The notes beneath the pieces were generated by a model that was not told where the DNA came from, did not search any database, and saw only the letters and a program-made list of their open reading frames with translations. 64,000 nt of DNA from Chiloscyllium plagiosum. Taxonomy: Eukaryota. Positions 1-64,000 of the stretch are shown here, piece after piece (the stretch's first letter is position 1; each line of letters starts with the position of its first letter). The stretch lies in the NCBI RefSeq assembly GCF_004010195.1, contig NC_057756.1, forward strand, positions 4,021,232 through 4,085,231, in the 5' to 3' direction. The translations under genes were made by a program, and so were the position numbers.

Positions 1-564
1 TAAATGGATTATTGGAAAATTTTGTGGTAGTTTGTTTAGAAACAGTGAAAAACTTCACATCCGGACGTACTTGTTGTAGTTATCTAAACTAATTAATCCC
101 ATAGTTGTCAAGGACTTCGAGATTCTTCTGAATCATTGCAGCGCGCATCTCCTTGTGGTCTACACGTTATACAGCATATATGTAAACTTTGGATTTCACA
201 CAAGGTTAATGAAAAATTCTGAATACAGAAAATGTTATGGTAAAACACGCCATTCTGCTGCCTCCTAAGATACCATCACCATGCATGTAATCGTTTTCCA
301 TGAGCTGACACCTGGCATTTGTCTATTACATACTACTTGTCTACAATGCCAAAGAGTAACGGCTTGTATTCAATTCTATCCTCCACTCGAATAGACAGAT
401 AAAGTACAATATATTGCTGAAAATAAAGTTTTTTTGTATCTTAAATGTCAGGCTTTGCATTGTTAAATTCATATACATTCCATATTTCCTGGACATCATA
501 ATGGTGAAGAAAAAGGAAATAAATTGCAGTTGCCACCGTCTTACAAGCTATATAGCTACTTTAT

Positions 565-730
565 TATCAGGGAAAACCGACTGGTCGTGATAAAGCTTAA
601 GGGTTACTACTCCTGAGGTGAGTGGAGATGAGAGGACAGTGTTCTTCATTGTGAGCTCACCCGTTTTCGCAGCTGAACCCATATTGTTAGCTTCACTCTA
701 TATCACAAACTAGCCACCAAGCTTAATAGC
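565..730 (-). mobile_element. Degenerate tRNA-derived SINE
   Basis: Resembles a recalled shark SINE read in reverse (CTCCTGAGGTGAGTGGAGATGAGAGG...CTGAACCCATATTGTTAGCTTCACTCTATATCACAAACTAGCC, with a reversed B-box-like GAACCC). A related forward copy lies at ~18355-18480. Confidence 0.45.
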
Positions 731-809
731 TTTCACGAAGATAGCATATCAGTACAGAAAAGTGCAAATATTGTGCTATAACTTAAATGATTACATATTC
801 CTACTTCAG

Positions 810-836
810 AAAGTAAACTCAAGGACTGTCAGAAAG
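810..836 (+). CDS. Candidate 27-nt micro-exon, phase 1-1, (E)SKLKDCQK
   Basis: ttcctacttcAG|AAAGTAAACTCAAGGACTGTCAGAAAG|GTGAGT: pyrimidine tract, consensus donor, no stop. Resembles exon 18571-18597. Confidence 0.65.
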
Positions 837-2065
837 GTGAGTGGTACACAAACTTTAATTCCTTGACAAAATAATTCCTGAATAAAACAGTTATGTTTTA
901 AGGATTATGATGTTTTAATTTGGAGCTTCCATTTGTATAGTTTTGTTTTCTGGGGATTAATGTAACTGTGTCGCCATTTCGGTAATCAGATATTGTTTAA
1001 GGAAAACTAATGTAAATTAGGGAGTCCCTCTTGATGTAATGAGGAAAATTTTATTAACTTACTTGTCAACATGAGGAACAGAGAAGTAATTTCTAGGTCG
1101 AAGGGACAATTTGTTCTCATTATCTTCTTATAATGTGAAAACCCCTATGGGTGCAAAAAATGTTTTACTTTAGGGTGTCTCAATGCGTGTAAAGATGGCT
1201 TGATTCTGTTTCGAAAAGAGAAATGCATTACCAGTGAACTGTGAGGAAATTTGTCATCACATTGCATTTCCATTTCAAATGTCGAGCCGAGAGGATTTTC
1301 ATTAGGACCATGTAATGGTTATTCAAAGTTGAGGAAACTGAAGTTCACTTTTTGATTTCACAATAAGGAATGCGCGTAATGTATTTGTGCAGAACATAAT
1401 AAATAGTTAATTCAAACATTAAGATGCAACAGGTTCTTTTTTTAGTGTTGGGAATTTTCAGTTTTTGATCTGATAGAACTAGGATTTTGCTGTTTGATTC
1501 GCAATCGACCAACTCATTTCTGTACATATTTTAGTTTAATCTATTCGGATCTTGTTCATTCAGGGCATTCACCGTTTATTTTGAATGCCCTAACTAATGA
1601 GGTCAAAGTCCAAATTAAGATCTATCTAGTCCAACAGTAACATCAGCCAGGGCCATAATGCAACCAAAAAGTGATTTATTTCTGTACAGATTGTATCGAG
1701 AGATAACGATGATTTATTCTTTCAACTTATTCAATTTCATATCTGGAAGATCGAACAGAATTATTGATTTCTCATCTTGCATTTTTGTTGATTAGTGAAG
1801 TTATTGTAGCTTCAGTATTTATCTCAACGAAACAAAGATTGTGAAGATACAATAAAGAATGTATAACACTGATTGTCGAATGTCAATTGACGTATCAATT
1901 AGGAGGGATTCTGTAAGATTGCAGTACTAGTTTCTTCCTTTCTGAATGTGACTCAAGAAATGAAGATAATACTATAAACAGTTAAGTACAACTGTCGATC
2001 TCTAAAACATTCATGTCTACGATTGTTCCATGCCCAAACGGGTGTCTCAGATAATTCTATTTTAG

Positions 2066-2080
2066 AAATGTTCTTTAAAG
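2066..2080 (+). CDS. Candidate 15-nt micro-exon, phase 1-1, (E)MFFK; an in-frame acceptor before 2051 would give 30 nt, (D)NSILEMFFK
   Basis: aattctattttAG|AAATGTTCTTTAAAG|GTGAGC. Confidence 0.45.
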
Positions 2081-2361
2081 GTGAGCTTGGGAGTTTGACA
2101 TTTTTGATCACATTGGAAATGTAGGTGGAACGTCCTAACGATTATGCTGTAACAAAGAATTCACCAACAAAATATATCTGGCTGTTTCCCTTTGAAATTG
2201 AGCGTTTTCGATCATTAAGTGAGAAGGGAAAGTGTATGCAACATATACGAAGCAAAATAGAGGTTGGGTTATAAGAGAAATAATGTACTGAAACCGTTGC
2301 AAGATGTACATTACCATACAGAAACAGCAAACGTAAATTACCATCTCATTCTCATATTTAG

Positions 2362-2385
2362 GTATAGGTTTTAACGAAGAACAAG
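2362..2385 (+). CDS. Candidate 24-nt micro-exon, phase 1-1, (G)IGFNEEQ
   Basis: ctcattctcatatttAG|GTATAGGTTTTAACGAAGAACAAG|GTGAGT. Confidence 0.55.
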
Positions 2386-2779
2386 GTGAGTCAATAATTT
2401 CTGCCTCCATTCAGTGTGTTCCTCGAGACTGTGCGTGGATGGAGCTACGATTGGTCTTGAAATCTTTGTGGCATGCTTGTCACTCTGTATGCATCTTGGC
2501 TGTTCTTCTGTCGGTACTCATGTTTTTGCAATATTTTTGTCATGTATAATGCACATTGTGCATATCCACCATTCTCTTAATGATATAACTTCTTGATATC
2601 TATTTCCATGATTAATTTATTCAGAAAATGTTACTCTATTACTGATCTCCTTGAACTGTAAAAAAAAAACCTTGCAGTGAACATTTGGACGTTATTTTAA
2701 AATTAAAAATCTGCATACATCATTATTGTGATCAGACTATCTGATGCTATCTATTGTAGTGTCAAAACTAGCTCATCAG

Positions 2780-3050
2780 CTTGATCATTAAATGCACCTC
2801 TGTCCTGTACATGTATGCTTCATACCGGTATTTTACTGTCAAGAACCTCCTCTCTTCTGCAATGCCCCGAACTTTAACAACTAGAAACAAGCCATGCAGT
2901 TGCTCACACTGCTTCCCCCAAGCAGGTCCTACTTGGAAGCTGCCATTTGAAATGTCCCCTTGCAACTCCATCACTATTCCATCTTTGGCTCATGTGCTAT
3001 TAACTCAGTCACAAGTAAAATTCCTTTCTGCTCACTGCAATGCATAATCT
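2780..3050 (+). mobile_element. Degenerate LINE 3' fragment (CR1/L2 group)
   Basis: Loose resemblance to the 3' part of the recalled family also seen at 20150-21060; no intact ORF. Confidence 0.3.
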
Positions 3051-3769
3051 CTGTGGGTATTATGAGAAAGAGTAACTTCTGATTACATTCTGCCACTACG
3101 AAACCTTCTCAATCATTCACTGAAGAAATATGTGTTCTAATCTAAAACTATCTATAATAATATTCCCAATTATAGTGTATTGCCTTCGTTATCATTATCC
3201 TTTTAAAGTTGTTGTTCTTTCTAAATACTGGAACTAGACATACACTAATCAAATGCTAAAGTGAAAGCTCTTCCAACTCAACAGTTCAGTTTGAAACAAA
3301 AACTGAAATTTCTGGTCTGGTGGCACGTATGGAATGAGATCACAGTTAACATTTTCAGTATAGTTATTCTTCATCAATAAAGCCACCAGTTTATGTTTTT
3401 GCTTCAGATCGCTAGCATTAGCAATTCTTTGTACTCTTTTACTTAAATTCAAATCTCTTTAAGCCATGTGAAACATGCAGATACTCAGTTCTTTTAATAA
3501 CAGCGTACTAATTTAGATTGATTCAATTCAAATGTATATAATATATGTGCTGGTCTTATTAGCACATTGATTATATTGGTATGTAAATTAGTTCCACATT
3601 GCTACATTCAATTCAGTTGAATCCTGAGAGGTTAATTCAAGGTCTGAAAACAAAACCAGTTTACTGCTTCTGTCATTTCTTTTAAATTATGTATCTCATC
3701 TTTACAATTATCTACAATTCCGAAGTCTTATCGATTTTCGCGCATACAAAGGAGAATACATTTGAAATA

Positions 3770-4269
3770 NNNNNNNNNNNNNNNNNNNNNNNNNNNNNNN
3801 NNNNNNNNNNNNNNNNNNNNNNNNNNNNNNNNNNNNNNNNNNNNNNNNNNNNNNNNNNNNNNNNNNNNNNNNNNNNNNNNNNNNNNNNNNNNNNNNNNNN
3901 NNNNNNNNNNNNNNNNNNNNNNNNNNNNNNNNNNNNNNNNNNNNNNNNNNNNNNNNNNNNNNNNNNNNNNNNNNNNNNNNNNNNNNNNNNNNNNNNNNNN
4001 NNNNNNNNNNNNNNNNNNNNNNNNNNNNNNNNNNNNNNNNNNNNNNNNNNNNNNNNNNNNNNNNNNNNNNNNNNNNNNNNNNNNNNNNNNNNNNNNNNNN
4101 NNNNNNNNNNNNNNNNNNNNNNNNNNNNNNNNNNNNNNNNNNNNNNNNNNNNNNNNNNNNNNNNNNNNNNNNNNNNNNNNNNNNNNNNNNNNNNNNNNNN
4201 NNNNNNNNNNNNNNNNNNNNNNNNNNNNNNNNNNNNNNNNNNNNNNNNNNNNNNNNNNNNNNNNNNNNN
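3770..4269. other. Assembly gap, exactly 500 N
   Basis: Run of N; the round length suggests a placeholder of unknown true size. Confidence 0.99.
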
Positions 4270-4358
4270 AACAGATTTCTTTTCTGTTATTGTTAGAACA
4301 TTAACAGATTAATGGATCATTTAGTGCAACCCACTAGCTACCCTGCCTTCTTTGATGC

Positions 4359-4431
4359 AAAGTTAAAAATCACACAACACCAGGTTATAGTCCAACAGGT
4401 TTAATTGGAAGCACACTAGCTTTCGGAGCGC
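4359..4431 (-). repeat. Truncated copy of the short hammerhead-bearing repeat seen at 51141-51230
   Basis: AAGTTAAAAATCACACAACACCAGGTTATAGTCCAACAGGTTTAATTGGAAGCACACTAGCTTTCGGAGCG is the exact reverse complement of 51160-51230. It breaks off inside hammerhead stem II. Confidence 0.9.
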
Positions 4432-4559
4432 AATTTTAACACATCAATGTGAAATATGCAGTTCAATATGTGAATTACTTCTCTGGCCTATTGCATGTCG
4501 AAGATTCTTGGGATCGTTTGTGCGCCCACTATCTGAACGTGATAAAAGTGACGTGGGTA

Positions 4560-7275
4560 GGAAGAAAAGTGGGGCTATAAGGCAGATATTCAGGGAGCGA
4601 GGATGGAAGCTTGGACTTAGAACAATCAGTGTTGCTATCATTATTGCCCATGCCACATGCGAGTGAAGCGAGGAACAAAGAGAGAGTGGAGCTGCATGGA
4701 TGGTGTAGGAAGGAGGGTTTTAGATTTAAGGATAATTGAATCTCTTTCTGGGGAAAGTGGGACCTCTGCATAAAGGATGGTCTTCAGCTGAACCAGAGAA
4801 GTACCAAGATGTTCAGTTTGAAATTGCTAATTTCAGGGGTTGGCGTGGGTAGCGTTTAAACTAATGCAGCATGGGAATGTGAACTTGAAATATAGTTACA
4901 GGGCAGTGATGTTCGGGATAGGTTTGCAATGTCGCGAGAGGACACCAGCAATCAGGATGTTGGTTTGAAATATGTGTATGTCAATGCCAGGAACATCGGA
5001 AATAAGGTGGGTGAACTGGTCACATGGGTTGGTACCTCGGATTTCGATGTTGTGGCCATTTCAGAGACATGGCTAGCGGAGGGACAGGAATGGTTGTTAC
5101 ATATTCCGGGATGTAGATATTTTATCAAGAACACAGAAAATGTTAAAAGAGACCGGAGGTTTGGCATTGTTAATAAAGTGTAAAATTACAGGAGCTGTGA
5201 TAACGTTTGAGGACTTATCTATTGAGATAGTTTGGGCTGAGGGTAGAAAGAGGAAATAAAATGTCACCCTTTTTCGGAGTTTTCTATAGGCCTATGAAAT
5301 GTTCAAAGGAATGAGGGGGAAGAATAGCAAAGATGATTCTCGACAGGAGCGAGAGTAATAGTGTAGTTGTTATGGAGGACTTTAAATTCCTCAATATTGA
5401 CGGACTGGGAATACTACAGTTCAAGTAGTTAAATGGGTCAGTTTGTTTTTCAGTGTTTGCAGGAGGTTTTCTGACATTTTATGTAGAGTGGCCAACTAGT
5501 GGCAATGCCATATTGGATTTGGTGTGGGGTAGTGAACCCGGGCAGGTGTTAGATCTGGATATAGGTGAGTACTTTGGCGATAGTGTCCATAATTTGGTTA
5601 TGTATACAATAAGCAATGGACATTGATTGGTAAATACCGCAGGGAAAATGGTTTGCCTCGGGGATAGGCAATAATTACGCGATTAGGCAAGATTTTGGAT
5701 GCATAGGATGGGGAAGGAAACTGCAGGGGATGAACACATTTGAAATGTGGAGCTTGTTCAAGCAACAGCTAGGGAAAGTCCTTGATAAGTACATACCTAT
5801 TAGGCATGGTGGTTGTGTCGAGAGAGGGAGACATATTTTTCTAAAGATATTCAAGTCTTTCTAATAAGGAGGAAGAATGCTTATGTGAGGCTGAGGCGTG
5901 AAAATTCAGTTAGGAGGCTTGAAACTTCTAAATTATCCAAAAAGAATCTAAAGAGGCGGTTAAGAAGAGTCAGGAGGGGACATGAAAATTTGTTGGCGGA
6001 TAGGATCAAGGAAAAACCCAAGGCCTTTGAAGGGAATATCAGGAATAAAAGAATAACTCGATTAGGGCTAAGGAAAGATAGTAGTGGAAAGTTGTGTTTG
6101 GAACCTGACGACACGGAGAAGCACTTAATGAATACTTATCGTCAGTATTCACATTAGAAAAGGGCAATGTTCGTGAGAATACAGAGATACATGCTACAGG
6201 ATTAGATGGGATTGAGACAAAGTGTAGGGTTTTGCAATTTTGGAAAATGCCAAAATATTTAAGATCCCAGGGCTGAATGGGATTTATCCGTGGATTCTCT
6301 GGGAAGCCAGGGAGGAAATTCCAGAGCCGTTGGCTTTGATTCTTATATCATTCTTGTCGATGCGAGGAGTGCCACAAGACTGGAGGATTGCAAATGTTTC
6401 AGTTGTTTATGAAGGCGAGTCGGGACAACCCTGGCAATTACAAGCCAGTTAGCCTGACTTCTGTTATGGGTAAGGTGTTGAACAATGTTCTGTGATATAA
6501 GATTTATAATCATCTGGAAATGAATAAGTTATTGAGAGATAGTCTACAAGGGTTTGTGAACAGTAGATCATGCCTTAGTAATCTTATTGAGTTCTTCGAG
6601 AGGGTGGCAAAATAGGTGGCTGAAAGTAAGGTGGTTGATGTGTTGTATATGGACCTCAATATGACGATTGAGAAGGTTCCAAACGGTAGGCTATTGCACG
6701 AAATAAGAAGCTTTGGGATTGAGGGTGATTTAACGGTTGGGATCAAAAATAGGCTTGCTGAGAGAAGACAGATGGTGGTGGTTGATGGAAAATATTCATC
6801 CTGGAGATTTTCTACCAGTAGTGTGCCACAAGGATCTGCTTTGAGGGCACTGCTGTCCCTCATTTCTATAAATTATGTGGAGGTGGGCATGGAAGGATGA
6901 ATTAGTAAATTGGCAGATGAGACGAACGGAGGCAGAGTTGTGTTTAGTGCTGAAGGATGTTGTGCATTACAGAGAGACATATTTAAGATACAGAGCTGTG
7001 CTGAGACGTTGGAAATGGAGTTTATTGCGGAAAAGTGTGAGGCCATTCCTTTCGGAAGAAGTAACGGGAATGCTATTGGTAAAATTTTTTGCAGTGTAGA
7101 TTAACAGAGAGACCTCACTAACGTTAAGTGCATTTAAATGGACATGGGACATACATAAGGATAATAATGGAACGGTGTAGGTTAGATGGGCATCACGATA
7201 ATTTGGCAGGTCAGCACACCATCGAGGAGGAATAGCCTGTACTGCGCTGTAACATTTTATCTTCTATGTTCTTAA
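4560..7275 (+). mobile_element. CR1-clade LINE (HER1-like), decayed: ORF1 esterase end, ORF2 APE endonuclease and RT
   Basis: Motifs KYVYVNARNIGNKVGEL...DVVAISETWL (endonuclease), KIPGLNGIYPWILWEAREEI, VDVLYMDLNMTIEKVPNGRLL and SVPQGSAL (RT). Ends in a TTCTATGTTCTT-type tail; many stops and frameshifts. Confidence 0.9.
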
Positions 7276-8393
7276 CAAGTTTTGCTTAATCTGTAATATA
7301 TTATAGTCCAAAATAATATATGTAATTGTCATCCTGTTACATTCTCTGAGGTGTTCCTCAGTCGGCTTCAAAAAAGTTGTTTCCAGTGCACCAATACGAT
7401 GTCTGAAAAACCTGAGAGGGTCAAAAGTAGATTCACACCACGACTTTCATCAGTAAAATCTGTTCCTCACCACACGTAATTGACCTAGATCGCATGATAC
7501 TCCCCTTTTCCGATCAGGTGTGGGTTTGTGTGGATGGTACAATCTCATGCTCGTACTCAGACTGGCGGAAGTGATTGGTGCGGGGGATGCGATACACGTC
7601 ATTCACTATTATCGAACAAGCACATAGGGTATATCAGGTGACCAGTGAGATGCCTAGTTAAATTAATGTTCATTTCAAATTAAATTCATGCAGCACATTA
7701 TTAAATGAAGAATGTTATTAAGTTATTAAATTATTTCGTCAGTCTCAATTTTGGAATTAATTATTTGGAAGGATTTGAAACAGGGCTTTTTTTGTCGTGA
7801 ACAAACGTTACCACAGTCACGTTGAGATCCCTCGAAATCGAACAATGGACTACATTTCTCCTAAGTAGATACAAGTGATAAAAGTGTTTTTGTCATTTTT
7901 TATGATCTAGGAGCACATAATGGAATTTGAAATTTCATTGCGAATGTTAACAAATTACATGGCAAAGCTGAATAACTTCACACAGCTGACAGTAATTATC
8001 ATATAGCTACTTGATACTTTGCAATGCAAAACATCAAACGTCCATCTTTTAATGTGAACATTCTCATTTGCAATGTTTGTTCTAGATTTGATAACAACCA
8101 AGCATTGCACTGAATATTTTCGAAGCCTAAAGTTCCTTCCCCTCTTCTGTAAGCAATCCAAGCTGTACTCTTAACTGTTTGCAACATCCATGTCTTTCTT
8201 TTTCTCAACGCTAATGCCTGATTCAGGAGATGGCTTCAATGTTTCCAGGAGGACTTAGCTTATCAAGGCTTTTGCTTTATTTAGATACTCATCACCCGAC
8301 TACATCGTGTCTTTCTTGACATTCTCACTTTGTAAATTACAGAATCTTATGCCGCATCATCTTGCAGTCTATTCTTTCTATACACTGCACGTA

Positions 8394-8415
8394 TCTCTCT
8401 CTCTCTCTCTCTCTT
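8394..8415. repeat. (TC)n microsatellite
   Basis: About 11 TC units. Confidence 0.9.
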
Positions 8416-8683
8416 TTATCTCACTCATTCAATTCCTTTGTCTCTTTGTCACTTTCTGAGAGGCTTCAACATTATACGGCTCAAATGACAGAAAACACTG
8501 ATGTGAGCATTTGTAGTCTACCGTTGCCTTTGTTACGTGTCATGATCTACACTTCGACAACAACATGTCAGGAAACACATCATTTCCTTTAATGAAAAGG
8601 ATTTATCGATGAAGATTCGGCACTGACTTTTGTTTTGCTAGTGCATCTAACTATCGTTCACTAGAATACCAGTTTCATTAAGT

Positions 8684-8780
8684 TCTGTTGAAAGGTTCCT
8701 ACGTGAAGCATCTAATCTCCTGCTCCTTTGATTCTGCTTGCCTTGTTGTACTTTGCCCAACTCCACACTTTGTCGACTGT
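8684..8780 (+). repeat. Degenerate Penelope-tail short repeat
   Basis: TCTCCTGCTCCTTTGATTCTGCTTGCCTTGTTGTACTTTGCCCAACTCCACACTTTGTCGAC aligns loosely with 25697-25757 and 46500-46558. Confidence 0.5.
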
Positions 8781-10079
8781 GATATATCATTAACCAAACA
8801 ACCATAGAGTGAAGCTAATGAGTAAATAACGCTATACTGGAATGAGGAAGAGAAATAAAGACTATTATTGCATAATATGTGAAACGTACTATTTGATTTG
8901 GAAGTTTGATTTTTTTGAAAGAAGCTAAATGAGACTTTAGAGAATAGTTGAAGAAAGAGTCATGCAAACACACACAAAAAATGAATAATGGAAGTAAATA
9001 TACTATTGTTTGCAAAACCTGTCAGGAGTTTGACGGTTGAGTTTAACTCTCTTTTTTTCTTTGGATGTGTTGCACTATTCTTTGATGACTGTAGTGTACG
9101 ATATGTGTTCATAAAATTGAATGGATTTAGCAAATGAGCGCACGTGAAGACTTTCGCTGTTACAAAAAAAGGATGAGACACTGTTGGCTTTCCGAAATCA
9201 TGATTCTTGTTACATGGAAAGTTCATCTATTGTACATCCATGTTTTTACAGAACAGATATTTAATTTCTGACATTGAAAGTTTGATTTGGACTGAGATAA
9301 TGCAAAGAATATTGAAGGCACATGCAATATCGCATTTAAGAAATATTGTGATAGCGAGGTTTGAGAAGATTCATAGTTCAGGATGAGTTAAGATTTTGAT
9401 AACTGCTGGGAGGATAGATTTAAATAGCGTTTATGTTGAACAACAGTTTGCCATATTGAACAAAAAGATGTCGGAAATGACAGAAGACGCATGGAGTTCA
9501 GAAAGCACATTTCTTCTGTAATTTAGCAGTCATGACTTGTTCCTCTCAGATTGCCATGTTTAATCCTTTTCGATTTGATTATTTTCACGTGACTTAAAGT
9601 ATTTTCTTTCTTGCTGTTCTTATAATCAGACGCAGTAATCAAACAAAACAACATAACCATTGAACCCGTTAGATGCACTTCATGATGACGATGAAAACTA
9701 AGCCTCAAGCATACTTAAACATTTTCAAGGTTCAAATAATAGTTTTTGTTCAATCAAACCGGAAGTTAGGCATTGATAAGACAGCTTGTGAGATTATTCT
9801 AAAACTTCATACTGGATGTAATACAGGCATTAAGCCGTTGTCTTTACCAAATCTGACACTGAGACTTTTTGAAGTGAATCGTATGTCCATAGGTAAAAAC
9901 AAGGAAACAAGCTTCAGAGAACTGACTGTTTTCGAAAATAAAATGCAATTAACTGAAGCCAACTGTCAACATAATTTTAAATTGAGTGTTAAAAACTTAA
10001 ATGCAACAGAATTACTGACAAGCAGGGCAGGCATGTGTAGAACTTCAGGAGTTGGGTGAGGTCTTCAAAGCATATTCAT

Positions 10080-11215
10080 ACACTGCGTTAAGTGTGTAGA
10101 AAGACATGAGGACTTGTGCACATGGGGATGTCGGTGGTGAGATCTTGTGGACAGTCGAAATCACAATAGAGGAGGTCTTGGATGCATTAGAATGTATGAA
10201 GTTGGATAAATCTCCTGGTCCTGATCAGACACATTAAAGGACACTGTCAGGGACTGGCTGATATATTTGCATGATTCTGAGTCATGGTTGAGGTCCAGGA
10301 AGATAATTCAAGAAAAGCTGCATAGAAAAACCTAAGAACTACAGAATGGTAAACCTAATTTGTGATTGGTACTTTACTTGAGAAGATTCTGACAAAGAGG
10401 ATATACATGTATTTTTAAAGTCGGGGTTTGATTAGGAGTAGTCATCATGGCTTTGTGTGGACAAACATTCCTCACACTTTGGTTAGAACTCTTTAATGAA
10501 GTGACCAGGGAAATTTACGAGGAGAGGGCGGCAAACATGGTCTGTGTGGATTTCAGTACGATCTTTGATAAGCTTCCATATGGTAGAGTGATGAGGAAGA
10601 TGAGATTGCGTGGAATCGAAGTAAAGCTGGCAGTTGGATGCACAATTCACTTGATGAAGGGGAGCAGAGAGTAATAATGGAAGAATGCTTCTCAGACTGG
10701 GGACTTGTGACTAGTGGAGTGCCCGAGGGATCGGCGTTGGTTCCATTCCTATTTGTTATTCGTATCAATGATTTTTATGCTAATGTTCAAGGCATAATGA
10801 GTCCGTTTACATGTGACCATAAAATAGGCTTCATTATGGAAAATGAGGATGGTTAACTGAAATTGCAGTAGGATTCCGATATGGTGGGGAAGTGGGCTAG
10901 GAAATGGCAAATGGAGTTCAATGTAGATAAGTGTGAGATCTGGCATTTTGGAAAGTCAAATCGAAGTAAGACATTAATGGTAAATGGTAGGGTCTCATGG
11001 AGTGTAGTGGTCGAGACTGACATTGGAATTCAGGTGCACAGTTCTCTGAATGTGGAATCTCAGGTACACACGGCACTGAAGAAGGTTTTTGGCATACTGG
11101 ACTTCATCAGTCAGGCATTGATTATTGAAATTGACAAGTTATATTGCAGTACTACAGGATGGGGGTGAGGACTTACTTGAACTATTGAGTTCAGGTTTGC
11201 TCACCTTGTTCGAAT
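10080..11215 (+). mobile_element. CR1 LINE ORF2 (RT) fragment, decayed
   Basis: CVDFSTIFDKLPYGR, VTSGVPEGSALVPFLFVIRIND, WARKWQMEFNVDKCEIWHFG. Confidence 0.9.
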
Positions 11216-11899
11216 AAGGTTTTGTTCACCTTGTTACATCTTCAAAAAGCTCCGATGTCTGTCCAAAAAACACTTTGTCTCTGTTGATCAATACCCCATT
11301 AAATGAAACCACTGCTCCTGAGACACTGACAACTTCATGCTTTACAATTGAATAATTATGCAGTATCTTGGGCTTTAAAGTCATTTGTGCCAGCGTGACA
11401 CATGACTGGCTGCCCGGAAAACTGTTTCCAAAAACAGTCTTGACAGTTCCATCAGTATTCTGATCAAAATAGAAACAATCTTAGATGCATTAAATTCGGG
11501 TTACGGATGAGTAAAAAAACACACTTACTGAAGTGCACTGTCGACGAGCACTCTCTTTTCGTAATAAAGTAAAACAAACCAATGGAGAGAAAAGTCAACA
11601 GAACACAGGATAAAGTTTCCGTCTGAAACTAAAAAAAAAGTGAATGAGCAGCATTCAGTAACAGCTCTGTTGCAGAACTATATCCTTGGATTGTATTTGT
11701 TACGAAAGAAAATAGGATAATGTCTTTAATATTGGAAGATTTTCACAGTAAATAAACAAATATGAAAGGGAAAGACAATTTGATTTGATGTCACGTACAA
11801 CAGGCTTGACAAACTTTGCTGAAAATGGGAGTTAAATAGAAGAAAGGAAATTTCAGACAGGTTATGTAAATATCTGTACTGGGGAAGGTGATTAAGACT

Positions 11900-13248
11900 A
11901 TTGTCAAGTAAGTAAAAGCAAAGCATCATCATAAAAACTGCCCCTGTTTGGCAGAGGCAGCATGGGTTCATGATGGGCACGTCATGCCTAAAAAGTCTTG
12001 TGAAATTCAATGAAGAATTTACAAACAATACAGACAATGGGGACACAGTGCATGTGGTATACATTGATTTCCAAAACGCGACTGACAAGGTGCCACACAA
12101 GAGGCTGCTGCGTAAGATAAGGTTGTACGGCATTACTGTAAAAGTATTACAAGGATAGAGGATTGAATGACGAGCTGTAAGCAAAGAGTGGGGATAAATG
12201 ATGGTATTCATTCAGTGACTAGTGGAGTGCCTCGTGGATTGGTGTTTGGAACATAATATATTCAAAATATACACATACATGATTTGGAGTTGGGGAAAAC
12301 GTGCAGTATGTCAAAGTTTGGTTTGACACTAAGATGAGTTGCAAAGCAATGTGCGCAGATAACTGAGTCTTGCAGAGGAACATGGCGACTTTAAGTGAGT
12401 GGGCAAAGGTCCGGCAGACGGAATACAAAGATATTAAATGTCAAGCCATCCATTTCAGTAGGAATAACAGTAAAAAGGACGATTACTTGAATGGTAAAAT
12501 GTTGTAGCATGCTGCCATACACAGACACCTGGGGGGTCCTTTTTCAAGAACACCAGAAAGTTGCTCTGAAGATACAACATGTAATTTGGAAGGCAAGTAC
12601 AATTTTGTCCTTCATTGCTCAAGGAATTTATTTGAAAAGCAGAGGGATTGCGTTGCAGCTGTACAAGTTATCGGTGAGGCCACACCTGGGTTACTGTGTG
12701 CGTTCTTGGGCCCCTTATTTGAGAAGGAATGTACTAGAACTGGAGGGTGTGCAGAGGAGATACGTTGATTTGATTCCGAATTTGAGGGAATTGGTTAATG
12801 AGGACAGACTGAGTAGACGGTGACTATATTCATTGGAAATCAGAATGCGGTGGGGGGGGGGGGGGGGGGAACTTATAGAAAATTATCCAATCATGAAGGA
12901 AATAACGAAAATAGAAGTAGAGAGGATGTATCTACTCGGAGGTGCAACTGTAACAAGAGGACATAGCCTCAAGATTAGAAGGAGAGGATTTTGGACTGAA
13001 GTGAGAAGGAACGTCTACACACGGAGGGTTGTGAATCAATGGAATGCCTTGCCTCAGTAAACGTTAATAAAGAAAGATAGATATGCTTTTGAATTATGAA
13101 AGAAATTAAGGGATGTGGTCAGAGGGCGGGTAACGGATTTGAGTCCATGAAAAGATCAGCATGATTACATTGAATGATGGAGCAGGCTCAAAGGGCTAGA
13201 AAGCCTACTCCTGCTCCTGGTTCTTATGTTCTTATATGTTCTTATGTT
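11900..13248 (+). mobile_element. CR1 LINE 3' portion (RT C-terminus, 3'UTR, tail)
   Basis: VVYIDFQNATDKVPHKRLLRKI, LYKLSVRPHLGYCVRSWAPYLR and TRGHSLKI...RRVVNQWNALP. Ends GCCTACTCCTGCTCC followed by a TTCTTATG-repeat tail. Confidence 0.92.
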
Positions 13249-14704
13249 GGAATCATTATACCTGATCATTAATTGTGGCTGCACATAGAAAACTTATGAT
13301 GCTAAAATGTGTCATTTCGTTTCAAGGCCATGAATAGTTTGGACCAGTTTGCTTGAGAACAAAAACATTGTTCTCGGATTTCATTCTGGAGAAATTAATA
13401 TTTCTGATAAAAGATGGTAATTATTCATCACTTGTTTAATATGAATTAACATGTTCCCAATTAGCACTGTACACGTCCTACATAGACTCCATATGTGCTT
13501 GTGTTTAATGTAAAGCTGCACATGGCATCAAGGCTTCAAAATATTTCTTTGTATTAATAATGTATAGATCATGGTACATTGCTGAAATTGCAGTAAATTA
13601 ATTACTGCTCAGAATGTCGGCATTCACTGAAGCCCTCAAGTGATTTTCTGTAATCCTTAGTATTGTTGCATTTCTGTTATCAGAATAACTATAATCATTA
13701 ATGTCTTGTCATAGTGTCGAAGCTATTGTTCAGACAATATCGAAACATAAACAGGTTTGTGTAGCCATTAGAAACCAAAAAGAATCAATCTGATCAATTA
13801 CCAAACCATGCAATAATGAAAAACAAGTGAAGATGTTGTAAAGCGGGAGCAGAAGCAGTAGTTGCTAGAAAACCTCAGCAGGCCTGCCAAGATTTGTGCA
13901 GAGAAAGCAAAATTATTGTTTTATATCCTATGGCACTTTCTCAGAACTGCTTTGTGGAGGAAAGCTCACTGGACATATATCTACTCTAACCTGTATCATC
14001 CGCATAGCGGTGTGTTATATCATTGGTAGTGTTGATATTTTCTGCTGAAAAAAATATCACACTCCGTTAATTATTCAAATCGTGGTTCCGACAGGATCAG
14101 GTAAATTTATATCTCATTGCTGTGTTCTTCCAAACATCGATAGCATGTAGATTTCAGCAGATTATTGTTTTGAACATAGGAAACAATATCGAATTGCAGC
14201 TGACCTTGTTCAATAAATCGCAATGCGAATTGGGGAAAGATTCTCAAATCGTTGGTGATATATTAAAATAAAATCTTGAACGACTTGAAGCACATTCTTT
14301 TTACCAGAATAAATTTCTGCATGCATACTTCAAAATGGGGTCCTCAGATTAACAACCATCAGCTGCATGATCAGTAATATTCGCGTGTTCATTATTCAGC
14401 TAGAACACCCAAGGTTTCAATACTTCTTGGCAACATTTCCAGCTCTTGGAATATTATCACATCTGTGGTTCAATGATCATTTTCTGTTTCTTTCGGCATT
14501 AAAGTAGCTGAACATTACTTTCCCACAACAAGTCCACTATCCCTCCCAGTAACAATCAATATTTACAAATTCTGTGAGATTTAATTGTATACTGCAGTTA
14601 TGTACTGCAGTTCAACCCAAATAAGAAGGGAAAGAAGTAACGTGGAGTTCTGCTGACTTTGGCTCCTTTCCTCAAACTCAGGCTATTTTTCCGTTAGTAT
14701 TCAG

Positions 14705-14828
14705 TTATGTGCAGGCTCAGGGTAAATATAGGGTAAGCATAATGGGTCTGGGTGGGTCACGCTTCGGAAATTGGGTGTCGACATGTTGGGGCAAATGACG
14801 TTTCCAAGCTGCAGGGATTCCAATTCTA
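14705..14828 (+). mobile_element. HE1-type SINE 3' fragment
   Basis: GGGTAAATATAGGGTA...AATGGGTCTGGGTGGGTCACGCTTCGG...GACATGTTGGGGCAAATG...TTTCCAAGCTGCAGG matches the reverse complement of the 37802-38107 SINE tail. Confidence 0.7.
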
Positions 14829-14849
14829 AAAAATGTTGCAGTTGCACTT

Positions 14850-15960
14850 GCCTCCCCTGCTGTTTTCTGTCGCTTCATTCCATGCACATATCGCAATCTG
14901 CCTGAAAAAAGTTGGCATATAGATCCATTTTAAATCTTTCCCCTCTCATCCTAAGCATATGCTCTCTACCTTTGGCTTCGTTATTCACCCTGCCCACACT
15001 TCTCATAATTTTATGAACTTTTATAAGTCATTCCTGAGCCTACAACTCTCCAGGAAAATAGCCCGAGCTTATTCAGCCTCTCCCTGTGTCACAAACTTCT
15101 CTAAGTGACTCCTGAGCCTCCGACTCTGCAGGGAAAATAGCCCAAGCCTGTTCAGTCTATCCTATGGTAACGTCCTGACAAATCTTTTCTGAATCATTTC
15201 AAGTTTCACAATATCGTCCCTGAAACAAGGGGATCAGAATTCAATGCAATATTTCACAAATGGTCTAAACAATGCCCTGTTACAGCCGAAAAATGATATC
15301 TCAATTTCTACACTCAATGCACTGGGAAATAAAGGCATGCGTACAAAGCACCTTCTTTGATACCCTGTCTACCTGCGACTCCACTTTAATGAACTATGAA
15401 CTTGCATACCAAGTTATTTTTGTTTATTGACACTCCATTATAATGACAATACCATGTTTCCTAAACTGAACTAATCCTGTTTGTCTATGTTCAGGCCATA
15501 ACAATTTACACCTTTCGTATCCATGTACCTGTCGAAAAGTCTATCAGATATTATAATATTACTCGCTGCTGTCACTTCCTCTGGCAGTTAATGTAAGTAT
15601 CACCCTGTGTGAAAATGGTACCCTCAGGTCTCTTTTAAAAACTACCCCATTCAACTTAAAACCCTTGTATCCTAATTTTGGACGACCTGAGTCTGAGGAT
15701 AAGACCTTGACTATTCACCTTATCTAACCCCCTCAACGTTCTTCTAAATATCTATTAACTCAACCTCAGCCACCCACTCTCAAGGGCTTATCTGGCTCAC
15801 CTTATCACTTGAACGGTTCAGTGTCAGTAAAATAATCGTCAATCGTTTCTCGACATTTACAGTTCACTGACATACATAACAGGTCGATCACAATCACATG
15901 GAGCAAACCATTTGCGTCCTGCCCAATGTCTAATCACCACCAATGCTTGCACAACCTCCA
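14850..15960 (-). mobile_element. Stacked decayed CR1 3' fragments
   Basis: Reverse-strand CR1 C-terminal and 3'UTR phrases (ATTTTATGAACTTTTATAAG..., CCCTGTCTACCTGCGACTCCACTTT, CACCCTGTGTGAAAA, CTATTCACCTTATCTA). Confidence 0.65.
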
Positions 15961-15984
15961 TAACTATCTTCTCAGAACCGGGAT

Positions 15985-17050
15985 ATAGGTGTAGTCCGTA
16001 AATGTAGTCATGTTCAGACATTTCAGCTTCCCCAGCATCTTCTCCTTCATGATGGCCACTGCACTCAGCTGGGACCCCTGATCTCTTGAATCTTTGGGAT
16101 GCTACTCGTGTCCTTCGCTATGAAGGTGAAGCATAATATCGATTGTGTTACTCTGCTGTTTCTTTCTTTCTCATTCCTACTTCTCCAGAATAATTTTCCA
16201 GTGGACCAATGTGCATTCGTGCCTCTCTTTTATCTTTTGCATATGCATTTTACTTTATCTTATGTCTACCTCTCGTTCTCTCATCTTCATCTTTCTACCC
16301 TTGTTGCTTTAATCGCTGTACTCTGCTTATTTTTAGAGACTTAACAAAACATTTAAAGACAAATCTTCACCACACTGTAATTTGTTTTTCCTTTTCTTTT
16401 ATGCTGTCCCTCACTTCCCTTTTTAGCCACATTAGCCTTAGCCTCATATTAATGTCTTTCTTCATTCTTCAGTGCATCTCCAACTCCCAGGCTAAACTTC
16501 TGCCATTGCTGCTCCACCATCTTCCCTTCTAGGCAACAATTATAATTCACTCCTGCAAACTTATAAGTATGCTCCATTTACTCAATTGCAGTACTTTACA
16601 TTTGAGTCCAGGTTCTCCCTGTCAAATTTTGGGGTGAGTTCTGTCATGTTATGATCACAGTCCTCTGGACGTCACTTCAATGTAAACTCCCTAATCAAGT
16701 CTGCCTCACTACACGTCTCAAAAAACAGAACTCTCTGTTTCCTGGTGGATTCCAACACAAACTGCTCCAAAAAGAAATATCATGTAGTCATTTCACAAAT
16801 GTTTTGTTAAAATTGTTACGAACTCGACATTCATACAACACTTGTGAACACAATGTAGCATGATTATTGTGATAGCCTTTTTCGTAAATGCATTTTCTAT
16901 GCCCGGATTTAATTTCTTCCTCACATGCAGGTAACTACAAGGCGGCTTGTACATAATTGTCATTAGGTGTTTTGTTTTCCTTTCCGGTTCTTCAGAATTA
17001 CACATAATCACTCGACAGTATATGACTCTACAAGACTTCTTGCTATCGAG
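15985..17050 (-). mobile_element. Decayed CR1 ORF2 endonuclease/linker fragment
   Basis: Reverse frame gives ...LGIMYKPPCS-like endonuclease residues and the typical MTELTP/EENLDSNVKVLQLSK region. Confidence 0.55.
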
Positions 17051-17471
17051 TTAACATAACTTCTTAATAACGAGGTAGCTCTGTCCCCCTGCACACTTAT
17101 CTTTCCGTTTGGTATTTTCAGTCCATTCAAGCAGAGATACTGCTTTCATTTCGAGTCACATTTCCTGTTTTTCTGCGTGACAAGCTCGTGTTCAGAAAAG
17201 CATTTTTACCTTCTTCTGTGGAAACACAATTTTGGCAGTCACGAACCAAATGTCTTGACAAAGCATAGATTTTAGGGCATCAAAAGCTGTCTCTTCAGAG
17301 CTCACACATCCTGAAATAATTCTTTAATTCGATTTTCAGTTGTTTTCTTTTCTGAAATAAACTATCAGTACAAGCCATTACTCAAAGACGAGACCCTTCT
17401 GTAAAGTCTGTTCCAATATTATGTTGTCGAACTGATTCATCAATCAATTAAGGATGTTTCCAATTGTATAG

Positions 17472-17525
17472 CCAAAATGCTTGAGGGATGTGTTAGCATG
17501 TCACAGATGTTAACTGGGATTCAAG
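17472..17525 (+). CDS. Candidate 54-nt exon, phase 1-1, (A)KMLEGCVSMSQMLTGIQ
   Basis: gtttccaattgtatAG|CC...GGGATTCAAG|GTATGT; open in the phase-1 frame. The acceptor choice is uncertain: the nearer AGs give 19 or 29 nt. Confidence 0.4.
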
Positions 17526-17892
17526 GTATGTAGTTGATTGTGGTATCGTGCATACTGAATCACGTGTAATCTTACGAAACAGTTTGTTACAGATATTAAT
17601 GTAGCAGAATACAGTTCAACAAATTAGAGAAAGCTTGACATTATCAAATTAATCATAGCATTTTTTCGTAGGATGAAGCGTCATCCCTCCTGACATTTTG
17701 TCATTAAGCAAGATAATGCGCAATAATTGTGGTTGCTCCGTACGAGGCAGTAGGACTGCAGTCTGTTCATTTTCCAATGATTTTCAAATGATCAAACCTC
17801 ATTTTTTTCAAAATTACAAATTATGTCCGTTTATTAATTTTTGCACAAATGAAGCAGGCCCAAACTTTTCAGAACACATTGTTTTTATTCAG

Positions 17893-17928
17893 ATATTGAC
17901 AAGATGAGAAAGGATCTCAAAATTGCAG
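17893..17928 (+). CDS. Candidate 36-nt micro-exon, phase 1-1, (D)IDKMRKDLKIA
   Basis: ttgtttttattcAG|ATATTGACAAGATGAGAAAGGATCTCAAAATTGCAG|GTGAGG. Confidence 0.7.
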
Positions 17929-18570
17929 GTGAGGATGAATGCAAATCTATTTCCCGATGTCATAGTGGTCTTCCAGATATTTGGATAATGAATCAGCTGC
18001 ATTGGGATTGAAGGGCACAGACAGTAAACCGGACATCAATATTTAGATGTTGCACAGGAGGCTTTCTTCTATTAAATTTATCATACCCAGTGTATCTAAT
18101 GTCTTTTTCAATATAAAAATAAAATCACAACCACATATTTTTGACAATCAGGGGCTGGTTCTCGCAACAATTTATGGTTTATTCCCAAGTGCGTATCCTT
18201 TGAGTTAAGCATGAATAGGGGTGATTAAACATCTGTGATCATGAAGAGGACTGCATCACATTAGTTAAAAAAGCTACAATCTACCAACAGAAAATTAATC
18301 TGCCAAAAAATAACTATAATGGGAGATGGGAATTACTGGTGGAAAAGTTTATTGGTGAAGTTAGCTGGGTAGCTCATTCACAATGCAAATTCATGATAAC
18401 AGCTCACAGTTTATTCCTATAGCTGCTGAGGGTATTACAAAGAAGCTTCATTCTCAACTCCACCCATCAACTGATGTCCATTCTCTGCAAGGTCTGTCCC
18501 AAATAATACACTCGGAACATTATTTCTTTATTTTTTAACCCACCTCTGTGCAAAATATCGCTTTTTGCAG

Positions 18571-18597
18571 AAGAAAGGCTGCAGAACTGCAAAAAAG
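18571..18597 (+). CDS. Candidate 27-nt micro-exon, phase 1-1, (E)ERLQNCKK
   Basis: cgctttttgcAG|AAGAAAGGCTGCAGAACTGCAAAAAAG|GTAAAA; same ExxLxxCxK pattern as 810-836. Confidence 0.65.
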
Positions 18598-20149
18598 GTA
18601 AAAAATAAAAACAAATCTATTATACATAACTAAATTTGGAATGAAACTCATTGATAAATTAATATTTTTGAAGAACCTCATATGTGCATTTTATATCGAC
18701 AATTGTTGTCCATACATTTTAATCTCGAATGAACTGCGTTTATTGGTTTTCTTTTGGAGTTTGTACTGTTTTCAAATTTTTGGATTTCAAATTTGAATTA
18801 GTACTGTTTTAAGATTTCCACACGCTCCCTTGGACCATTATAATTTATGCTTTCAACAATAACAGCAACAAATTGCCTCGTGAACATACGAAATTTTCAT
18901 TGTAGCAAATGAAAAAAAAGCAAACTGCTTTATGCTGTGTGAAATTAAGCAAAAGGAATCAATGGTCTCGTGAATAATAAAATATCCAGAACTTTATTTT
19001 TATTATATGCTATTTCTGAACAGATATTTATTACTCTTCGACAGTAAAGGAAACTCTATACATACGAAAAGGGATACAAATGTTTGTAGATCGAATATAT
19101 GACACAAGTTCATCACTGATGATCCAAGCAAACAGCAAATTCAAGCACAAAAAATACCATCGAAACCTTGCAAATTCTTAGCAATAAATATCCATCAATC
19201 ATAGTTTTTAGTTTTATTTCAAGATGAGATTTGTTTATTATCAGATCTTACCTGCAAGAAGATATTCTGTGTTTTTTTTAATTATTCCATAACCAGTCTC
19301 CCACAATATTTGTTTCTGCTTTCTCTTTTAAAAAACTTGCTCTCTCAGTTCTACACAGTTCAAATTGTATCGAGACATTCCACCTAGCTTTATTAATTGT
19401 GCAGCCAGATGTCGCAAAGAGCAATTTATTTCCAACTTCAGCTTTGAATTCCAGCACAATGAGACAGAGATTGTGAACTGTCCCCCCATGATGTCTTGTA
19501 AATTCTGAAATGCATGTTTTTTTCAAAAATTATTAATAATTTTCCATTATTGACAAAAATCAATATTGTTGCAAGATCGATGTTTTGTGCCCTGCAAGAG
19601 TCAGAATAAAATTGTATTCCCATTTCTGGTAAAGATGATCATCATGTCACAATATATGTTTTCAAATTGCTCAACGCAAAATATGCTTCATAATTAAGAA
19701 CATGTAGGCAACAACTATAGTAGATTGCGATGGTGAAATAAATGTTGTTTCACAGAGGGGCATTAAATTTAAATATATAATGCAGACCTCCGTATGTAAA
19801 CAGCTGGTGCAGTATATGCAGTATGTAATTGGATATTGTCTTTTACTTGTGAGCATATGAACTATGGTTGTAGGGAGACCATTTAGACATGACGTTAGGA
19901 TTCGACTTTGTTTTTCGTTATTTCACAACCCCTCTTCTTTTATCATCATCTCTCTGTCTTGAAAGCCATCTTCTCTGAATTACTGAGCTGCCAGTCTTGC
20001 TGTTCTGACAACCAGGTTTCAATTCCTGCAACGGAATGATATTCGCAATTTTAAACTGTTGTCCTTAATACATTTAAATTGCACGTCAGACTTGTTTTAT
20101 TAAATGAAGTAGTTTTCAATTTTACCAAATGCATATTTGCCTTAAACAT

Positions 20150-21060
20150 TCATAAATAGCAGAGGGAAAGATAGATGTGATTATTGAATGTCAGCCATTA
20201 GAGCTCGTGAACATCTTTACAGGCGTTCTTCAGGTAAAAGGACTTGTGCCAATAACATTTAGCTGCTTCATCAATGAGCTTCCGTCCATCATAATGTTAG
20301 AAGACAGATATTAGTTGATCATTGCACCGTGCTCATCACCTTTCCAACTTATTGAATTGGCTGAAGCTATCCACGTTCAAATGCGAAAGTACTAGAAAAA
20401 TATCCAGGATTGTGAGAACAAGACAGAAATTTGCCTTCACGCATGCAATCACAACCTCTAATTAAACGCAAATTACCCACCACACCGTGTCACTCAAGAG
20501 GGTTGCCAGCCCTGTATTTCTCACTGCCATATTCTAATCATTACTATTCATTAGAAACTAACTGGACATACTCTATTAATGCACTAGCGAGAAAGAAATT
20601 CAAATGATTGGAATAATGCAGGGGTTCCTGACTTCCTGACTCACAAAGCCTGTCGACTGTTTTAAATAAACAAGTCAGGAGTATTATGGATTACTGCCAA
20701 ATTGCCTGGAAGGCTGCAGCTCCAACGACATTCAAGAACCTTGAAATAGTTGTTACAAATTAACATCCATTGATTAGAATTAAATACACAAGCATCGACT
20801 CTACCAGTGACGCTCATTTATATTCTGTTTTCAGATTACAAGACATAACGCAGATATTTGACCAACATGCTTGCAAAACCACGACTGAACCACTTCCGAA
20901 TTCACAAAGTGCAGCAGAGACATGAAAACAGCACAATCAAGACCATCACCATTCTGAATTGCTAAAAAATTCATTCTTCTTGTATGTTGCAAGGAGTATA
21001 TCCTGAAATATTCTCCCTGAGACTGTTGTGAATTTTGAAAGCAAAAATGACCCAATGCTT
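20150..21060 (+). mobile_element. Old LINE RT/3' fragment (CR1/L2 group)
   Basis: 20222 onward reads GVLQVKGLVPITFSCFINELP, a decayed GVPQGSVLGPxxFxxFINDLP RT motif. Confidence 0.65.
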
Positions 21061-21560
21061 CTCGTTGCCTCCCATTTTAACACACTATCATATTCCTGGC
21101 GAACATCTCTCTACCTCGGCTTTGCTGCAATGCTGATTACAAGCTGGCTAAGAACACTTCATTTTCCATTTGGTCATCAGGCAACCTTCTGAACTCACGA
21201 TTTTTTTAGGAATTTGAGTGTTGATGATCTTCTACCTAATCCTCGCACACCAGACTTTGCCATCACATATGCTGTTAAAACAAATAATTCTTTGTCAGCT
21301 TACTGATGGTCCCCATGAAATGTTTCTCATTCTTTCAGATTGACCTGGATCCACTGTTTTGCCTGAGTAACCTTCGGACTCATTTTTGAGCACCATCTCA
21401 ACTCTTGGTTACTCCTTTCACCTGCCCCACACTTTCCTCAGCATATCTATCATTACTGCTAATTAAAAGCAATTCAGATGAAATGGAAATCTCAATTCCG
21501 TTTACTCACCAGGGATATTGTCAGATCTACTTGCTTTTTCCAGCGGTTTTTAGATTGTTT
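21060..21560 (+). mobile_element. Highly decayed Penelope-like 3' fragments
   Basis: GAACACTTCATTTTCCATTTGG resembles GAACAACTCATCTTCTGCC at 25372. Confidence 0.4.
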
Positions 21561-21679
21561 CTCAGTTATTTGGTGAGTGTATAAAAGAGTAAATAAAACA
21601 CAGCTAAAGAAGAGCGCCCATTAAACACCATAGTCATAAATGCTGCGTGGAGCCAGAGGACGCACATAGGTTTATAATT

Positions 21680-22420
21680 GAATTAATCTGCACTTGGTGA
21701 GGCAAGGATTAATCAAGATTAGTCAACTTTTTTTTTATGAAGTTGTGCTCATGTCTGACTGGCGTGACTGAAAAAATTGAAGTAGTGGACAGATTTGTAA
21801 ATGAGTGGAATTGCACTCACTGAATCTTCCTGGAGTTCAGAAAGGGATTTGGTAAAGTTTAACACAGGTTATGGATAGCGAAGGTAAACACCAATGCGAT
21901 CCAATGAAATTTGACTAAACGGATCGGAATTGGCTGAGTGACAGAAAGCAGTCCTTGATGATTGTGTTATCTTTATGAGACTGAAAGCGTCCGTCAAATT
22001 GTGTTCTACAGTAATCAGCGTTGACAATTTTGCTGTTTGAAGTATTTATCTGGAAAACTGTTCTGCAAATTTATGGATAATGTGAAACTTTGTGGCACTG
22101 CAAATGCAAGGGAACCTCAATTATCTGGCATTCGATTAACCTATTTTCAGATTATCCAAACAAGACCAAACGTTCTGAAGGCTTGGGAAACTATATTATC
22201 CAGCAGTCGATTATCTGGTATTCGATTAACCAAACGAAATACTCCCACCTATGTCGTTCGTAAGATTGAGTTTCCTCTATTATCTTCATATTACAGAGAG
22301 GTAAAGACGGATGCACCGAGCGAGATAACCACTGAAAAATGGAAGTCACCTGAAAGAAGTAGGAATTCATGCATTTGGGCGGGGCGAACAAGGCAACGAA
22401 TGCATGAAAAGTAAATTTTT
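21680..22420 (+). mobile_element. Decayed CR1 RT fragment interrupted by a MITE
   Basis: GAGTTCAGAAAGGGATTTGGTAAAGTT (a DFxKAFDKV remnant) and KFMDNVKLCG; resumes after 22280 with an ...MHLG remnant. Confidence 0.65.
22107..22279. mobile_element. Short non-autonomous DNA transposon (pogo/Tigger-like MITE)
   Basis: Imperfect terminal inverted repeats CAAGGGAACCTCAAT... / ...ATTGAGTTTCCTCTA. Internal direct repeat ATTATCTGG(C/T)ATTCGATTAACC at 22120 and 22210. Confidence 0.6.
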
Positions 22421-22719
22421 AAAACAGGACTTCCTGAAGAATATCAGCGAAACCAGAGTACCTGTGGAGAGAAGACACAGATAAAGATTATGTCACTTGG
22501 CTGCTCTTCAGAGCTGGAACCTATTAGGAAAACATAGAATGCCTGCTGAAGAGAGAGATTCAGAGTATGGTGTAAAGTAATAATCGGATATTTGGAGTCA
22601 GAGCCTCGAGGAGAAAGGCAGGTATGTAGGCAAAGGCATAAAATAAATGATACTGGTAAGCCAGGGAAAATAAAAACGTTCAATGGTAGGTGAAAATGAA
22701 TTTAATGCCCTGAAAGCAG

Positions 22720-25700
22720 CCGATGTGATCACATGCCTCTCGATGAAACCCACTGATACCACATGGACAGCAGACGACATGCAGACCAATACAATATGAA
22801 TCTGAACGTGATAACCAGTATAGACCACAAATTCAGCCACATCCGCAACCAACATCATCACCTACGCTACGCTTTCCACAACGTCCGCCACAACTGCCGC
22901 TGTTGCAAGCACGTCTGCCCCACTGATGCCATCACCTGTCACCACCGACACCCCGCAGATCCTTCAGTCACCACCTCTGTCACGCGGACGCCCGTGGTGA
23001 GCGTCTAGTCCATAAATGACGTCACCCCTTGTCCATCTACTATAACACACACTCCAGTTACAGTCTCCAGCTTCACTCCCAGCTCCAGCCATACACACAG
23101 TCCTAGCTCCCAGCCCAGCCGAGTTTATCCCATCGCCCCAGACTCACTTCACTGAGGAGGAACGATCAGTCATCAGCAAAGACCTGCCCTTAATCCCTCG
23201 CTGATCCCAGATTAATGCAATTAAATATGCATTGTGACATCGATTAATTCTTCCGTGCCTCTACCTCCAAGCTTATGTTTCCCATCAAGAATCCCGTCCA
23301 CATTCCAAGGATGTCTTCGCTCACCTCCAATACACTCCATCAACCTGGACACCCCATGCTGTACTGTCACCCGCCCTTGACCTTCTTACTTCCAACTGGC
23401 TGTGGGACATTAAGTGCCTCAACCTGTCCACCCCCTCGCCAACTCCATCTTCTCATCCTTACAACATGGAGCTCTCCACTTCCCCGCTCCAACCCTAAGC
23501 TCGTCATCAAACAAGCAGTGATAGTTTGGCGCATTGAACTCGACACTTTTGATGCCATGTGCCAACTTAAAGAAACTTCCTGCTACCACCACCTCGCCAA
23601 CTCCATCTTCTCATCCTTACAACATGGAGCTCTCCACTTCCCCGCTCCAACCCTAAGCTCGTCATCAAACAAGCAGTGATAGTTTGGCGCGTTGAACTCG
23701 ACACTTTTGATGCCATGTTCCAACTTAAAGAAACTTCCTGCTACCACCACCTCGGTCAGAACTTCACCTCCCATTACCAAACTATCATCCCTCAGACCGT
23801 ACACAACCTCATCACCTCAGTGGATCTCCCACCCACATGTTCCAACCACATTGCTCAGGAACCCTGGATCATCCAGTTCTACCTCCTACCCATGATCCAC
23901 AAGCCTGACTACACCGATCCACCCATTATCTCAGCCTGCTACTGCTCAACCGAATTTATCTCCACATACCAAGATCAAGTATAATCACCCAGATACACGA
24001 ATTCCCTACAGAATTTCGGGATACCACCTACACCCTCCCCCTCCGCCAAGACTTTTATTTCCCTGGCCCGTGATCGCTCATCTTCACCATGGACACGCAG
24101 TCCCTATACACAACTAGCCGCCATGACCCGGACCTCCAAGCCTTCCGTTTCTTCCTCTGCAGAGGTCACCACCATTAACCTTCCACGGAAACTATTTTGT
24201 TACGCTGAAGTGGTTTTCACACTCAATAATTTCTCCTTCATATCCTCCCACTTCCTTCAGACAAGATGAGTCGCTATTGCCATCCGCATGTGCCCCAGCT
24301 ATGCCTGTCTCTTTGTCAGCTATGAGGAACAGTCTATCTTCTGCAGGTACACTGGGAACACTCCCAACCTTTTCCTTCGTTACATTAATGACTGCATCGG
24401 CGCCACCTCGTGCTCACACGAGGGGGTTGAACAGTTAATCAAATTTACCATCACATTCCACCTGAACCTTAAATTCACCTGGAACATCTCAGACACCTCC
24501 CTCTCCCTCCTTAAACTGTCCATCTCCATCAACATTCACCGACTCAACACTGATATTTTCTGCAAACCTACCGACTCGCACAGCAACCTGGGTTACACCA
24601 ACTCCCACCCTACCATCTGTAAAAATGATATATCTTATTCCCAATTCCTATACATCTGACACTTGTGTTCCAAGGAGGACCAGTTCCACCAGAAAACACA
24701 TGCCTTGGTCTCTTTCTTTAAAGACTGTATTTTTTCCCTCCCACGTGTTTGATGATAGCCTCCAGCACATCTCATCCGTCCCGCACCTCTACCGTTGAAA
24801 ACCACCCCTCCAACCTCCACAGAGTCAGAACTCCCCGGTCCTCACATTGCAGCCCACCAACCTCCGTAGACATTGCATCATCCTTCGACATTTCTGCCAC
24901 CAACAAACGAACCCCACAACCAGAGATATATTTCCCTCCCCACTACATCCACTTTCCATAGAGACCGTTCCTTCCATGATTACCTCGTCAGGTCTACACA
25001 CTTCCCAACAAACCACCTAAACCTCACTGTTCCTTCCACTGCCACCGGAGGAAATGCAAAACTTGCGCCCACATCTCCCCCTCACCTCCATCCAAGGCAT
25101 TAAAGGAACCTTCCAAATCCATCAAAGTTTCACCTGCACTTTCACACATTTCATTTATTGTATCCATTATTCCCGATGCAGTCTTCTCTACATTGGGAAT
25201 AAAGGGCACCTAATCGCAGTATGCTTCAGAGAACATCTCTGTGACACCCGTTCCAACCAACCCCACTGCCCCGTGGCTGAACACTTCAACTTCCCCTCCC
25301 ATTCGACCGAGGACATGCAGGTCCTGAGCTTCCTCCATCGCCACTCCCTCTCCACCTGACGCCTTGAGGAAGAACAACTCATCTTCTGCCAGGGACCTTC
25401 CAAACCCATGGCATCAATGTGGATTTCACAAGTTTCCTCATGTTCCCTCCTGCCACGTTATCCCAGTTCTAAACTTACAGCTGAGCTCCACTCTCATGAT
25501 CTGTCGTACCTGGTTATCGACCTTCCCAGCTATTCTCTCCACCCTCCCCATCGACCTATCACCATTAACCGCACTTCCATCCATCGATTTCACTCACAGC
25601 TAGCTTGGCCTCAATCCCAGGCCCAGCCCCTCAAATTTATCTCTCTACCCCCGAGGTTCACTCGTTCCGTATGAAAGGCTTTTGACCGAAACGTCGATTT

Positions 25701-25790
25701 TCCTGCTCATCTGATGCAGCCTGACCTGCTGCACTTTTCCAGCACCACACTCTCGACTCAATTCTCCAGCATCTGCAGTCCTCACTTTCG
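22720..25790 (+). mobile_element. Penelope-like retroelement (Neptune-type), decayed: RT, Cys linker, GIY-YIG endonuclease, terminal hammerhead remnant
   Basis: FYLLPMIHKPD, MCPSYACLFV, FLRYINDCIG (RT), CHRRKCKTCAH linker, HFIYCIHYSRCSLLYIG...FREHL (GIY-YIG). ...GACCGAAACGTCGAT hammerhead remnant at ~25670-25700. Confidence 0.88.
23434..23754. repeat. Tandem duplication, 158-bp unit x2
   Basis: 23434-23591 is repeated at 23592-23749 with 2 substitutions seen; CCTCG occurs at all three junctions. Confidence 0.95.
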
Positions 25791-26100
25791 ATACTTGATA
25801 ACAGAACCTGGTTTGGTAAGGGTAAAGGACATGGATAGGTATTCAGTGCTCAATAATACTGAACTACACATTGAACCCTGAAAGTTACAGGGCCGCCATT
25901 GGAAGACAAAATACTGTTCTTCCAGCTTGAGTTGCGCCTCAATAGAACCCTGAATCAGACACAAAGAAGAAATATTTACTGGGAAATACGGTGATGTGTA
26001 GAAGTTGCTGGCAACTGGCATCTCAGCGTATTTCTGAAAAGTGCATAGCTGTTCCACAAAAAGTTTGCAAAATCGGTATTTCTCTCTACAATGTAGACAT
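25790..26100 (-). mobile_element. Decayed Penelope-like 3' fragment in inverted orientation
   Basis: Reverse frame EAQLKLEEQYFVFQW resembles PLE C-terminal LEEQHLIF motifs. Confidence 0.5.
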
Positions 26101-27416
26101 TCAGTTCTAAAGAAATTGACATGTACCTGAATAATTAACTCTGTTTTAGGAACAGATAACTTCGGGGTGTGAGTTTGCGGTTCAGCACTTCGTTCTTGGT
26201 TGCGGTCATGGCTAATTCCATCCTGGTCTGAACTTCCTTTGCTTGCTCACTTTACATCGCCCTTTGTGTAATTTTCATCAGAAACATAGCTATCGCTTTT
26301 CGGAATCTGTTGATTGATTCTGTGTCCAATACACTTTCTAAACTACTGCTGTCAGACCTGTTGAGTTGCTACAGAATTTCTTGTTTTTGCTTTAAAGGAG
26401 ACCACATTGCGAATGCATTATGAATAGTCACTTCTGAGGAAGAAGCAGGAATCTTGCTTTCCATGTTCTATAACCTCTTATGAATCACGATAGGTAGTCA
26501 ACTGTTTTAAAAACTAGTTAAAACACAACTCAATGATTTTTCGAGTTTGGTGATCCACCATCCACCAGGAAGTAATCTCTAAAGGGTTTTGGGCTTTTAA
26601 TGTTACGACTCATTCTTTTACTCTTTAAACACCTGAACCAGCATAAATAACAAAACAACCGTTATTGCAATGGAGTATCAACATAAGTTGATCTGAATCT
26701 CCTCCCAACGTCACACTCTCGATTCTGAATCTCCGAGGAAACAACTGCATAATATCCTATCATATTGTACAGTTCACCAGAGCTTTTCGCAGCCTTGCAC
26801 ACTAATTCTCATCAGAACTATATATCTGTGTATGCCGGCTTGATCATGTTTAAGATGGATGATTTGAAAAGCTATGGTTGATCGGGAGATTCAAGGCTCT
26901 TTTAATAAAACTCTTCCTGCCAATGATTTTGCAGACAGACTCTCGCTTCCTTCTCAGTTGGTGTCAACATACATAATGTATACGCTGTCAAAAATCTTAA
27001 GGAACATGTATTTTGGAAGTAAAATAAGCATTAATATGGGACAGAATAGGTTTGTGCAGTGCTATAGGTGTAGTCTCAGCAACGAATGATAACACTGCAT
27101 CAAATTGCCTGCAATTTAAGTGAATCCTTCACAAGTAAATGTCTTGAAACACCGAGACATTGGGATAACATACAAAACTGTTGTTAAGAATTCTGTTTGG
27201 TGAAAGAGTTATCGTTACAATTTCAATGTGTTTCATCATGGAGTTAATGATTACAGAAAACAAATTATCTAAACAAAGAAATTGGTGATGAATGTCTGTA
27301 AGTTCATTTCATTGTGATGTGGAAAGTATTGACATCTCTTCAGGAACAGGTTCAATCATTTCATCTTCTTGTCTAATGTATTGTTTCTTCGCCATTATTG
27401 TGCCTCAAACCTGCAG

Positions 27417-27434
27417 CCATTTGTAGAGAAGATG
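27417..27434 (+). CDS. Candidate 18-nt micro-exon, phase 1-1, (A)ICRED
   Basis: cctgcAG|CCATTTGTAGAGAAGATG|GTAAGC; CTAAT branch-like motif at 27373. Confidence 0.5.
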
Positions 27435-28637
27435 GTAAGCCGACACAAATCTTTCTGTTTGTCCATGCCTCAATTTTTCATGTTTATTAGAGCAGCTCAG
27501 GAATGTAGATATGATGGTTGGTTCAGTTTAAAGTATTCCTGTCGGAACTGAAGATCAATCCAAATAAAAACAATCATTCAATCCTCTACTTGCTATGTGG
27601 CGAAGGTGATGAGACCGTTTTTAAATGTATGTTACAATTATGTTATGAAAACTAACACTGAACAGTGAGGTTCATTTTTGGAACATTTATCATAGCACTG
27701 CGGCAACTTTGTCGAAATTTTGTTACAAGTACAGCAATGTAAGATCGACAAGGCCTTTTTTCGAAACATAGAAAGACCAACAAACAGAGAGAAGCAATAT
27801 ATGCAGCAATGTTCATTTGCTAACAGAAGTTGGCTCCAACTGGCAAGGTCTGCAATTCTTCACTGAATAATTCTACTGCAATCGTATTGAATTAATTAAC
27901 TAATGTAAACTTGAAATACATTCAAAACATTTCCAATGATGTTTTTAATAAAACTTAGGTTCATCTAACACTCAATAGCTACAAAACTACAGCTAATGGG
28001 CGTGAATCCTGAAAAGAAAATAACAGTTGAAATGAAGTGTCAGATGGAAAAGTTGCAACCCATCATCATCCGTAGCAGTACATTGCATTAAAATGACAAA
28101 TGAATAGGTTTTGAGTACATTTGCTGACATCAACGCACAGTGGTGTTCATATGTGAGGCACATCTGTTATTTGCGAGGAAAATATTTTCATAGTCATTGG
28201 TTCTTCAAAATTGAATCCAGAATTGTGTGCACTTTTTTGCAGAAACAATTAAGATTGGACTGCAAAATGTGAACAAAACTATGCTCCTCTGTCTATTTGC
28301 TATTTCCTAACTGTTTTATACCATACATTTTGATGAAATAGCAAACGTGACAAAGCCTAAGTTAAAGCCGACCTAAAAATCTCTCATGTCCTAAAATATG
28401 CCAACGAGTTGCAAGTATTTGACAACTCAATCCTCCGCTCAAACGTATTCATGGAGATTTTCACACTAAACTTATCGATCTACATACCTGAAACGATGGT
28501 CCTTCATCCACAGCAATATTTTGCATGTCTTGCAATGTTAGGGTGTATTTGGAAGCAATCATGCAACGACTATATTTTGCCGAAATTGTAATGTAAAATG
28601 TTATCTCTTGTTTTACTATCATTTGTCAATATTTCAG

Positions 28638-28664
28638 ATCTGCGAATGCTCGAACTAGCTTATG
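28638..28664 (+). CDS. Candidate 27-nt micro-exon, phase 1-1, (D)LRMLELAY
   Basis: Long T-rich tract ...atatttcAG|ATCTGCGAATGCTCGAACTAGCTTATG|GTACGA (weaker donor). Confidence 0.45.
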
Positions 28665-29704
28665 GTACGATTTTGTTATGTATTATAATTATTCCAGTTT
28701 ATATTCAAATCAAGTTCTTGTTGTCAATGAGTACTAATACTCAGCTGTTTTGGTAGACAGCAGCTTACTAGTCTCCCAAAATGCTTGAGAAAAAAATGAA
28801 GACATTCCAAAGAATAATGTGCAAGGAGCATTTCACAGCCAGATTACCATTAATTTGTATCTGCACATAGACTGACTGTCAGAGAAGTCATTTATTTATT
28901 TTAGGAACATACATTCACTCGTCAAGACTGCGAATCAAATAAGACAGCTAAGTGGACAGACCTTGCTCACATTCTATCCATTGGGCTTGATTACAGCTTT
29001 TTAGTGAATAGATGCCTGTTGATGAAAGTCTATAGTGTAATATTGTAATCAAAGCAGCATTCAAATATAAGAACTTGAATATAGCACTAAACTGACTAAA
29101 ACGTAATTCATTCTCATGTAATGTGGCCAGTTAAATCGGAGACAGTTCACATGTCTAAATGAGACACGTTTGTGAGAATTGGTTGATTATTTTTAATAAT
29201 CCCTGAAAACCATTCTTGTTCACTCGTTTAGTGCATTTTGACTCGTGCTAAATTCTGAGAATCACAACTTAGAATGATATGGATGACGGATATATTTTGA
29301 AAGTAAATTTATGAGATTCGAGTAAGAAAAAGTGTAACTTATGCATTTGCTTGCGAGACAAAAACATACCCACTTTGGTAAAACTCTCAGGAAAATGATC
29401 TTGAGAAAATCTGTGCAATGAAACAAATTTATAGAAAAAAATATTGACTGGTTTGATCATGACAAACAAGAACACCGAGATTCAAAACAATTGGCAAAAG
29501 GTCAATTCAGGCGAAATTGGTTTTGTTTGCTTTAACAAAAGATCATTTGTGATGTAGTTTTAAGTTTGAAGCTACATGGTAATTACTTTACAGAGGCAAT
29601 GGTATTTACAGAACAAACAACAAACAAACGGGTATGTTGAGGCATGCAGAGTGTTAAATTATATGGATATTTTATGAAACATGTAGGGGTACGATGAAAC
29701 CATC

Positions 29705-30030
29705 TTCCTGCTGCCTGGCAGCGACAGGGAGGTGATCCAAGCCTCCGGCAACTGGCTGCATTGAATCTATGCATTCTATGTAAGTGTGTGTAGGGTTAAT
29801 TTGCATGTCCTGCTTTCCTTCTCCAGTCGAAAGATGCACAATTTACGTGGATTGGCCGTGCTAAATTGCCCACAGTGACCAGTGATGTGCAGGCGAAGTG
29901 GAAGAGCAATGTAAAATGCAGGATTACAGGCATTAGATATTGGATGGGTCTCACTGGGATGCTCTTTCGAGCATCAGTATGGATTTGATGAGCCGAATGA
30001 CATGCTTTCCCACTGTAGGGAGTCTGATTT
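29705..30030 (+). mobile_element. HE1-type SINE, degenerate
   Basis: GAAAGATGCAC...GGATTGGCCGTGCTAAATTGCCC core and GGATTTGATGAGCCGAATG...TTTCCCACTGTAGG tail, matching the reverse complement of 37802-38107. Confidence 0.75.
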
Positions 30031-30075
30031 TTGTTTTAATATTAATGAGTGGACATGTTTGAGGGAGAACTTTAT

Positions 30076-30157
30076 TGCTGGAACAGCACAGCAGGTCAGG
30101 CAGCATCCAGGGAACAGGAGATTCGACGTTTCGGGCACAGGCCCTTCTTCAGGAATG
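30076..30157 (-). mobile_element. Short non-autonomous Penelope-tail element
   Basis: Reverse complement matches the tail 25667-25745 of the Neptune-like element. Confidence 0.8.
30121..30156 (-). ncRNA. Minimal type-I hammerhead ribozyme, intact core
   Basis: Minus strand AUUC-CUGAAGA-A-GGGC(CUGU)GCCC-GAAAC-GUC-GAAU: stem I AUUC/GAAU, core CUGANGA/GAAA, palindromic ACGU stem III, GUC cleavage triplet. Confidence 0.8.
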
Positions 30158-30945
30158 AGCAGAGTAGTTTCCGAACAGAATGAATGCGATATTGATATCT
30201 ATCAGTCAGGATAACAGTTATCTCTCATCTCTGATTCAACAAAATCTGGATGCTCATGTCCCAAGTGCTATGGTCAATCTTTGGTTCACAGTGAATAAAA
30301 GTAATGAATTGTATTGGAACAGTCCTGTCAATCTTTAACTGCAAACTCTCCACTTCTACTTGGCATAATGTTTCTATTTCTGTAGACTGCAAAAATTTGA
30401 TAGTCTTTATCAATTGTTCCCTTAAGTCAAAAGTTGGTTTCTGTTGTAAGATAGTTCATAGTTTTTATTTCCTTCGGGTTTTGCTCCTCTATTCCCCCCA
30501 ACCCCCGTCCGCCACACACACACACACAGTTTTTCCTAAATGATGCACCTCGGTGTGTTAAGGCGTTCTTTCTGTCAACAAGAGTGAAATCGACTCTCCT
30601 CTATTACTACTCCATCATAAAACTACTAAAAGCCGCAATGTTAACATTATCTATAGATTACAGTGAGAGCCAATAAGGTGTTAATTCATGCGTTGCAAAA
30701 TAAAAAAATAAAAACACTTAGCACATGCGAGTTATGAAGTGCACGTCTTCATTCATTTACTTCATAAACATTGTATTGTTCTGAAGAGGTCTGTCTTTTT
30801 TTCAGTTTGTTTATTCTACTGCGTTCATTCAACAACAAAAGAAGACACTAGGATATCCATTAATGCCTGTAAATGACAAATGGCTTATCAAAGGAACTTA
30901 ATGTGACACGTCATGTCTTATCTCCGTTTGTTTTCTGCTTTTCAG

Positions 30946-30981
30946 AAGTAGAAAAGTGTAAAAAAGCTCACAAGAGTGCAG
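30946..30981 (+). CDS. Candidate 36-nt micro-exon, phase 1-1, (E)VEKCKKAHKSA
   Basis: tttgttttctgcttttcAG|AAGTAGAAAAGTGTAAAAAAGCTCACAAGAGTGCAG|GTGAAT; very strong acceptor; parallels 17893-17928. Confidence 0.7.
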
Positions 30982-31189
30982 GTGAATAAGGGGATAATTT
31001 TAATTTCTCAATGTGCACATGTACAATCACTTGTTCTAAAGTGCATAAAGTTGTAAACAAAGTGACTAATGACACGCGGGCAAGAGCGATACCCTGATGA
31101 ACTAATTAAAATGTATCTAATTTAGTGTTTCCTTCAACAACAATGTACATCTCATCTATTGTCCATCCATAATTGCTCAGAGGAACTTT

Positions 31190-31440
31190 TAGAATGAAAC
31201 ACGTATCTATGAGCCATATGGGAATGACACCAAACAGGTTTTGCATGTTTCCTTCCTTGAACGACGTTTGTGAACAGTATGGATATCAATCAGTAAGAGA
31301 AATCGTCATTTGTTCGCTGTATAATTAATATTTTAATTTATATTAAAAGTAACTTTCATAATCAACTATGGTAGTATTGAAATGGAGTTCTAAAATACGA
31401 GTCTAAAAACATATTATCCCAGGCATTGCCTTCCTTCCTT
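31190..31440 (-). mobile_element. Possible very old DeuSINE-type remnant
   Basis: TTTCCTTCCTTGAACGACGTTTGTGAAC resembles a recalled reversed Deu-domain phrase; weak. Confidence 0.3.
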
Positions 31441-31699
31441 ACAAGAAAAATAATTGAACACACATTATCGAGGTTCAACGGGACGGCAATGCTTTAGTAT
31501 ATGAATCATAGAGCTTTCGTAGGCTGGGCAAATAACAAAAATAATTTCAGAGAAACCTAAGTGTCCTGGTCCTAATCCTTTGAAACTATTCTCACGTGTA
31601 GGTAGACCAGTTAAGAATGAGTTTAGTGTGATTGCCTTCATTGCACAAAGCTTTTTGTCTAGAAGGTAGGATGCCATTTTTAGGTTGTTCAGTATGATG

Positions 31700-32225
31700 A
31701 CAATATATTTTCTTGAGTCGCCTTGCTATAGGAAGGATATTATTAAGTTGGAAATGGTATAGAAAGATTTATCAGGATATTGACGAAGTCGATGGTTTCA
31801 GGTAGAGAAAAGAATAGTTTGGTACGTTCTTAACTGAAAAAAGCCAAGGAGTCTGCACAACGATCTGAATAATGCTAATAAAGTCATGAGGAGCGTCAAA
31901 AAAATCAATAGCAAGGGCGTTTTCGCAAGGGGGATTCAAAATTAGGGTGCATCGTTTTAAGTTGAAAAGACAACGTTACAAAAGTGAGCTGAGGGGCAGC
32001 TTTTACACAGCAAGTTGTTCATGTGTGAAATGAACTGCCAGCGGAAATGGTAGATGCGGGTACATTTACAGTGGTGAAGATGTTTAGATAATCACAGGCA
32101 TAGTAAGCGTTTCTTTTGATATAAGCCAAACTCAGGCGAAATAAAATAGATCAGTTTGGAAACATGGCCACTTTGGACGTGTTGAAATGGAGGATCTGTT
32201 TCCATGCTGTTTTCAGGCTCCCTAT
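31700..32225 (+). mobile_element. CR1/HER1 LINE 3' end
   Basis: TCGCCTTGCTATAGGAAGGATATTATTAAGTTGGAA (SPCYRKDIIKLE) and a tail TTGGACGTGTTG...GGATCTGTTTCCATGCTGT shared with HE1 SINE tails. Confidence 0.75.
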
Positions 32226-33325
32226 CTCTATAATCATATTCTACGTTTGGAGTAGAATGCAGGATATATTTGTTTCGTCTTATGTGCCTCTATGTGCCTT
32301 TATACTCTCCGTCTCATCAGCGAACAAAGCTGGAATACTGGATACTTGTTGCTGAAAGTTATATCACCAAAAATTGGGAATGTGGCACGAGAAATGACAT
32401 GCAGATTGTGTTTAACGTATTGATAGATTGGTTGAGCTGAAGGACTGAATGCGTTGGCTTAGCAAACCACTTCATAAGGTAAAATGCATCTAATTAATCA
32501 CAAGAATTATAAAATACCTTTATGACAACAAAACATATTCTGACCAATGAACCAGTTAATGGCAATGCCAATTCACCAAGCTCAATCAAAATGCTTAAGA
32601 CCATTTAATGCTTCCCTACATTGGTAAGGGTGAAGTACATTTCTTAGTAGGCAGATCCGAACAACATGAGATGACCTTTTGGAGATTAAATAAAACCTGA
32701 ATCAAAAGCATCAGCAATGATTTCTGATTCCATCACGTCCACATGCTGGACAAATAATTGCTATTGTAAATTTGTCACAAATCCCACAATTCTCGAATCA
32801 TTTCAGGCTTTGTTTACAATACCGTAAAATATCCACACCTAAATGTGTAATTTAAGATTTAAAATGTATAATTAAGCATTTGCAAATGCATACAAATCGA
32901 TGACGATGTTCAAATAATCCAGCTTCTTCAATATTGTAGTTCACGAAGAGAAAACAGGGATCCTTACGAGGTCAGAAGTACATATGACAGAATGAATCAC
33001 CACACACTCTTACTAAGTTCAGCAACATTACCGTTGATAAATTTCAGGCAGTCTGATATACTCCACATGATATCAAGAACATGCTAAATTTGCACTGTTC
33101 TAAAAGACCTTCTGGTGTGACCAAGACACAAGGAATCTAAATAAGTATTTGTACTTCAGAACATGAAAACGACATTATTTTTCACAAAGATAAATAGCAA
33201 GTTTCTGCTTTGCAATTCAGGAGCTTGCCAAGTAGACCCAAAACAAAAAGACAGGAAAATAAAACCAAAGGAATAATGGCACAACCTGCCCACTGTCGAT
33301 CATCAGTTATATCATGGAGTGGCAC

Positions 33326-36210
33326 GAACACAGAACATAGAACGTTACAGAGCAGTACAGGCATTTTGGACCATGATTTTGTGCCGACCTGGAAAATTAA
33401 TCTGATGCCCAACTAACCGAAACCATTCGATTAGTATCCATATGTATGCTCAATGCCCATTTAAATGCAGTTTACATCAGTGAGTCTCCGACTGTTACAG
33501 GCAGGATTTTCCATGCCCCTAATATCTGAGTGAAGAAACTATCTCTGATATCTAAACTAACTCTATCATCCCTCAATTTAAAGCTATATCTCCTCGCGTT
33601 TGCCTTCACTATCAGAGGGAAAAGGCCTTTGCTGTCCACGCTATCTCACGCTCTGATTATCTTATGTATCAATTAATTCACTTCTCAAACTTCTTCTCGC
33701 CAATGAAAACAACCTCAATTCCCTCACCCTTTCTTTGCAAAACTTTCCTTCCATACCAGGCAACATCCTAGTAAATCTCATTTAACAGTTTCCAAAGCTT
33801 CCACATTCTTGTTATAATGTGGTGACTAGATTTGCATGCTTTACTGCAGGTACGGACTTACCAGTGTATTTAAAGCGAATGCATGACCTCATGGCTCCGA
33901 AACTTAATCCCCATTCTAATAAACACCAACACACCTTATGCCTTCTGAACAAGCCTATCAATGTGGAATGCAATTTTCACGGATTAACGCACATGGACAC
34001 CGGGATCTCTCTGTTCATCTACACTGCCAAGAATTTTACAAATAGACCAGTACTCTGCAATCTTGTTCCTTCTTCCGAAGTGAACAACCTCTCACTCTCC
34101 CGCAGGGATTTGCCATTCCTTTGCCCTGCTCTGCAACTGGCTTATGTCCCTCTGAAACTCACAACATCCTTTAGCAATATCTACAACTCTGCATTCCTTA
34201 GTGTCATCTGCAAATTTACTAGCCCATTCTTTTACGCCCACCTCCAGATCATATACAAAGATGACAAACAGCAGTGGCCCCAAACATATCCTTGTGTCAC
34301 ACAAATGGTACCTGAGATTCAGGATGAACATTTCCTATCAACCACCACCCTCTGTCTTCTTTCAACTAGCGAATTTCTGATCCAAACTGTTGAATCATCT
34401 TCAATCCCGAAACTCCGTATTTTGTGTCATAACTTATAGTGTGGAACCTGATCAAACGCCTTACTGAAGTCCATATACACATCAACCGCCTTACCTTCAT
34501 CCACATGTTGCCAACTCGAAAAACTCACTAAGGTTAGTGAGCCAAGACCTGCACTTCACAAAAACGGGGTGACTATCCCTCAACAAATTATTTATTTCCA
34601 GATGATTATAAATCCTACCTCCTAGAAGCTTTTCCAACACCTTACCCACAACCAAAGTAAGGTTCACTGGCCTATAATTGCCAGGGTTGTTCCAAATCCC
34701 CCATCTTAAAGAAGGGAACAAAATGTTCTACCTCCAGCTTTCTGGCACTACCTCTGTCCAGAATGGTAACATACACATCGAAACCAAAGGTTCTGCAAGT
34801 TCCTCCGAGGCTTCGCTGAGAATCTGACCCAGGATTCTTATCGATTTTCAGATCTTCTAAAATTGTTAAAACCTCCTCTTTGTAAATCTCAATCCCATCG
34901 AACGTTGTCGCCTTTATCTTCATATTCACACGAATATTGCCACTTTCAAATGTGAATACTGATGAAAAGTACACAATAGGCGCTTCCCAATTTCCTCAGG
35001 ATTCACACACAACTTTCCACTACTATCTTTGATTGGCGGTCATCTTACTTCAGTCATGCTTTTATTGCCGCTATGCCTACAGAAGGCCTTAGAGTTTTCT
35101 TTGCTCCTATCCGCCAGCAACTCCTCATTCTTCCTCCTCGTTCATCTATTTTCTGTCTTTAGATATTTCTGGCTAACTTATGACTCTCAAGCCTTCTAAC
35201 TGAGCCATCACCCCTGACTCTTATACAAACCTTCACTTTCCTCTTAAAAGAGCTTCAACCTCTTTCATAAACCATGGCTCCCTGTCTCGACAACTATCTC
35301 CTGCTTGATTAGTATATAGTTATCAAGGAGCCGCAGTAACTGTTCGTTGAATAAGCTCCACACTTCAAGAATGTCCATTCCCTGCAGTTTCCTGCCGCAT
35401 TCTATGCATCCTAAAGCTTGCCTAATTGCGTAATAATTGTCTTTCCCCCAGTTATACCTCTTTCTCTGAGGCATATACCTATCTTTGCCCACTGGTATTG
35501 TAAACATAACCGAATTAATGTCACCATAGCCAAAGTGCTCACCGATATCCAAATGTAACACCTGCCCGGTTTCATTATCCAGTATCAAATCTAATTTGGC
35601 CACCCCACTTGTTGGCCTGTCAACATATTGTGTCATAAAACCCTTCTGCACACATTCAACAAAAGTCGAAGGGTCAAATCTACTTGAACTATCCTATTCC
35701 CAATTAGCAAATATTGGGGAAGTTAAAGTCCCCCATAACAATTACCCTGTTACTCTCGCTTCTGTTGAGATCATCTTTGCTATCATTTCGCCTGCATCCC
35801 TCGAATAATTCGGAGGCCTATAGAAAATTCCTAACAGGGTGATGTCTCCTTTTCTGTCTCTATCCTCAGCCCAAACTACCTCAGTGGATAGGTCCTCAAA
35901 CGTTATCTCTTTAATCATCTTTACTGGTCTTGCTGAAATATGGGAATCTCGGAATCTGGAACAACCATTCACGTCAATCCTATAGCGAGATCTCTCAGAT
36001 GACCACAAAATCTAAATCCCAGATAATAACACATGCTGCAAGTTCATCCACCTTATTGCAGATTCAAAATCACATTAAAATACACACTTTTCAAACCAAC
36101 ATCCTGATTGCCGCTGCCCTCGCCCGATCTCGTAAACCAATCCCTGACCTCACAACCCTCAACCTTCCATACACTGGAACGATAATTGAGGTTCCCAACA
36201 CCCTGCAGCA
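33326..36210 (-). mobile_element. CR1/HER1-like LINE ORF2, near full length, decayed; same subfamily as 4560-7275
   Basis: Reverse-strand motifs GLKSVYFN, LLGIFYRPPN, TQYVDRPTSGVAKLDLIL, NPGNYRPVNLTLVVGKVLE, LGPLLFVIFVYDL...SKFADDTK. Tail (AGAACAT-like repeats) at 33326-33343. Confidence 0.92.
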
Positions 36211-36404
36211 TTAACTTTAACTTCACAATTTTAATACATTGTCTGAGCTGAGATGTCACTTTCTTACTTGTAAAAAAAATAAGCTATATCGAGAACGTGA
36301 TTTAAAAGAACTTCTCAGATTTGCATATTAATGATCCGAAACCAGAAACACATTTTAAAAGATGAAACACGTAACAGCAATCTAGATTTGGTTAAAGTAT
36401 CATT

Positions 36405-36532
36405 TCAGTTGCATGACACTGTAATCTGTTGCTATAAATTCTGTATTTTATGGCACTGCTCCACAGCTATCTGATGAAAGAACAGCGCTCCTAAAGCTAG
36501 TGGGTCCAAGTAAATCTGTCGGACTCTTGACT
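36405..36532 (+). repeat. Older, longer relative of the 51141-51230 hammerhead repeat
   Basis: CTGATGAAAGAACAGCGCTCCTAAAGCTAGTGGGTCCAAGTAAATCTGTCGGACT aligns with 51145-51201; the GAAA is mutated to TAAA. Confidence 0.7.
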
Positions 36533-37579
36533 TGTGAGTAGAGGGAAGTAGATTTTTGTGCACAATACCATGTGCATGCTACCCTTAATGCAACGTAAAA
36601 TGCTAACATGAATATATGTCAGTATCTATTCACGTGTATTGAGATTTTTAAAAAATGAAATTCGGACGCCAAAAGAAATGTGCTTGATCTGATTTCCAGT
36701 GCATTACAGAGATTAATGAAGACACAACATCAGAGCATAACAACAAGAATTCGTGATAGCCAAAATTGTAGACCCAGAAAACACACCCACATCCTTTGGA
36801 TGAAGAATCATAATTTAAAGTACTGTTTCGTCCAACAAAAGACATGGAAAAGTATTAACGTTGTTCCAATTAATCTGTTAAGACACTGACTTGTTTTTCT
36901 GAACGTAAATACTTTGGCGAATCATTTTATGCAACACAAACGTGACAGGAATCAAGATAGGAATCAAGGTGTGCAACTACAAAGAAGTCACACAATTTAT
37001 TTTAAGTTCGTGTTACACTGGAATGCCTTGAATGTCATGCCATTTCCTTTTTGCCTGCCAAATAATATTACTTAGCGTATTGCAAGGAATTAAATAAATG
37101 GCACTTTGAAGTTATTGAGCAAAAGCATTGAAAACAATGGAGCACTTTCAACGAGCAAATTGTTTATACGGCGTGTCATTGCTTCAAGCAATTAAGCAAA
37201 AACGTGGTCTACCAACTGGTGCTGACCCAACGAAAATTAGACTCAAAACTCTAAACTAACGTCGCACTTGTTTTCGCACTCCATGTGATGTGAATTATAT
37301 CAGATTTTGTGTCCGTTAAAAAAAACTTTAACTTCATACTTCTTCTTGACAGTAAATAGACATGAGTCATGTGAATGACATACATACTTCATTGGGAGCA
37401 CAATTGTTGATTTTGTCCTGCGAAAAGAACATTAGAAAATTCACAGGAAATTTAGCTATGGTGGATTAAATAGCAAACTGCTAATCGATTGATTTTAAAA
37501 ACATTGTGTCCAACTTATAATTATTTGGCTGCTTCCAGTGGCATTACATTTTATGAGTTTGTGATAATATGTTTTACAG

Positions 37580-37603
37580 ATGATTTGAAGAGGAAAAGTG
37601 ATG
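37580..37603 (+). CDS. Candidate 24-nt micro-exon, phase 1-1, (D)DLKRKSD
   Basis: atatgttttacAG|ATGATTTGAAGAGGAAAAGTGATG|GTGAGC. Confidence 0.65.
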
Positions 37604-37801
37604 GTGAGCAATATCAATGGGTATTTTACACGGAATGAACCATTGTTACATATGTAATGAACAGTAAAATTTAAAACATATAATGCACATTTGCTTCTGA
37701 TAAACGCTGTTGTAAGTAATATACGTTCGTGCAGTTTCCATATGTCATTTTTTTAAAAGTCAAAAAGTAATTAATCCATCCTCAATAAACTTCGTCAGAA
37801 T

Positions 37802-38107
37802 GATTAGATTAGATTACTTACAGTGTGGAAACAGGCCCTTCGGCCCAACAAGTCCACACCGACCCGCCGAGGCATAACCCACCGAAACCCATTCTCCTAC
37901 CTTTACCCCTTCACCTAACACTACGGGCAAATTAGCATGGCCAATTTATCTAACCTGCACATTTTTGATTGTGGGATGAAACCGGAGCACCCGGAGGAAA
38001 TCCACGCAGAAACGGGGAGAATGTGCAAACTCCACACAGAGAGTCGCCTGAGGCGGGCATTGAACCCGCGAGGCAGCAGTGCTAACCACTGTGCCACCGT
38101 GCCGCCC
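37802..38107 (-). mobile_element. HE1-type tRNA-derived SINE, near full length
   Basis: Minus strand starts GGGCGGCACGGTGGCACAGTGGTTAGCACTGCTGCCTC (A box) and GGTTCAATGCC (B box). It has a central GCCATGCTAATTTGCCC core, the LINE-shared tail GGCCGAAGGGCCTGTTTCCACACTGT and (TAATC)n. Confidence 0.93.
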
Positions 38108-39899
38108 TTGTAAGTCACATGCATTTCGTTTTAGAATGCAAAAATAACTTAATGTTGTCTTATGAGTAACTCACAACGACCATGGGGCTACTACCGGGAA
38201 GAAAAATCATTTAGGGCCCAACAAACACGATTCATCGTTTATTTAACTTCAAACCAAAGTTTTGGGTGGGGCAGAAATTGAAATTGTAAGAAACCATATA
38301 TCCCATCAGTATAAAACTCCGAAATGCATTCTTAATATAAACGTCAATATTGTCAATGTTGCAATGCTCAAAAGAATTTAATATCAATGTTCATGCTGCC
38401 AAGTAAATCGAAGTGAAAGTATTCAGTAAGTATTTATTATCTGCAAATTAATAGTCTGACTACCTTATGATGTATGATGATCAATTCGTCTCTGGGTACT
38501 TTGCTCATTGCTTTTCAGTCGATACTGAGCATGCTGTCGATTTGATTCATACCTTGTGTTCTGTTACTTTTGCAGTTTCCCACTGAAGCTATTATTTACA
38601 CCTCTTTTAAATCATTCAGAAATTATCATGTCAACATTAACTTCAATTACACTTATATTTTACCTCACAAATGTCTGGAAACACTACTGTGTGGTATATA
38701 CGTGGTAAGGTTAAGGATATTTTTTGTTTTCTTCAGGACTGAACAATACGTTTAACTAGGAAGGGAAGAGGTAACTTAAGATTTTCCACATTGAGAAGGA
38801 GGATATTAGAAGAAAACACAGGATTTATTCACACATTACGTGAAAATCTCGGAACGAAAATAATTTATAGAACTAGCCCTGTTACATTTGTGTCATTACG
38901 AATTTTAAAGAAAAGATTTCGTCAAAGTTGGAGGTCTGAAATAAAATAGAAATTGCTAGTGACTCCAACATTTTTGGTAGGATCTGTAAATTTAGAACTG
39001 CTCTAAAAGCAAGTCATATCGCACCCCTGTCTGACAGCATTATATCAGATATGCTTTGGATCATCAGCACTTTTGTTCTTTTCTTTCATTTCGTCTCTGG
39101 AATGCAGATGAGCTATGGCCAAACTGGTCGAGGCAAAACAAATTCAAACAATTAAATGGATGATACAATGATAATTGGCTGATAATCGGTTTCACTTCAT
39201 TGGACACTGGCACAATTACTGGCATAGAAAAGAATCATTCTGACATGGACGAAACCACTTGCAAGTTAGTTTGAGAAGTGTCACAGTAAATCTTGCAATT
39301 CTGGCTGTAGAGAAAGATTTAAACTAAACGGAGGGCGCAGAAACTGTTCTTAAAACATAGTCATAGGAACACATGCTGCAAAATAATTTGGCTGCTTTGC
39401 AGAGCAGCTGAACTAATAATGTCCAGACAGGGGTGGAAGGGTCAAAACGTACGAGAATAAACAGGAGTAAATGTGACCAAAAATAGAATTCATTGGGCAT
39501 GAAGAAATACACGCATTATGCATTAAGTAATAATGCAATTAATGCGCAAAATCGCGCTCAATGGCCAATTATCTAAGGATTTAAAGAATATGTTGGTATG
39601 AAATACAATAATGAAAACTAAACATTGAGAGATAAGTGCTAGTTCAAAAGCAGAGATGGGAATAGCAGTAAGGTGGAATATCTTTGTTTGCATGGGATGG
39701 ATTAATTGTCATAGTAAGCCATGTACTTGCATGATCGCCAATTAAAATGAATAAGAAAAAGACCCTAATGAGACTTTGAAATAAGGATCCAAAAAATGTC
39801 AATGCACTCGGAGCCGTAATAAATTACGAGTTAGTGAAGGAATGTAATAAGCCAAGGAATGAATCATGGTTGACATTAATCTTTACACAGATTGTAAAT

Positions 39900-41750
39900 G
39901 AACAATGGAGACTGAAAATTACAGCACATGAACAGGCCATTTGGCCCTTCAAGCTGGCGCCAATAGCGATCGTCTATCTAAACCTCCTGCCTATTTTCCA
40001 ACAATCTGTATCCCTTTGCTCCATGCCCATTCATGTATCTGCCCAGATACATCTTAGTTGACATGATTGTGCCCCCTCTACCACCTCCGCTGACGAATTC
40101 CAGGCACCCATCATCATCTGTGCAAATAACTTTCCATGCACGTTTCCCTTAAACTCACTTTTAACTCGTGACCTCCAGAAGTTATGCACCCCCCCCCCCC
40201 CCCCACCCCAGACCCACTTTGGAAAAAATCATCTTGCTATCCACCTGTCTATATCTTTCATGATTCTGCAGACCTCAATTAGATCGCCCCTCCACCTTTG
40301 CTTTTCTAATGTTTATAATTCTAATCTACTCAAACTCTCTTCATAGCAAGTGGACTCCAAACCGCTCAATGTCCTCGCCATTCTCCTCTGCAACCTCTCC
40401 AAAGAATCCCCATCGTTCTGGTAATTTGGCGATTAAAACTGTATGCAGTATTCTAACTGTGGCTGAACCACCATCGTATTCAGTTGTAACAAGAGCTGCG
40501 AAGTCATGTGCTCTGAACATTGTCGGATGAAGGAAAGCATGCCGTGTGCCCTTATGACAACACCTTCCAAATGAGTTGTCATCTTTAATTTGAAATGGAC
40601 CTGAATACCGAGATCTCATTGCCTATCAATTTTCCATTTTCCATTTAGTTTAGAATTCTCTCCAGAAGTGGATCTTCCAAGGTGCATTAGCTCGCTTTTA
40701 CATGTATTGAACGCCATCAGACATTTCTCCACCCACCTCTTAAATATATATGTGTTCTGCTGCATCCTCTGACAGAACCTTTCACTTTTTGCTTTTCCAC
40801 CAATCTTCGTCTAATCTTTCAACTTGCTAACCAGACTATCTAAACCTTCCTTCAGATCATTTATGTATATCACAAAGAGCAGTCGCTGCAGCAATGAACT
40901 TGTGGAACACCGTTAGTCACCATTTTGTCTCTGACCAGCCGTTTCTCTATCCATCGAGTTAGTACAGTCTGGACCCCATGCGTCTTCACTTTATCCATCA
41001 AACTACCATGAAGAAGCATTTCATACGCCTTACTTGATGTCAAAGTATATGACATCTGGAGCACTATTCTCATTCATCAACTTTGTGACTTCTTCAAAGA
41101 AATTTATTAATTTGGTAAGACATAACCTTCCCTGCAGAAAATCATGCTGACTACCATTGACATTCCCATTTTATTCCAAACGTAAATACATCTTATCCCT
41201 CAGTATCTTCTCCAGTAGCTTCCCGACCTTTGACGTCAGGCTCACCATTCTATAATAACGTGGGTTATAGTTACTACACTTCTTAAAGAAGGGGGCTGCA
41301 TTAGCAAATTTCCAGTTGTCTAGGGCCTCTTCCGTGTTCAAGGAAGCTGCAAAGATATTTGTTAAGGCTCCCGTTATTTCCCATCTCGCTTCTCTTAGTA
41401 GGCTGCGATAAATCCTATTCGGACCTAGGAATCTGAAACCTTAATGCCTTTTTGAATGCCTGACACTTCCTCCATCGTTATTCCAACTTGACATGGAGAA
41501 AAAAAAAATCTATCACGAATCTCACCATTCGTCATGTTTCTCTAGTCCCTGAATACGGACTGAATGTACTTCTTAAGAATTGCATCTATTTTCTATGACT
41601 CCACGCATAACTTATTTACTTTGGCATTGAGTGGGCTACCTCTTTCTCGAGTTACGCTCTTCCTCTTTAGGTATGGATAAAAGGCTTTGGGATTTTCCGT
41701 AGCCCTGTTTGCTAAAAGTATTCCATGACCCCTGTTAACCCTTCTAATTT
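39900..41750 (-). mobile_element. CR1 LINE RT and 3' end, decayed
   Basis: Reverse frames TSSKAYEMLLHGSLMDKVKTHG, VTNGVPQ and LVTTEYDGGSATVRILHTVL. CR1-type 3' end (ACAGGCCATTTGGCCCTTCAAG) at ~39932. Confidence 0.85.
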
Positions 41751-42179
41751 ATTAAAATCATAATAACAAAAGGTAGTGAAGAGTAATAATTAATACTTTG
41801 CATTCACATCAGGCAGTTTAATTTAACAGTAGTTTGTGAATCCAACCAAGGAGCATACGATCAAGAGTCTTTAACAGGGGAGGGGGGAAGAGAGTAAATG
41901 TCCTCAGATTAAAGGAACCATTGAGCAACAGTGAAAGTAAAATTGTACAACTTAACAGTTTGAGAGTGAGAAATCTGGAATGAAAACTCAATTAACTGTA
42001 CCTTAAGATGGATTAAAAATAATTGGTTAGCCTGAACATTAATATCAAATGGACTATTCATTAAGAATGATTTATTTTAAGAAAACTAAACACAAGAAAA
42101 CTTAAAAATAAGAACAATTCCATCTCTCTATTCAGCTGAAAATAGTTAAACAGGAGAGTTAACAGCAATAGAAGTTGTG

Positions 42180-42975
42180 TCAGGCAATAGCAATAGCGCC
42201 ATCTTCAACACCATAATCTCCCTTGACGGACTAATTTCAAAACTCCAAGACCGAGGTTTTTGCTCTGCCCTCTGCTACTGGATCCTCAGCTTCTTCAGCC
42301 ACAGTGAATATAAACAGTTCCCCCGCCACGATAATCTTCAACACTTGAACCCCGCAAGAATCCTTTCTCAGCCATCTCCTCTGCTCCCTGCGCACCCACA
42401 AGAGTGTAGCAATCTTCCATAAGAATGTCATGTCCAAGGGACCTGACGAGAATACAGTTGTTGAACGGATGACAGACAATGATGCATCAGTATACAGAAA
42501 GGAGATAAATTGCTTAGTGTCGTGGTGTAATGATAACAACCTCTCTCTCCATTTTGGCAATCAAAAGAAGTGGTCATTGCCTTCAGAATGTAGGGCACAG
42601 GTAACACCCGAGCTAGATAGATGAACATGAGGTCGAGAGGGTGAAGATCGTCAAGTTCCAGGAGTGACTTGAACCAGCAATATGTTCTGGACTTCCAACG
42701 TAATTGCAACCGTCAAAAAGACAAAATAAAACCTCTACTTCCTCAGCATGCACACAAGGACTATCATCTACTTTTACCGACGCAGCATACTTACTTATTA
42801 TGCGGTTATATTCCATCCAGCTGCATAATGGCCTGGTACAGCAACTACTTTGCTCAGGATTGTAAACAACGTTGGGAAAACAACCTTCCATCCATGGCGT
42901 CCATTTGCATTTTTTAATGGCGGGAAAAGGCTGCCAAAAATCATCAAAATCTTTCAACGTCATCCAACTTTCAAC
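42180..42975 (+). mobile_element. Rex1/Babar-like LINE RT fragment
   Basis: NSAIFNTII...LISKLQDRGFCSALCYWILSF and YRKEINCLVSWCNDNNLSL, then SCIMAWYSN. These match the SSAFNTI / WCxxNNLxLN signature. Confidence 0.75.
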
Positions 42976-43507
42976 ACATCAGTAAGGAGATTCGTAGAGA
43001 GAGCAAAACAAAACACCAATCTGACAGGTTCTGAAGCAAAATAGCCTCAACTTCAAAAACACAGGAAGAGGCATTCCACTTTTGTTTTCTTTCTTTTTAA
43101 TCAATTCACGAGTTTGCTGGAACACCATTGCTCTGCCATTGATTAAACAATTAAACGTTTAAGCAGCTGCTCGTCCTACGATTTACAACATATCAGTGTG
43201 ATTTACCTAAAGTATACTTAGAGCAGCAATTAGCACACATTTTTTCCAGTACACTTCCGAACAGTGCACACCAGTGTCTTATTATCTTCCTATTAAATAA
43301 AATTGCATTGCTAACTTCAAACCTCAACATTAAATCACAGCACTAAAAAAAAAACAACAAACGCACAACAGAAAACAAAAGCTACGTTTCGTCCCTGTAC
43401 CTTGACTCTGAGGGAGACGTGCAATCTTCCATTTAAAACCTTCGATGAAGTGATTACTTTGCATTTGTTCTGAAAACTTAAAAAGTTCCATTTATCGTTC
43501 ATTTCAG

Positions 43508-43543
43508 AACTACAAGATTTTGAAAAGCTCATAGAACAACTTG
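43508..43543 (+). CDS. Candidate 36-nt micro-exon, phase 1-1, (E)LQDFEKLIEQL
   Basis: ccatttatcgttcatttcAG|AACTACAAGATTTTGAAAAGCTCATAGAACAACTTG|GTAAGG; amphipathic spacing of L, F, L/I, L. Confidence 0.7.
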
Positions 43544-45451
43544 GTAAGGGCATTTTCATTTTCTGATCAACTATATGACATCATAATGGCCTTTCTGTTT
43601 TTCTATCGAAGTTAAAACTATATTATACCTACTGTCCCCTTCGAGGGGGATATGTAGATTATTAAAAAATGACCTTGATTAAATGGTGATACTATTTTCA
43701 AGTCAGGATAGGACAGTAATTGAAGACGATATAACTGTTTTCTTTTCCTCTACCTTTTGTGCCGAAATTTATCAGCTGCCTTCGTCCCGTGGTTCAAGCA
43801 GGGATCCAATTTATACATTACTCTCTCAGACGTTTGAATGAAGAGTTGCAATGTAATTTTAAAGTAATACCGCTGCTGCTGTCAATATGTTTGTTATGGA
43901 GGGATTTCTTAACGTTAAATTAGCTCGGGCCACAATCTAGTACGCCACAATCTTCGACCGACTTTGGCTCCAGTACACGGTTGCTCCTACCTCCTTTCTG
44001 AAAATCTCACCATACTCATTGGAATTGCAAATGCCTAGTCAAAGCGAGAAGGTCAACTGCCAATGGCGTGCAGATGGAACGCCCTTGATGAGTAGTCAGC
44101 AGTTGAATTTCGAGGCAGAAATCTGTCAGAATATGATTTGGTTGTGCACCTGCTGTATTTAATTCGCTAACTTTGCTTCCTTTTTGTTCATTGTTAAAGT
44201 CAATGTGTAGATGTTTGGGCAATAAACTCAACAAACACAGTTAGCTGGCAGGACAGGATAATTATAATCCCCCACAATGTCCAATATCATTGGCACGTGT
44301 TTGTTTAAATGTTGCTACCTGCATATTTGTCCAAACCTGAATGTTTTCAATTTGCTGCACATTGATATGGAATCTTTCAATAGATGAATTGGTGCAAATT
44401 ATGCTGACACTACGCAATTATTGGAATTGTGTATTGAATTGCTGCAGTGCAGAAGGAGATATTTCAGATTTTTCGAGTCTCACTGACGCTGCGAATACTT
44501 CCCATTATGTTTGCTCGGGATTCACGATACTGCTTTAATATATATAAAAAAATAGATTTGATCTTCAGAATAGTCGTTTTCTTTTCTCAATAAATTTCAG
44601 TGAATATATCTGTGTTTGGACAAAGTCTGCACGAACCCAGAAAAACAATGGATCTGATTGAAACAGATGTTGGTGTTAAATGCTTTATATTAGCGTGAGC
44701 ACTACACATTGTACCGAGTGACAACTTTCATTAAATTATTGACAATTGAGAGTAGATTGCTGCTGCTGAAACCAGCATCTTTTGACGTTCCCCGTATTTC
44801 ATAGAAAGTGCAATTTCAGTCATCACAAAACCCTGCAAATTAGGACATGATTGAGAAACAAAGTATGTTGCTCTAGGTTCATTGAAGCTGCGTTTTTCGG
44901 GTAGATATATAGTGTGTGGAAAGATGTGGAAAGTTTAAGCAGGGTGGAAAACATTTGTCAGATTTAACACTGATTCGTTCGAATTTGACTGTTTTTAATG
45001 TCTTGATTAGTCTTGTCAGCATACCAAGAAAGTCGTTAGTTCCTATTTTCATTGCCTCTAGCTGTAGGTGAATTATATAACAAATGCATAGCTGAATTCT
45101 CATATCGTATTTTGAGAGTTTTTTAAAATTGTTTTCTGAAGAGGTTCAGTCGTAAACTACCTTTCACAGAAATAATTGGGTGTCAGATCTTGAGTTAAGT
45201 CGAGTTTCGGTAAATATGAATGGACATGCGACAGGTTTATGAGTGGCAGATTGGAAATTGAATAGAAGAATAACTTCGGGTTATACATGAGTTAACGTTT
45301 TGTGCTACGCTTCTTTTCTATTGCAAAATCATGTTTCTAAGCAAATATTCATTTGTTGGATTTTGTCTTTGGGTTTTCCTTTTTCAGTATTCAACTAAAT
45401 AATTGATTTGTGAAGGGAAGACTACTTTATTTATGCACATTATTTCTATAG

Positions 45452-45478
45452 GAAATAAGTTGTGTCCAACAGATCAAG
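45452..45478 (+). CDS. Candidate 27-nt micro-exon, phase 1-1, (G)NKLCPTDQ
   Basis: attatttctatAG|GAAATAAGTTGTGTCCAACAGATCAAG|GTAAGT (perfect donor). Confidence 0.7.
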
Positions 45479-46467
45479 GTAAGTAAAAAACAATGTTAAT
45501 TTTTTTCCACTCAAATTATCATGAAATAATTGTCATCAGAGATATGCACAACATAATAATAGTTGGGCCATCTCGAAATATCTATCTTTAATTTTGTTAA
45601 GGGTAAAATTAAAATTCAAAACTGCAAACAAAAAAGAAAATGAGAAAGTGATTCCTTCGTATAAAATATATTGGAAACAAAGAGAAATGAGTAAATATCA
45701 AACAAAACAATTGAGAAAAAAAAACAAGCAAAGGATAATATGGTTCCAATAGAATGGTGCAAGAGTAAATTTTAGGGGGAAAAAACAAAGGGAATGGCAG
45801 ATGCAGGTTGCCTTTAGACCCTAAATATGTTGACTGTGAGCATGCTTTCCATTTAATTTCAAACCAACGCCAAGATTAGAATGTTAAGCCTTTATTGATG
45901 TAACTTAATTGGCACAGCATTTGCTGTATCTGCATCGTGCACATTCAGATTAATCCTTCACACTTATTCCCAGACAAATTTCAATGTATTTTAATGACGG
46001 TTTCAGTTCATTTTGATGTTTCTGTAGAAGGCCATAATACTATATATAAATTTTTGAGAACGCCTTCACTGGCTTCTCTCATTTATGTACCATCAGGTTC
46101 AGAAACATGTGGATTTGTTTCTTCATGCTGAGTTCGAAAAAGTACGACATTCTCCTCTTATTTTCCATCACTATCAGAATACTGATTGAGCATATTCACG
46201 TAACATATTCTGTGATGTTTTCTTCCATCTGGTCCTTTGTTTTCTGAAATTCACCTCTCTTAATTGCGTTTCATTTTACTAAGGACGACTAACCTTGCCT
46301 TGAAGTGTTCATGTCCTGATGGTATTAGTAACAGTTTACCTTCACTGGGGTAATGACAACATTTTCATTTCTTCTATTTTCTACGTTATCACATACTTTG
46401 CTCAATGAAAAATGTATTTAATCAATTGAGTATAAGGAAATGCCATGGCGTTTTTGCGACGAGTTCA

Positions 46468-46558
46468 ATCTTATGAAGGGCTCCTGCCCAAAACGTCGAT
46501 TCTCCTGCTCCTCAGATGCTGCATGACCTGCTGTGCTTTTCCAGCACCATATACTCTC
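46468..46558 (+). mobile_element. Short Penelope-tail element with mutated hammerhead
   Basis: CTTATGAAGGGCTCCTGCCCAAAACGTCGATTCTCCTGCTCCTCAGATGCTGCATGACCTGCTGTGCTTTTCCAGCACC; both core segments are mutated. Confidence 0.8.
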
Positions 46559-46749
46559 AGCATTTGAAAACAGCACAGCATGTGATGAAAGAAGAAGTAG
46601 ACAAGAAATCAAAATTTATTATTTTCTCTAGAGGATGTAAAGGTGTTACAACGAGTGGTGTATGAATCTTTAAAAGCAATCTTATGATATTGAAAGAAAT
46701 TTGAGTGTGGTAAATTAGTTGGTAAGAACGCCACAGAGCAGTAAGCATC

Positions 46750-48110
46750 AGAGTGTGTCATATGAATATGTGAATTACAATATTTTGACAGCGAAGGAAC
46801 GCTAGGGAGTCTATGTTAAGAATAAAACTCGCAGTGAAGATACAAACATTGATAAACTTCAATTTGATACTTCTCCAAATATATTGGGTATTGAGGAGGT
46901 TCTCAAGTTATGTGATAAATTAAAGAGTTACCTTTCAACGAAAAATCGAATAAATGGCAAAGAGTTGTTAAAAATACATGGAAAGACATATGGGAAAAAA
47001 GAACTGGGAAGCGATAACATGATTACATATGATGTCGATATAGGAAATGCTGTTGCAACTAAGCAACATCCTGACAGATTCAAACCTCTTAAATTGGCCT
47101 GTGCACAAAAAGAAACAGATATCATGCGTGAAAATTACATAATCTAAGTGTGTTTTAGTAAGTGGAGCTCACCTGTAGTGATGGTGACAAAACCACCTGG
47201 CACTGAGCAGACAAGCATTGATTATCTGAAGCTCACGACTTTCACTAATTCGATTATTACCCTATATAAAGGCTAGGTGCATGTACTGAGAATTAGAGGC
47301 AAGGAACAAATATTTTTGCACCGGTGGACTCCTTTATCTGAGAAAGGCAAACGCGTCATTGGTATTTCTGAAACCAAATGGATTTTACTGATTCAAACTT
47401 ATGCTATTTAATTCATTTCCGGATTTCGCACTAGAAAGATTAGCAGGTGCTATTTAGTTACGCATAGAAGGATCATTTGGAGCTTTTATGGGACTTGTTT
47501 GATTCACCTTAAAAGTTAGGTTTGATGATAAACCTGGCGAAGAGTCAATTTGGAAATGCTCAAGTCACATTCCCAGGCCATATCATTGGAAATGGACAGG
47601 TGGCACCACAGGATGTGAAAACAGATATTCTTGGGGAGGTTCTCACGCTTTCGATGAAGAGGGAAACACTAAGATTTCTTGGATAACTTTTTAATAATAA
47701 AAAAATCAGTATCATATTTTTAGCGGTGTGGTTGCTCCACGGACTGATCGACTGACTGATACAAGAGAAGTGTGTGTCAGTGCCCAACTCAGAGAACGAA
47801 ATGGCAAGCAGATGGATAGATCAATTGGGTATTTTTCAAGAAAATTAAATATTCATCAAAGGGCAGTTTCTGGAAGCGTGAAGAATTCCTTAGGTTTGTT
47901 TTTAAATTGCAATATTTCAACATTTGTGTTGCCAGTAATATTTCTGAGAAATTGTATATAGTCATTATAACCCACTCTAGATGTTGGAGTGAAAAAGAAA
48001 TAAACATGTCAGGCAGTTTTGATGGAGTTCATTGTTGCAGGCAACCTAATTCTCAAAATATTTGTGGCAGGAGGAAAGAACGTAATTGCTGATGCATTGT
48101 GTCACCTTGG
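46750..48110 (+). mobile_element. Ty3/Gypsy LTR-retrotransposon pol relic (RT, RNase H)
   Basis: YDVDIGNAVATKQHPDRFKPLKL..QKETDIMRENYII*...WSSPVVMVTKP (RT start), QVTFPGHII and RSIGYFSRKLNIHQ (RNase H); heavily deleted. Confidence 0.85.
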
Positions 48111-48247
48111 AGGAAGTAAGATGAGAATGTATGTTGGTGGAAAAAAATCTTGAAATGAACTTCTGAATTGAATGTTCACATGGACACATTTAATCTAATG
48201 TTTGTGACCTGTGGTATACTAATAGCACAAGACTAAATATTTATAAA

Positions 48248-48870
48248 TGTTGTGGATCTGGCCCGACCCCTTCAAGAGATTCCAAGATTGTAGCACAGAC
48301 ACTAACATTGCTAGTTGTTTTAAGCATGTTTTAATATGGACATTAGAGAAGGGAGGAAGCTGGACAAAGTACTTAATTATAAACAAAACAGTACTTATTT
48401 ACAATATTACAGAATCAAACAGACAAAGAAACGAAAAGAATACTGATTATCTTAACCTATCTGAAAACCCAACAGATTATACCAAATGAAAGGTGTTGTT
48501 CTAAATATTTGCAACAATCCTCAAAAACAGCATTTGACGCAAAACGTAAAATCAAACACAGGTTCTTACAGGAGAAATGTCAGAGAGGGAGGACCAGCAT
48601 AGGCATGCCTCTTTGCGTCCAGCAGCGTCAGACACGACCTGACTACATTTAATGAATACTCAGACTGCCATAACCAAATTAAACGAGAGAAAAGTTGAGC
48701 TGGGAGAAGTGTCTACTCCCTTTTCATTGTCCAGGCGGTTTTAATTTGAAAGCCTGTTGACAGAGACAGTATCGCTAAGCTGCAATCAGCATGGCCCTAA
48801 AACCCAGAAATGCCTAGATTTTTTTACATTTGTTTTTGTGAATGGCAGGTTAAGAAAAAGACACAAGGAC
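48248..48870. repeat. LTR-like repeat (possible solo LTR)
   Basis: Starts TGTTGTGGATCTGGCCCGACCCCTTCAAGA, similar to TGTTATGGTCCAGACTGGACACCCTCAAAA at 50623. An opposite-orientation relative ends near 49640. End coordinate uncertain. Confidence 0.4.
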
Positions 48871-50622
48871 AACATAACTTTGCTAAAACAGCATCATCAT
48901 CATCACATAAATATGAAACTAAGTTTGTGTGCTGATCCTTCATTTTATTAAAGGTGGTAAGAGTGATGGCAAAATCGCGTTGTATTCCATGCTTCTTTTT
49001 TAAAGCAATATTTTGATACGAAGGTGCCAATTTGTCTCTACCAAGCCAATAAGGTAAACAGAATGGAAGTCCTTCATTTTCCTTTTAAGTTAGATCAGAA
49101 ACAAATAGTAAGAATGGTTGGGCTCAGCTCCTCTGTGAAACATAATTTTACTTTCTCTATCAGATGTTGGGATTTTGATGTTCGCTGTGCAAGCTGTTTT
49201 ATATCTTCGTCAGCCAGAGCAAGAAACGACAGATACTGCTCTCTCTCTTTCTTATCTCTCTGCCTTTTTTTTTCTTGGTGTTCTGTTGTCCTGGTTTGCG
49301 AACACACCACATGTGGGACTATCTGGTTTTACTGAATTTGTCTTTACAGAGATTATGATTAGGAGGTGCTGAAATATCGGAACATCTGCTGGATTACCGA
49401 TAAACAATTTTTACTCTGTGAAGTTTTTCAATGGAGTTGAGTTATACAAATTATTTTTTCTTTATTTCCCCGTGTGTTATTTCTTAACTCTGTGAAAGAA
49501 CAGAATGTCCTTTGCTTTAACCGAAGTGGTTGGTATATCAAACTACACCAGAGACATAACACCTTACCATTTATTAAGGTGAAAGTATGGGTTTAGGCTA
49601 TCTCCTTGGTATAACTGAAAGCTGTTTGTCATTGTCTATAATAAATCGCTCTAAGAGCATCACATTGTTGATCTATTTACAATGCCAATATAACACTGTC
49701 AAAGACGCTTCGTTTGATCTTTTTAAACTTTATGTACGTTTAACAAGGTTCTCTACTTAGATTCGTAGAAGAGTGTGCACTTGACATCTCTTCTTAGGCC
49801 TCGCCATACTCCACAGATGCCTACTCCGAATGAAATTCAAACACCTCGACCTACGAACTTTGCTTGAAACAACAATATCTGCATGGGTGGTAGCCATTTC
49901 ATTTAATTGGCCACGATCACAATTTAAATTCAGAATTCTTCCACATCCTTCTCATCGAAAACAGGGAATGCTTGGAAAATATTTAAACAGATTGTCAACA
50001 GTCCCTTTGCTGTGGTTGGTTTCTTGTCCATCACCGCCCTCATCAAGACACCCATATTTCACCTCTCCCACCACGATTTACATCTTTCACTTTTCAGTAT
50101 AACTTCCGAAATGCATATGTTCGTTCTTTCTCCAATTCTTCCCTATTTTAGTCCCCTTTCTTTCTGTTACAGTAGGCTTTGGTTTTAAATTCTTTGTGTC
50201 AGGTTTAGTCTTTCATTTTCTTCTGTCTTCGAACATAACTCGAACTGGTTAATTTCCTTGTTGTATTTGAACTGGTGAAATTGAATTTCAGCCACTTACA
50301 GTGACCGCAATCTCGTGTCTGGCAGTTGTTATTGCTTAGCTATTACTGCAATAATCTTTGCTTTCCTCATAGACAGGGGCAAACCCAGCTCCAATTTGTC
50401 TGTCAAATCCAAAAGCCTTGTTGTATTAATTGTCTGTAATCTATTCCAATTGACTTCTTCCACCCTCAGGACACACGTAATCACTGAGAGGGCCATTATT
50501 ATGTTAGGCGCACACTATTTAAAGCAACTGAATGTAACATAATGAAGAATACATTTTTGAGTGAAATAATACCGAGATACAACCTAGTATTAGAAACTTT
50601 GATCCGAACAAGCACTCCTAAA

Positions 50623-51128
50623 TGTTATGGTCCAGACTGGACACCCTCAAAACAAATCAACGAGATAACCAGGATCCTACATCTTATTTACGTTATAAGC
50701 AAATATAAGGGAGAAGTTTCAGATACGAATTGCATGGTTGAACTTACCGACCTTATGCAAAACAATATTACACATCAAATTTTGCAATATTACTACATAT
50801 TATGGCAAATGCAAATTCCACAAAAAGTTTTCCCTCAATTGTTATCTCCAGTCCAAGAGAAAGGAAAAGATGAAAATATGATTCTTGAATCTAGGACAAA
50901 ACTTTTTGCAGCAGTAGAGAGAGACAGAGAGAGACCTCAACCAATCTGAAACGATTCCAAAAGAAAACAAATAATTTCAATGACTGAAAACAAATCTAAA
51001 GCCTTTGGTCTGTGTGAGCCTCTTCCCACCGACTAATCCTTTTTTTAACATTTTACTTAAAAATGACAAGGGTTTTTTCTTTGCGGATACACTTTACCAA
51101 ATTTCCAATACACTTCTGCAAGAGTAAC
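50623..51128. repeat. LTR-like repeat (possible solo LTR)
   Basis: TG start related to 48248; a possible CA end at 51128; boundaries uncertain. Confidence 0.35.
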
Positions 51129-51140
51129 AGGACAGAACAA

Positions 51141-51230
51141 TCACCTGATGAAGGAGCGTCGCTCCGAAAGCTAGTGTGCTTCCAATTAAACCTGTTGGAC
51201 TATAACCTGGTGTTGTGTGATTTTTAACTT
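51141..51230 (+). mobile_element. 90-bp hammerhead-containing retroposed element with 12-bp target site duplication
   Basis: AGGACAGAACAA at both 51129-51140 and 51231-51242; the element is homologous to 4359-4431 and 36470-36532. Confidence 0.9.
51142..51176 (+). ncRNA. Minimal type-I hammerhead ribozyme, intact core
   Basis: CAC-CUGAUGA-A-GGAGC(GUC)GCUCC-GAAAG-CUA-GUG: stem I CAC/GUG, palindromic AGCU stem III, CUA triplet. Confidence 0.75.
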
Positions 51231-51689
51231 AGGACAGAACAAGTCCGTCTTTAGGCCACATTACATTACAACGTGTTTTTTTGGTTACCATATTTGGGTT
51301 GTATCTAAGTCTAACTGATTATCTTTTCAACGGACATCTGTTTGATCCATTAACTTCATTTTGCAAATTTCAAAACCTCTATTCAAACAGACATAATTTT
51401 GAAATGCCATGAACTGCTGTTCACAAAACACAGACGATTTCATGCCATTGCCAACACATTGTAAAAGAACCAACGAAACGATTTTTCGAAGGATGAACAT
51501 TTATGCCAATCGCCCTGTTCATTTTAATTACTTTTTCATCGGTATGTACGATATTTGAAAAGAAAAACGTTGCAGAGAGATTAATGATGTTCCTCTGAAA
51601 ATTCATATCAACTACAACTCTGCGGAAATAAGAATGTCAAAACTGCAGATTCAACTTAACATGACCAGTAAATGTATCAGTATGGTTTA

Positions 51690-52525
51690 CCACCACTATT
51701 AATTAATAATCCATATGATGGAACTGAGAGCATTGTTGCTAAATTTACAAATTCTGCAGAGTCGGCACAGGGGAAGGATGTGCTAAGGAAGCAGGAAGAC
51801 AACTATCAGATTCGAGCAGAGTATGAAAGTGAGCAGGGAAATTGCAACATATTACAATATGTTTATCTGTAAGTTTATGCACTTTGGCTGGAATACGAGA
51901 GGCGTACACCATTTTCTAAAAGGGGAAAGACTTCGTTCATGTTGAACACAAAGGGATACGAGGACAACATTCTCCTATTTATTGAATGCAAGTTCAGCTG
52001 CATGATCGGAAGGGAAATGCAAACTTGGCAATCATTTCCAGTAGGCAAGAATACAAAGACAGATTTACACTGCTGCACATGTACTTGGTATATTTTGGGG
52101 CGTATGGGTAAATTAAATGAGGAAGGATATGCTGATATTGGAGAGCGCTAAAAAGAGGTTTAGAAAAAAATCCCGAAATTCAAGTACTTTTCATATGAGG
52201 AGTGGTTTATTAATCCGTGTGTATTCTCGATGGAGTTTCGACAGATAAGCAGAGATCTGATTAAAACATTCAAAACACTAAGAGGTTTGTATTGCATGGA
52301 CATAAAACAGTTATTTCCACTGGTAACAGTGATTTCAAACCGAGGGTAAAGTCTTCAAACGAAGGTACGAACTTTGTGAACTGAGACGAGAAGTTATTTC
52401 AAAAGATAAAACGAGAGCGAAACTGAGAAACTCTTCCCGACATAATAATGTCGACACCACCTCATTAAATGTAAGTATGTTGATATCATGGTAGGCCCGC
52501 CTCGATGAACTGAATGGACATTCTT
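51690..52525 (+). mobile_element. Very decayed CR1 3' fragment
   Basis: INNPYDGTESIVAKFTNS (from INDLDxGxxxxxxKFADD), TTGGAGAGCGCTAAAAGAGGTTTA and GATCTGATTAAAACATTCAAA. Confidence 0.6.
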
Positions 52526-53457
52526 TTTTTTCTACACCTTAAAGATCGTATTTTTTTGTCTGTAATTAGCACCAGAAATTGCGCTTGCAATTATCACAAT
52601 CCCTCGAAAACCATTCAATTATATCTATAATTCTGTTTTATTGTCAGCACTTTCTCAACCAAAGCTCTGTCTCATGGAACATTTGCTCCTAATTTTAGAT
52701 CAGCAGTAGTGTCTCCCTTTAATACAAGATTGCAATCAAATGATTGAATTACATTGGTCAACTATTATGGATCATATGGAATCAGTTCAACACTTGTATG
52801 ATTTAGTTGTCAAAAGCAGGGCCAATTACTCTTCTTTTGCACATCACTGAACAAATTTTCTCTCAACTTCTGCCGAATTGCTACCAGGCGACATCCTAAG
52901 TCATAAGTAGGGAAAATAATTGACCCGTTTTCCAATTGGCTGAAAACAAAATCATAAATTCGGAAAATATTATACCACTGGAAAATGCATTCAGAATGCA
53001 ATGACTTAGTGGATTTTAAGTAAACGTCGTAGTAATTAACAGTTCCTAACAAAGTGATTACATTTTCTGCACAACAAACCTATCAGAAATTCAGGTTGCT
53101 TGATGAAAATCTAACATTATTTTTCTGGTCACTCCTTGTCACCTTTAAAATTGCATTTTGTTTTACTTTCTAAGGATCGAAGACTTATTTTATTTTAAAT
53201 TCTTTTACAGAATGTGAGATTTCGAAGAAACAAGTTTAATATTCAATCTGCTAATTTTAAGTTGGCGCAAAACTTTGTTTTGTCAGCTGTTTCTACTCCT
53301 TCCTATCCCTTGTTTCCAAAACATCTGCTTTAGGAATAATTACCAGTACATGTAAACTTCAATCTTACTGTTCAAACTGGCTATATATCCGATATTGATT
53401 AAGATATTTGTTACCTCTACTCAGTCAGTAATTCTAAACTTCTACACTTCCAAATAG

Positions 53458-53484
53458 GAATGGCAGATGCACTCAAGAAGCTCG
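53458..53484 (+). CDS. Candidate 27-nt micro-exon, phase 1-1, (G)MADALKKL
   Basis: ttctaaacttctacacttccaaatAG|GAATGGCAGATGCACTCAAGAAGCTCG|GTCAGT. Confidence 0.6.
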
Positions 53485-54879
53485 GTCAGTACTTGATTTA
53501 TTTCTAGTATTCAAATGTATGTCAGCTCTGTGCGAAGTTTCAAAGCAAGAGTCAATGTTCACGCTATGTATCAACAGTTGTGAAGAGTCCATGTTTTCGT
53601 ACACAGACAACGTTCAGATCAGTTTATCAAATGAATTACTGTGCATCTTTTCCTCTTTCCCTGAAAAAAGCTGAACGTTTGTGAAAGGGATATTAATAAT
53701 ATTACAAGTCAGGAAAAAATGTTGCATCACCCAATTGGAATACATATCACAACTCTTCTGCATGCTTTACAATGATTCTGGAATGTACATTAGTCTTCAA
53801 TAAATCAAATAATGAACGAGGTCAATCTGCTTTTATCAAAATGGTGTTAATATAGCATCAATTTGCATTAGACGTCGTGTGGAAAGTGCATTTTCTTGTT
53901 AGTAGACAGGATTTTGGAGAGTAGTGCTTCTCTCTTTTTAATATGATTGTTTACTTGTGAGATCGCTTACTTGTGGACATCGCTTACTGGCCAATATATT
54001 TATTTCCCGCCATGAGTTGTACTTGAAGTTCTAACATTGGAGCACTTTTTTTAGATATATACTGTCCGTTTGGACCTCTCCAATTTGCTATTGCAATAGC
54101 GAGATTCGACTTAAAAGAGGGGATTTACAACATTGTTCGGGCTTAATATAAGCCTCCACTCTCATCTGTCATAACCTAATGGAAAACAATGTAAAATGTT
54201 ATTTCAGTTGTGAATTGTCCTTCCATTCACTGCTCAATGTCAATCAGTTTCGTTCTGCCAAGGTGTAACGTGATTAAGTTGTCAAGATTGGGGCTTTTTC
54301 TTTAGCTAACACACAATGGCAGAAAGGGTGTGATAGTTTCACACAGCCAGTGGTCGCAGCTGGACGTGAAGTACCACGTGGAGTCATAAGATCAGCTGAC
54401 ATTCACCAAGGGAACACCAATTAGGGAACTTCGTCCGGTTTCTCCAAAGGAGCAGTTCCGAACAGTTTACAACATGAATTCTAATGTGGGTCATGCTCAT
54501 AAACCCTTGTTTAGCTATAGTCCCAAATTGTTTTTCTGTGAAAGGTCGAGGAAACTACTTATCCTACAATATTTTGGACTATTTAGGTAATTGTAGAATC
54601 AGAACAGCAAATAGCAAATCAGTGTGACAAGGTTACTTACTTTCCTTGCACAAATGTATACATTTTCTAAAGGGCCTCAACTTATAAAGAGGAAGATAAT
54701 GTAACAAATGTTGTTAACACGACATCCAAATAAAACTTTGGTGAGGTTGTAAACAGAGAGGTTACGATTGAAAGAGATAAATAACAGAAACCTAAGTGCA
54801 GATAATTCGAACAAGTTCTTCTATCCAAACTTAAAGTGAAGCGTGACAAATGCAGATTGAAACATAAACAGTGAAGATA

Positions 54880-55110
54880 TTGGTATTCTTACTGTCTGTC
54901 CAACTCTTTGTCTCTCGCTTTGGGCTGTATTCCGACCTATCATTTACTGCTTACCCCTGTTCCCATCTTATCCTCTGCATATGAGCCAATATTTTCCAGG
55001 CTATCATCAGTTCTGAGTGAAGGTCACTGGACCTGAGTAGTTGACTGTCATTTCTCTCACAGATGTGGCCACAAATGAGGAGCTTTTCGAGTAATGACTC
55101 GTTTCGTTTT
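54880..55110 (+). mobile_element. Decayed Penelope-like 3' terminus with hammerhead remnant
   Basis: TTCTGAGTGAAGGTCACTGGACCTGAGTAGTTGACT at ~55011-55046 keeps stem II GGTC/GACC; the core is mutated. Confidence 0.5.
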
Positions 55111-56039
55111 TGCTTAACTGGATCTGCAATTGTTTCTTTTTTTTTGAATTGAGAAAAAGATAATGTCTTATCATCTTAAATGTGAAGCATGTTAAACTAT
55201 CACTGCGATTCCAACTTAGCTGCAGTCCAGGCCAACGTGTAATTCATGTTTCTATTAAAAAAAAACGAAAAAAGGAGAGAAAATTCGTGTCACTGTTTTG
55301 CTCTGCATAGAACTGACCAAAGCACATGCAATAGATAAGATCATATTGTAAAGTTCCACGATCAATTTGGATTGTACAATTGAGAGACAATGACAAAGTC
55401 TCTAATGAAGGAGATATAAGAATCATTGTTCCCATTTAATAACATTCTTTTTCGAATATAACACCATTGGCATAATTTTCTTCTGAGCGTGTAAACTCTT
55501 TTCAACATGCACGCAATTTATCAGACCACTGGCTGGGAATTGTGCAATATTATAACTTTTTCTAATGCAATAACAGTGTTCTCAGCCCGCAAATCACAGC
55601 AAAGTCATTTTGAGCAGCTATTTTCCACTGACACGACGGTATACATTTCAAACAGCATTCAAAATGATTCCAATCTCTGTCACCTTTTCTCTCCAGCATC
55701 TTAGAAATTCACTTTGTCCATTGTCTATGTTCAATTGCAGAAGTATGCACCTTATGGAAAGTTGACTCAACTCTTGGTTTTCAAGGCTGCGAATTTTCGA
55801 ACTGAATATCACGAAGTTTGAACTAATGACTTTCTCTACTTTTTCATGATTACATTTTCTTCGTCATTTCACAAACAAACACACACTGTTCCACACATAT
55901 ACATGCGTATATCTGTCAAGTTGAAGTTTCATGGAAGAAGATAATTAAATTAAGTCAATCCATTGAATCATTGACGAATATTTTATAATTTTCCACTTAA
56001 CAATTGCGAACTGGACTAATTGTATTCATTAATTCTCAG

Positions 56040-56066
56040 CTGCATTAGTGGATCAAAGTCGAAATG
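56040..56066 (+). CDS. Candidate 27-nt micro-exon, phase 1-1, (A)ALVDQSRN
   Basis: gactaat (branch-like) tgtattcattaattctcAG|CTGCATTAGTGGATCAAAGTCGAAATG|GTAATT. Confidence 0.5.
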
Positions 56067-57150
56067 GTAATTATGTTAACTCAGTGCAGTAATCTTTATG
56101 CAAATAAAATTGTTTGTGTGTGTGTGTTTGTGTTTAAATGGCTAACAACAAAATGTGGAATGAATTATGCGCGTGGTTTCCAAGGCCAATTCCAGGTTAC
56201 AACCGCTCCACAAACTAACAATTTGGAAGACCTGAGGAATGGTTTTGGGTCAATTAAAACCAATTATTTAATTTTGCAAACAGAACAGGCAAAAAAAAAA
56301 ACAACTCAAGTTTACAAATCAACCCTGGTATTGAATAGAATGAGTACTACCTTCCGAGTCAACTCAAGTTTGCTGTACTTAAATTCAAGGAAATGTGAGC
56401 CATTTTGTCCGTTTGACAACTAGTCCATTTTAATGAACCAAGCAATGAACGCAATGAGGATTTCCAATTAAAATTATAGTTATATAATCAGCTGCTCACG
56501 GATTGATTGCCTAATGCAACACTGCTTTCCATTTGTGTCATTGATGTGCACATAACATGAAAGGAGAGAGAAAATTATAGTGAAGTTATAATTAAATACC
56601 CTTCAAAACGTAGTGGACGGGAGAGAATGATGGCTCGAAGTGCAGCTCCATTTTAGCATTTCTTTTTTAAGTGCTGCATTTGATTTGCTCGATTCCTTGG
56701 AATAGTTTTTAAAGTTGTTGCATTTCTCTATAAGTGATCAAAACATGCAATTCCTAAAATGGAAGGAAACGAGCATGCAGGAACTTTCGGGAGAGCACGT
56801 GGGAGATTACAGAAGGGTCCAGAAAACATTAAAAATGCATTAGTTCGGCTTCACAGCAGATGTATAAGCAGGGAACGTTCACAGCTAGCTGAATGTGTGA
56901 TTACAAGCATTGCTGAAAATCGGAGTATCGTCCAGAAGAAGAAGTTAGCAATGAAATTGAGAGCTAACATTAAGGAGTCCCCATCATTAGGACTACTCAC
57001 AGTTGGGAGTGTCCGGATTTCATTCATTGGCTCAGTGTTGTTCATAATAGTTATAAAACCTAAAACAAATCCTGCTTTTATTTTTCGTAAAGCTATATTT
57101 GTGAGCTCGGAAAGTGCGTATTTTATCTTTTACTTGTTGTTTCATGAGAA

Positions 57151-57370
57151 GAAAGTGAGGACTCCAGCTGCTGGCGGTCAGAGTCAAAACTGTCGTGCTG
57201 GAAAACGACAGCCGATGAGACAGCTTCCGAGGAGCAGGAAAGACGACGATTTGAGCTACTTCTTCCTCACGAAGAGCTCATTCCTGAAGAAGAGCTAATG
57301 CTCGAAACGTCGACTCTCCTGCTCCTCAGTTTCAGCGTGACCGGTTTTGTTTTTCGAGCACCACACTTCT
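57151..57370. mobile_element. Head-to-head pair of short Penelope-tail elements (imperfect palindrome)
   Basis: 57151-57272 is the reverse complement of the 25670-25789 tail; 57279-57370 is a forward copy. Confidence 0.8.
57280..57315 (+). ncRNA. Minimal type-I hammerhead ribozyme, core intact, one stem I mismatch
   Basis: AUUC-CUGAAGA-A-GAGC(UAAU)GCUC-GAAAC-GUC-GACU. Confidence 0.7.
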
Positions 57371-57479
57371 TTTAACATTCTTGTGATTACTGTTTTCAAT
57401 CTAAAGTGTTTCTATTACTTTACCGTAGAGCATGTTCTTATAGCAGTAAGGTTGCGCTATTTCTGGGCGCTTAAGATTC

Positions 57480-60096
57480 ATGAGTAGAAATAGCCTTAAA
57501 TAGAGTGATGTAGTGATCCTGTTCGATGTGGGAGGTAAGGGAGAATTTCTATGTGCCTGATTATTACCTCTGCAGGAAGGGTGTTATGTTGTGAATTTTG
57601 TCAGAATACATGAATAGGTTGTAGTGCGATTGAGAGGATATTAGAGACAGAAGCTGGACAGTGTGATGGCTGGCAGCTTATGGAAGGCAGAAACACTGCA
57701 GATAAATTCTAGTAGTTATGTTGCTCATAGGAAATGGGGAAAGGTGGTCATACAGTGCAGGACTTTCCTGTGGCTATCCCCATCTCAAACAAGTATGATA
57801 TTTTGCAAAATATCAGGTTGATGGACTCTCAGGGGAACATTGCACTGACAGCTAGGTTTCTGGAATCAAGAGTGCTGTAATGTCGTGACGGGTATGTCTG
57901 GTTCCATGTGAATGATTGCGATGGAGAATCTCGAGTCAGGCGCACAGAACGGCATTTCTGTGTCTGCAGTATGACATCTGAATTGTGTGTTGCCACAGTC
58001 AAGGTTGCCTAACAGATGGCGTGCAACATTCTCAAAGGGGAGTTGACAAATAGGAGTTCGTTGTACACGTTCATGCCAATGAACTGTGAAGAGAATGGGA
58101 TGAGAGTCTGAACATAGTGAGCAACAAAGATAGTTAAAAAGAAAATTCACAAGGACAGGAACGCCGAGATTATTCTCTTTGCACTGTGCTGCAGACAGTA
58201 GCAAATGGAGTATAGATCAGATGAATGTGGAGCTGAGAAGGTGTAGTGGGGACAGGTATTGACACTTTTACAATTTTGGATTTTATTCATGTGCAGACGT
58301 GACCACTATAATGGAGACGGATAGCAGTTGAGTTGGAAGGAGATTGTTACCTTGGCAGAGAGATCTGCTGGTGCTATTTTGGGCCATAACACGATTAGAA
58401 AGACGATTGGGTGCCAAAGAGAAATTGAAAAAAGAGATAAGCTTGATGATGCTGCAATTGACAAGAGGAGCAAGTCAATTAATCAAGAAAAGCAACAACA
58501 AGGCAGAGCATTGCAATGTATTTATTTCATTGCCAGAGACCTGAAAAGTAAGGCAGATGAACTCAGGGCATGATTGAGAACATGAAGTTATGATGCAATA
58601 GCTGGTACAGCATTGTATCTCAGAGACGATAAGGTCTGGATATAGGGTGGGATATTTATCGGAGTAAACACAGTAAATTTAATTGTGTCGGATTAAAAAC
58701 AAAGAATGAACTTATCACATTCAGCTCCCTCCTCAGCAGGAAATTGAGAAGCAAATTTGTAATGAGATCTCAGATATCTCTCTACATGGTCGGGTAATAA
58801 CGGCAGGGCATTTTAAACTTTCAAACACAGAACAGGACTGCCATTGCTTTAAAGGATTGGTTGGGGAGGAATTTGTCAAGTGTGTAGAATATGTTTTTTT
58901 TAATTCAATATGTGAATGAAAATACCAGAGAAGCAGTAAAACTTGACCTGCTCTTGGAACATAAAGCAGGGTAAGTGAATGAGCTGGCAATGAGGGACAC
59001 TTGGGCCTCGTGATTAAAGTTCAAATATTTTTAGAATGATTGTGGAAAGAATGTACCTGAACTACAATTTAAAAGTTTAAATTGGACTGAGACTAATTTT
59101 GACGGTATTAGGCAAGAACTTTAAAAATTTGATCTTGAGAGGCTATCTGCAGTTAATGAAGCATTTGGAGAACTGGAGGCCTTCCGAAATTAGGCAGTGA
59201 AAGGACAAATACTGTATGTTCTCGATAGTGTGAAGAGGAAAGGCGGTATATGTAACAAATGCTCAATAACAAGAGAAATTAAACCTCTGGTCAAGAAAAA
59301 CACTGAGGCATATGGCAGATATAGATGGCGTGCATCGAGTGAATTCTATAAAAAGTGTAATGGCAATAAGAGTACACGAAAGAGGGAAAACCAAGATTGG
59401 AAGAAAGTGGATCGAGGGTAGTTTTGGCAAATAGGATTTAGTAGAATCCCTAGAGACTCGACAAAAAAAGGATAAAAGTGTAATTAGGACAAATATAGAA
59501 TCCGTTAAAGACCTCTGAGTGTGGATTTGCAGGAGATACTAATGGACTAAACGGGTATTTAGCGTCAGTATTTACTGTGAAGGATATGGAAGCCAGAGAA
59601 CGTGGAGAAATAAATCGTGATATCTTGAAAAATGTCCATATTGCAGAGGAAGTGGTGCTAGACGTCCTTACACGCATAAAGGTGGAAAAAAACCCGAACC
59701 TGATCAATTATATTTCAGACCTTTGAAAGCTAGTGGGGCCATTGCTGGGCCTTTTTTGCAACGTTTAGTTCTACGATAGACTCGGGTGTGGTTCTGGAAG
59801 ACGAGAGAATTGCTAGTGAGATGTCATTTTCAAAGAAAATTGATTAAAAAATAGGTAGGTTTTCCAAAGACCGGGAGCATGGCATCATGTGGTGGGTATG
59901 TCGTTGGAGGAGATGCTGAAACCATGTATTTGGAAAGACAAAAACGGATTAGGAATTGTCAAGAAAGCTTGTTGTGTGCGTAATTGAGCCGAACTAACTT
60001 GATTGACGTTTTGAAGAAATGACAAACAACATTAATCAAGCCAGTGTCATTGTCGACATGGAGAACTTAATTAAGGAGTTTACCAAAGTTCTATAC
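57480..60096 (+). mobile_element. CR1 LINE, 5' part (ORF1 relic, endonuclease, RT up to the KAFDKV motif), decayed
   Basis: SCSMWEVRENFYVPDYYLCRK (ORF1 zinc-finger relic), IPISNKYDIL and LQCIYFIARDLKSKADELRA (endonuclease). Ends at ATGGAGAACTTAATTAAGGAGTTTACCAAAGTTCTATAC. Confidence 0.85.
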
Positions 60097-60169
60097 TGGT
60101 TTGGGAAGGTTTGTAGCTCAGGTTGAGGTGTAGGGTGTAGGCTTGCTCGATGAGCTGCAGGTTTGATAT

Positions 60170-60209
60170 CCAGACGTTTCGTTACCTGGCTAGGTAACAT
60201 CATCAATGG
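60170..60209 (-). ncRNA. Minimal hammerhead ribozyme, U3 variant
   Basis: CCA-UUGAUGA-U-GUUACCU(AGCC)AGGUAAC-GAAAC-GUC-UGG. Confidence 0.7.
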
Positions 60210-60928
60210 TGACCTCCAAGTGAAGCGAAGCTGTTGTCTCCTGCTTTCTATTTATATGTTTGTTCTGGATGGGGTTCCAGGTGTTTGTGGTGATGTCATT
60301 TCCTGTTCGTTTTCTGAGGGGTTGATAGATGTTATCGAGATCTATGTGTTTGTTTATGGCGTTGTGGTTGGAGTGCCAGGCCTCTAGGAATTCTCTGGCA
60401 TGTCTTTGCTTAGCCTGTCCCAAGATAGATGTGTTGTCCCAGTCGAAATGGTGGTTTCTTCCTCCATGTGTAGGGATACGAGGGAGAGAGGGTCGTGTCT
60501 TTTTGTGGCTAGCTGGTGTTCGTCTATCCTGATGGCTAACTTTCTTCCTGTTTGTCCTACGTAGTGTTTCTGGCAGTCCTTACATGGAATTTTGTAGATG
60601 ACGTTGGTTTTGTCCATGGGATGTACTGGGTCATTTAAGTTTGTTAGTTTTTGTTTGAGCGTGTTGGTGGGTTTGTGTGCTACTAGGATTCTGAGGAGTC
60701 TTACTCGTCTGGCTGTTATTTCTGAAACTTCTTTGATGTATGGTAAGGTGGTTAGGGTTTCTGGCTGTGTTTGGTTTGTTTGTCCTGGTTTGTTCTTGAG
60801 GAATCTGCGGACTGTATTTTTTGAGTACCCGTTCTTCTTGAATACGTTGTATAGGTGGTTCTGCTCTGTTTTCCGAAGCTCTTCTGAGCTGCAGATGTGG
60901 CTCATTGGAATAGTGTTCTGATATAGCT

Positions 60929-61861
60929 TCATCTGTGTGTGTTGGGATGGTTGTGGGTGTAGTTAAGTATTTGGTCAGTGTTTGTTGGTTTTCTGTGTAT
61001 GCAGGTTTGTAGTTCTCTGTTGTCCGTTCTTTCGATTGTAACGTCCCAGAATGCGAGTTTGTTGTTGGTTTCTTCCTCCTTGGTAAACGTTATGCCTGTG
61101 AGGGTGTTGTTGATGATGTTAAATTTCTCTCCTGTCTTGTTTCGTTTTGTGATGACAGAGGTGTCATCTACATAGCGGACCCAGATTTTTGGTTTGATGG
61201 TTGGTAGGGCTGTTTGTTGTAGTCTTTGCATTACTGCTTCTGCTATGAATCCTGATAGTGGAGATCCCATGGGTGTGCCGTTGGTTTGTTTGTAGATAAT
61301 GATGTTGAAGGTGAAGTGGGTGGTGAGGCACAGGTCCACTAGCTTCATGATGTTTTCGTTGGTAATGTTATTGATGGTGGTTGGGGTGTGTGTAATGGTC
61401 TCTTCTAAAAGTATGGTAAGTGTTTCCTTTGCCAGGTCAATATTGATGGAGGTGAACAGTGCTGTTACGTCGAATGAGATCATTGTTTCGTCTTCCTCGA
61501 TTTTGGTGTTTTTAATGATTTTTAGGAATAACTGGGTGGAGTGGATGGAGTGCTTTGACTCTTCTACTAGGTATTTCAATCTTGCGTGCAGTTCTTTGAC
61601 CAGTTTGTAAGTTGGTGTTCCGGGTTGTGAGACTATCGGTCTGTTGGGGTCTCCTGGTTTATGGATTTTTGGTAGTCCATAGAATCGTGGGGTGTTGGTC
61701 ATGTCTGATTTCATTTTTTGGAATTCCGTCTTGTTTAATTGTCTGGAATTGTGTAATTTTCTTAGGAGATACGTAATTTTAATTCCCAGTTGTGGGTTAG
61801 GCACTAGCGCCACCTGTTGGTAGGTGTTGGTGTCTGTGGGTAGTGCATTGGATTTCTCCAT
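60929..61861 (-). pseudogene. Penelope-like reverse transcriptase fragment, 310 aa open, 5'-truncated
   Basis: RT motifs as above; separated from the downstream endonuclease part by a stop/frameshift near 60930. Confidence 0.9.
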
Positions 61862-62078
61862 GCAATCCCTTCTGTTCAGGATGACTGTGAGCCAATCTTT
61901 GCCTTTAGGTAATGTAATGATGTTTTTGTCTTATGTGAGGTTATCTAGGGCTTTCTTTTCTTGTATGTTCAGTTTGTTTCCTTTCCTCTTTCGGCTCACA
62001 GTAGGTGCAACTGTCTGTCTGATCGTTTTGTGGTTCTGCTCGTTTCTTCCGTGAGTTTGATGTCCTTCAATGTGGTTT

Positions 62079-63556
62079 CTACCCGGAGCACCAACTTACA
62101 GACTGGCCGGAGAACTACACGCAAGACTGAAATACCTAGTAGAAGAGTCACAGCACTCCATCCATTCCACCCAGTATTTCCTAAAAATCATCAAAAACAC
62201 CAAAATAGCAGAAGACGAAATAATGATCTCATTCGACGTAACAGCACCTCTCAACTCCATCAACATCGACCTGGCAAAGGAAACACCTACCACACTTTGA
62301 GAAGAGACCATCACACACTCCAAACACCATTGATCACATTACCAACGAAAACATCACGAAGCTACTGGACCTGTGCCTCAGCAGCCGCTTCACCTTCAAT
62401 AACATAATCTACAAACAAACCAACGGCACACCCATGGGATCTACGCTATCAGGATTCATGGCAGAAGCGATAAAGCAAAGACTAGAACAAACAGCCCTAC
62501 CAATCATCAAACCAAAACTCTGGGTCCGCTACGTAGATGACACCTTTGTCATCACAAAACGAAACAAAACAGGAGAGAAATTTAAAATGGTCAACAACAC
62601 TCTCACAGGCATAACGTTTACCAAGGAGGAAGAAACCGAGAACAAACTCGCATTCTGGGACGTCACAGTCGAAAGAACGGACAATAGAGAACTACAAACC
62701 TGCACATAAAGAAAACCAACAAACACTGAACAAATACTTAACTACACCACAAAAACGAAGCTATATCAGAACACTATTCCAATGAGCCACATCACACTGC
62801 AGCATAGAGGAACTACGAAAAACAGCGGAGAACCACCTATACAATGTATTCAAGAAGAACGGATACTCAAAAAATACAGTCCGCAGATTCCTCAAGAACA
62901 AACCAGGACAAGCAGACCAAACACAGCCAGAAACCCTAACCACCTTAGCATACATCAAAGAAGTTTCACAAATGACAGCCAGACTACTAAGACCCCTCAG
63001 AATCCTAGTAGCATACAAACCCACCAACACTCTCAAACAAAAACTAACAAACTTAAATGACCCAGTACATCCCATGGACAAAACCAACATCATCTACAAA
63101 ATTCCATGCAAGGACTGCCAGAAAAACTACAAGGACAAACAAGAAGAAAGTTAGCCACCAGGATACGCGAACACCAGCTCGCCACAAAAAGACACGACCC
63201 TCTCTCCCTCGTAGCCCGACACACGGGGGAAGAAAACACGATTTCGACTGGGACAACACATCTATCCTGGGACAGGCTAAGCAAAGACATGCCAGAGAAT
63301 TCCTAGAGCCCTGGCATTCCAACCACAACGCCACAAACAACACATAATGTAGATACCATCTATCAACCCCTCAGAAAACGAACAGGAAATGACATCACCA
63401 CAAACCCCAGGAAACCCATCCAGGAGAAACATATAAATAGAAAGCAGGAGACAACAGCGTTGCTTCACTTGGAGGTCGCCATTGATGATGTTCTCTGGCC
63501 AGGGAATGAAACGTCTGGATATCAAACCTACAGCCCAGCGAGGACACCTACACCCT
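62079..63556 (+). mobile_element. Penelope-like retroelement, right arm of inverted pair (shorter 5' end, more disrupted)
   Basis: PGAPTYRLAGELHARLKYL, SFDVTA, MGSTLSG, LWVRYVDDTF and NIIYKIPCKDC; reverse-complement homolog of ~60130-61626. Confidence 0.95.
63479..63518 (+). ncRNA. Minimal hammerhead ribozyme, U3 variant
   Basis: CCA-UUGAUGA-U-GUUCUCU(GGCC)AGGGAAU-GAAAC-GUC-UGG. Confidence 0.65.
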
Positions 63557-64000
63557 AAAGTTGTATACGTATGATTGGTTAACTAGGATATATTAGATGG
63601 ATTCCAGGAAGAGGAACCATTAATATATAAAATTTGTTTGAATTTGGGAGACAGAGGGTGGAGGTAGACTGTTTTTTTAATTGATTGGAGACCCTTGGCA
63701 ACGCTGTGGTACAAGGATTGGTGATGGGTTCACAACTTTTTAGCATTCATACCAATGATCTGGACGTAAATATATGATGATTGTTTAGTAGGCTTTCAGA
63801 CAATACCAAAGTTTTCTGTGTCGAAGGCAGTGTAAAATGTCATCACAGAGTCCAATTTGACCGAGATCAAATGGGACGATGGGCTAAGAAGTGACAGATG
63901 GTGTTTAATTTAGGTAGATGCGAGGTATCGCATGTTGGCATTGCAAATCAGGGCAGGAATGAATGGTAGTGTCCTGGTGTCTATTGGCAAACAATGGCAC
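63557..64000 (+). mobile_element. CR1 LINE RT, continuation after the Penelope insertion (runs off window)
   Basis: AVVQGLVMGSQLFSIHTNDLD (from GVPQGSVLGPxLFxIxINDLD), FSDNTK and WAKK*QMVFNLGRCEVSHVG. Confidence 0.85.

Follow-up and report, generated by a model that had tools for sequence, protein, structure and literature searches.

The window, by which we mean the whole 64,000-nucleotide stretch of Chiloscyllium plagiosum DNA analysed here, carries on its + strand a series of very short phase-1 exons that belong to a strand-specific, length-specific, heptad-patterned family. Fourteen such segments had been proposed from the sequence alone, and on recheck all 14 proved to be as described: each is preceded by a pyrimidine-rich tract plus AG and ends in a G followed by GT at the coordinates listed in Table 1, and the lengths, the open phase-1 frames, and the translated peptides agree throughout. 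As exons they fared differently. The nine of 27 or 36 nt are supported, whereas the five of 15, 18, 24, 24, and 54 nt are without support from any + strand excess, and three of these five disrupt the heptad register described below. Beyond the window, a phase-1 exon encoding a B30.2 (PRY-SPRY) domain and related protein models in other cartilaginous fishes both exist.

Table 1. Candidate exons of the window (window coordinates) and the downstream B30.2 exon (coordinates on contig C47). Splice scores (acceptor/donor) come from a simple PWM with consensus frequencies taken from general knowledge and are a ranking heuristic only. LOO, leave-one-out family score.
Position	Strand	Feature	Splice scores	LOO	Remarks
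810..836	+	27-nt phase-1 exon ESKLKDCQK	5.3/12.3	8.8	Second half of 21-residue module; fits 27-nt family pattern of genome search; 36-nt partner sits 49-14 nt upstream of window start
2066..2080	+	Claimed 15-nt exon	1.9 (acceptor, weak)		Unsupported; inclusion reduces heptad register score
2362..2385	+	Claimed 24-nt exon	7.2/12.3		Splice sites good, class support absent; breaks heptad register
17472..17525	+	Claimed 54-nt exon	1.0 (acceptor)		Doubtful; register score across it drops to ~0
17893..17928	+	36-nt phase-1 exon DIDKMRKDLKIA	3.9/12.6	14.5	First half of 21-residue module; X1 DNA depth low (7-21)
18571..18597	+	27-nt phase-1 exon EERLQNCKK		12.7	Second half of module begun by 17893-17928; family pattern match; heptad register unbroken from 17893-17928
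27417..27434	+	Claimed 18-nt exon			Unsupported here, though possible
28638..28664	+	27-nt phase-1 exon DLRMLELAY	3.9/5.6 (modest)	<3	27-nt class support
30946..30981	+	36-nt phase-1 exon EVEKCKKAHKSA	11.5/9.0 (best among the 14)	5.1	X1 DNA depth low
37580..37603	+	Claimed 24-nt exon	2.8/9.4		Class support absent, composition plausible; K/E/D/R/Q fraction 0.75
43508..43543	+	36-nt phase-1 exon ELQDFEKLIEQL	8.0/7.8		Charged 36-nt class support
45452..45478	+	27-nt phase-1 exon GNKLCPTDQ	5.6/11.8		27-nt class support
53458..53484	+	27-nt phase-1 exon GMADALKKL	4.7/5.4 (modest)		27-nt class support
56040..56066	+	27-nt phase-1 exon AALVDQSRN	5.8/5.4		27-nt class support
C47:4577499-4578016	+	B30.2 (PRY-SPRY) exon			Phase 1; 492 kb past window

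Within the window alone, the + strand enrichment looked for was absent. When the weakest of the 14 segments defined the thresholds, 24 comparable candidates were counted on the + strand and 21 on the − strand, and first-order Markov simulations gave 12.1 ± 2.8. Equal numbers on the two strands had been named by the sequence-only reading as grounds for giving up its proposal, and at the level of the window this outcome was therefore nearly reached. An extended scan of 264 kb (the window plus 100 kb on either side) gave 27 qualifying 27-nt candidates on the + strand and none on the − strand, an asymmetry that bears out the proposed + strand gene with symmetric phase-1 micro-exons. When neither frame nor peptide content is filtered, the + strand has 32 AG..GT pairs of 27 nt and the − strand 5 (neighbouring lengths, 7-17), and a K/E/D/R/Q fraction of at least 0.44 is found in 11 of 12 36-nt candidates on the + strand and in 0 of 8 on the − strand. 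The counts of candidates of 15, 18, 24, and 54 nt are near-equal (8/6, 7/6, 10/6, and 4/7 on the +/− strands, respectively), and the 15-nt and 54-nt segments of Table 1 are likeliest to be chance pairs. The 54-nt segment does resemble the 27-nt family in one respect: of its first nine residues, the fourth is L and the seventh is C. The placement of the segments in nonrepeat sequence could be confirmed for the six exons within 17850-37650, where bins of DNA run X1 have a depth of 7-21, as compared with hundreds to hundreds of thousands in repeat bins. No relationship is seen among the intron sequences that flank the family members, and the family is therefore not a dispersed repeat.

The exons make up two peptide families, which were upheld by a leave-one-out profile test: scores of at least 2 bits were reached by 10 of 12 36-nt members versus 0 of 90 − strand sites, and by 9 of 15 27-nt members versus 2 of 109. 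Together, a 36-nt and a 27-nt exon encode 21 residues, exactly three heptads, and the core residues of this module stand at positions 2, 5, 9, 12, 16, and 19. In 17 exons of 36 nt, the frequency of L/I/V/M/F/C is 0.71, 0.82, 0.71, and 0.35 at positions 2, 5, 9, and 12; in 23 exons of 27 nt, it is 0.83 at position 4 and 0.39 at position 7, and some of these exons have Cys at a core position. Pro counts are 1/187 in the 36-nt and 3/184 in the 27-nt exons. A single heptad register spans four consecutive exons, in keeping with the coiled-coil-like character first noticed by eye; the mean window score of the register is 3.01, as compared with −0.31 ± 0.46 after within-exon shuffling of residues. 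Along the full chain of the window the register is not continuous, with three phase changes even in a reduced model, and thus exons may be missing or some of those listed may be false. The Pro-containing exon 45452-45478 is probably a break or linker in the rod. An exon resembling it (G-x-K...Q) follows a 36-nt exon at +100008 from the window start. In the 264 kb as a whole there are at least ~40 exons, with introns of ~0.1-25 kb, and every one of the 14 exons of 36 nt is open and heptad-patterned, as are the listed exons of 27 nt.

The gene reaches far past the window on both sides, and the suggestion that the window holds only its mid-section was correct. Family exons occur on the + strand only at 3.80, 4.30, 4.45, and 4.569 Mb of the contig, including 21-nt family exons at 3.80 Mb; a sample at 3.50 Mb, 29% N, is ambiguous. 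The flanks had been proposed as a place to look for a B30.2 exon, and one lies 492 kb past the window on the same strand. It matches Pfam SPRY at 4.6e-18 and, among PDB structures, TRIM58 at 3.5e-19 and BTN3A1 at 1.1e-16, with TRIM58, TRIM21, and pyrin as the best matches. The strongest acceptor of this exon gives phase 1, and the first Met, at residue 39, already lies within the domain; the exon therefore needs upstream exons. Identity is 59% to P0004, 48% to P0005, 45% to P0010, 42% to P0012, and 41% to P0050, and ~30-35% to the bulk of TRIM-type matches; the exon also has an ...ISIV-type C-terminal end in common with a cartilaginous-fish subgroup. The window exons would be linked to this exon on the basis of five 10-kb samples over ~0.8 Mb, between which a gene or boundary could lie, and if the sampled pieces are one gene, it spans at least ~0.78 Mb.

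The same arrangement recurs elsewhere in the genome. Of the 21 nonrepeat matches to the 27-nt pattern genome-wide (repeat status judged by eye), nine are on this contig (0.3% of the genome), in four places with consistent strands. A paralogous locus at 1.89 Mb, on the opposite strand, has nine candidates on its own strand versus none on the other. Each of the three closest B30.2 paralogues is preceded, on the matching strand, by micro-exon pattern matches, and on the contig three arrays and three B30.2 exons pair by strand and order. Three loci of the family lie on this contig, and another contig of this genome probably carries two more.

We consider it about 75% probable that the window is the middle of a giant, apparently unannotated + strand shark gene encoding a micro-exon coiled-coil rod with a C-terminal B30.2 domain, most likely a stretched version of the butyrophilin/chicken BG plan. 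Micro-exons, chiefly 27 or 36 nt long, would encode almost the whole rod, each a multiple of three, preceded by one carried-over base and with a final G. We infer that the window exons are spliced to one another and linked to the B30.2 exon. The rod may pair chains and hold the B30.2 domain at a set distance from an N-terminal part; this domain would bind ligand, as it does in TRIM, pyrin, and butyrophilin proteins.

In other cartilaginous fishes, related gene models combine a coiled coil with a B30.2 domain; the family extends to chimaeras, rays, and skates as well as to other sharks. Automatic names of these models include “TRIM39-like,” “TRIM69-like,” “TRIM58,” and “A33-like.” No full-length model close to this gene emerged from the protein search, and no database protein was found to contain exon 17893-17928. 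The closest full-length relative, XP_042192744.1 (P0050; elephant shark Callorhinchus milii, 1,697 aa), is an automatic chimaera model whose source name, “nuclear-pore anchor-like,” reflects coiled-coil likeness only. Like the shark exon, its C-terminal B30.2 has the ...ISIV end, and it contains ~1,400 residues of coiled coil with E-L-x-x-C-Q-type motifs. Against the exon profiles, its rod gave 13 twelve-mer matches versus 1.5 ± 1.3 in shuffles, and 7 modules of 21 residues versus 0.06 ± 0.26, a control that any coiled coil would beat somewhat. Unlike the stretches examined here, it has a long D-P-T-G-S-T-D-K repeat tract. Judged by eye, a hydrophobic stretch opens the protein and a cluster of basic residues comes next, so that the start resembles a membrane anchor; no such start was located in this genome. 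Other relatives have short rods (models of 218-378 aa), and P0004, a model from another shark, has the B30.2 exon on its own. A Pfam scan of P0050, P0158, P0012, and P0160 yielded SPRY as the sole domain; RING, B-box, and Ig were all absent. In both its B30.2 subgroup and its 12+9-residue rod, the shark locus appears to belong with this cartilaginous-fish group.

Among known systems, chicken BG is described in excerpts of PMC4046983 as a clustered multigene family in which the coiled coil is made from 13-36 tiny symmetric exons of 21 or 24 nt, with alternative splicing or read-through among them. A long coiled coil from many tiny symmetric exons in a clustered family is common to both. However, in those excerpts the BG exons encode one heptad each, are closely packed, and accompany an Ig V domain and no B30.2, whereas the shark exons, mainly of 27 and 36 nt, yield three heptads per pair and accompany a B30.2 exon, an Ig exon not having been found. 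Two butyrophilin-family (BTN/BTNL) features, small symmetric heptad exons and a single terminal B30.2 exon, are present in the shark, and the phase-1 B30.2 exon downstream makes the analogy with butyrophilins and BG drawn by the sequence-only reading an apt one; its analogies with triadin and schistosome micro-exon genes are architectural only. Excerpts of PMC4046983 and PMC12841164 give butyrophilins IgV/IgC ectodomains and few heptads, whereas the cartilaginous-fish relatives have no Ig domain and rods of tens to hundreds of heptads. TRIM and pyrin proteins likewise have a coiled coil and then B30.2, but the RING and B-box of TRIM are absent from the four scanned relatives, and scoring of 150 of the 312 B-box candidates gave no match on contig C47. 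To our knowledge, TRIM coiled coils are short and are not made from micro-exon arrays.

It is possible, although we regard it as doubtful, that the gene is a true butyrophilin/BG-type receptor with Ig and transmembrane exons further upstream, in which case the array would be a hugely extended cytoplasmic heptad tail. Phase-1 symmetric exons are typical of Ig-superfamily genes. The order of heptad exons and then a B30.2 exon is that of butyrophilins, yet TRIM and pyrin domains are at least as close to the shark B30.2 exon as butyrophilin is. The start of P0050 could be a transmembrane exon of a 5′-truncated model, but P0050 is one of the four relatives in which Pfam found no Ig domain. The 21-nt exons at 3.80 Mb and the number of small exons in BG agree with a receptor, and butyrophilins are reported in cartilaginous fishes (excerpts of PMC12841164); however, a V-set search of the genome gave no match near the loci among the 150 of 1,319 candidates scored. 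The genome search did not find the 5′ end of the gene.

A real array whose window exons and B30.2 exon belong to separate transcription units, either as two or more genes or as a decayed, nonfunctional array, is unlikely. The intervening distance is very large and was sampled only, but every clean sample from 3.80 to 4.57 Mb has + strand family exons with none alike on the − strand, and the arrays and B30.2 exons of the contig pair three by three. Although P0004 represents a B30.2 exon modelled on its own, the B30.2 open frame here offers no start that could be used, and its acceptor is in phase 1; and although several relatives have short rods, the 1,697-aa relative indicates that rods this large exist. 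RNA-run reads in the 20 kb tested fell on repeats alone, which would suit separate or decayed units, whereas the open, heptad-patterned exons throughout the 264 kb argue against decay. That there is no gene, and that AG...GT pairs were simply chosen by eye in AT-rich sequence, is very improbable: the even strand counts of the window and the in-frame bias admitted by the sequence-only reading would fit, but the 264-kb counts of the 27-nt class with and without a frame filter, the leave-one-out family likeness, the position-specific heptad pattern, and the recurrence of this architecture in opposite orientation at the paralogous locus do not. For the 27- and 36-nt exons, a chance origin is ruled out by strand counts, family profiles, and heptad pattern.

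In a giant rod-plus-B30.2 gene, skipping or duplication of exons would alter the length of the rod and leave the frame intact, because every exon is symmetric. The in-frame skipping proposed earlier is thus structurally possible for every exon, and its parallels are in relatives rather than in this gene: isoform models of the electric ray and elephant shark relatives differ by blocks of 18, 21, and 27 nt, which start with D or A. An 18-nt cassette block, of the same length as the segment claimed at 27417-27434, is present in the isoform models of the ray relative.

All 14 segments that the sequence-only reading had proposed as phase-1 micro-exons of a + strand gene follow a pyrimidine-rich tract and AG, end in G before a GT donor, are open in phase 1, and have the lengths and peptides attributed to them. 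When scored with a simple log-odds matrix built from consensus frequencies, a heuristic suited to ranking only, their acceptors fall between 1.0 and 11.5 and their donors between 5.4 and 12.6, values that are decent and in no case exceptional. When the thresholds are those of the weakest claimed exon (15–54 nt, divisible by three, open in phase 1, ending in G), 24 candidates occur on the + strand of the window, whose G+C content is 38%, and 21 on the − strand, compared with 12.1 ± 2.8 in first-order Markov sequences. On this count the set of 14 does not rise above chance within the window, and the strands come close to the equality that the sequence-only reading had named as refuting it; over 264 kb, however, the 27-nt and charged 36-nt classes are strongly biased to the + strand. 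The mean K/E/D/R/Q content of the window candidate peptides is 0.44 on + and 0.23 on −. In the window plus 100 kb on each side, collapsing nested alternatives leaves 88 candidates on + and 59 on −, with the excess concentrated in two lengths. All 27 qualifying 27-nt candidates are on + (none on −), and 11 of the 12 36-nt candidates on + have a K/E/D/R/Q content of at least 0.44, as against none of the eight on −. AG..GT pairs taken without frame or peptide filter number 32 on + and 5 on − at 27 nt and 19 and 14 at 36 nt, while neighboring lengths give 7–17 unfiltered pairs. The remaining lengths show no excess (+/− counts of 8/6 at 15 nt, 7/6 at 18 nt, 10/6 at 24 nt, and 4/7 at 54 nt). Because the excess is confined to 27 and 36 nt, nine of the 14 claimed exons are supported, and the five of 15, 18, 24, 24, and 54 nt, which belong to classes lacking a strand excess, are not. 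The single assembly gap in the window falls within the 15 kb that separate the claimed exon ending at 2385 from the one starting at 17472, and could hide an exon. The DNA run X1 shows no variants in the six exons of 17850-37650, which at 168 exon bases is uninformative.

The supported exons form two families, with 36-nt exon peptides that resemble E-N-x-K-L-R-E-D-L-R-x-x and 27-nt exon peptides that resemble E-x-K-L-x-x-C-x-K. The family exons are not copies of a repeat, since the intron sequences around them are unrelated. In a profile test with each member left out in turn, which took in every AG-N36-GT and AG-N27-GT site regardless of splice score, at least 2 bits were reached by 10 of 12 members of the 36-nt family (− strand sites, 0 of 90) and by 9 of 15 members of the 27-nt family (− strand sites, 2 of 109). 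The test added two 36-nt exons upstream and none within the window. Core residues (L/I/V/M/F/C), compiled from 17 36-nt and 23 27-nt exons after six uncharged or repeat-borne 27-nt candidates had been excluded by eye, occupy positions 2, 5, and 9 in the 36-nt family, with position 12 used less frequently, and in the 27-nt family fall at positions 4 and 7; proline is almost missing from both. Joined as 36+27, the core positions are 2-5-9-12-16-19, with the heptad spacing 3-4-3-4-3, and one such pair therefore makes three heptads. When the 27- and 36-nt exons alone are chained in genome order, a single register runs over the first four; the chain changes phase 3 times and averages 3.01 per window, compared with −0.31 ± 0.46 after shuffling of residues within exons. 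The full chain of 14 scores 2.10 with 14 phase changes, and about 0 over its 15-, 24-, and 54-nt segments. The near-identical paired 42-nt candidate "exons" in the fetched stretch L024 (Table), 1.5 kb apart and with equal splice scores, are most likely a local duplication or repeat and not family exons.

No convincing longer exon for the same gene was found among phase-1 candidates of 55–240 nt or charged candidates of 55–500 nt, and a Pfam scan of ORFs of at least 110 aa (18 in the window, 101 in the flanks) returned only retroelement domains. A 151-nt candidate exon in the fetched stretch L014 has a strong acceptor (score 12.1) and an open frame out of the micro-exon phase. The suggestion that the flanks be inspected for a B30.2 exon proved fruitful: among the 150 matches scored in a Pfam SPRY search of the genome, one is on C47, the contig of the window, on the + strand and 492 kb past the window. 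This exon is a 177-codon open frame, and its top-scoring acceptor (7.0) gives phase 1, which every micro-exon leaves open. It begins in the manner of a PRY-SPRY domain and comprises the full domain (Pfam SPRY, 4.6e-18), with matches to the solved structures of TRIM58 (3.5e-19), TRIM21 (~5e-18), pyrin (9e-18), and BTN3A1 (1.1e-16). It cannot stand alone, as its first Met is residue 39, within the domain. Upstream of it, family exons are present on + at a distance of 8 kb, the last micro-exon candidates of the fetched stretch L023 (C47:4568701-4578700) including L023:503-538 and 6968-6988. They also occur on + in C47 samples of 10 kb at 4.45, 4.30, and 3.80 Mb, the last of which has 21- and 33-nt exons, with none similar on −; the sample at 3.50 Mb, of which 29% is N, is ambiguous. 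These samples suggest that the window is part of a gene that extends from at least ~3.80 Mb to 4.578 Mb. Genome searches for an N-terminal domain found nothing near the loci among the 150 scored of 312 B-box candidates and the 150 scored of 1,319 V-set candidates. On window 17850-37650, the RNA run X5 gave 328 reads, all in repeat bins, from the ~2% of the run that was read; the RNA run X6 gave 0 reads, and contigs from the RNA run X7 fell on repeats only. As polyA-primed single-cell libraries, X5 and X6 are presumably 3′-biased and would be better suited to the B30.2 exon and its 3′ flank. The sole part of 17850-37650 with clear X5 reads is an extremely abundant short repeat with inverted partners ~4.3 kb apart (Table), where X1 DNA reaches a summed depth of ~350,000 in the bin 29748-30408 and "opposite strands" joints at 25763/30068 occur in RNA and DNA runs alike.

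Similar arrangements probably exist elsewhere in the 3.56-Gb genome. A degenerate 27-nt exon pattern with splice dinucleotides matches at 51 places and, when reversed as a control, at 17. Some 30 of the 51, sorted by eye, are one interspersed repeat that includes the AG and GT (e.g., C1:8751026 and C2:21652825) and that could yield spurious micro-exon predictions. Of the 21 nonrepeat matches, 9 are on C47, a contig that makes up 0.3% of the genome. The 10 kb at C47 1.89 Mb contain nine candidates on − and none on +, typical 36- and 27-nt exons among them. Of the closest paralogues of the B30.2 exon (Table), the two on C47 are on the same strand as, and downstream of, micro-exon matches (at 0.52-0.61 and 1.90-1.92 Mb), and the B30.2 exon at 20.72 Mb of contig C37 has a K-L-x-E-D-L-R exon match 33 kb upstream. 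C37 also carries a very large cluster of B30.2 and B-box exons, presumably a TRIM-type expansion, which accounts for most of the 150 scored matches in each search and includes several open frames of >1,000 codons.

Table. Positions of the B30.2 exon, its paralogues, micro-exon pattern matches, and other features of the window and the genome
Feature	Position	Strand	Remark
B30.2 exon	C47:4577499-4578016	+	
B30.2 exon paralogue	C47:0.9945 Mb	+	59%
B30.2 exon paralogue	C47:1.2966 Mb	−	41%
B30.2 exon paralogues	C37:22.23 and 20.72 Mb	−	40% and 33%
27-nt pattern matches	C47 0.52 and 0.61 Mb	+	
27-nt pattern matches	C47 1.895 and 1.917 Mb	−	
27-nt pattern matches	C47 3.10 and 3.13 Mb	+	
27-nt pattern matches	C47 4.02-4.11 Mb	+	three already-known exons
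B30.2 and B-box cluster	C37 ~9-34 Mb		
Paired 42-nt candidates	L024:30-71 and 1544-1585 (C47 ~4.295 Mb)		
151-nt candidate exon	L014:821-971 (C47 ~4.106 Mb; +84821 to +84971 from window start)	+	
Assembly gap	window 3770-4269		500 N
Tandem repeat	window 23428-23754		158-nt unit x 2.1, 98% identity, within high-copy repeat region
Abundant short repeat	window 30068-30164 and 25687-25789		
Retroelement remains	window 60190-63154	both	
ORF with RVT_1	window 60929-61930	−	1.1e-10
ORF with weak GIY-YIG match	window 60384-60962		0.0021, under Pfam cut-off
Second RVT_1 fragment	window 62242-62709	+	

Relatives in other cartilaginous fishes resemble the arrangement proposed here. A protein database search with the 52-aa open frame around 17893-17928 gave four candidates in the "longer" class, none scored. 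The B30.2 exon found no close full-length model; its "longer" class consisted of teleost TRIMs (31–35%), and its "near" class of a 169-aa fragment (48%) and another shark's 178-aa "hypothetical protein / B30.2-SPRY" (59%), which is the open frame of that exon from an internal Met. An exhaustive scan of 1.84 billion representatives uncovered single-domain relatives carrying N-terminal extensions, named here as in their sources: XP_042192744.1 of the elephant shark ("nuclear-pore anchor-like," 1,697 aa, with 41% identity in B30.2), "Zinc-binding protein A33-like" isoforms X1–X5 of an electric ray (353–378 aa), "TRIM39-like" of a catshark and the whale shark, "TRIM69-like" of a skate, and "TRIM58" isoforms of the elephant shark. 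In the four relatives scanned, Pfam detected SPRY only, with no RING, B-box, or Ig domain. At its N-terminus XP_042192744.1 has a hydrophobic stretch with a basic cluster, judged by eye to be an anchor; ~1,400 coiled-coil residues containing E-L-x-x-C-Q motifs follow, and B30.2 forms the C-terminal end. Against the exon profiles its rod gives 13 twelve-mer matches, compared with 1.5 ± 1.3 in composition-matched shuffles, and seven modules of 21 residues, compared with 0.06 ± 0.26, shuffles being an undemanding control where coiled coils are concerned. Its first 247 residues have a best E of 9 against the C. plagiosum genome. Among the gene models, the electric-ray isoforms differ by one 6-residue and one 9-residue block, and those of the elephant shark by a 9-residue block immediately N-terminal to the B30.2 exon, an older model lacking a 7-residue block. 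All of these blocks start with D or A, and the residue after each block is G, E, or A, the signature that would be expected at the borders of phase-1 exons ending in G.

In its plan of symmetric heptad micro-exons followed by a single B30.2 exon, the proposed shark gene corresponds to the butyrophilin lineage, and it may be a member of that family. Triadin was dropped as a counterpart, as it is KEKE-rich and has no heptad pattern; non-fibrillar collagen-type exons agree in their 9n lengths, but Gly-X-Y is absent here; and C-type lectins, with their CD23-type stalk exons of 63 nt, were set aside once the B30.2 exon turned up. The chicken BG tail is encoded by 13–36 alternatively spliced exons of 21–24 nt and has no B30.2 domain (PMC4046983), and butyrophilins with variable heptad numbers are described in cartilaginous fishes (PMC12841164). 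In contrast to butyrophilin and BG, the shark gene has exons of 27 and 36 nt, with three heptads per pair, and ~40 of them spread over 264 kb. Unlike chicken BG it appears, from the samples that link exons and domain, to have retained B30.2; and unlike butyrophilin, BG, and TRIM, neither it nor the four scanned relatives have so far revealed Ig, RING, or B-box domains. Judged by the RING finger and B-box that define a TRIM, it is none, as far as the four scanned relatives and the 150 scored B-box candidates show, and the open-access literature searched contains no description of such a gene. Our boldest reading, to which we assign a probability of roughly one in four, is that cartilaginous fishes possess a family of genes, megabase-scale in size, whose products are membrane-anchored coiled-coil rods of >1,000 residues tipped with B30.2 and assembled from at least a hundred cassette micro-exons; exon skipping would set rod length, and with it the reach of the B30.2 sensor, combinatorially. 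Such a family would supply the architectural link that is missing between butyrophilins, which combine few heptads with B30.2, and chicken BG, which has many heptad exons and no B30.2.

The main interest of the gene lies in its extreme micro-exon architecture and in its invisibility to standard annotation, which in the other shark modeled the B30.2 exon alone and has given the relatives misleading automatic names. If transcripts confirm it, it would be among the most extreme micro-exon genes of vertebrates, encoding a rod-shaped B30.2 protein from tiny symmetric exons across hundreds of kilobases. It would also offer a natural system for the splicing definition of 27-nt exons within huge introns, and would bear on the tuning of coiled-coil length through exon number and on the kinship of the butyrophilin, BG, and TRIM B30.2 lineages. 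Toward its end the window carries retroelement remains, in which RVT_1 is accompanied by the weak GIY-YIG match, a pairing typical of Penelope-like elements.

Follow-up and report, generated by a model that had tools for sequence, protein, structure and literature searches.

A head-to-head pair of 5'-truncated Penelope copies within an older CR1 repeat of the shark Chiloscyllium plagiosum: one source or two?

A typical Penelope insertion combines an inverted 5'-truncated copy, a tail on one side and a target-site duplication (TSD) (PMC3846280, PMC8557442), and the head-to-head orientation is described as the most frequent arrangement in endonuclease-bearing Penelope-like elements (PMC3846280, PMC8557442, PMC2377424), while the way in which such inverted units are built has been called unresolved (PMC8557442, PMC3846280). 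Near the end of the 64,000-nucleotide stretch of C. plagiosum DNA that we analysed (NC_057756.1, 4,021,232 to 4,085,231; hereafter the window), two such copies face each other, and the initial annotation suggested that two different template RNAs may have been used. The locus raises the question of whether a single event produced the unit, and whether its arms stem from one source or two; it is a suitable test case, its arms being long enough to offer the sites needed for the single-source question. Our analysis favours, with a probability of roughly 0.6, the reading that both arms derive in a single event from one source copy, which was probably already defective. The features are as follows.

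59889–60096, plus strand: host, upstream part of a decayed CR1-type LINE reverse transcriptase (RT), ending on KVPH-equivalent codons; aligns to a CR1 copy elsewhere in the window
60085–60096, plus strand: left TSD copy, AAAGTTCTATAC, matching 63557–63568 at 11 of 12 positions
60097–62081, minus strand: 5'-truncated Penelope copy of about 1.98 kb (minus arm and spacer), interrupted by stops and frameshifts; from domain and protein matches
60097–60130, minus strand: AC-rich 34-nt 'tail', present in the minus arm alone; the arm alignment stops at 60131/63557
60173–60206, minus strand: minimal hammerhead-like motif of the minus arm from a pattern scan; stem II folds
60504–60602, minus strand: minus-arm region with the GIY-YIG endonuclease motif (Pfam PF01541, residues 98–130 of 60459–60893)
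61626–62080, minus strand: spacer, the section of the minus copy without counterpart in the plus arm, 455 nt; covered by family reads
62079–62081, no strand: head-to-head junction with a probable 3-nt microhomology
62079–63556, plus strand: 5'-truncated Penelope copy (plus arm), 3' end without tail; from the RVT_1 match and arm alignment
63482–63515, plus strand: hammerhead-like motif of the plus arm from the pattern scan; folds worse than shuffles
63557–63568, plus strand: right TSD copy, AAAGTTGTATAC, matching 60085–60096 at 11 of 12 positions
63569–63800, plus strand: host CR1 RT, downstream part, with an RQRV motif at 63649; aligns to the same CR1 copy

The structure, with inverted arms, a spacer and a TSD inside a collinear CR1 RT, is confirmed. 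Self-BLAST aligns 60131–61625 with 63557–62081 at 89.8% identity over 1499 columns (127 substitutions across the 1473 aligned sites, 71 of them transitions and 56 transversions; the other 26 columns contain gaps), and this, together with the 455-nt spacer, bears out the annotated head-to-head pair with arms of about 1.5 kb around a spacer of about 450 bp. The annotated 12-bp TSD with one mismatch was recovered as the sole pair of 12-mers matching at 11 or more positions among the 69 × 69 pairs scanned around both ends, with a chance expectation of 5e-6 at fixed ends and of 0.026 across the scanned pairs. The A at 63557 is compatible with both the plus-arm element and the TSD. Both host flanks align to the CR1 copy at 34652–34207 (minus strand) above 100 shuffles, the upstream one, against 34652–34439, with a score of 77 (shuffle maximum 63.5) and the downstream one with 93 (shuffle maximum 64.5). 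The TSD lies on the (Q/K)VPH codons of that copy, and the RQRV motif is spaced 80 nt from it at the insertion host versus 81 nt in the other copy, in line with the annotated rejoining of the host CR1 RT at the KAFDKVPH position when the insert is removed. CR1-like read pile-ups reach out to 59095.

Because the host is collinear, the inner junction holds no second TSD and the arms share rare alleles (see below), the two copies are supported as a single insertion, in agreement with the annotated single unit with one TSD. A separate TSD around one arm was considered and rejected, as the letters at the inner junction are accounted for by the two copies; a 5-nt resemblance to the TSD at this position is taken as chance. 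The inner and right junctions are known from the assembled sequence and the left junction also from independent contigs, one from organism A with 1 difference in 505 positions and one from organism B with 18 differences in 254. Among the contig matches listed, none spans 62078/62079. One organism C contig tracks the minus copy as far as 62081, and the plus copy translates in frame as L-P-G starting at 62079; on the basis of this one contig, the two copies probably overlap by the 3 nt 62079–62081, as a microhomology at the junction. The 34-nt extension at 60097–60130, a feature unnamed in the initial annotation, has no counterpart in the plus arm, and it begins beyond a frequent end of family copies: 62 organism C contigs stop matching at 60131, with unrelated flanks.

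Both arms consist of decayed RT and GIY-YIG Penelope sequence with best matches in carpet sharks. In the minus copy, the Pfam profile RVT_1 matches within 60932–61930 (E 1e-10) and GIY-YIG within 60459–60893 (E 0.0015, below the curated cut-off), and the plus arm yields RVT_1 within 62323–62706 (E 7e-6). The order of an RT followed by a C-terminal GIY-YIG domain, with shark proteins collinear across the two domains, is that of endonuclease-bearing Penelope-like elements, as are the 34-nt tail on the minus arm alone beyond the family end at 60131, and the layout of an inverted 5'-truncated copy adjoining the 5' end with a short TSD around the unit. The top protein matches of the minus copy are carpet-shark proteins (56–86%), and the plus-arm search gave 8 matches among 12 candidates, all at 69% identity or less; the ranked matches comprise sharks, schistosomes, tapeworms and a conifer, and by its affinities the family presumably belongs to the Penelope/Poseidon clade. 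The open reading frame of the minus copy is interrupted by stops and frameshifts. No long direct repeat (partial tandem, direct pseudo-LTR) was found, both copies being truncated before the start of the open reading frame, and the window holds no further pieces of the inserted family; a degenerate 23-nt family motif had 0 matches in metagenome contigs. The hammerhead-like motifs, scanned with a core consensus pattern, carry an altered first core base (T) in both arms, and Rfam gave 0 matches at E ≤ 1 in 58000–64000.

The insertion is older than the species split between organisms A and B, both of which carry the left junction; for organism C, the contigs listed include none from the flanks. 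Flank divergence between A and B amounts to 55/864 (6.4%), as measured on three organism B contigs of which one crosses the left junction, and the arms differ at 127/1473 sites (8.6%). As the insertion predates a split with 6.4% flank divergence, its age explains most of the arm divergence.

Several observations connect the arms with a common source. Among the 40 rare-allele rows listed of 443, six lie in the arm overlap, five of them informative. At three of the five the plus arm agrees with the family, and at two, 61047 and 61085, it carries the minus arm's rare base, from which 406 of 411 and 453 of 458 family reads differ. Sharing two of five such alleles, which some 99% of family reads lack, has a chance of about 0.001. 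At 60895–60904, both arms deviate in the same three ways, one of them a stop codon, from the loose-end consensus of the family (12 organism B contigs, agreement 0.97; compared by eye). Compared with nine shark proteins, 12 deviating amino-acid states are common to the arms, 14 private to the minus arm and 23 to the plus arm; for 7 of the 12, which include L>W, C>Y and two G>R changes, the closest homolog P0022 disagrees as well, and neither these 7 changes nor a stop common to the arms occurs in the shark homologs. The arm differences look close to neutral, with 38, 35 and 42 at the three codon positions. The arm dN/dS of 0.63–0.68 lies under the mean of the neutral null (0.86–0.87) without significance (p 0.09–0.16), and we counted it against the one-source reading. 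A shared frameshift near 60454 was downgraded to weak evidence because it lies in an indel-prone run: P0022 likewise leaves the frame there, and the listed insertion occurs in just 307 of 1635 reads. In view of the private lesions common to both arms, of their near-neutral differences and of an age that covers most of the divergence, the idea that two different template RNAs underlie the arm differences is unsupported by our data. A synonymous excess without shared private alleles, as for arms of two lineages, is not what we see: the rare alleles are shared and the codon positions neutrally spread.

Beyond this we infer how priming proceeded, how many RNA molecules took part and that a copy moved in trans; the whole would amount to an old single retrotransposition by an endonuclease-bearing Penelope-like element. 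Its GIY-YIG nuclease would have cut the two strands of the CR1 fossil 12 nt apart, as the TSD suggests; the top-strand 3' end may have primed a cDNA of about 1.98 kb at a 'tailed' start site, and the second arm of about 1.48 kb would have been copied from the same source, most likely primed at the bottom-strand nick, at a tail-less start site 34 nt further in. The 5'-truncated ends of both cDNAs could then have joined over the 3-nt microhomology, and the arms, identical or nearly so at birth, would have decayed independently to 8.6%. The source appears to have carried the stop and the radical amino-acid changes already, so that a dead copy mobilised in trans is its probable identity. We propose tentatively, at somewhat less than even odds, that all this happened in a single reaction: a Penelope enzyme, perhaps as a dimer, would have primed both nicks on RNA of one dead source copy, at the tailed start site on one strand and at the tail-less one on the other.

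A biochemical parallel is the Poseidon element of Anolis carolinensis, which cleaves and extends both strands in vitro, and for which two RT start sites delimit the tail and a dimer is predicted (PMC11167929). The two start sites correspond to the tailed and tail-less ends of the shark unit, and Poseidon inserts have a hammerhead near the 3' end, where the shark unit carries its candidate hammerhead-like motif, whereas the Poseidon cut motif ATT is not evident at the shark insertion site; the sections consulted of the Poseidon study contain no joined head-to-head products (PMC11167929). Priming from both nicked strands, as initially suggested, is therefore plausible, but it is not a unique solution, because cDNA fold-back gives the same product. 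L1 twin priming is similar in that one TSD surrounds the inverted unit; there, both nicks prime one RNA and the cDNA ends join by microcomplementarity, as may be the case here. However, the second L1 priming is internal and by chance complementarity, whereas both shark arms begin at the element's own 3' start sites; the shark unit lacks poly(A), and its arm overlap is 1.5 kb versus an L1 median of 22 bp (bioRxiv 10.1101/2024.08.27.596794). A product of the L1 type, with internal second priming and scant overlap, was rejected on these grounds. The annotated contrast to L1 holds for the 1.5-kb overlap but is one of degree, as 283 of 1,703 L1 inversions have overlapping arms (10.1101/2024.08.27.596794).

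An alternative, which we regard as unlikely, is that the second arm arose by fold-back, in which the cDNA 3' end annealed to its own strand near 61625 via the same 3 nt and was extended back over 1.5 kb. Self-priming is favoured in PMC3846280, and the tail has been attributed to endonuclease resolution of an intermediate (PMC8557442); in the spirit of the former, our version ends with cutting or joining at the tail boundary. Fold-back predicts overlapping arms that start out identical and have lesions in common, a spacer-sized loop and the same 3-nt microhomology, but the back-copy must halt exactly at the common family end 60131, an endpoint that follows directly from a second RT start site, and the inner junction has no palindrome, unlike the rotifer cases.

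It is quite improbable that an intact template was inserted in one event and that lesions arose at the locus and spread by gene conversion between the near-identical arms. Long inverted repeats can undergo conversion, which would account for the shared stop and radical changes without trans-mobilisation, and the shared lesions suit early conversion as well as a shared template. However, shared and private changes are interleaved, and no conversion tracts were found between the arms, as long identity tracts and clustered differences are lacking: longest run (57 versus 57 expected), adjacency and run-length statistic all lie within shuffles.

Even less credit is due to two different RNAs (copies or subfamilies), one per nick, with some arm divergence present at birth. 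This reading can draw on the dN/dS slightly below the null, on several subfamilies among the reads (loose ends), on 14 differences in the final 99 columns and on the hammerhead stem, in which the annotated compensated pair is upheld by the arm alignment (A-T in the minus and C-G in the plus arm, next to two G-U changes in the latter). Of 18 stem sites, 5 differ between the arms, and one pair is fully compensated (about p 0.02 each, chosen post hoc); these differences count against one source. In a weaker form of the reading, another RNA would have supplied just the final ~90 nt at the plus arm's 3' end. The common rare alleles at 61047 and 61085, the stop and the amino-acid lesions speak against two RNAs, as do the neutral codon-position spread and the age that accounts for most of the divergence.

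By count, 10 of 15 joints connect opposite strands, and some inverted junctions are multi-copy, because two strand-switch joints of the family reach contig depths of 646 and 824 versus about 30 in single-copy flank. These depths, and an inner junction known solely from the assembled sequence, are what speaks for the most improbable readings, an older head-to-head master copied whole, two successive insertions or an assembly artefact, against which stand that no high-depth contig crosses the inner junction among the matches listed, that the one TSD sits at the outer ends alone with no copy at the inner junction and the shared rare alleles exclude unrelated insertions, and that the 8.6% arm difference is unlike a chimeric read fold-back and the left junction recurs in independent contigs.

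The locus as such is an ordinary fossil with an insertion layout already known for Penelope-like elements. As in Penelope/Poseidon insertions, the inverted 5'-truncated copy lies directly at the 5' end (PMC3846280, PMC8557442, PMC2377424), the tail is one-sided (30–40 bp there, 34 nt here) and one TSD encloses the whole unit (8–10 bp in rotifers, 12 bp here). The shark arms are longer, with 1.5 kb versus the ~200-bp pLTR of typical units; Penelope of Drosophila virilis has large inverted terminal repeats of variable size (PMC3846280, PMC8557442, PMC2377424). Unlike typical units, the shark unit lacks a full open reading frame, a partial tandem, which is optional in truncated insertions (PMC8557442, PMC2377424), and a junction palindrome. 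Non-autonomous derivatives of Penelope-like elements have been proposed (retrozyme preprint 10.64898/2026.07.22.740005), and in the open-access literature covered we found no account of the insertion structure of this shark family or of alleles shared by Penelope arms.

In summary, the one-source outcome removes the most surprising claim, the two RNAs, and hints that dead copies moved in trans. If the two-strand reaction is correct, the tail on one side and the extended inverted arms would record in vivo what has been observed in vitro, an activity on two strands from two start sites, and counts of arms that share private lesions across the inverted units of the genome could separate the two-strand, fold-back and two-template models.

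The Penelope pair inserted in a host CR1 reverse transcriptase gene comprises the following parts; organisms A, B and C below denote the sources of the read and contig sets compared with the window.

60085-63568: whole unit, two 5'-truncated Penelope copies, head to head
60085-60096 and 63557-63568: target-site duplication (TSD)
60097-62081, minus strand: minus copy (minus arm plus spacer)
60097-60130: tail, a 34-nt extension of the minus arm
61626-62080: spacer, the part of the minus copy without a plus-arm counterpart
62079-63556, plus strand: plus copy (plus arm)

The initial annotation described inverted arms around a spacer, one 12-bp TSD with one mismatch and a host CR1 RT that is rejoined at KVPH once the unit is removed, and all of this was confirmed. 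In a self-BLAST, the arms (60131-61625 and 62081-63557) are 89.8% identical across 1499 columns, with 127 substitutions in 1473 aligned sites, and lie 455 nt apart. The two TSD copies agree at 11/12 positions and are the sole such 12-mer pair in a 69x69 scan around the ends, a match expected by chance at 5e-6 for fixed ends and at 0.026 across the scanned pairs. Each host flank was aligned on its own with a further CR1 copy from the window: the left one stops at the (Q/K)VPH codons, and the right one continues to the RQRV motif at a spacing of 80 nt, vs 81 nt in that copy. The host CR1 is thus collinear across the insertion, and the 12-mer a genuine duplication. That the pair was inserted as one unit is likewise upheld. 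Two more old CR1-type copies, at 4900-7271 and 33326-36159 on opposite strands and 71% identical, served as references for the host. At 60069, 16 nt from the left TSD, the contigs of organisms A and B have C; the A of the window is either a variant private to it or an error of assembly.

On the minus copy, Pfam identifies RVT_1 (E 1e-10) with GIY-YIG (E 0.0015, under the curated cut-off) downstream of it, and both arms contain stops and frameshifts. Among the best 120 of 367 matches, Stegostoma and Chiloscyllium supply the nearest named proteins (56-86%), followed by schistosomes and tapeworms. Raw-read depth in one run falls from ~3300 near the family 3' end to ~90 at 61835-61939, vs 2-4 in unique flank, and the family is therefore abundant with a strong 5'-truncation gradient. 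Close to the 3' end of each arm lies what we take, from a core pattern, to be a hammerhead-like motif; Rfam gave 0 matches for this region (58000-64000, E<=1). A second short repeat family with such motifs, at 57284 (+) and 30152 (-), occupies 57188-57368, with related pieces at 25661-25789, 30076-30160 and 46457-46549; its 57.2-kb copy, an imperfect palindrome, probably represents a miniature head-to-head stub from a different Penelope family. Elsewhere in the window, a 71-nt identical stretch recurs inverted 47 kb apart (4360-4430 and 51160-51230), probably as young copies of the end of a different short retroelement, and a 158-nt tandem duplication of 98% identity (23428-23754) directly precedes an RT-like region (23724-24746).

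The minus-arm extension past the plus-arm end, which the initial annotation did not name, is the Penelope 'tail': position 60131 is a frequent family end, at which 62 organism C contigs stop, with unrelated sequence beyond. The layout resembles the typical Penelope unit of PMC3846280, bounded by an inverted pLTR, with a 31-bp tail on one side (34 nt here), a 9-bp TSD (12 bp here) and head-to-head as the most frequent arrangement, and the D. virilis Penelope of PMC2377424 carries large terminal inverted repeats whose size varies. The contrast that the initial annotation drew with L1 twin priming is a matter of degree, since L1 arms overlap too, in 283/1,703 inversions with a median of 22 bp according to bioRxiv 10.1101/2024.08.27.596794; here the arms are ~1.5 kb.

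Both arms share departures from their family. Of 443 variant rows, 40 were listed and six lie inside the arm overlap, one of them in a plus-arm gap; at the remaining five, the plus arm carries the family base three times and the minus arm's rare base twice, and these two rare bases are absent from 406/411 and 453/458 reads (chance ~0.001). At 60895-60904, compared by eye, the arms agree at three differences from the family loose-end consensus, one of which is a stop. Against nine shark proteins, 12 amino-acid states are shared, 14 minus-private and 23 plus-private, besides 5 sites where both arms differ, 7 shared states that a homolog has too and 133 variable columns left out of the count; at seven of the 12, among them L>W, C>Y and two G>R, the closest homolog disagrees as well. 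A shared frameshift near 60454 carries little weight, as the run there is prone to indels. Because rare bases, a stop and amino-acid states are common to both, the arms appear to derive from one already decayed sequence, whose distance from the family was about half of what each arm has drifted later.

The 3' end of each TSD copy leads directly into antisense element sequence from the family 3' end, and both edges would fit target-primed reverse transcription on both strands. PMC11167929 reports nicking and extension of both strands by a Poseidon protein, with two start sites that delimit the tail, and predicts a dimer. We favor, with a probability of roughly 0.6, a model in which both nicked target strands would prime reverse transcription on RNA from one defective source copy (a single molecule, or two transcribed at one locus), and the two cDNA ends would join at a microhomology. 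Because one organism C contig, the single contig behind the overlap, matches the minus copy through 62081 while the plus copy reads in frame from 62079, a microhomology of 3 nt, likewise absent from the initial annotation, is probable at the join; none of the pieces listed for 59000-62140 spans this inner junction. The product would look the same had one cDNA folded back on itself, a course that is possible, if unlikely. Gene conversion at the locus is improbable: arm differences show no clustering into tracts, which argues against late conversion, though not against early homogenisation.

Two different template RNAs, as the initial annotation suggested, are highly improbable given these shared states. 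Arms from different active lineages should show mostly synonymous differences, yet the differences fall 38/35/42 over codon positions, and dN/dS (0.63-0.68; neutral null 0.86-0.87, p 0.09-0.16) is close to neutral and leans slightly, though not significantly, in that direction. The compensated hammerhead stem pair does exist, among 5/18 differing stem sites (~p 0.02, post hoc), and counts against a single source sequence. Age also speaks against them. In a comparison of one stretch, 59000-62140 (the right junction lies beyond it), with 4 of 24 listed runs, the left junction was bridged by a single-copy organism A contig (59623-60127, 1 difference) and an organism B contig (59874-60127, 18 differences), both of which reach 31 nt into the element; the insertion is therefore older than the A/B split. 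Organism B flank divergence is 6.4% (55/864 sites, CI 4.8-8.2; three contigs, only one crossing the junction), vs 8.6% between the arms (CI 7.2-10.2; Fisher p 0.055). For arms that have decayed since before the split, the A/B distance sets an approximate minimum of divergence, and most of what separates them thus needs no extra cause. A pre-formed, sequential or artefactual origin is barely credible. The unit is a real single insertion of known layout, and the surprising part of the initial annotation, the two templates, is not supported.

The contig set also bears on the family as a whole. Strand-switch junctions at 60175/60800 and 60727/61653, the latter also carried by 2 raw reads, have contig depths of 824 and 646 vs ~30 in single-copy flank, and some pre-formed inverted junctions therefore seem to be present in ~20 or more copies. 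Ten of the 15 joints listed (15 of 152) are strand switches, in unspecified orientation, inside the family at other loci, and two more enter the plus arm, 60419 to 62091 (A) and 61672 to 62089 (B), which we interpret as head-to-head junctions belonging to other copies. The organism B joint, from spacer to plus-arm start, probably belongs to another locus, although it could reflect a spacer deletion in the orthologue. Together, these joints indicate that inverted junctions are common in this Penelope family.
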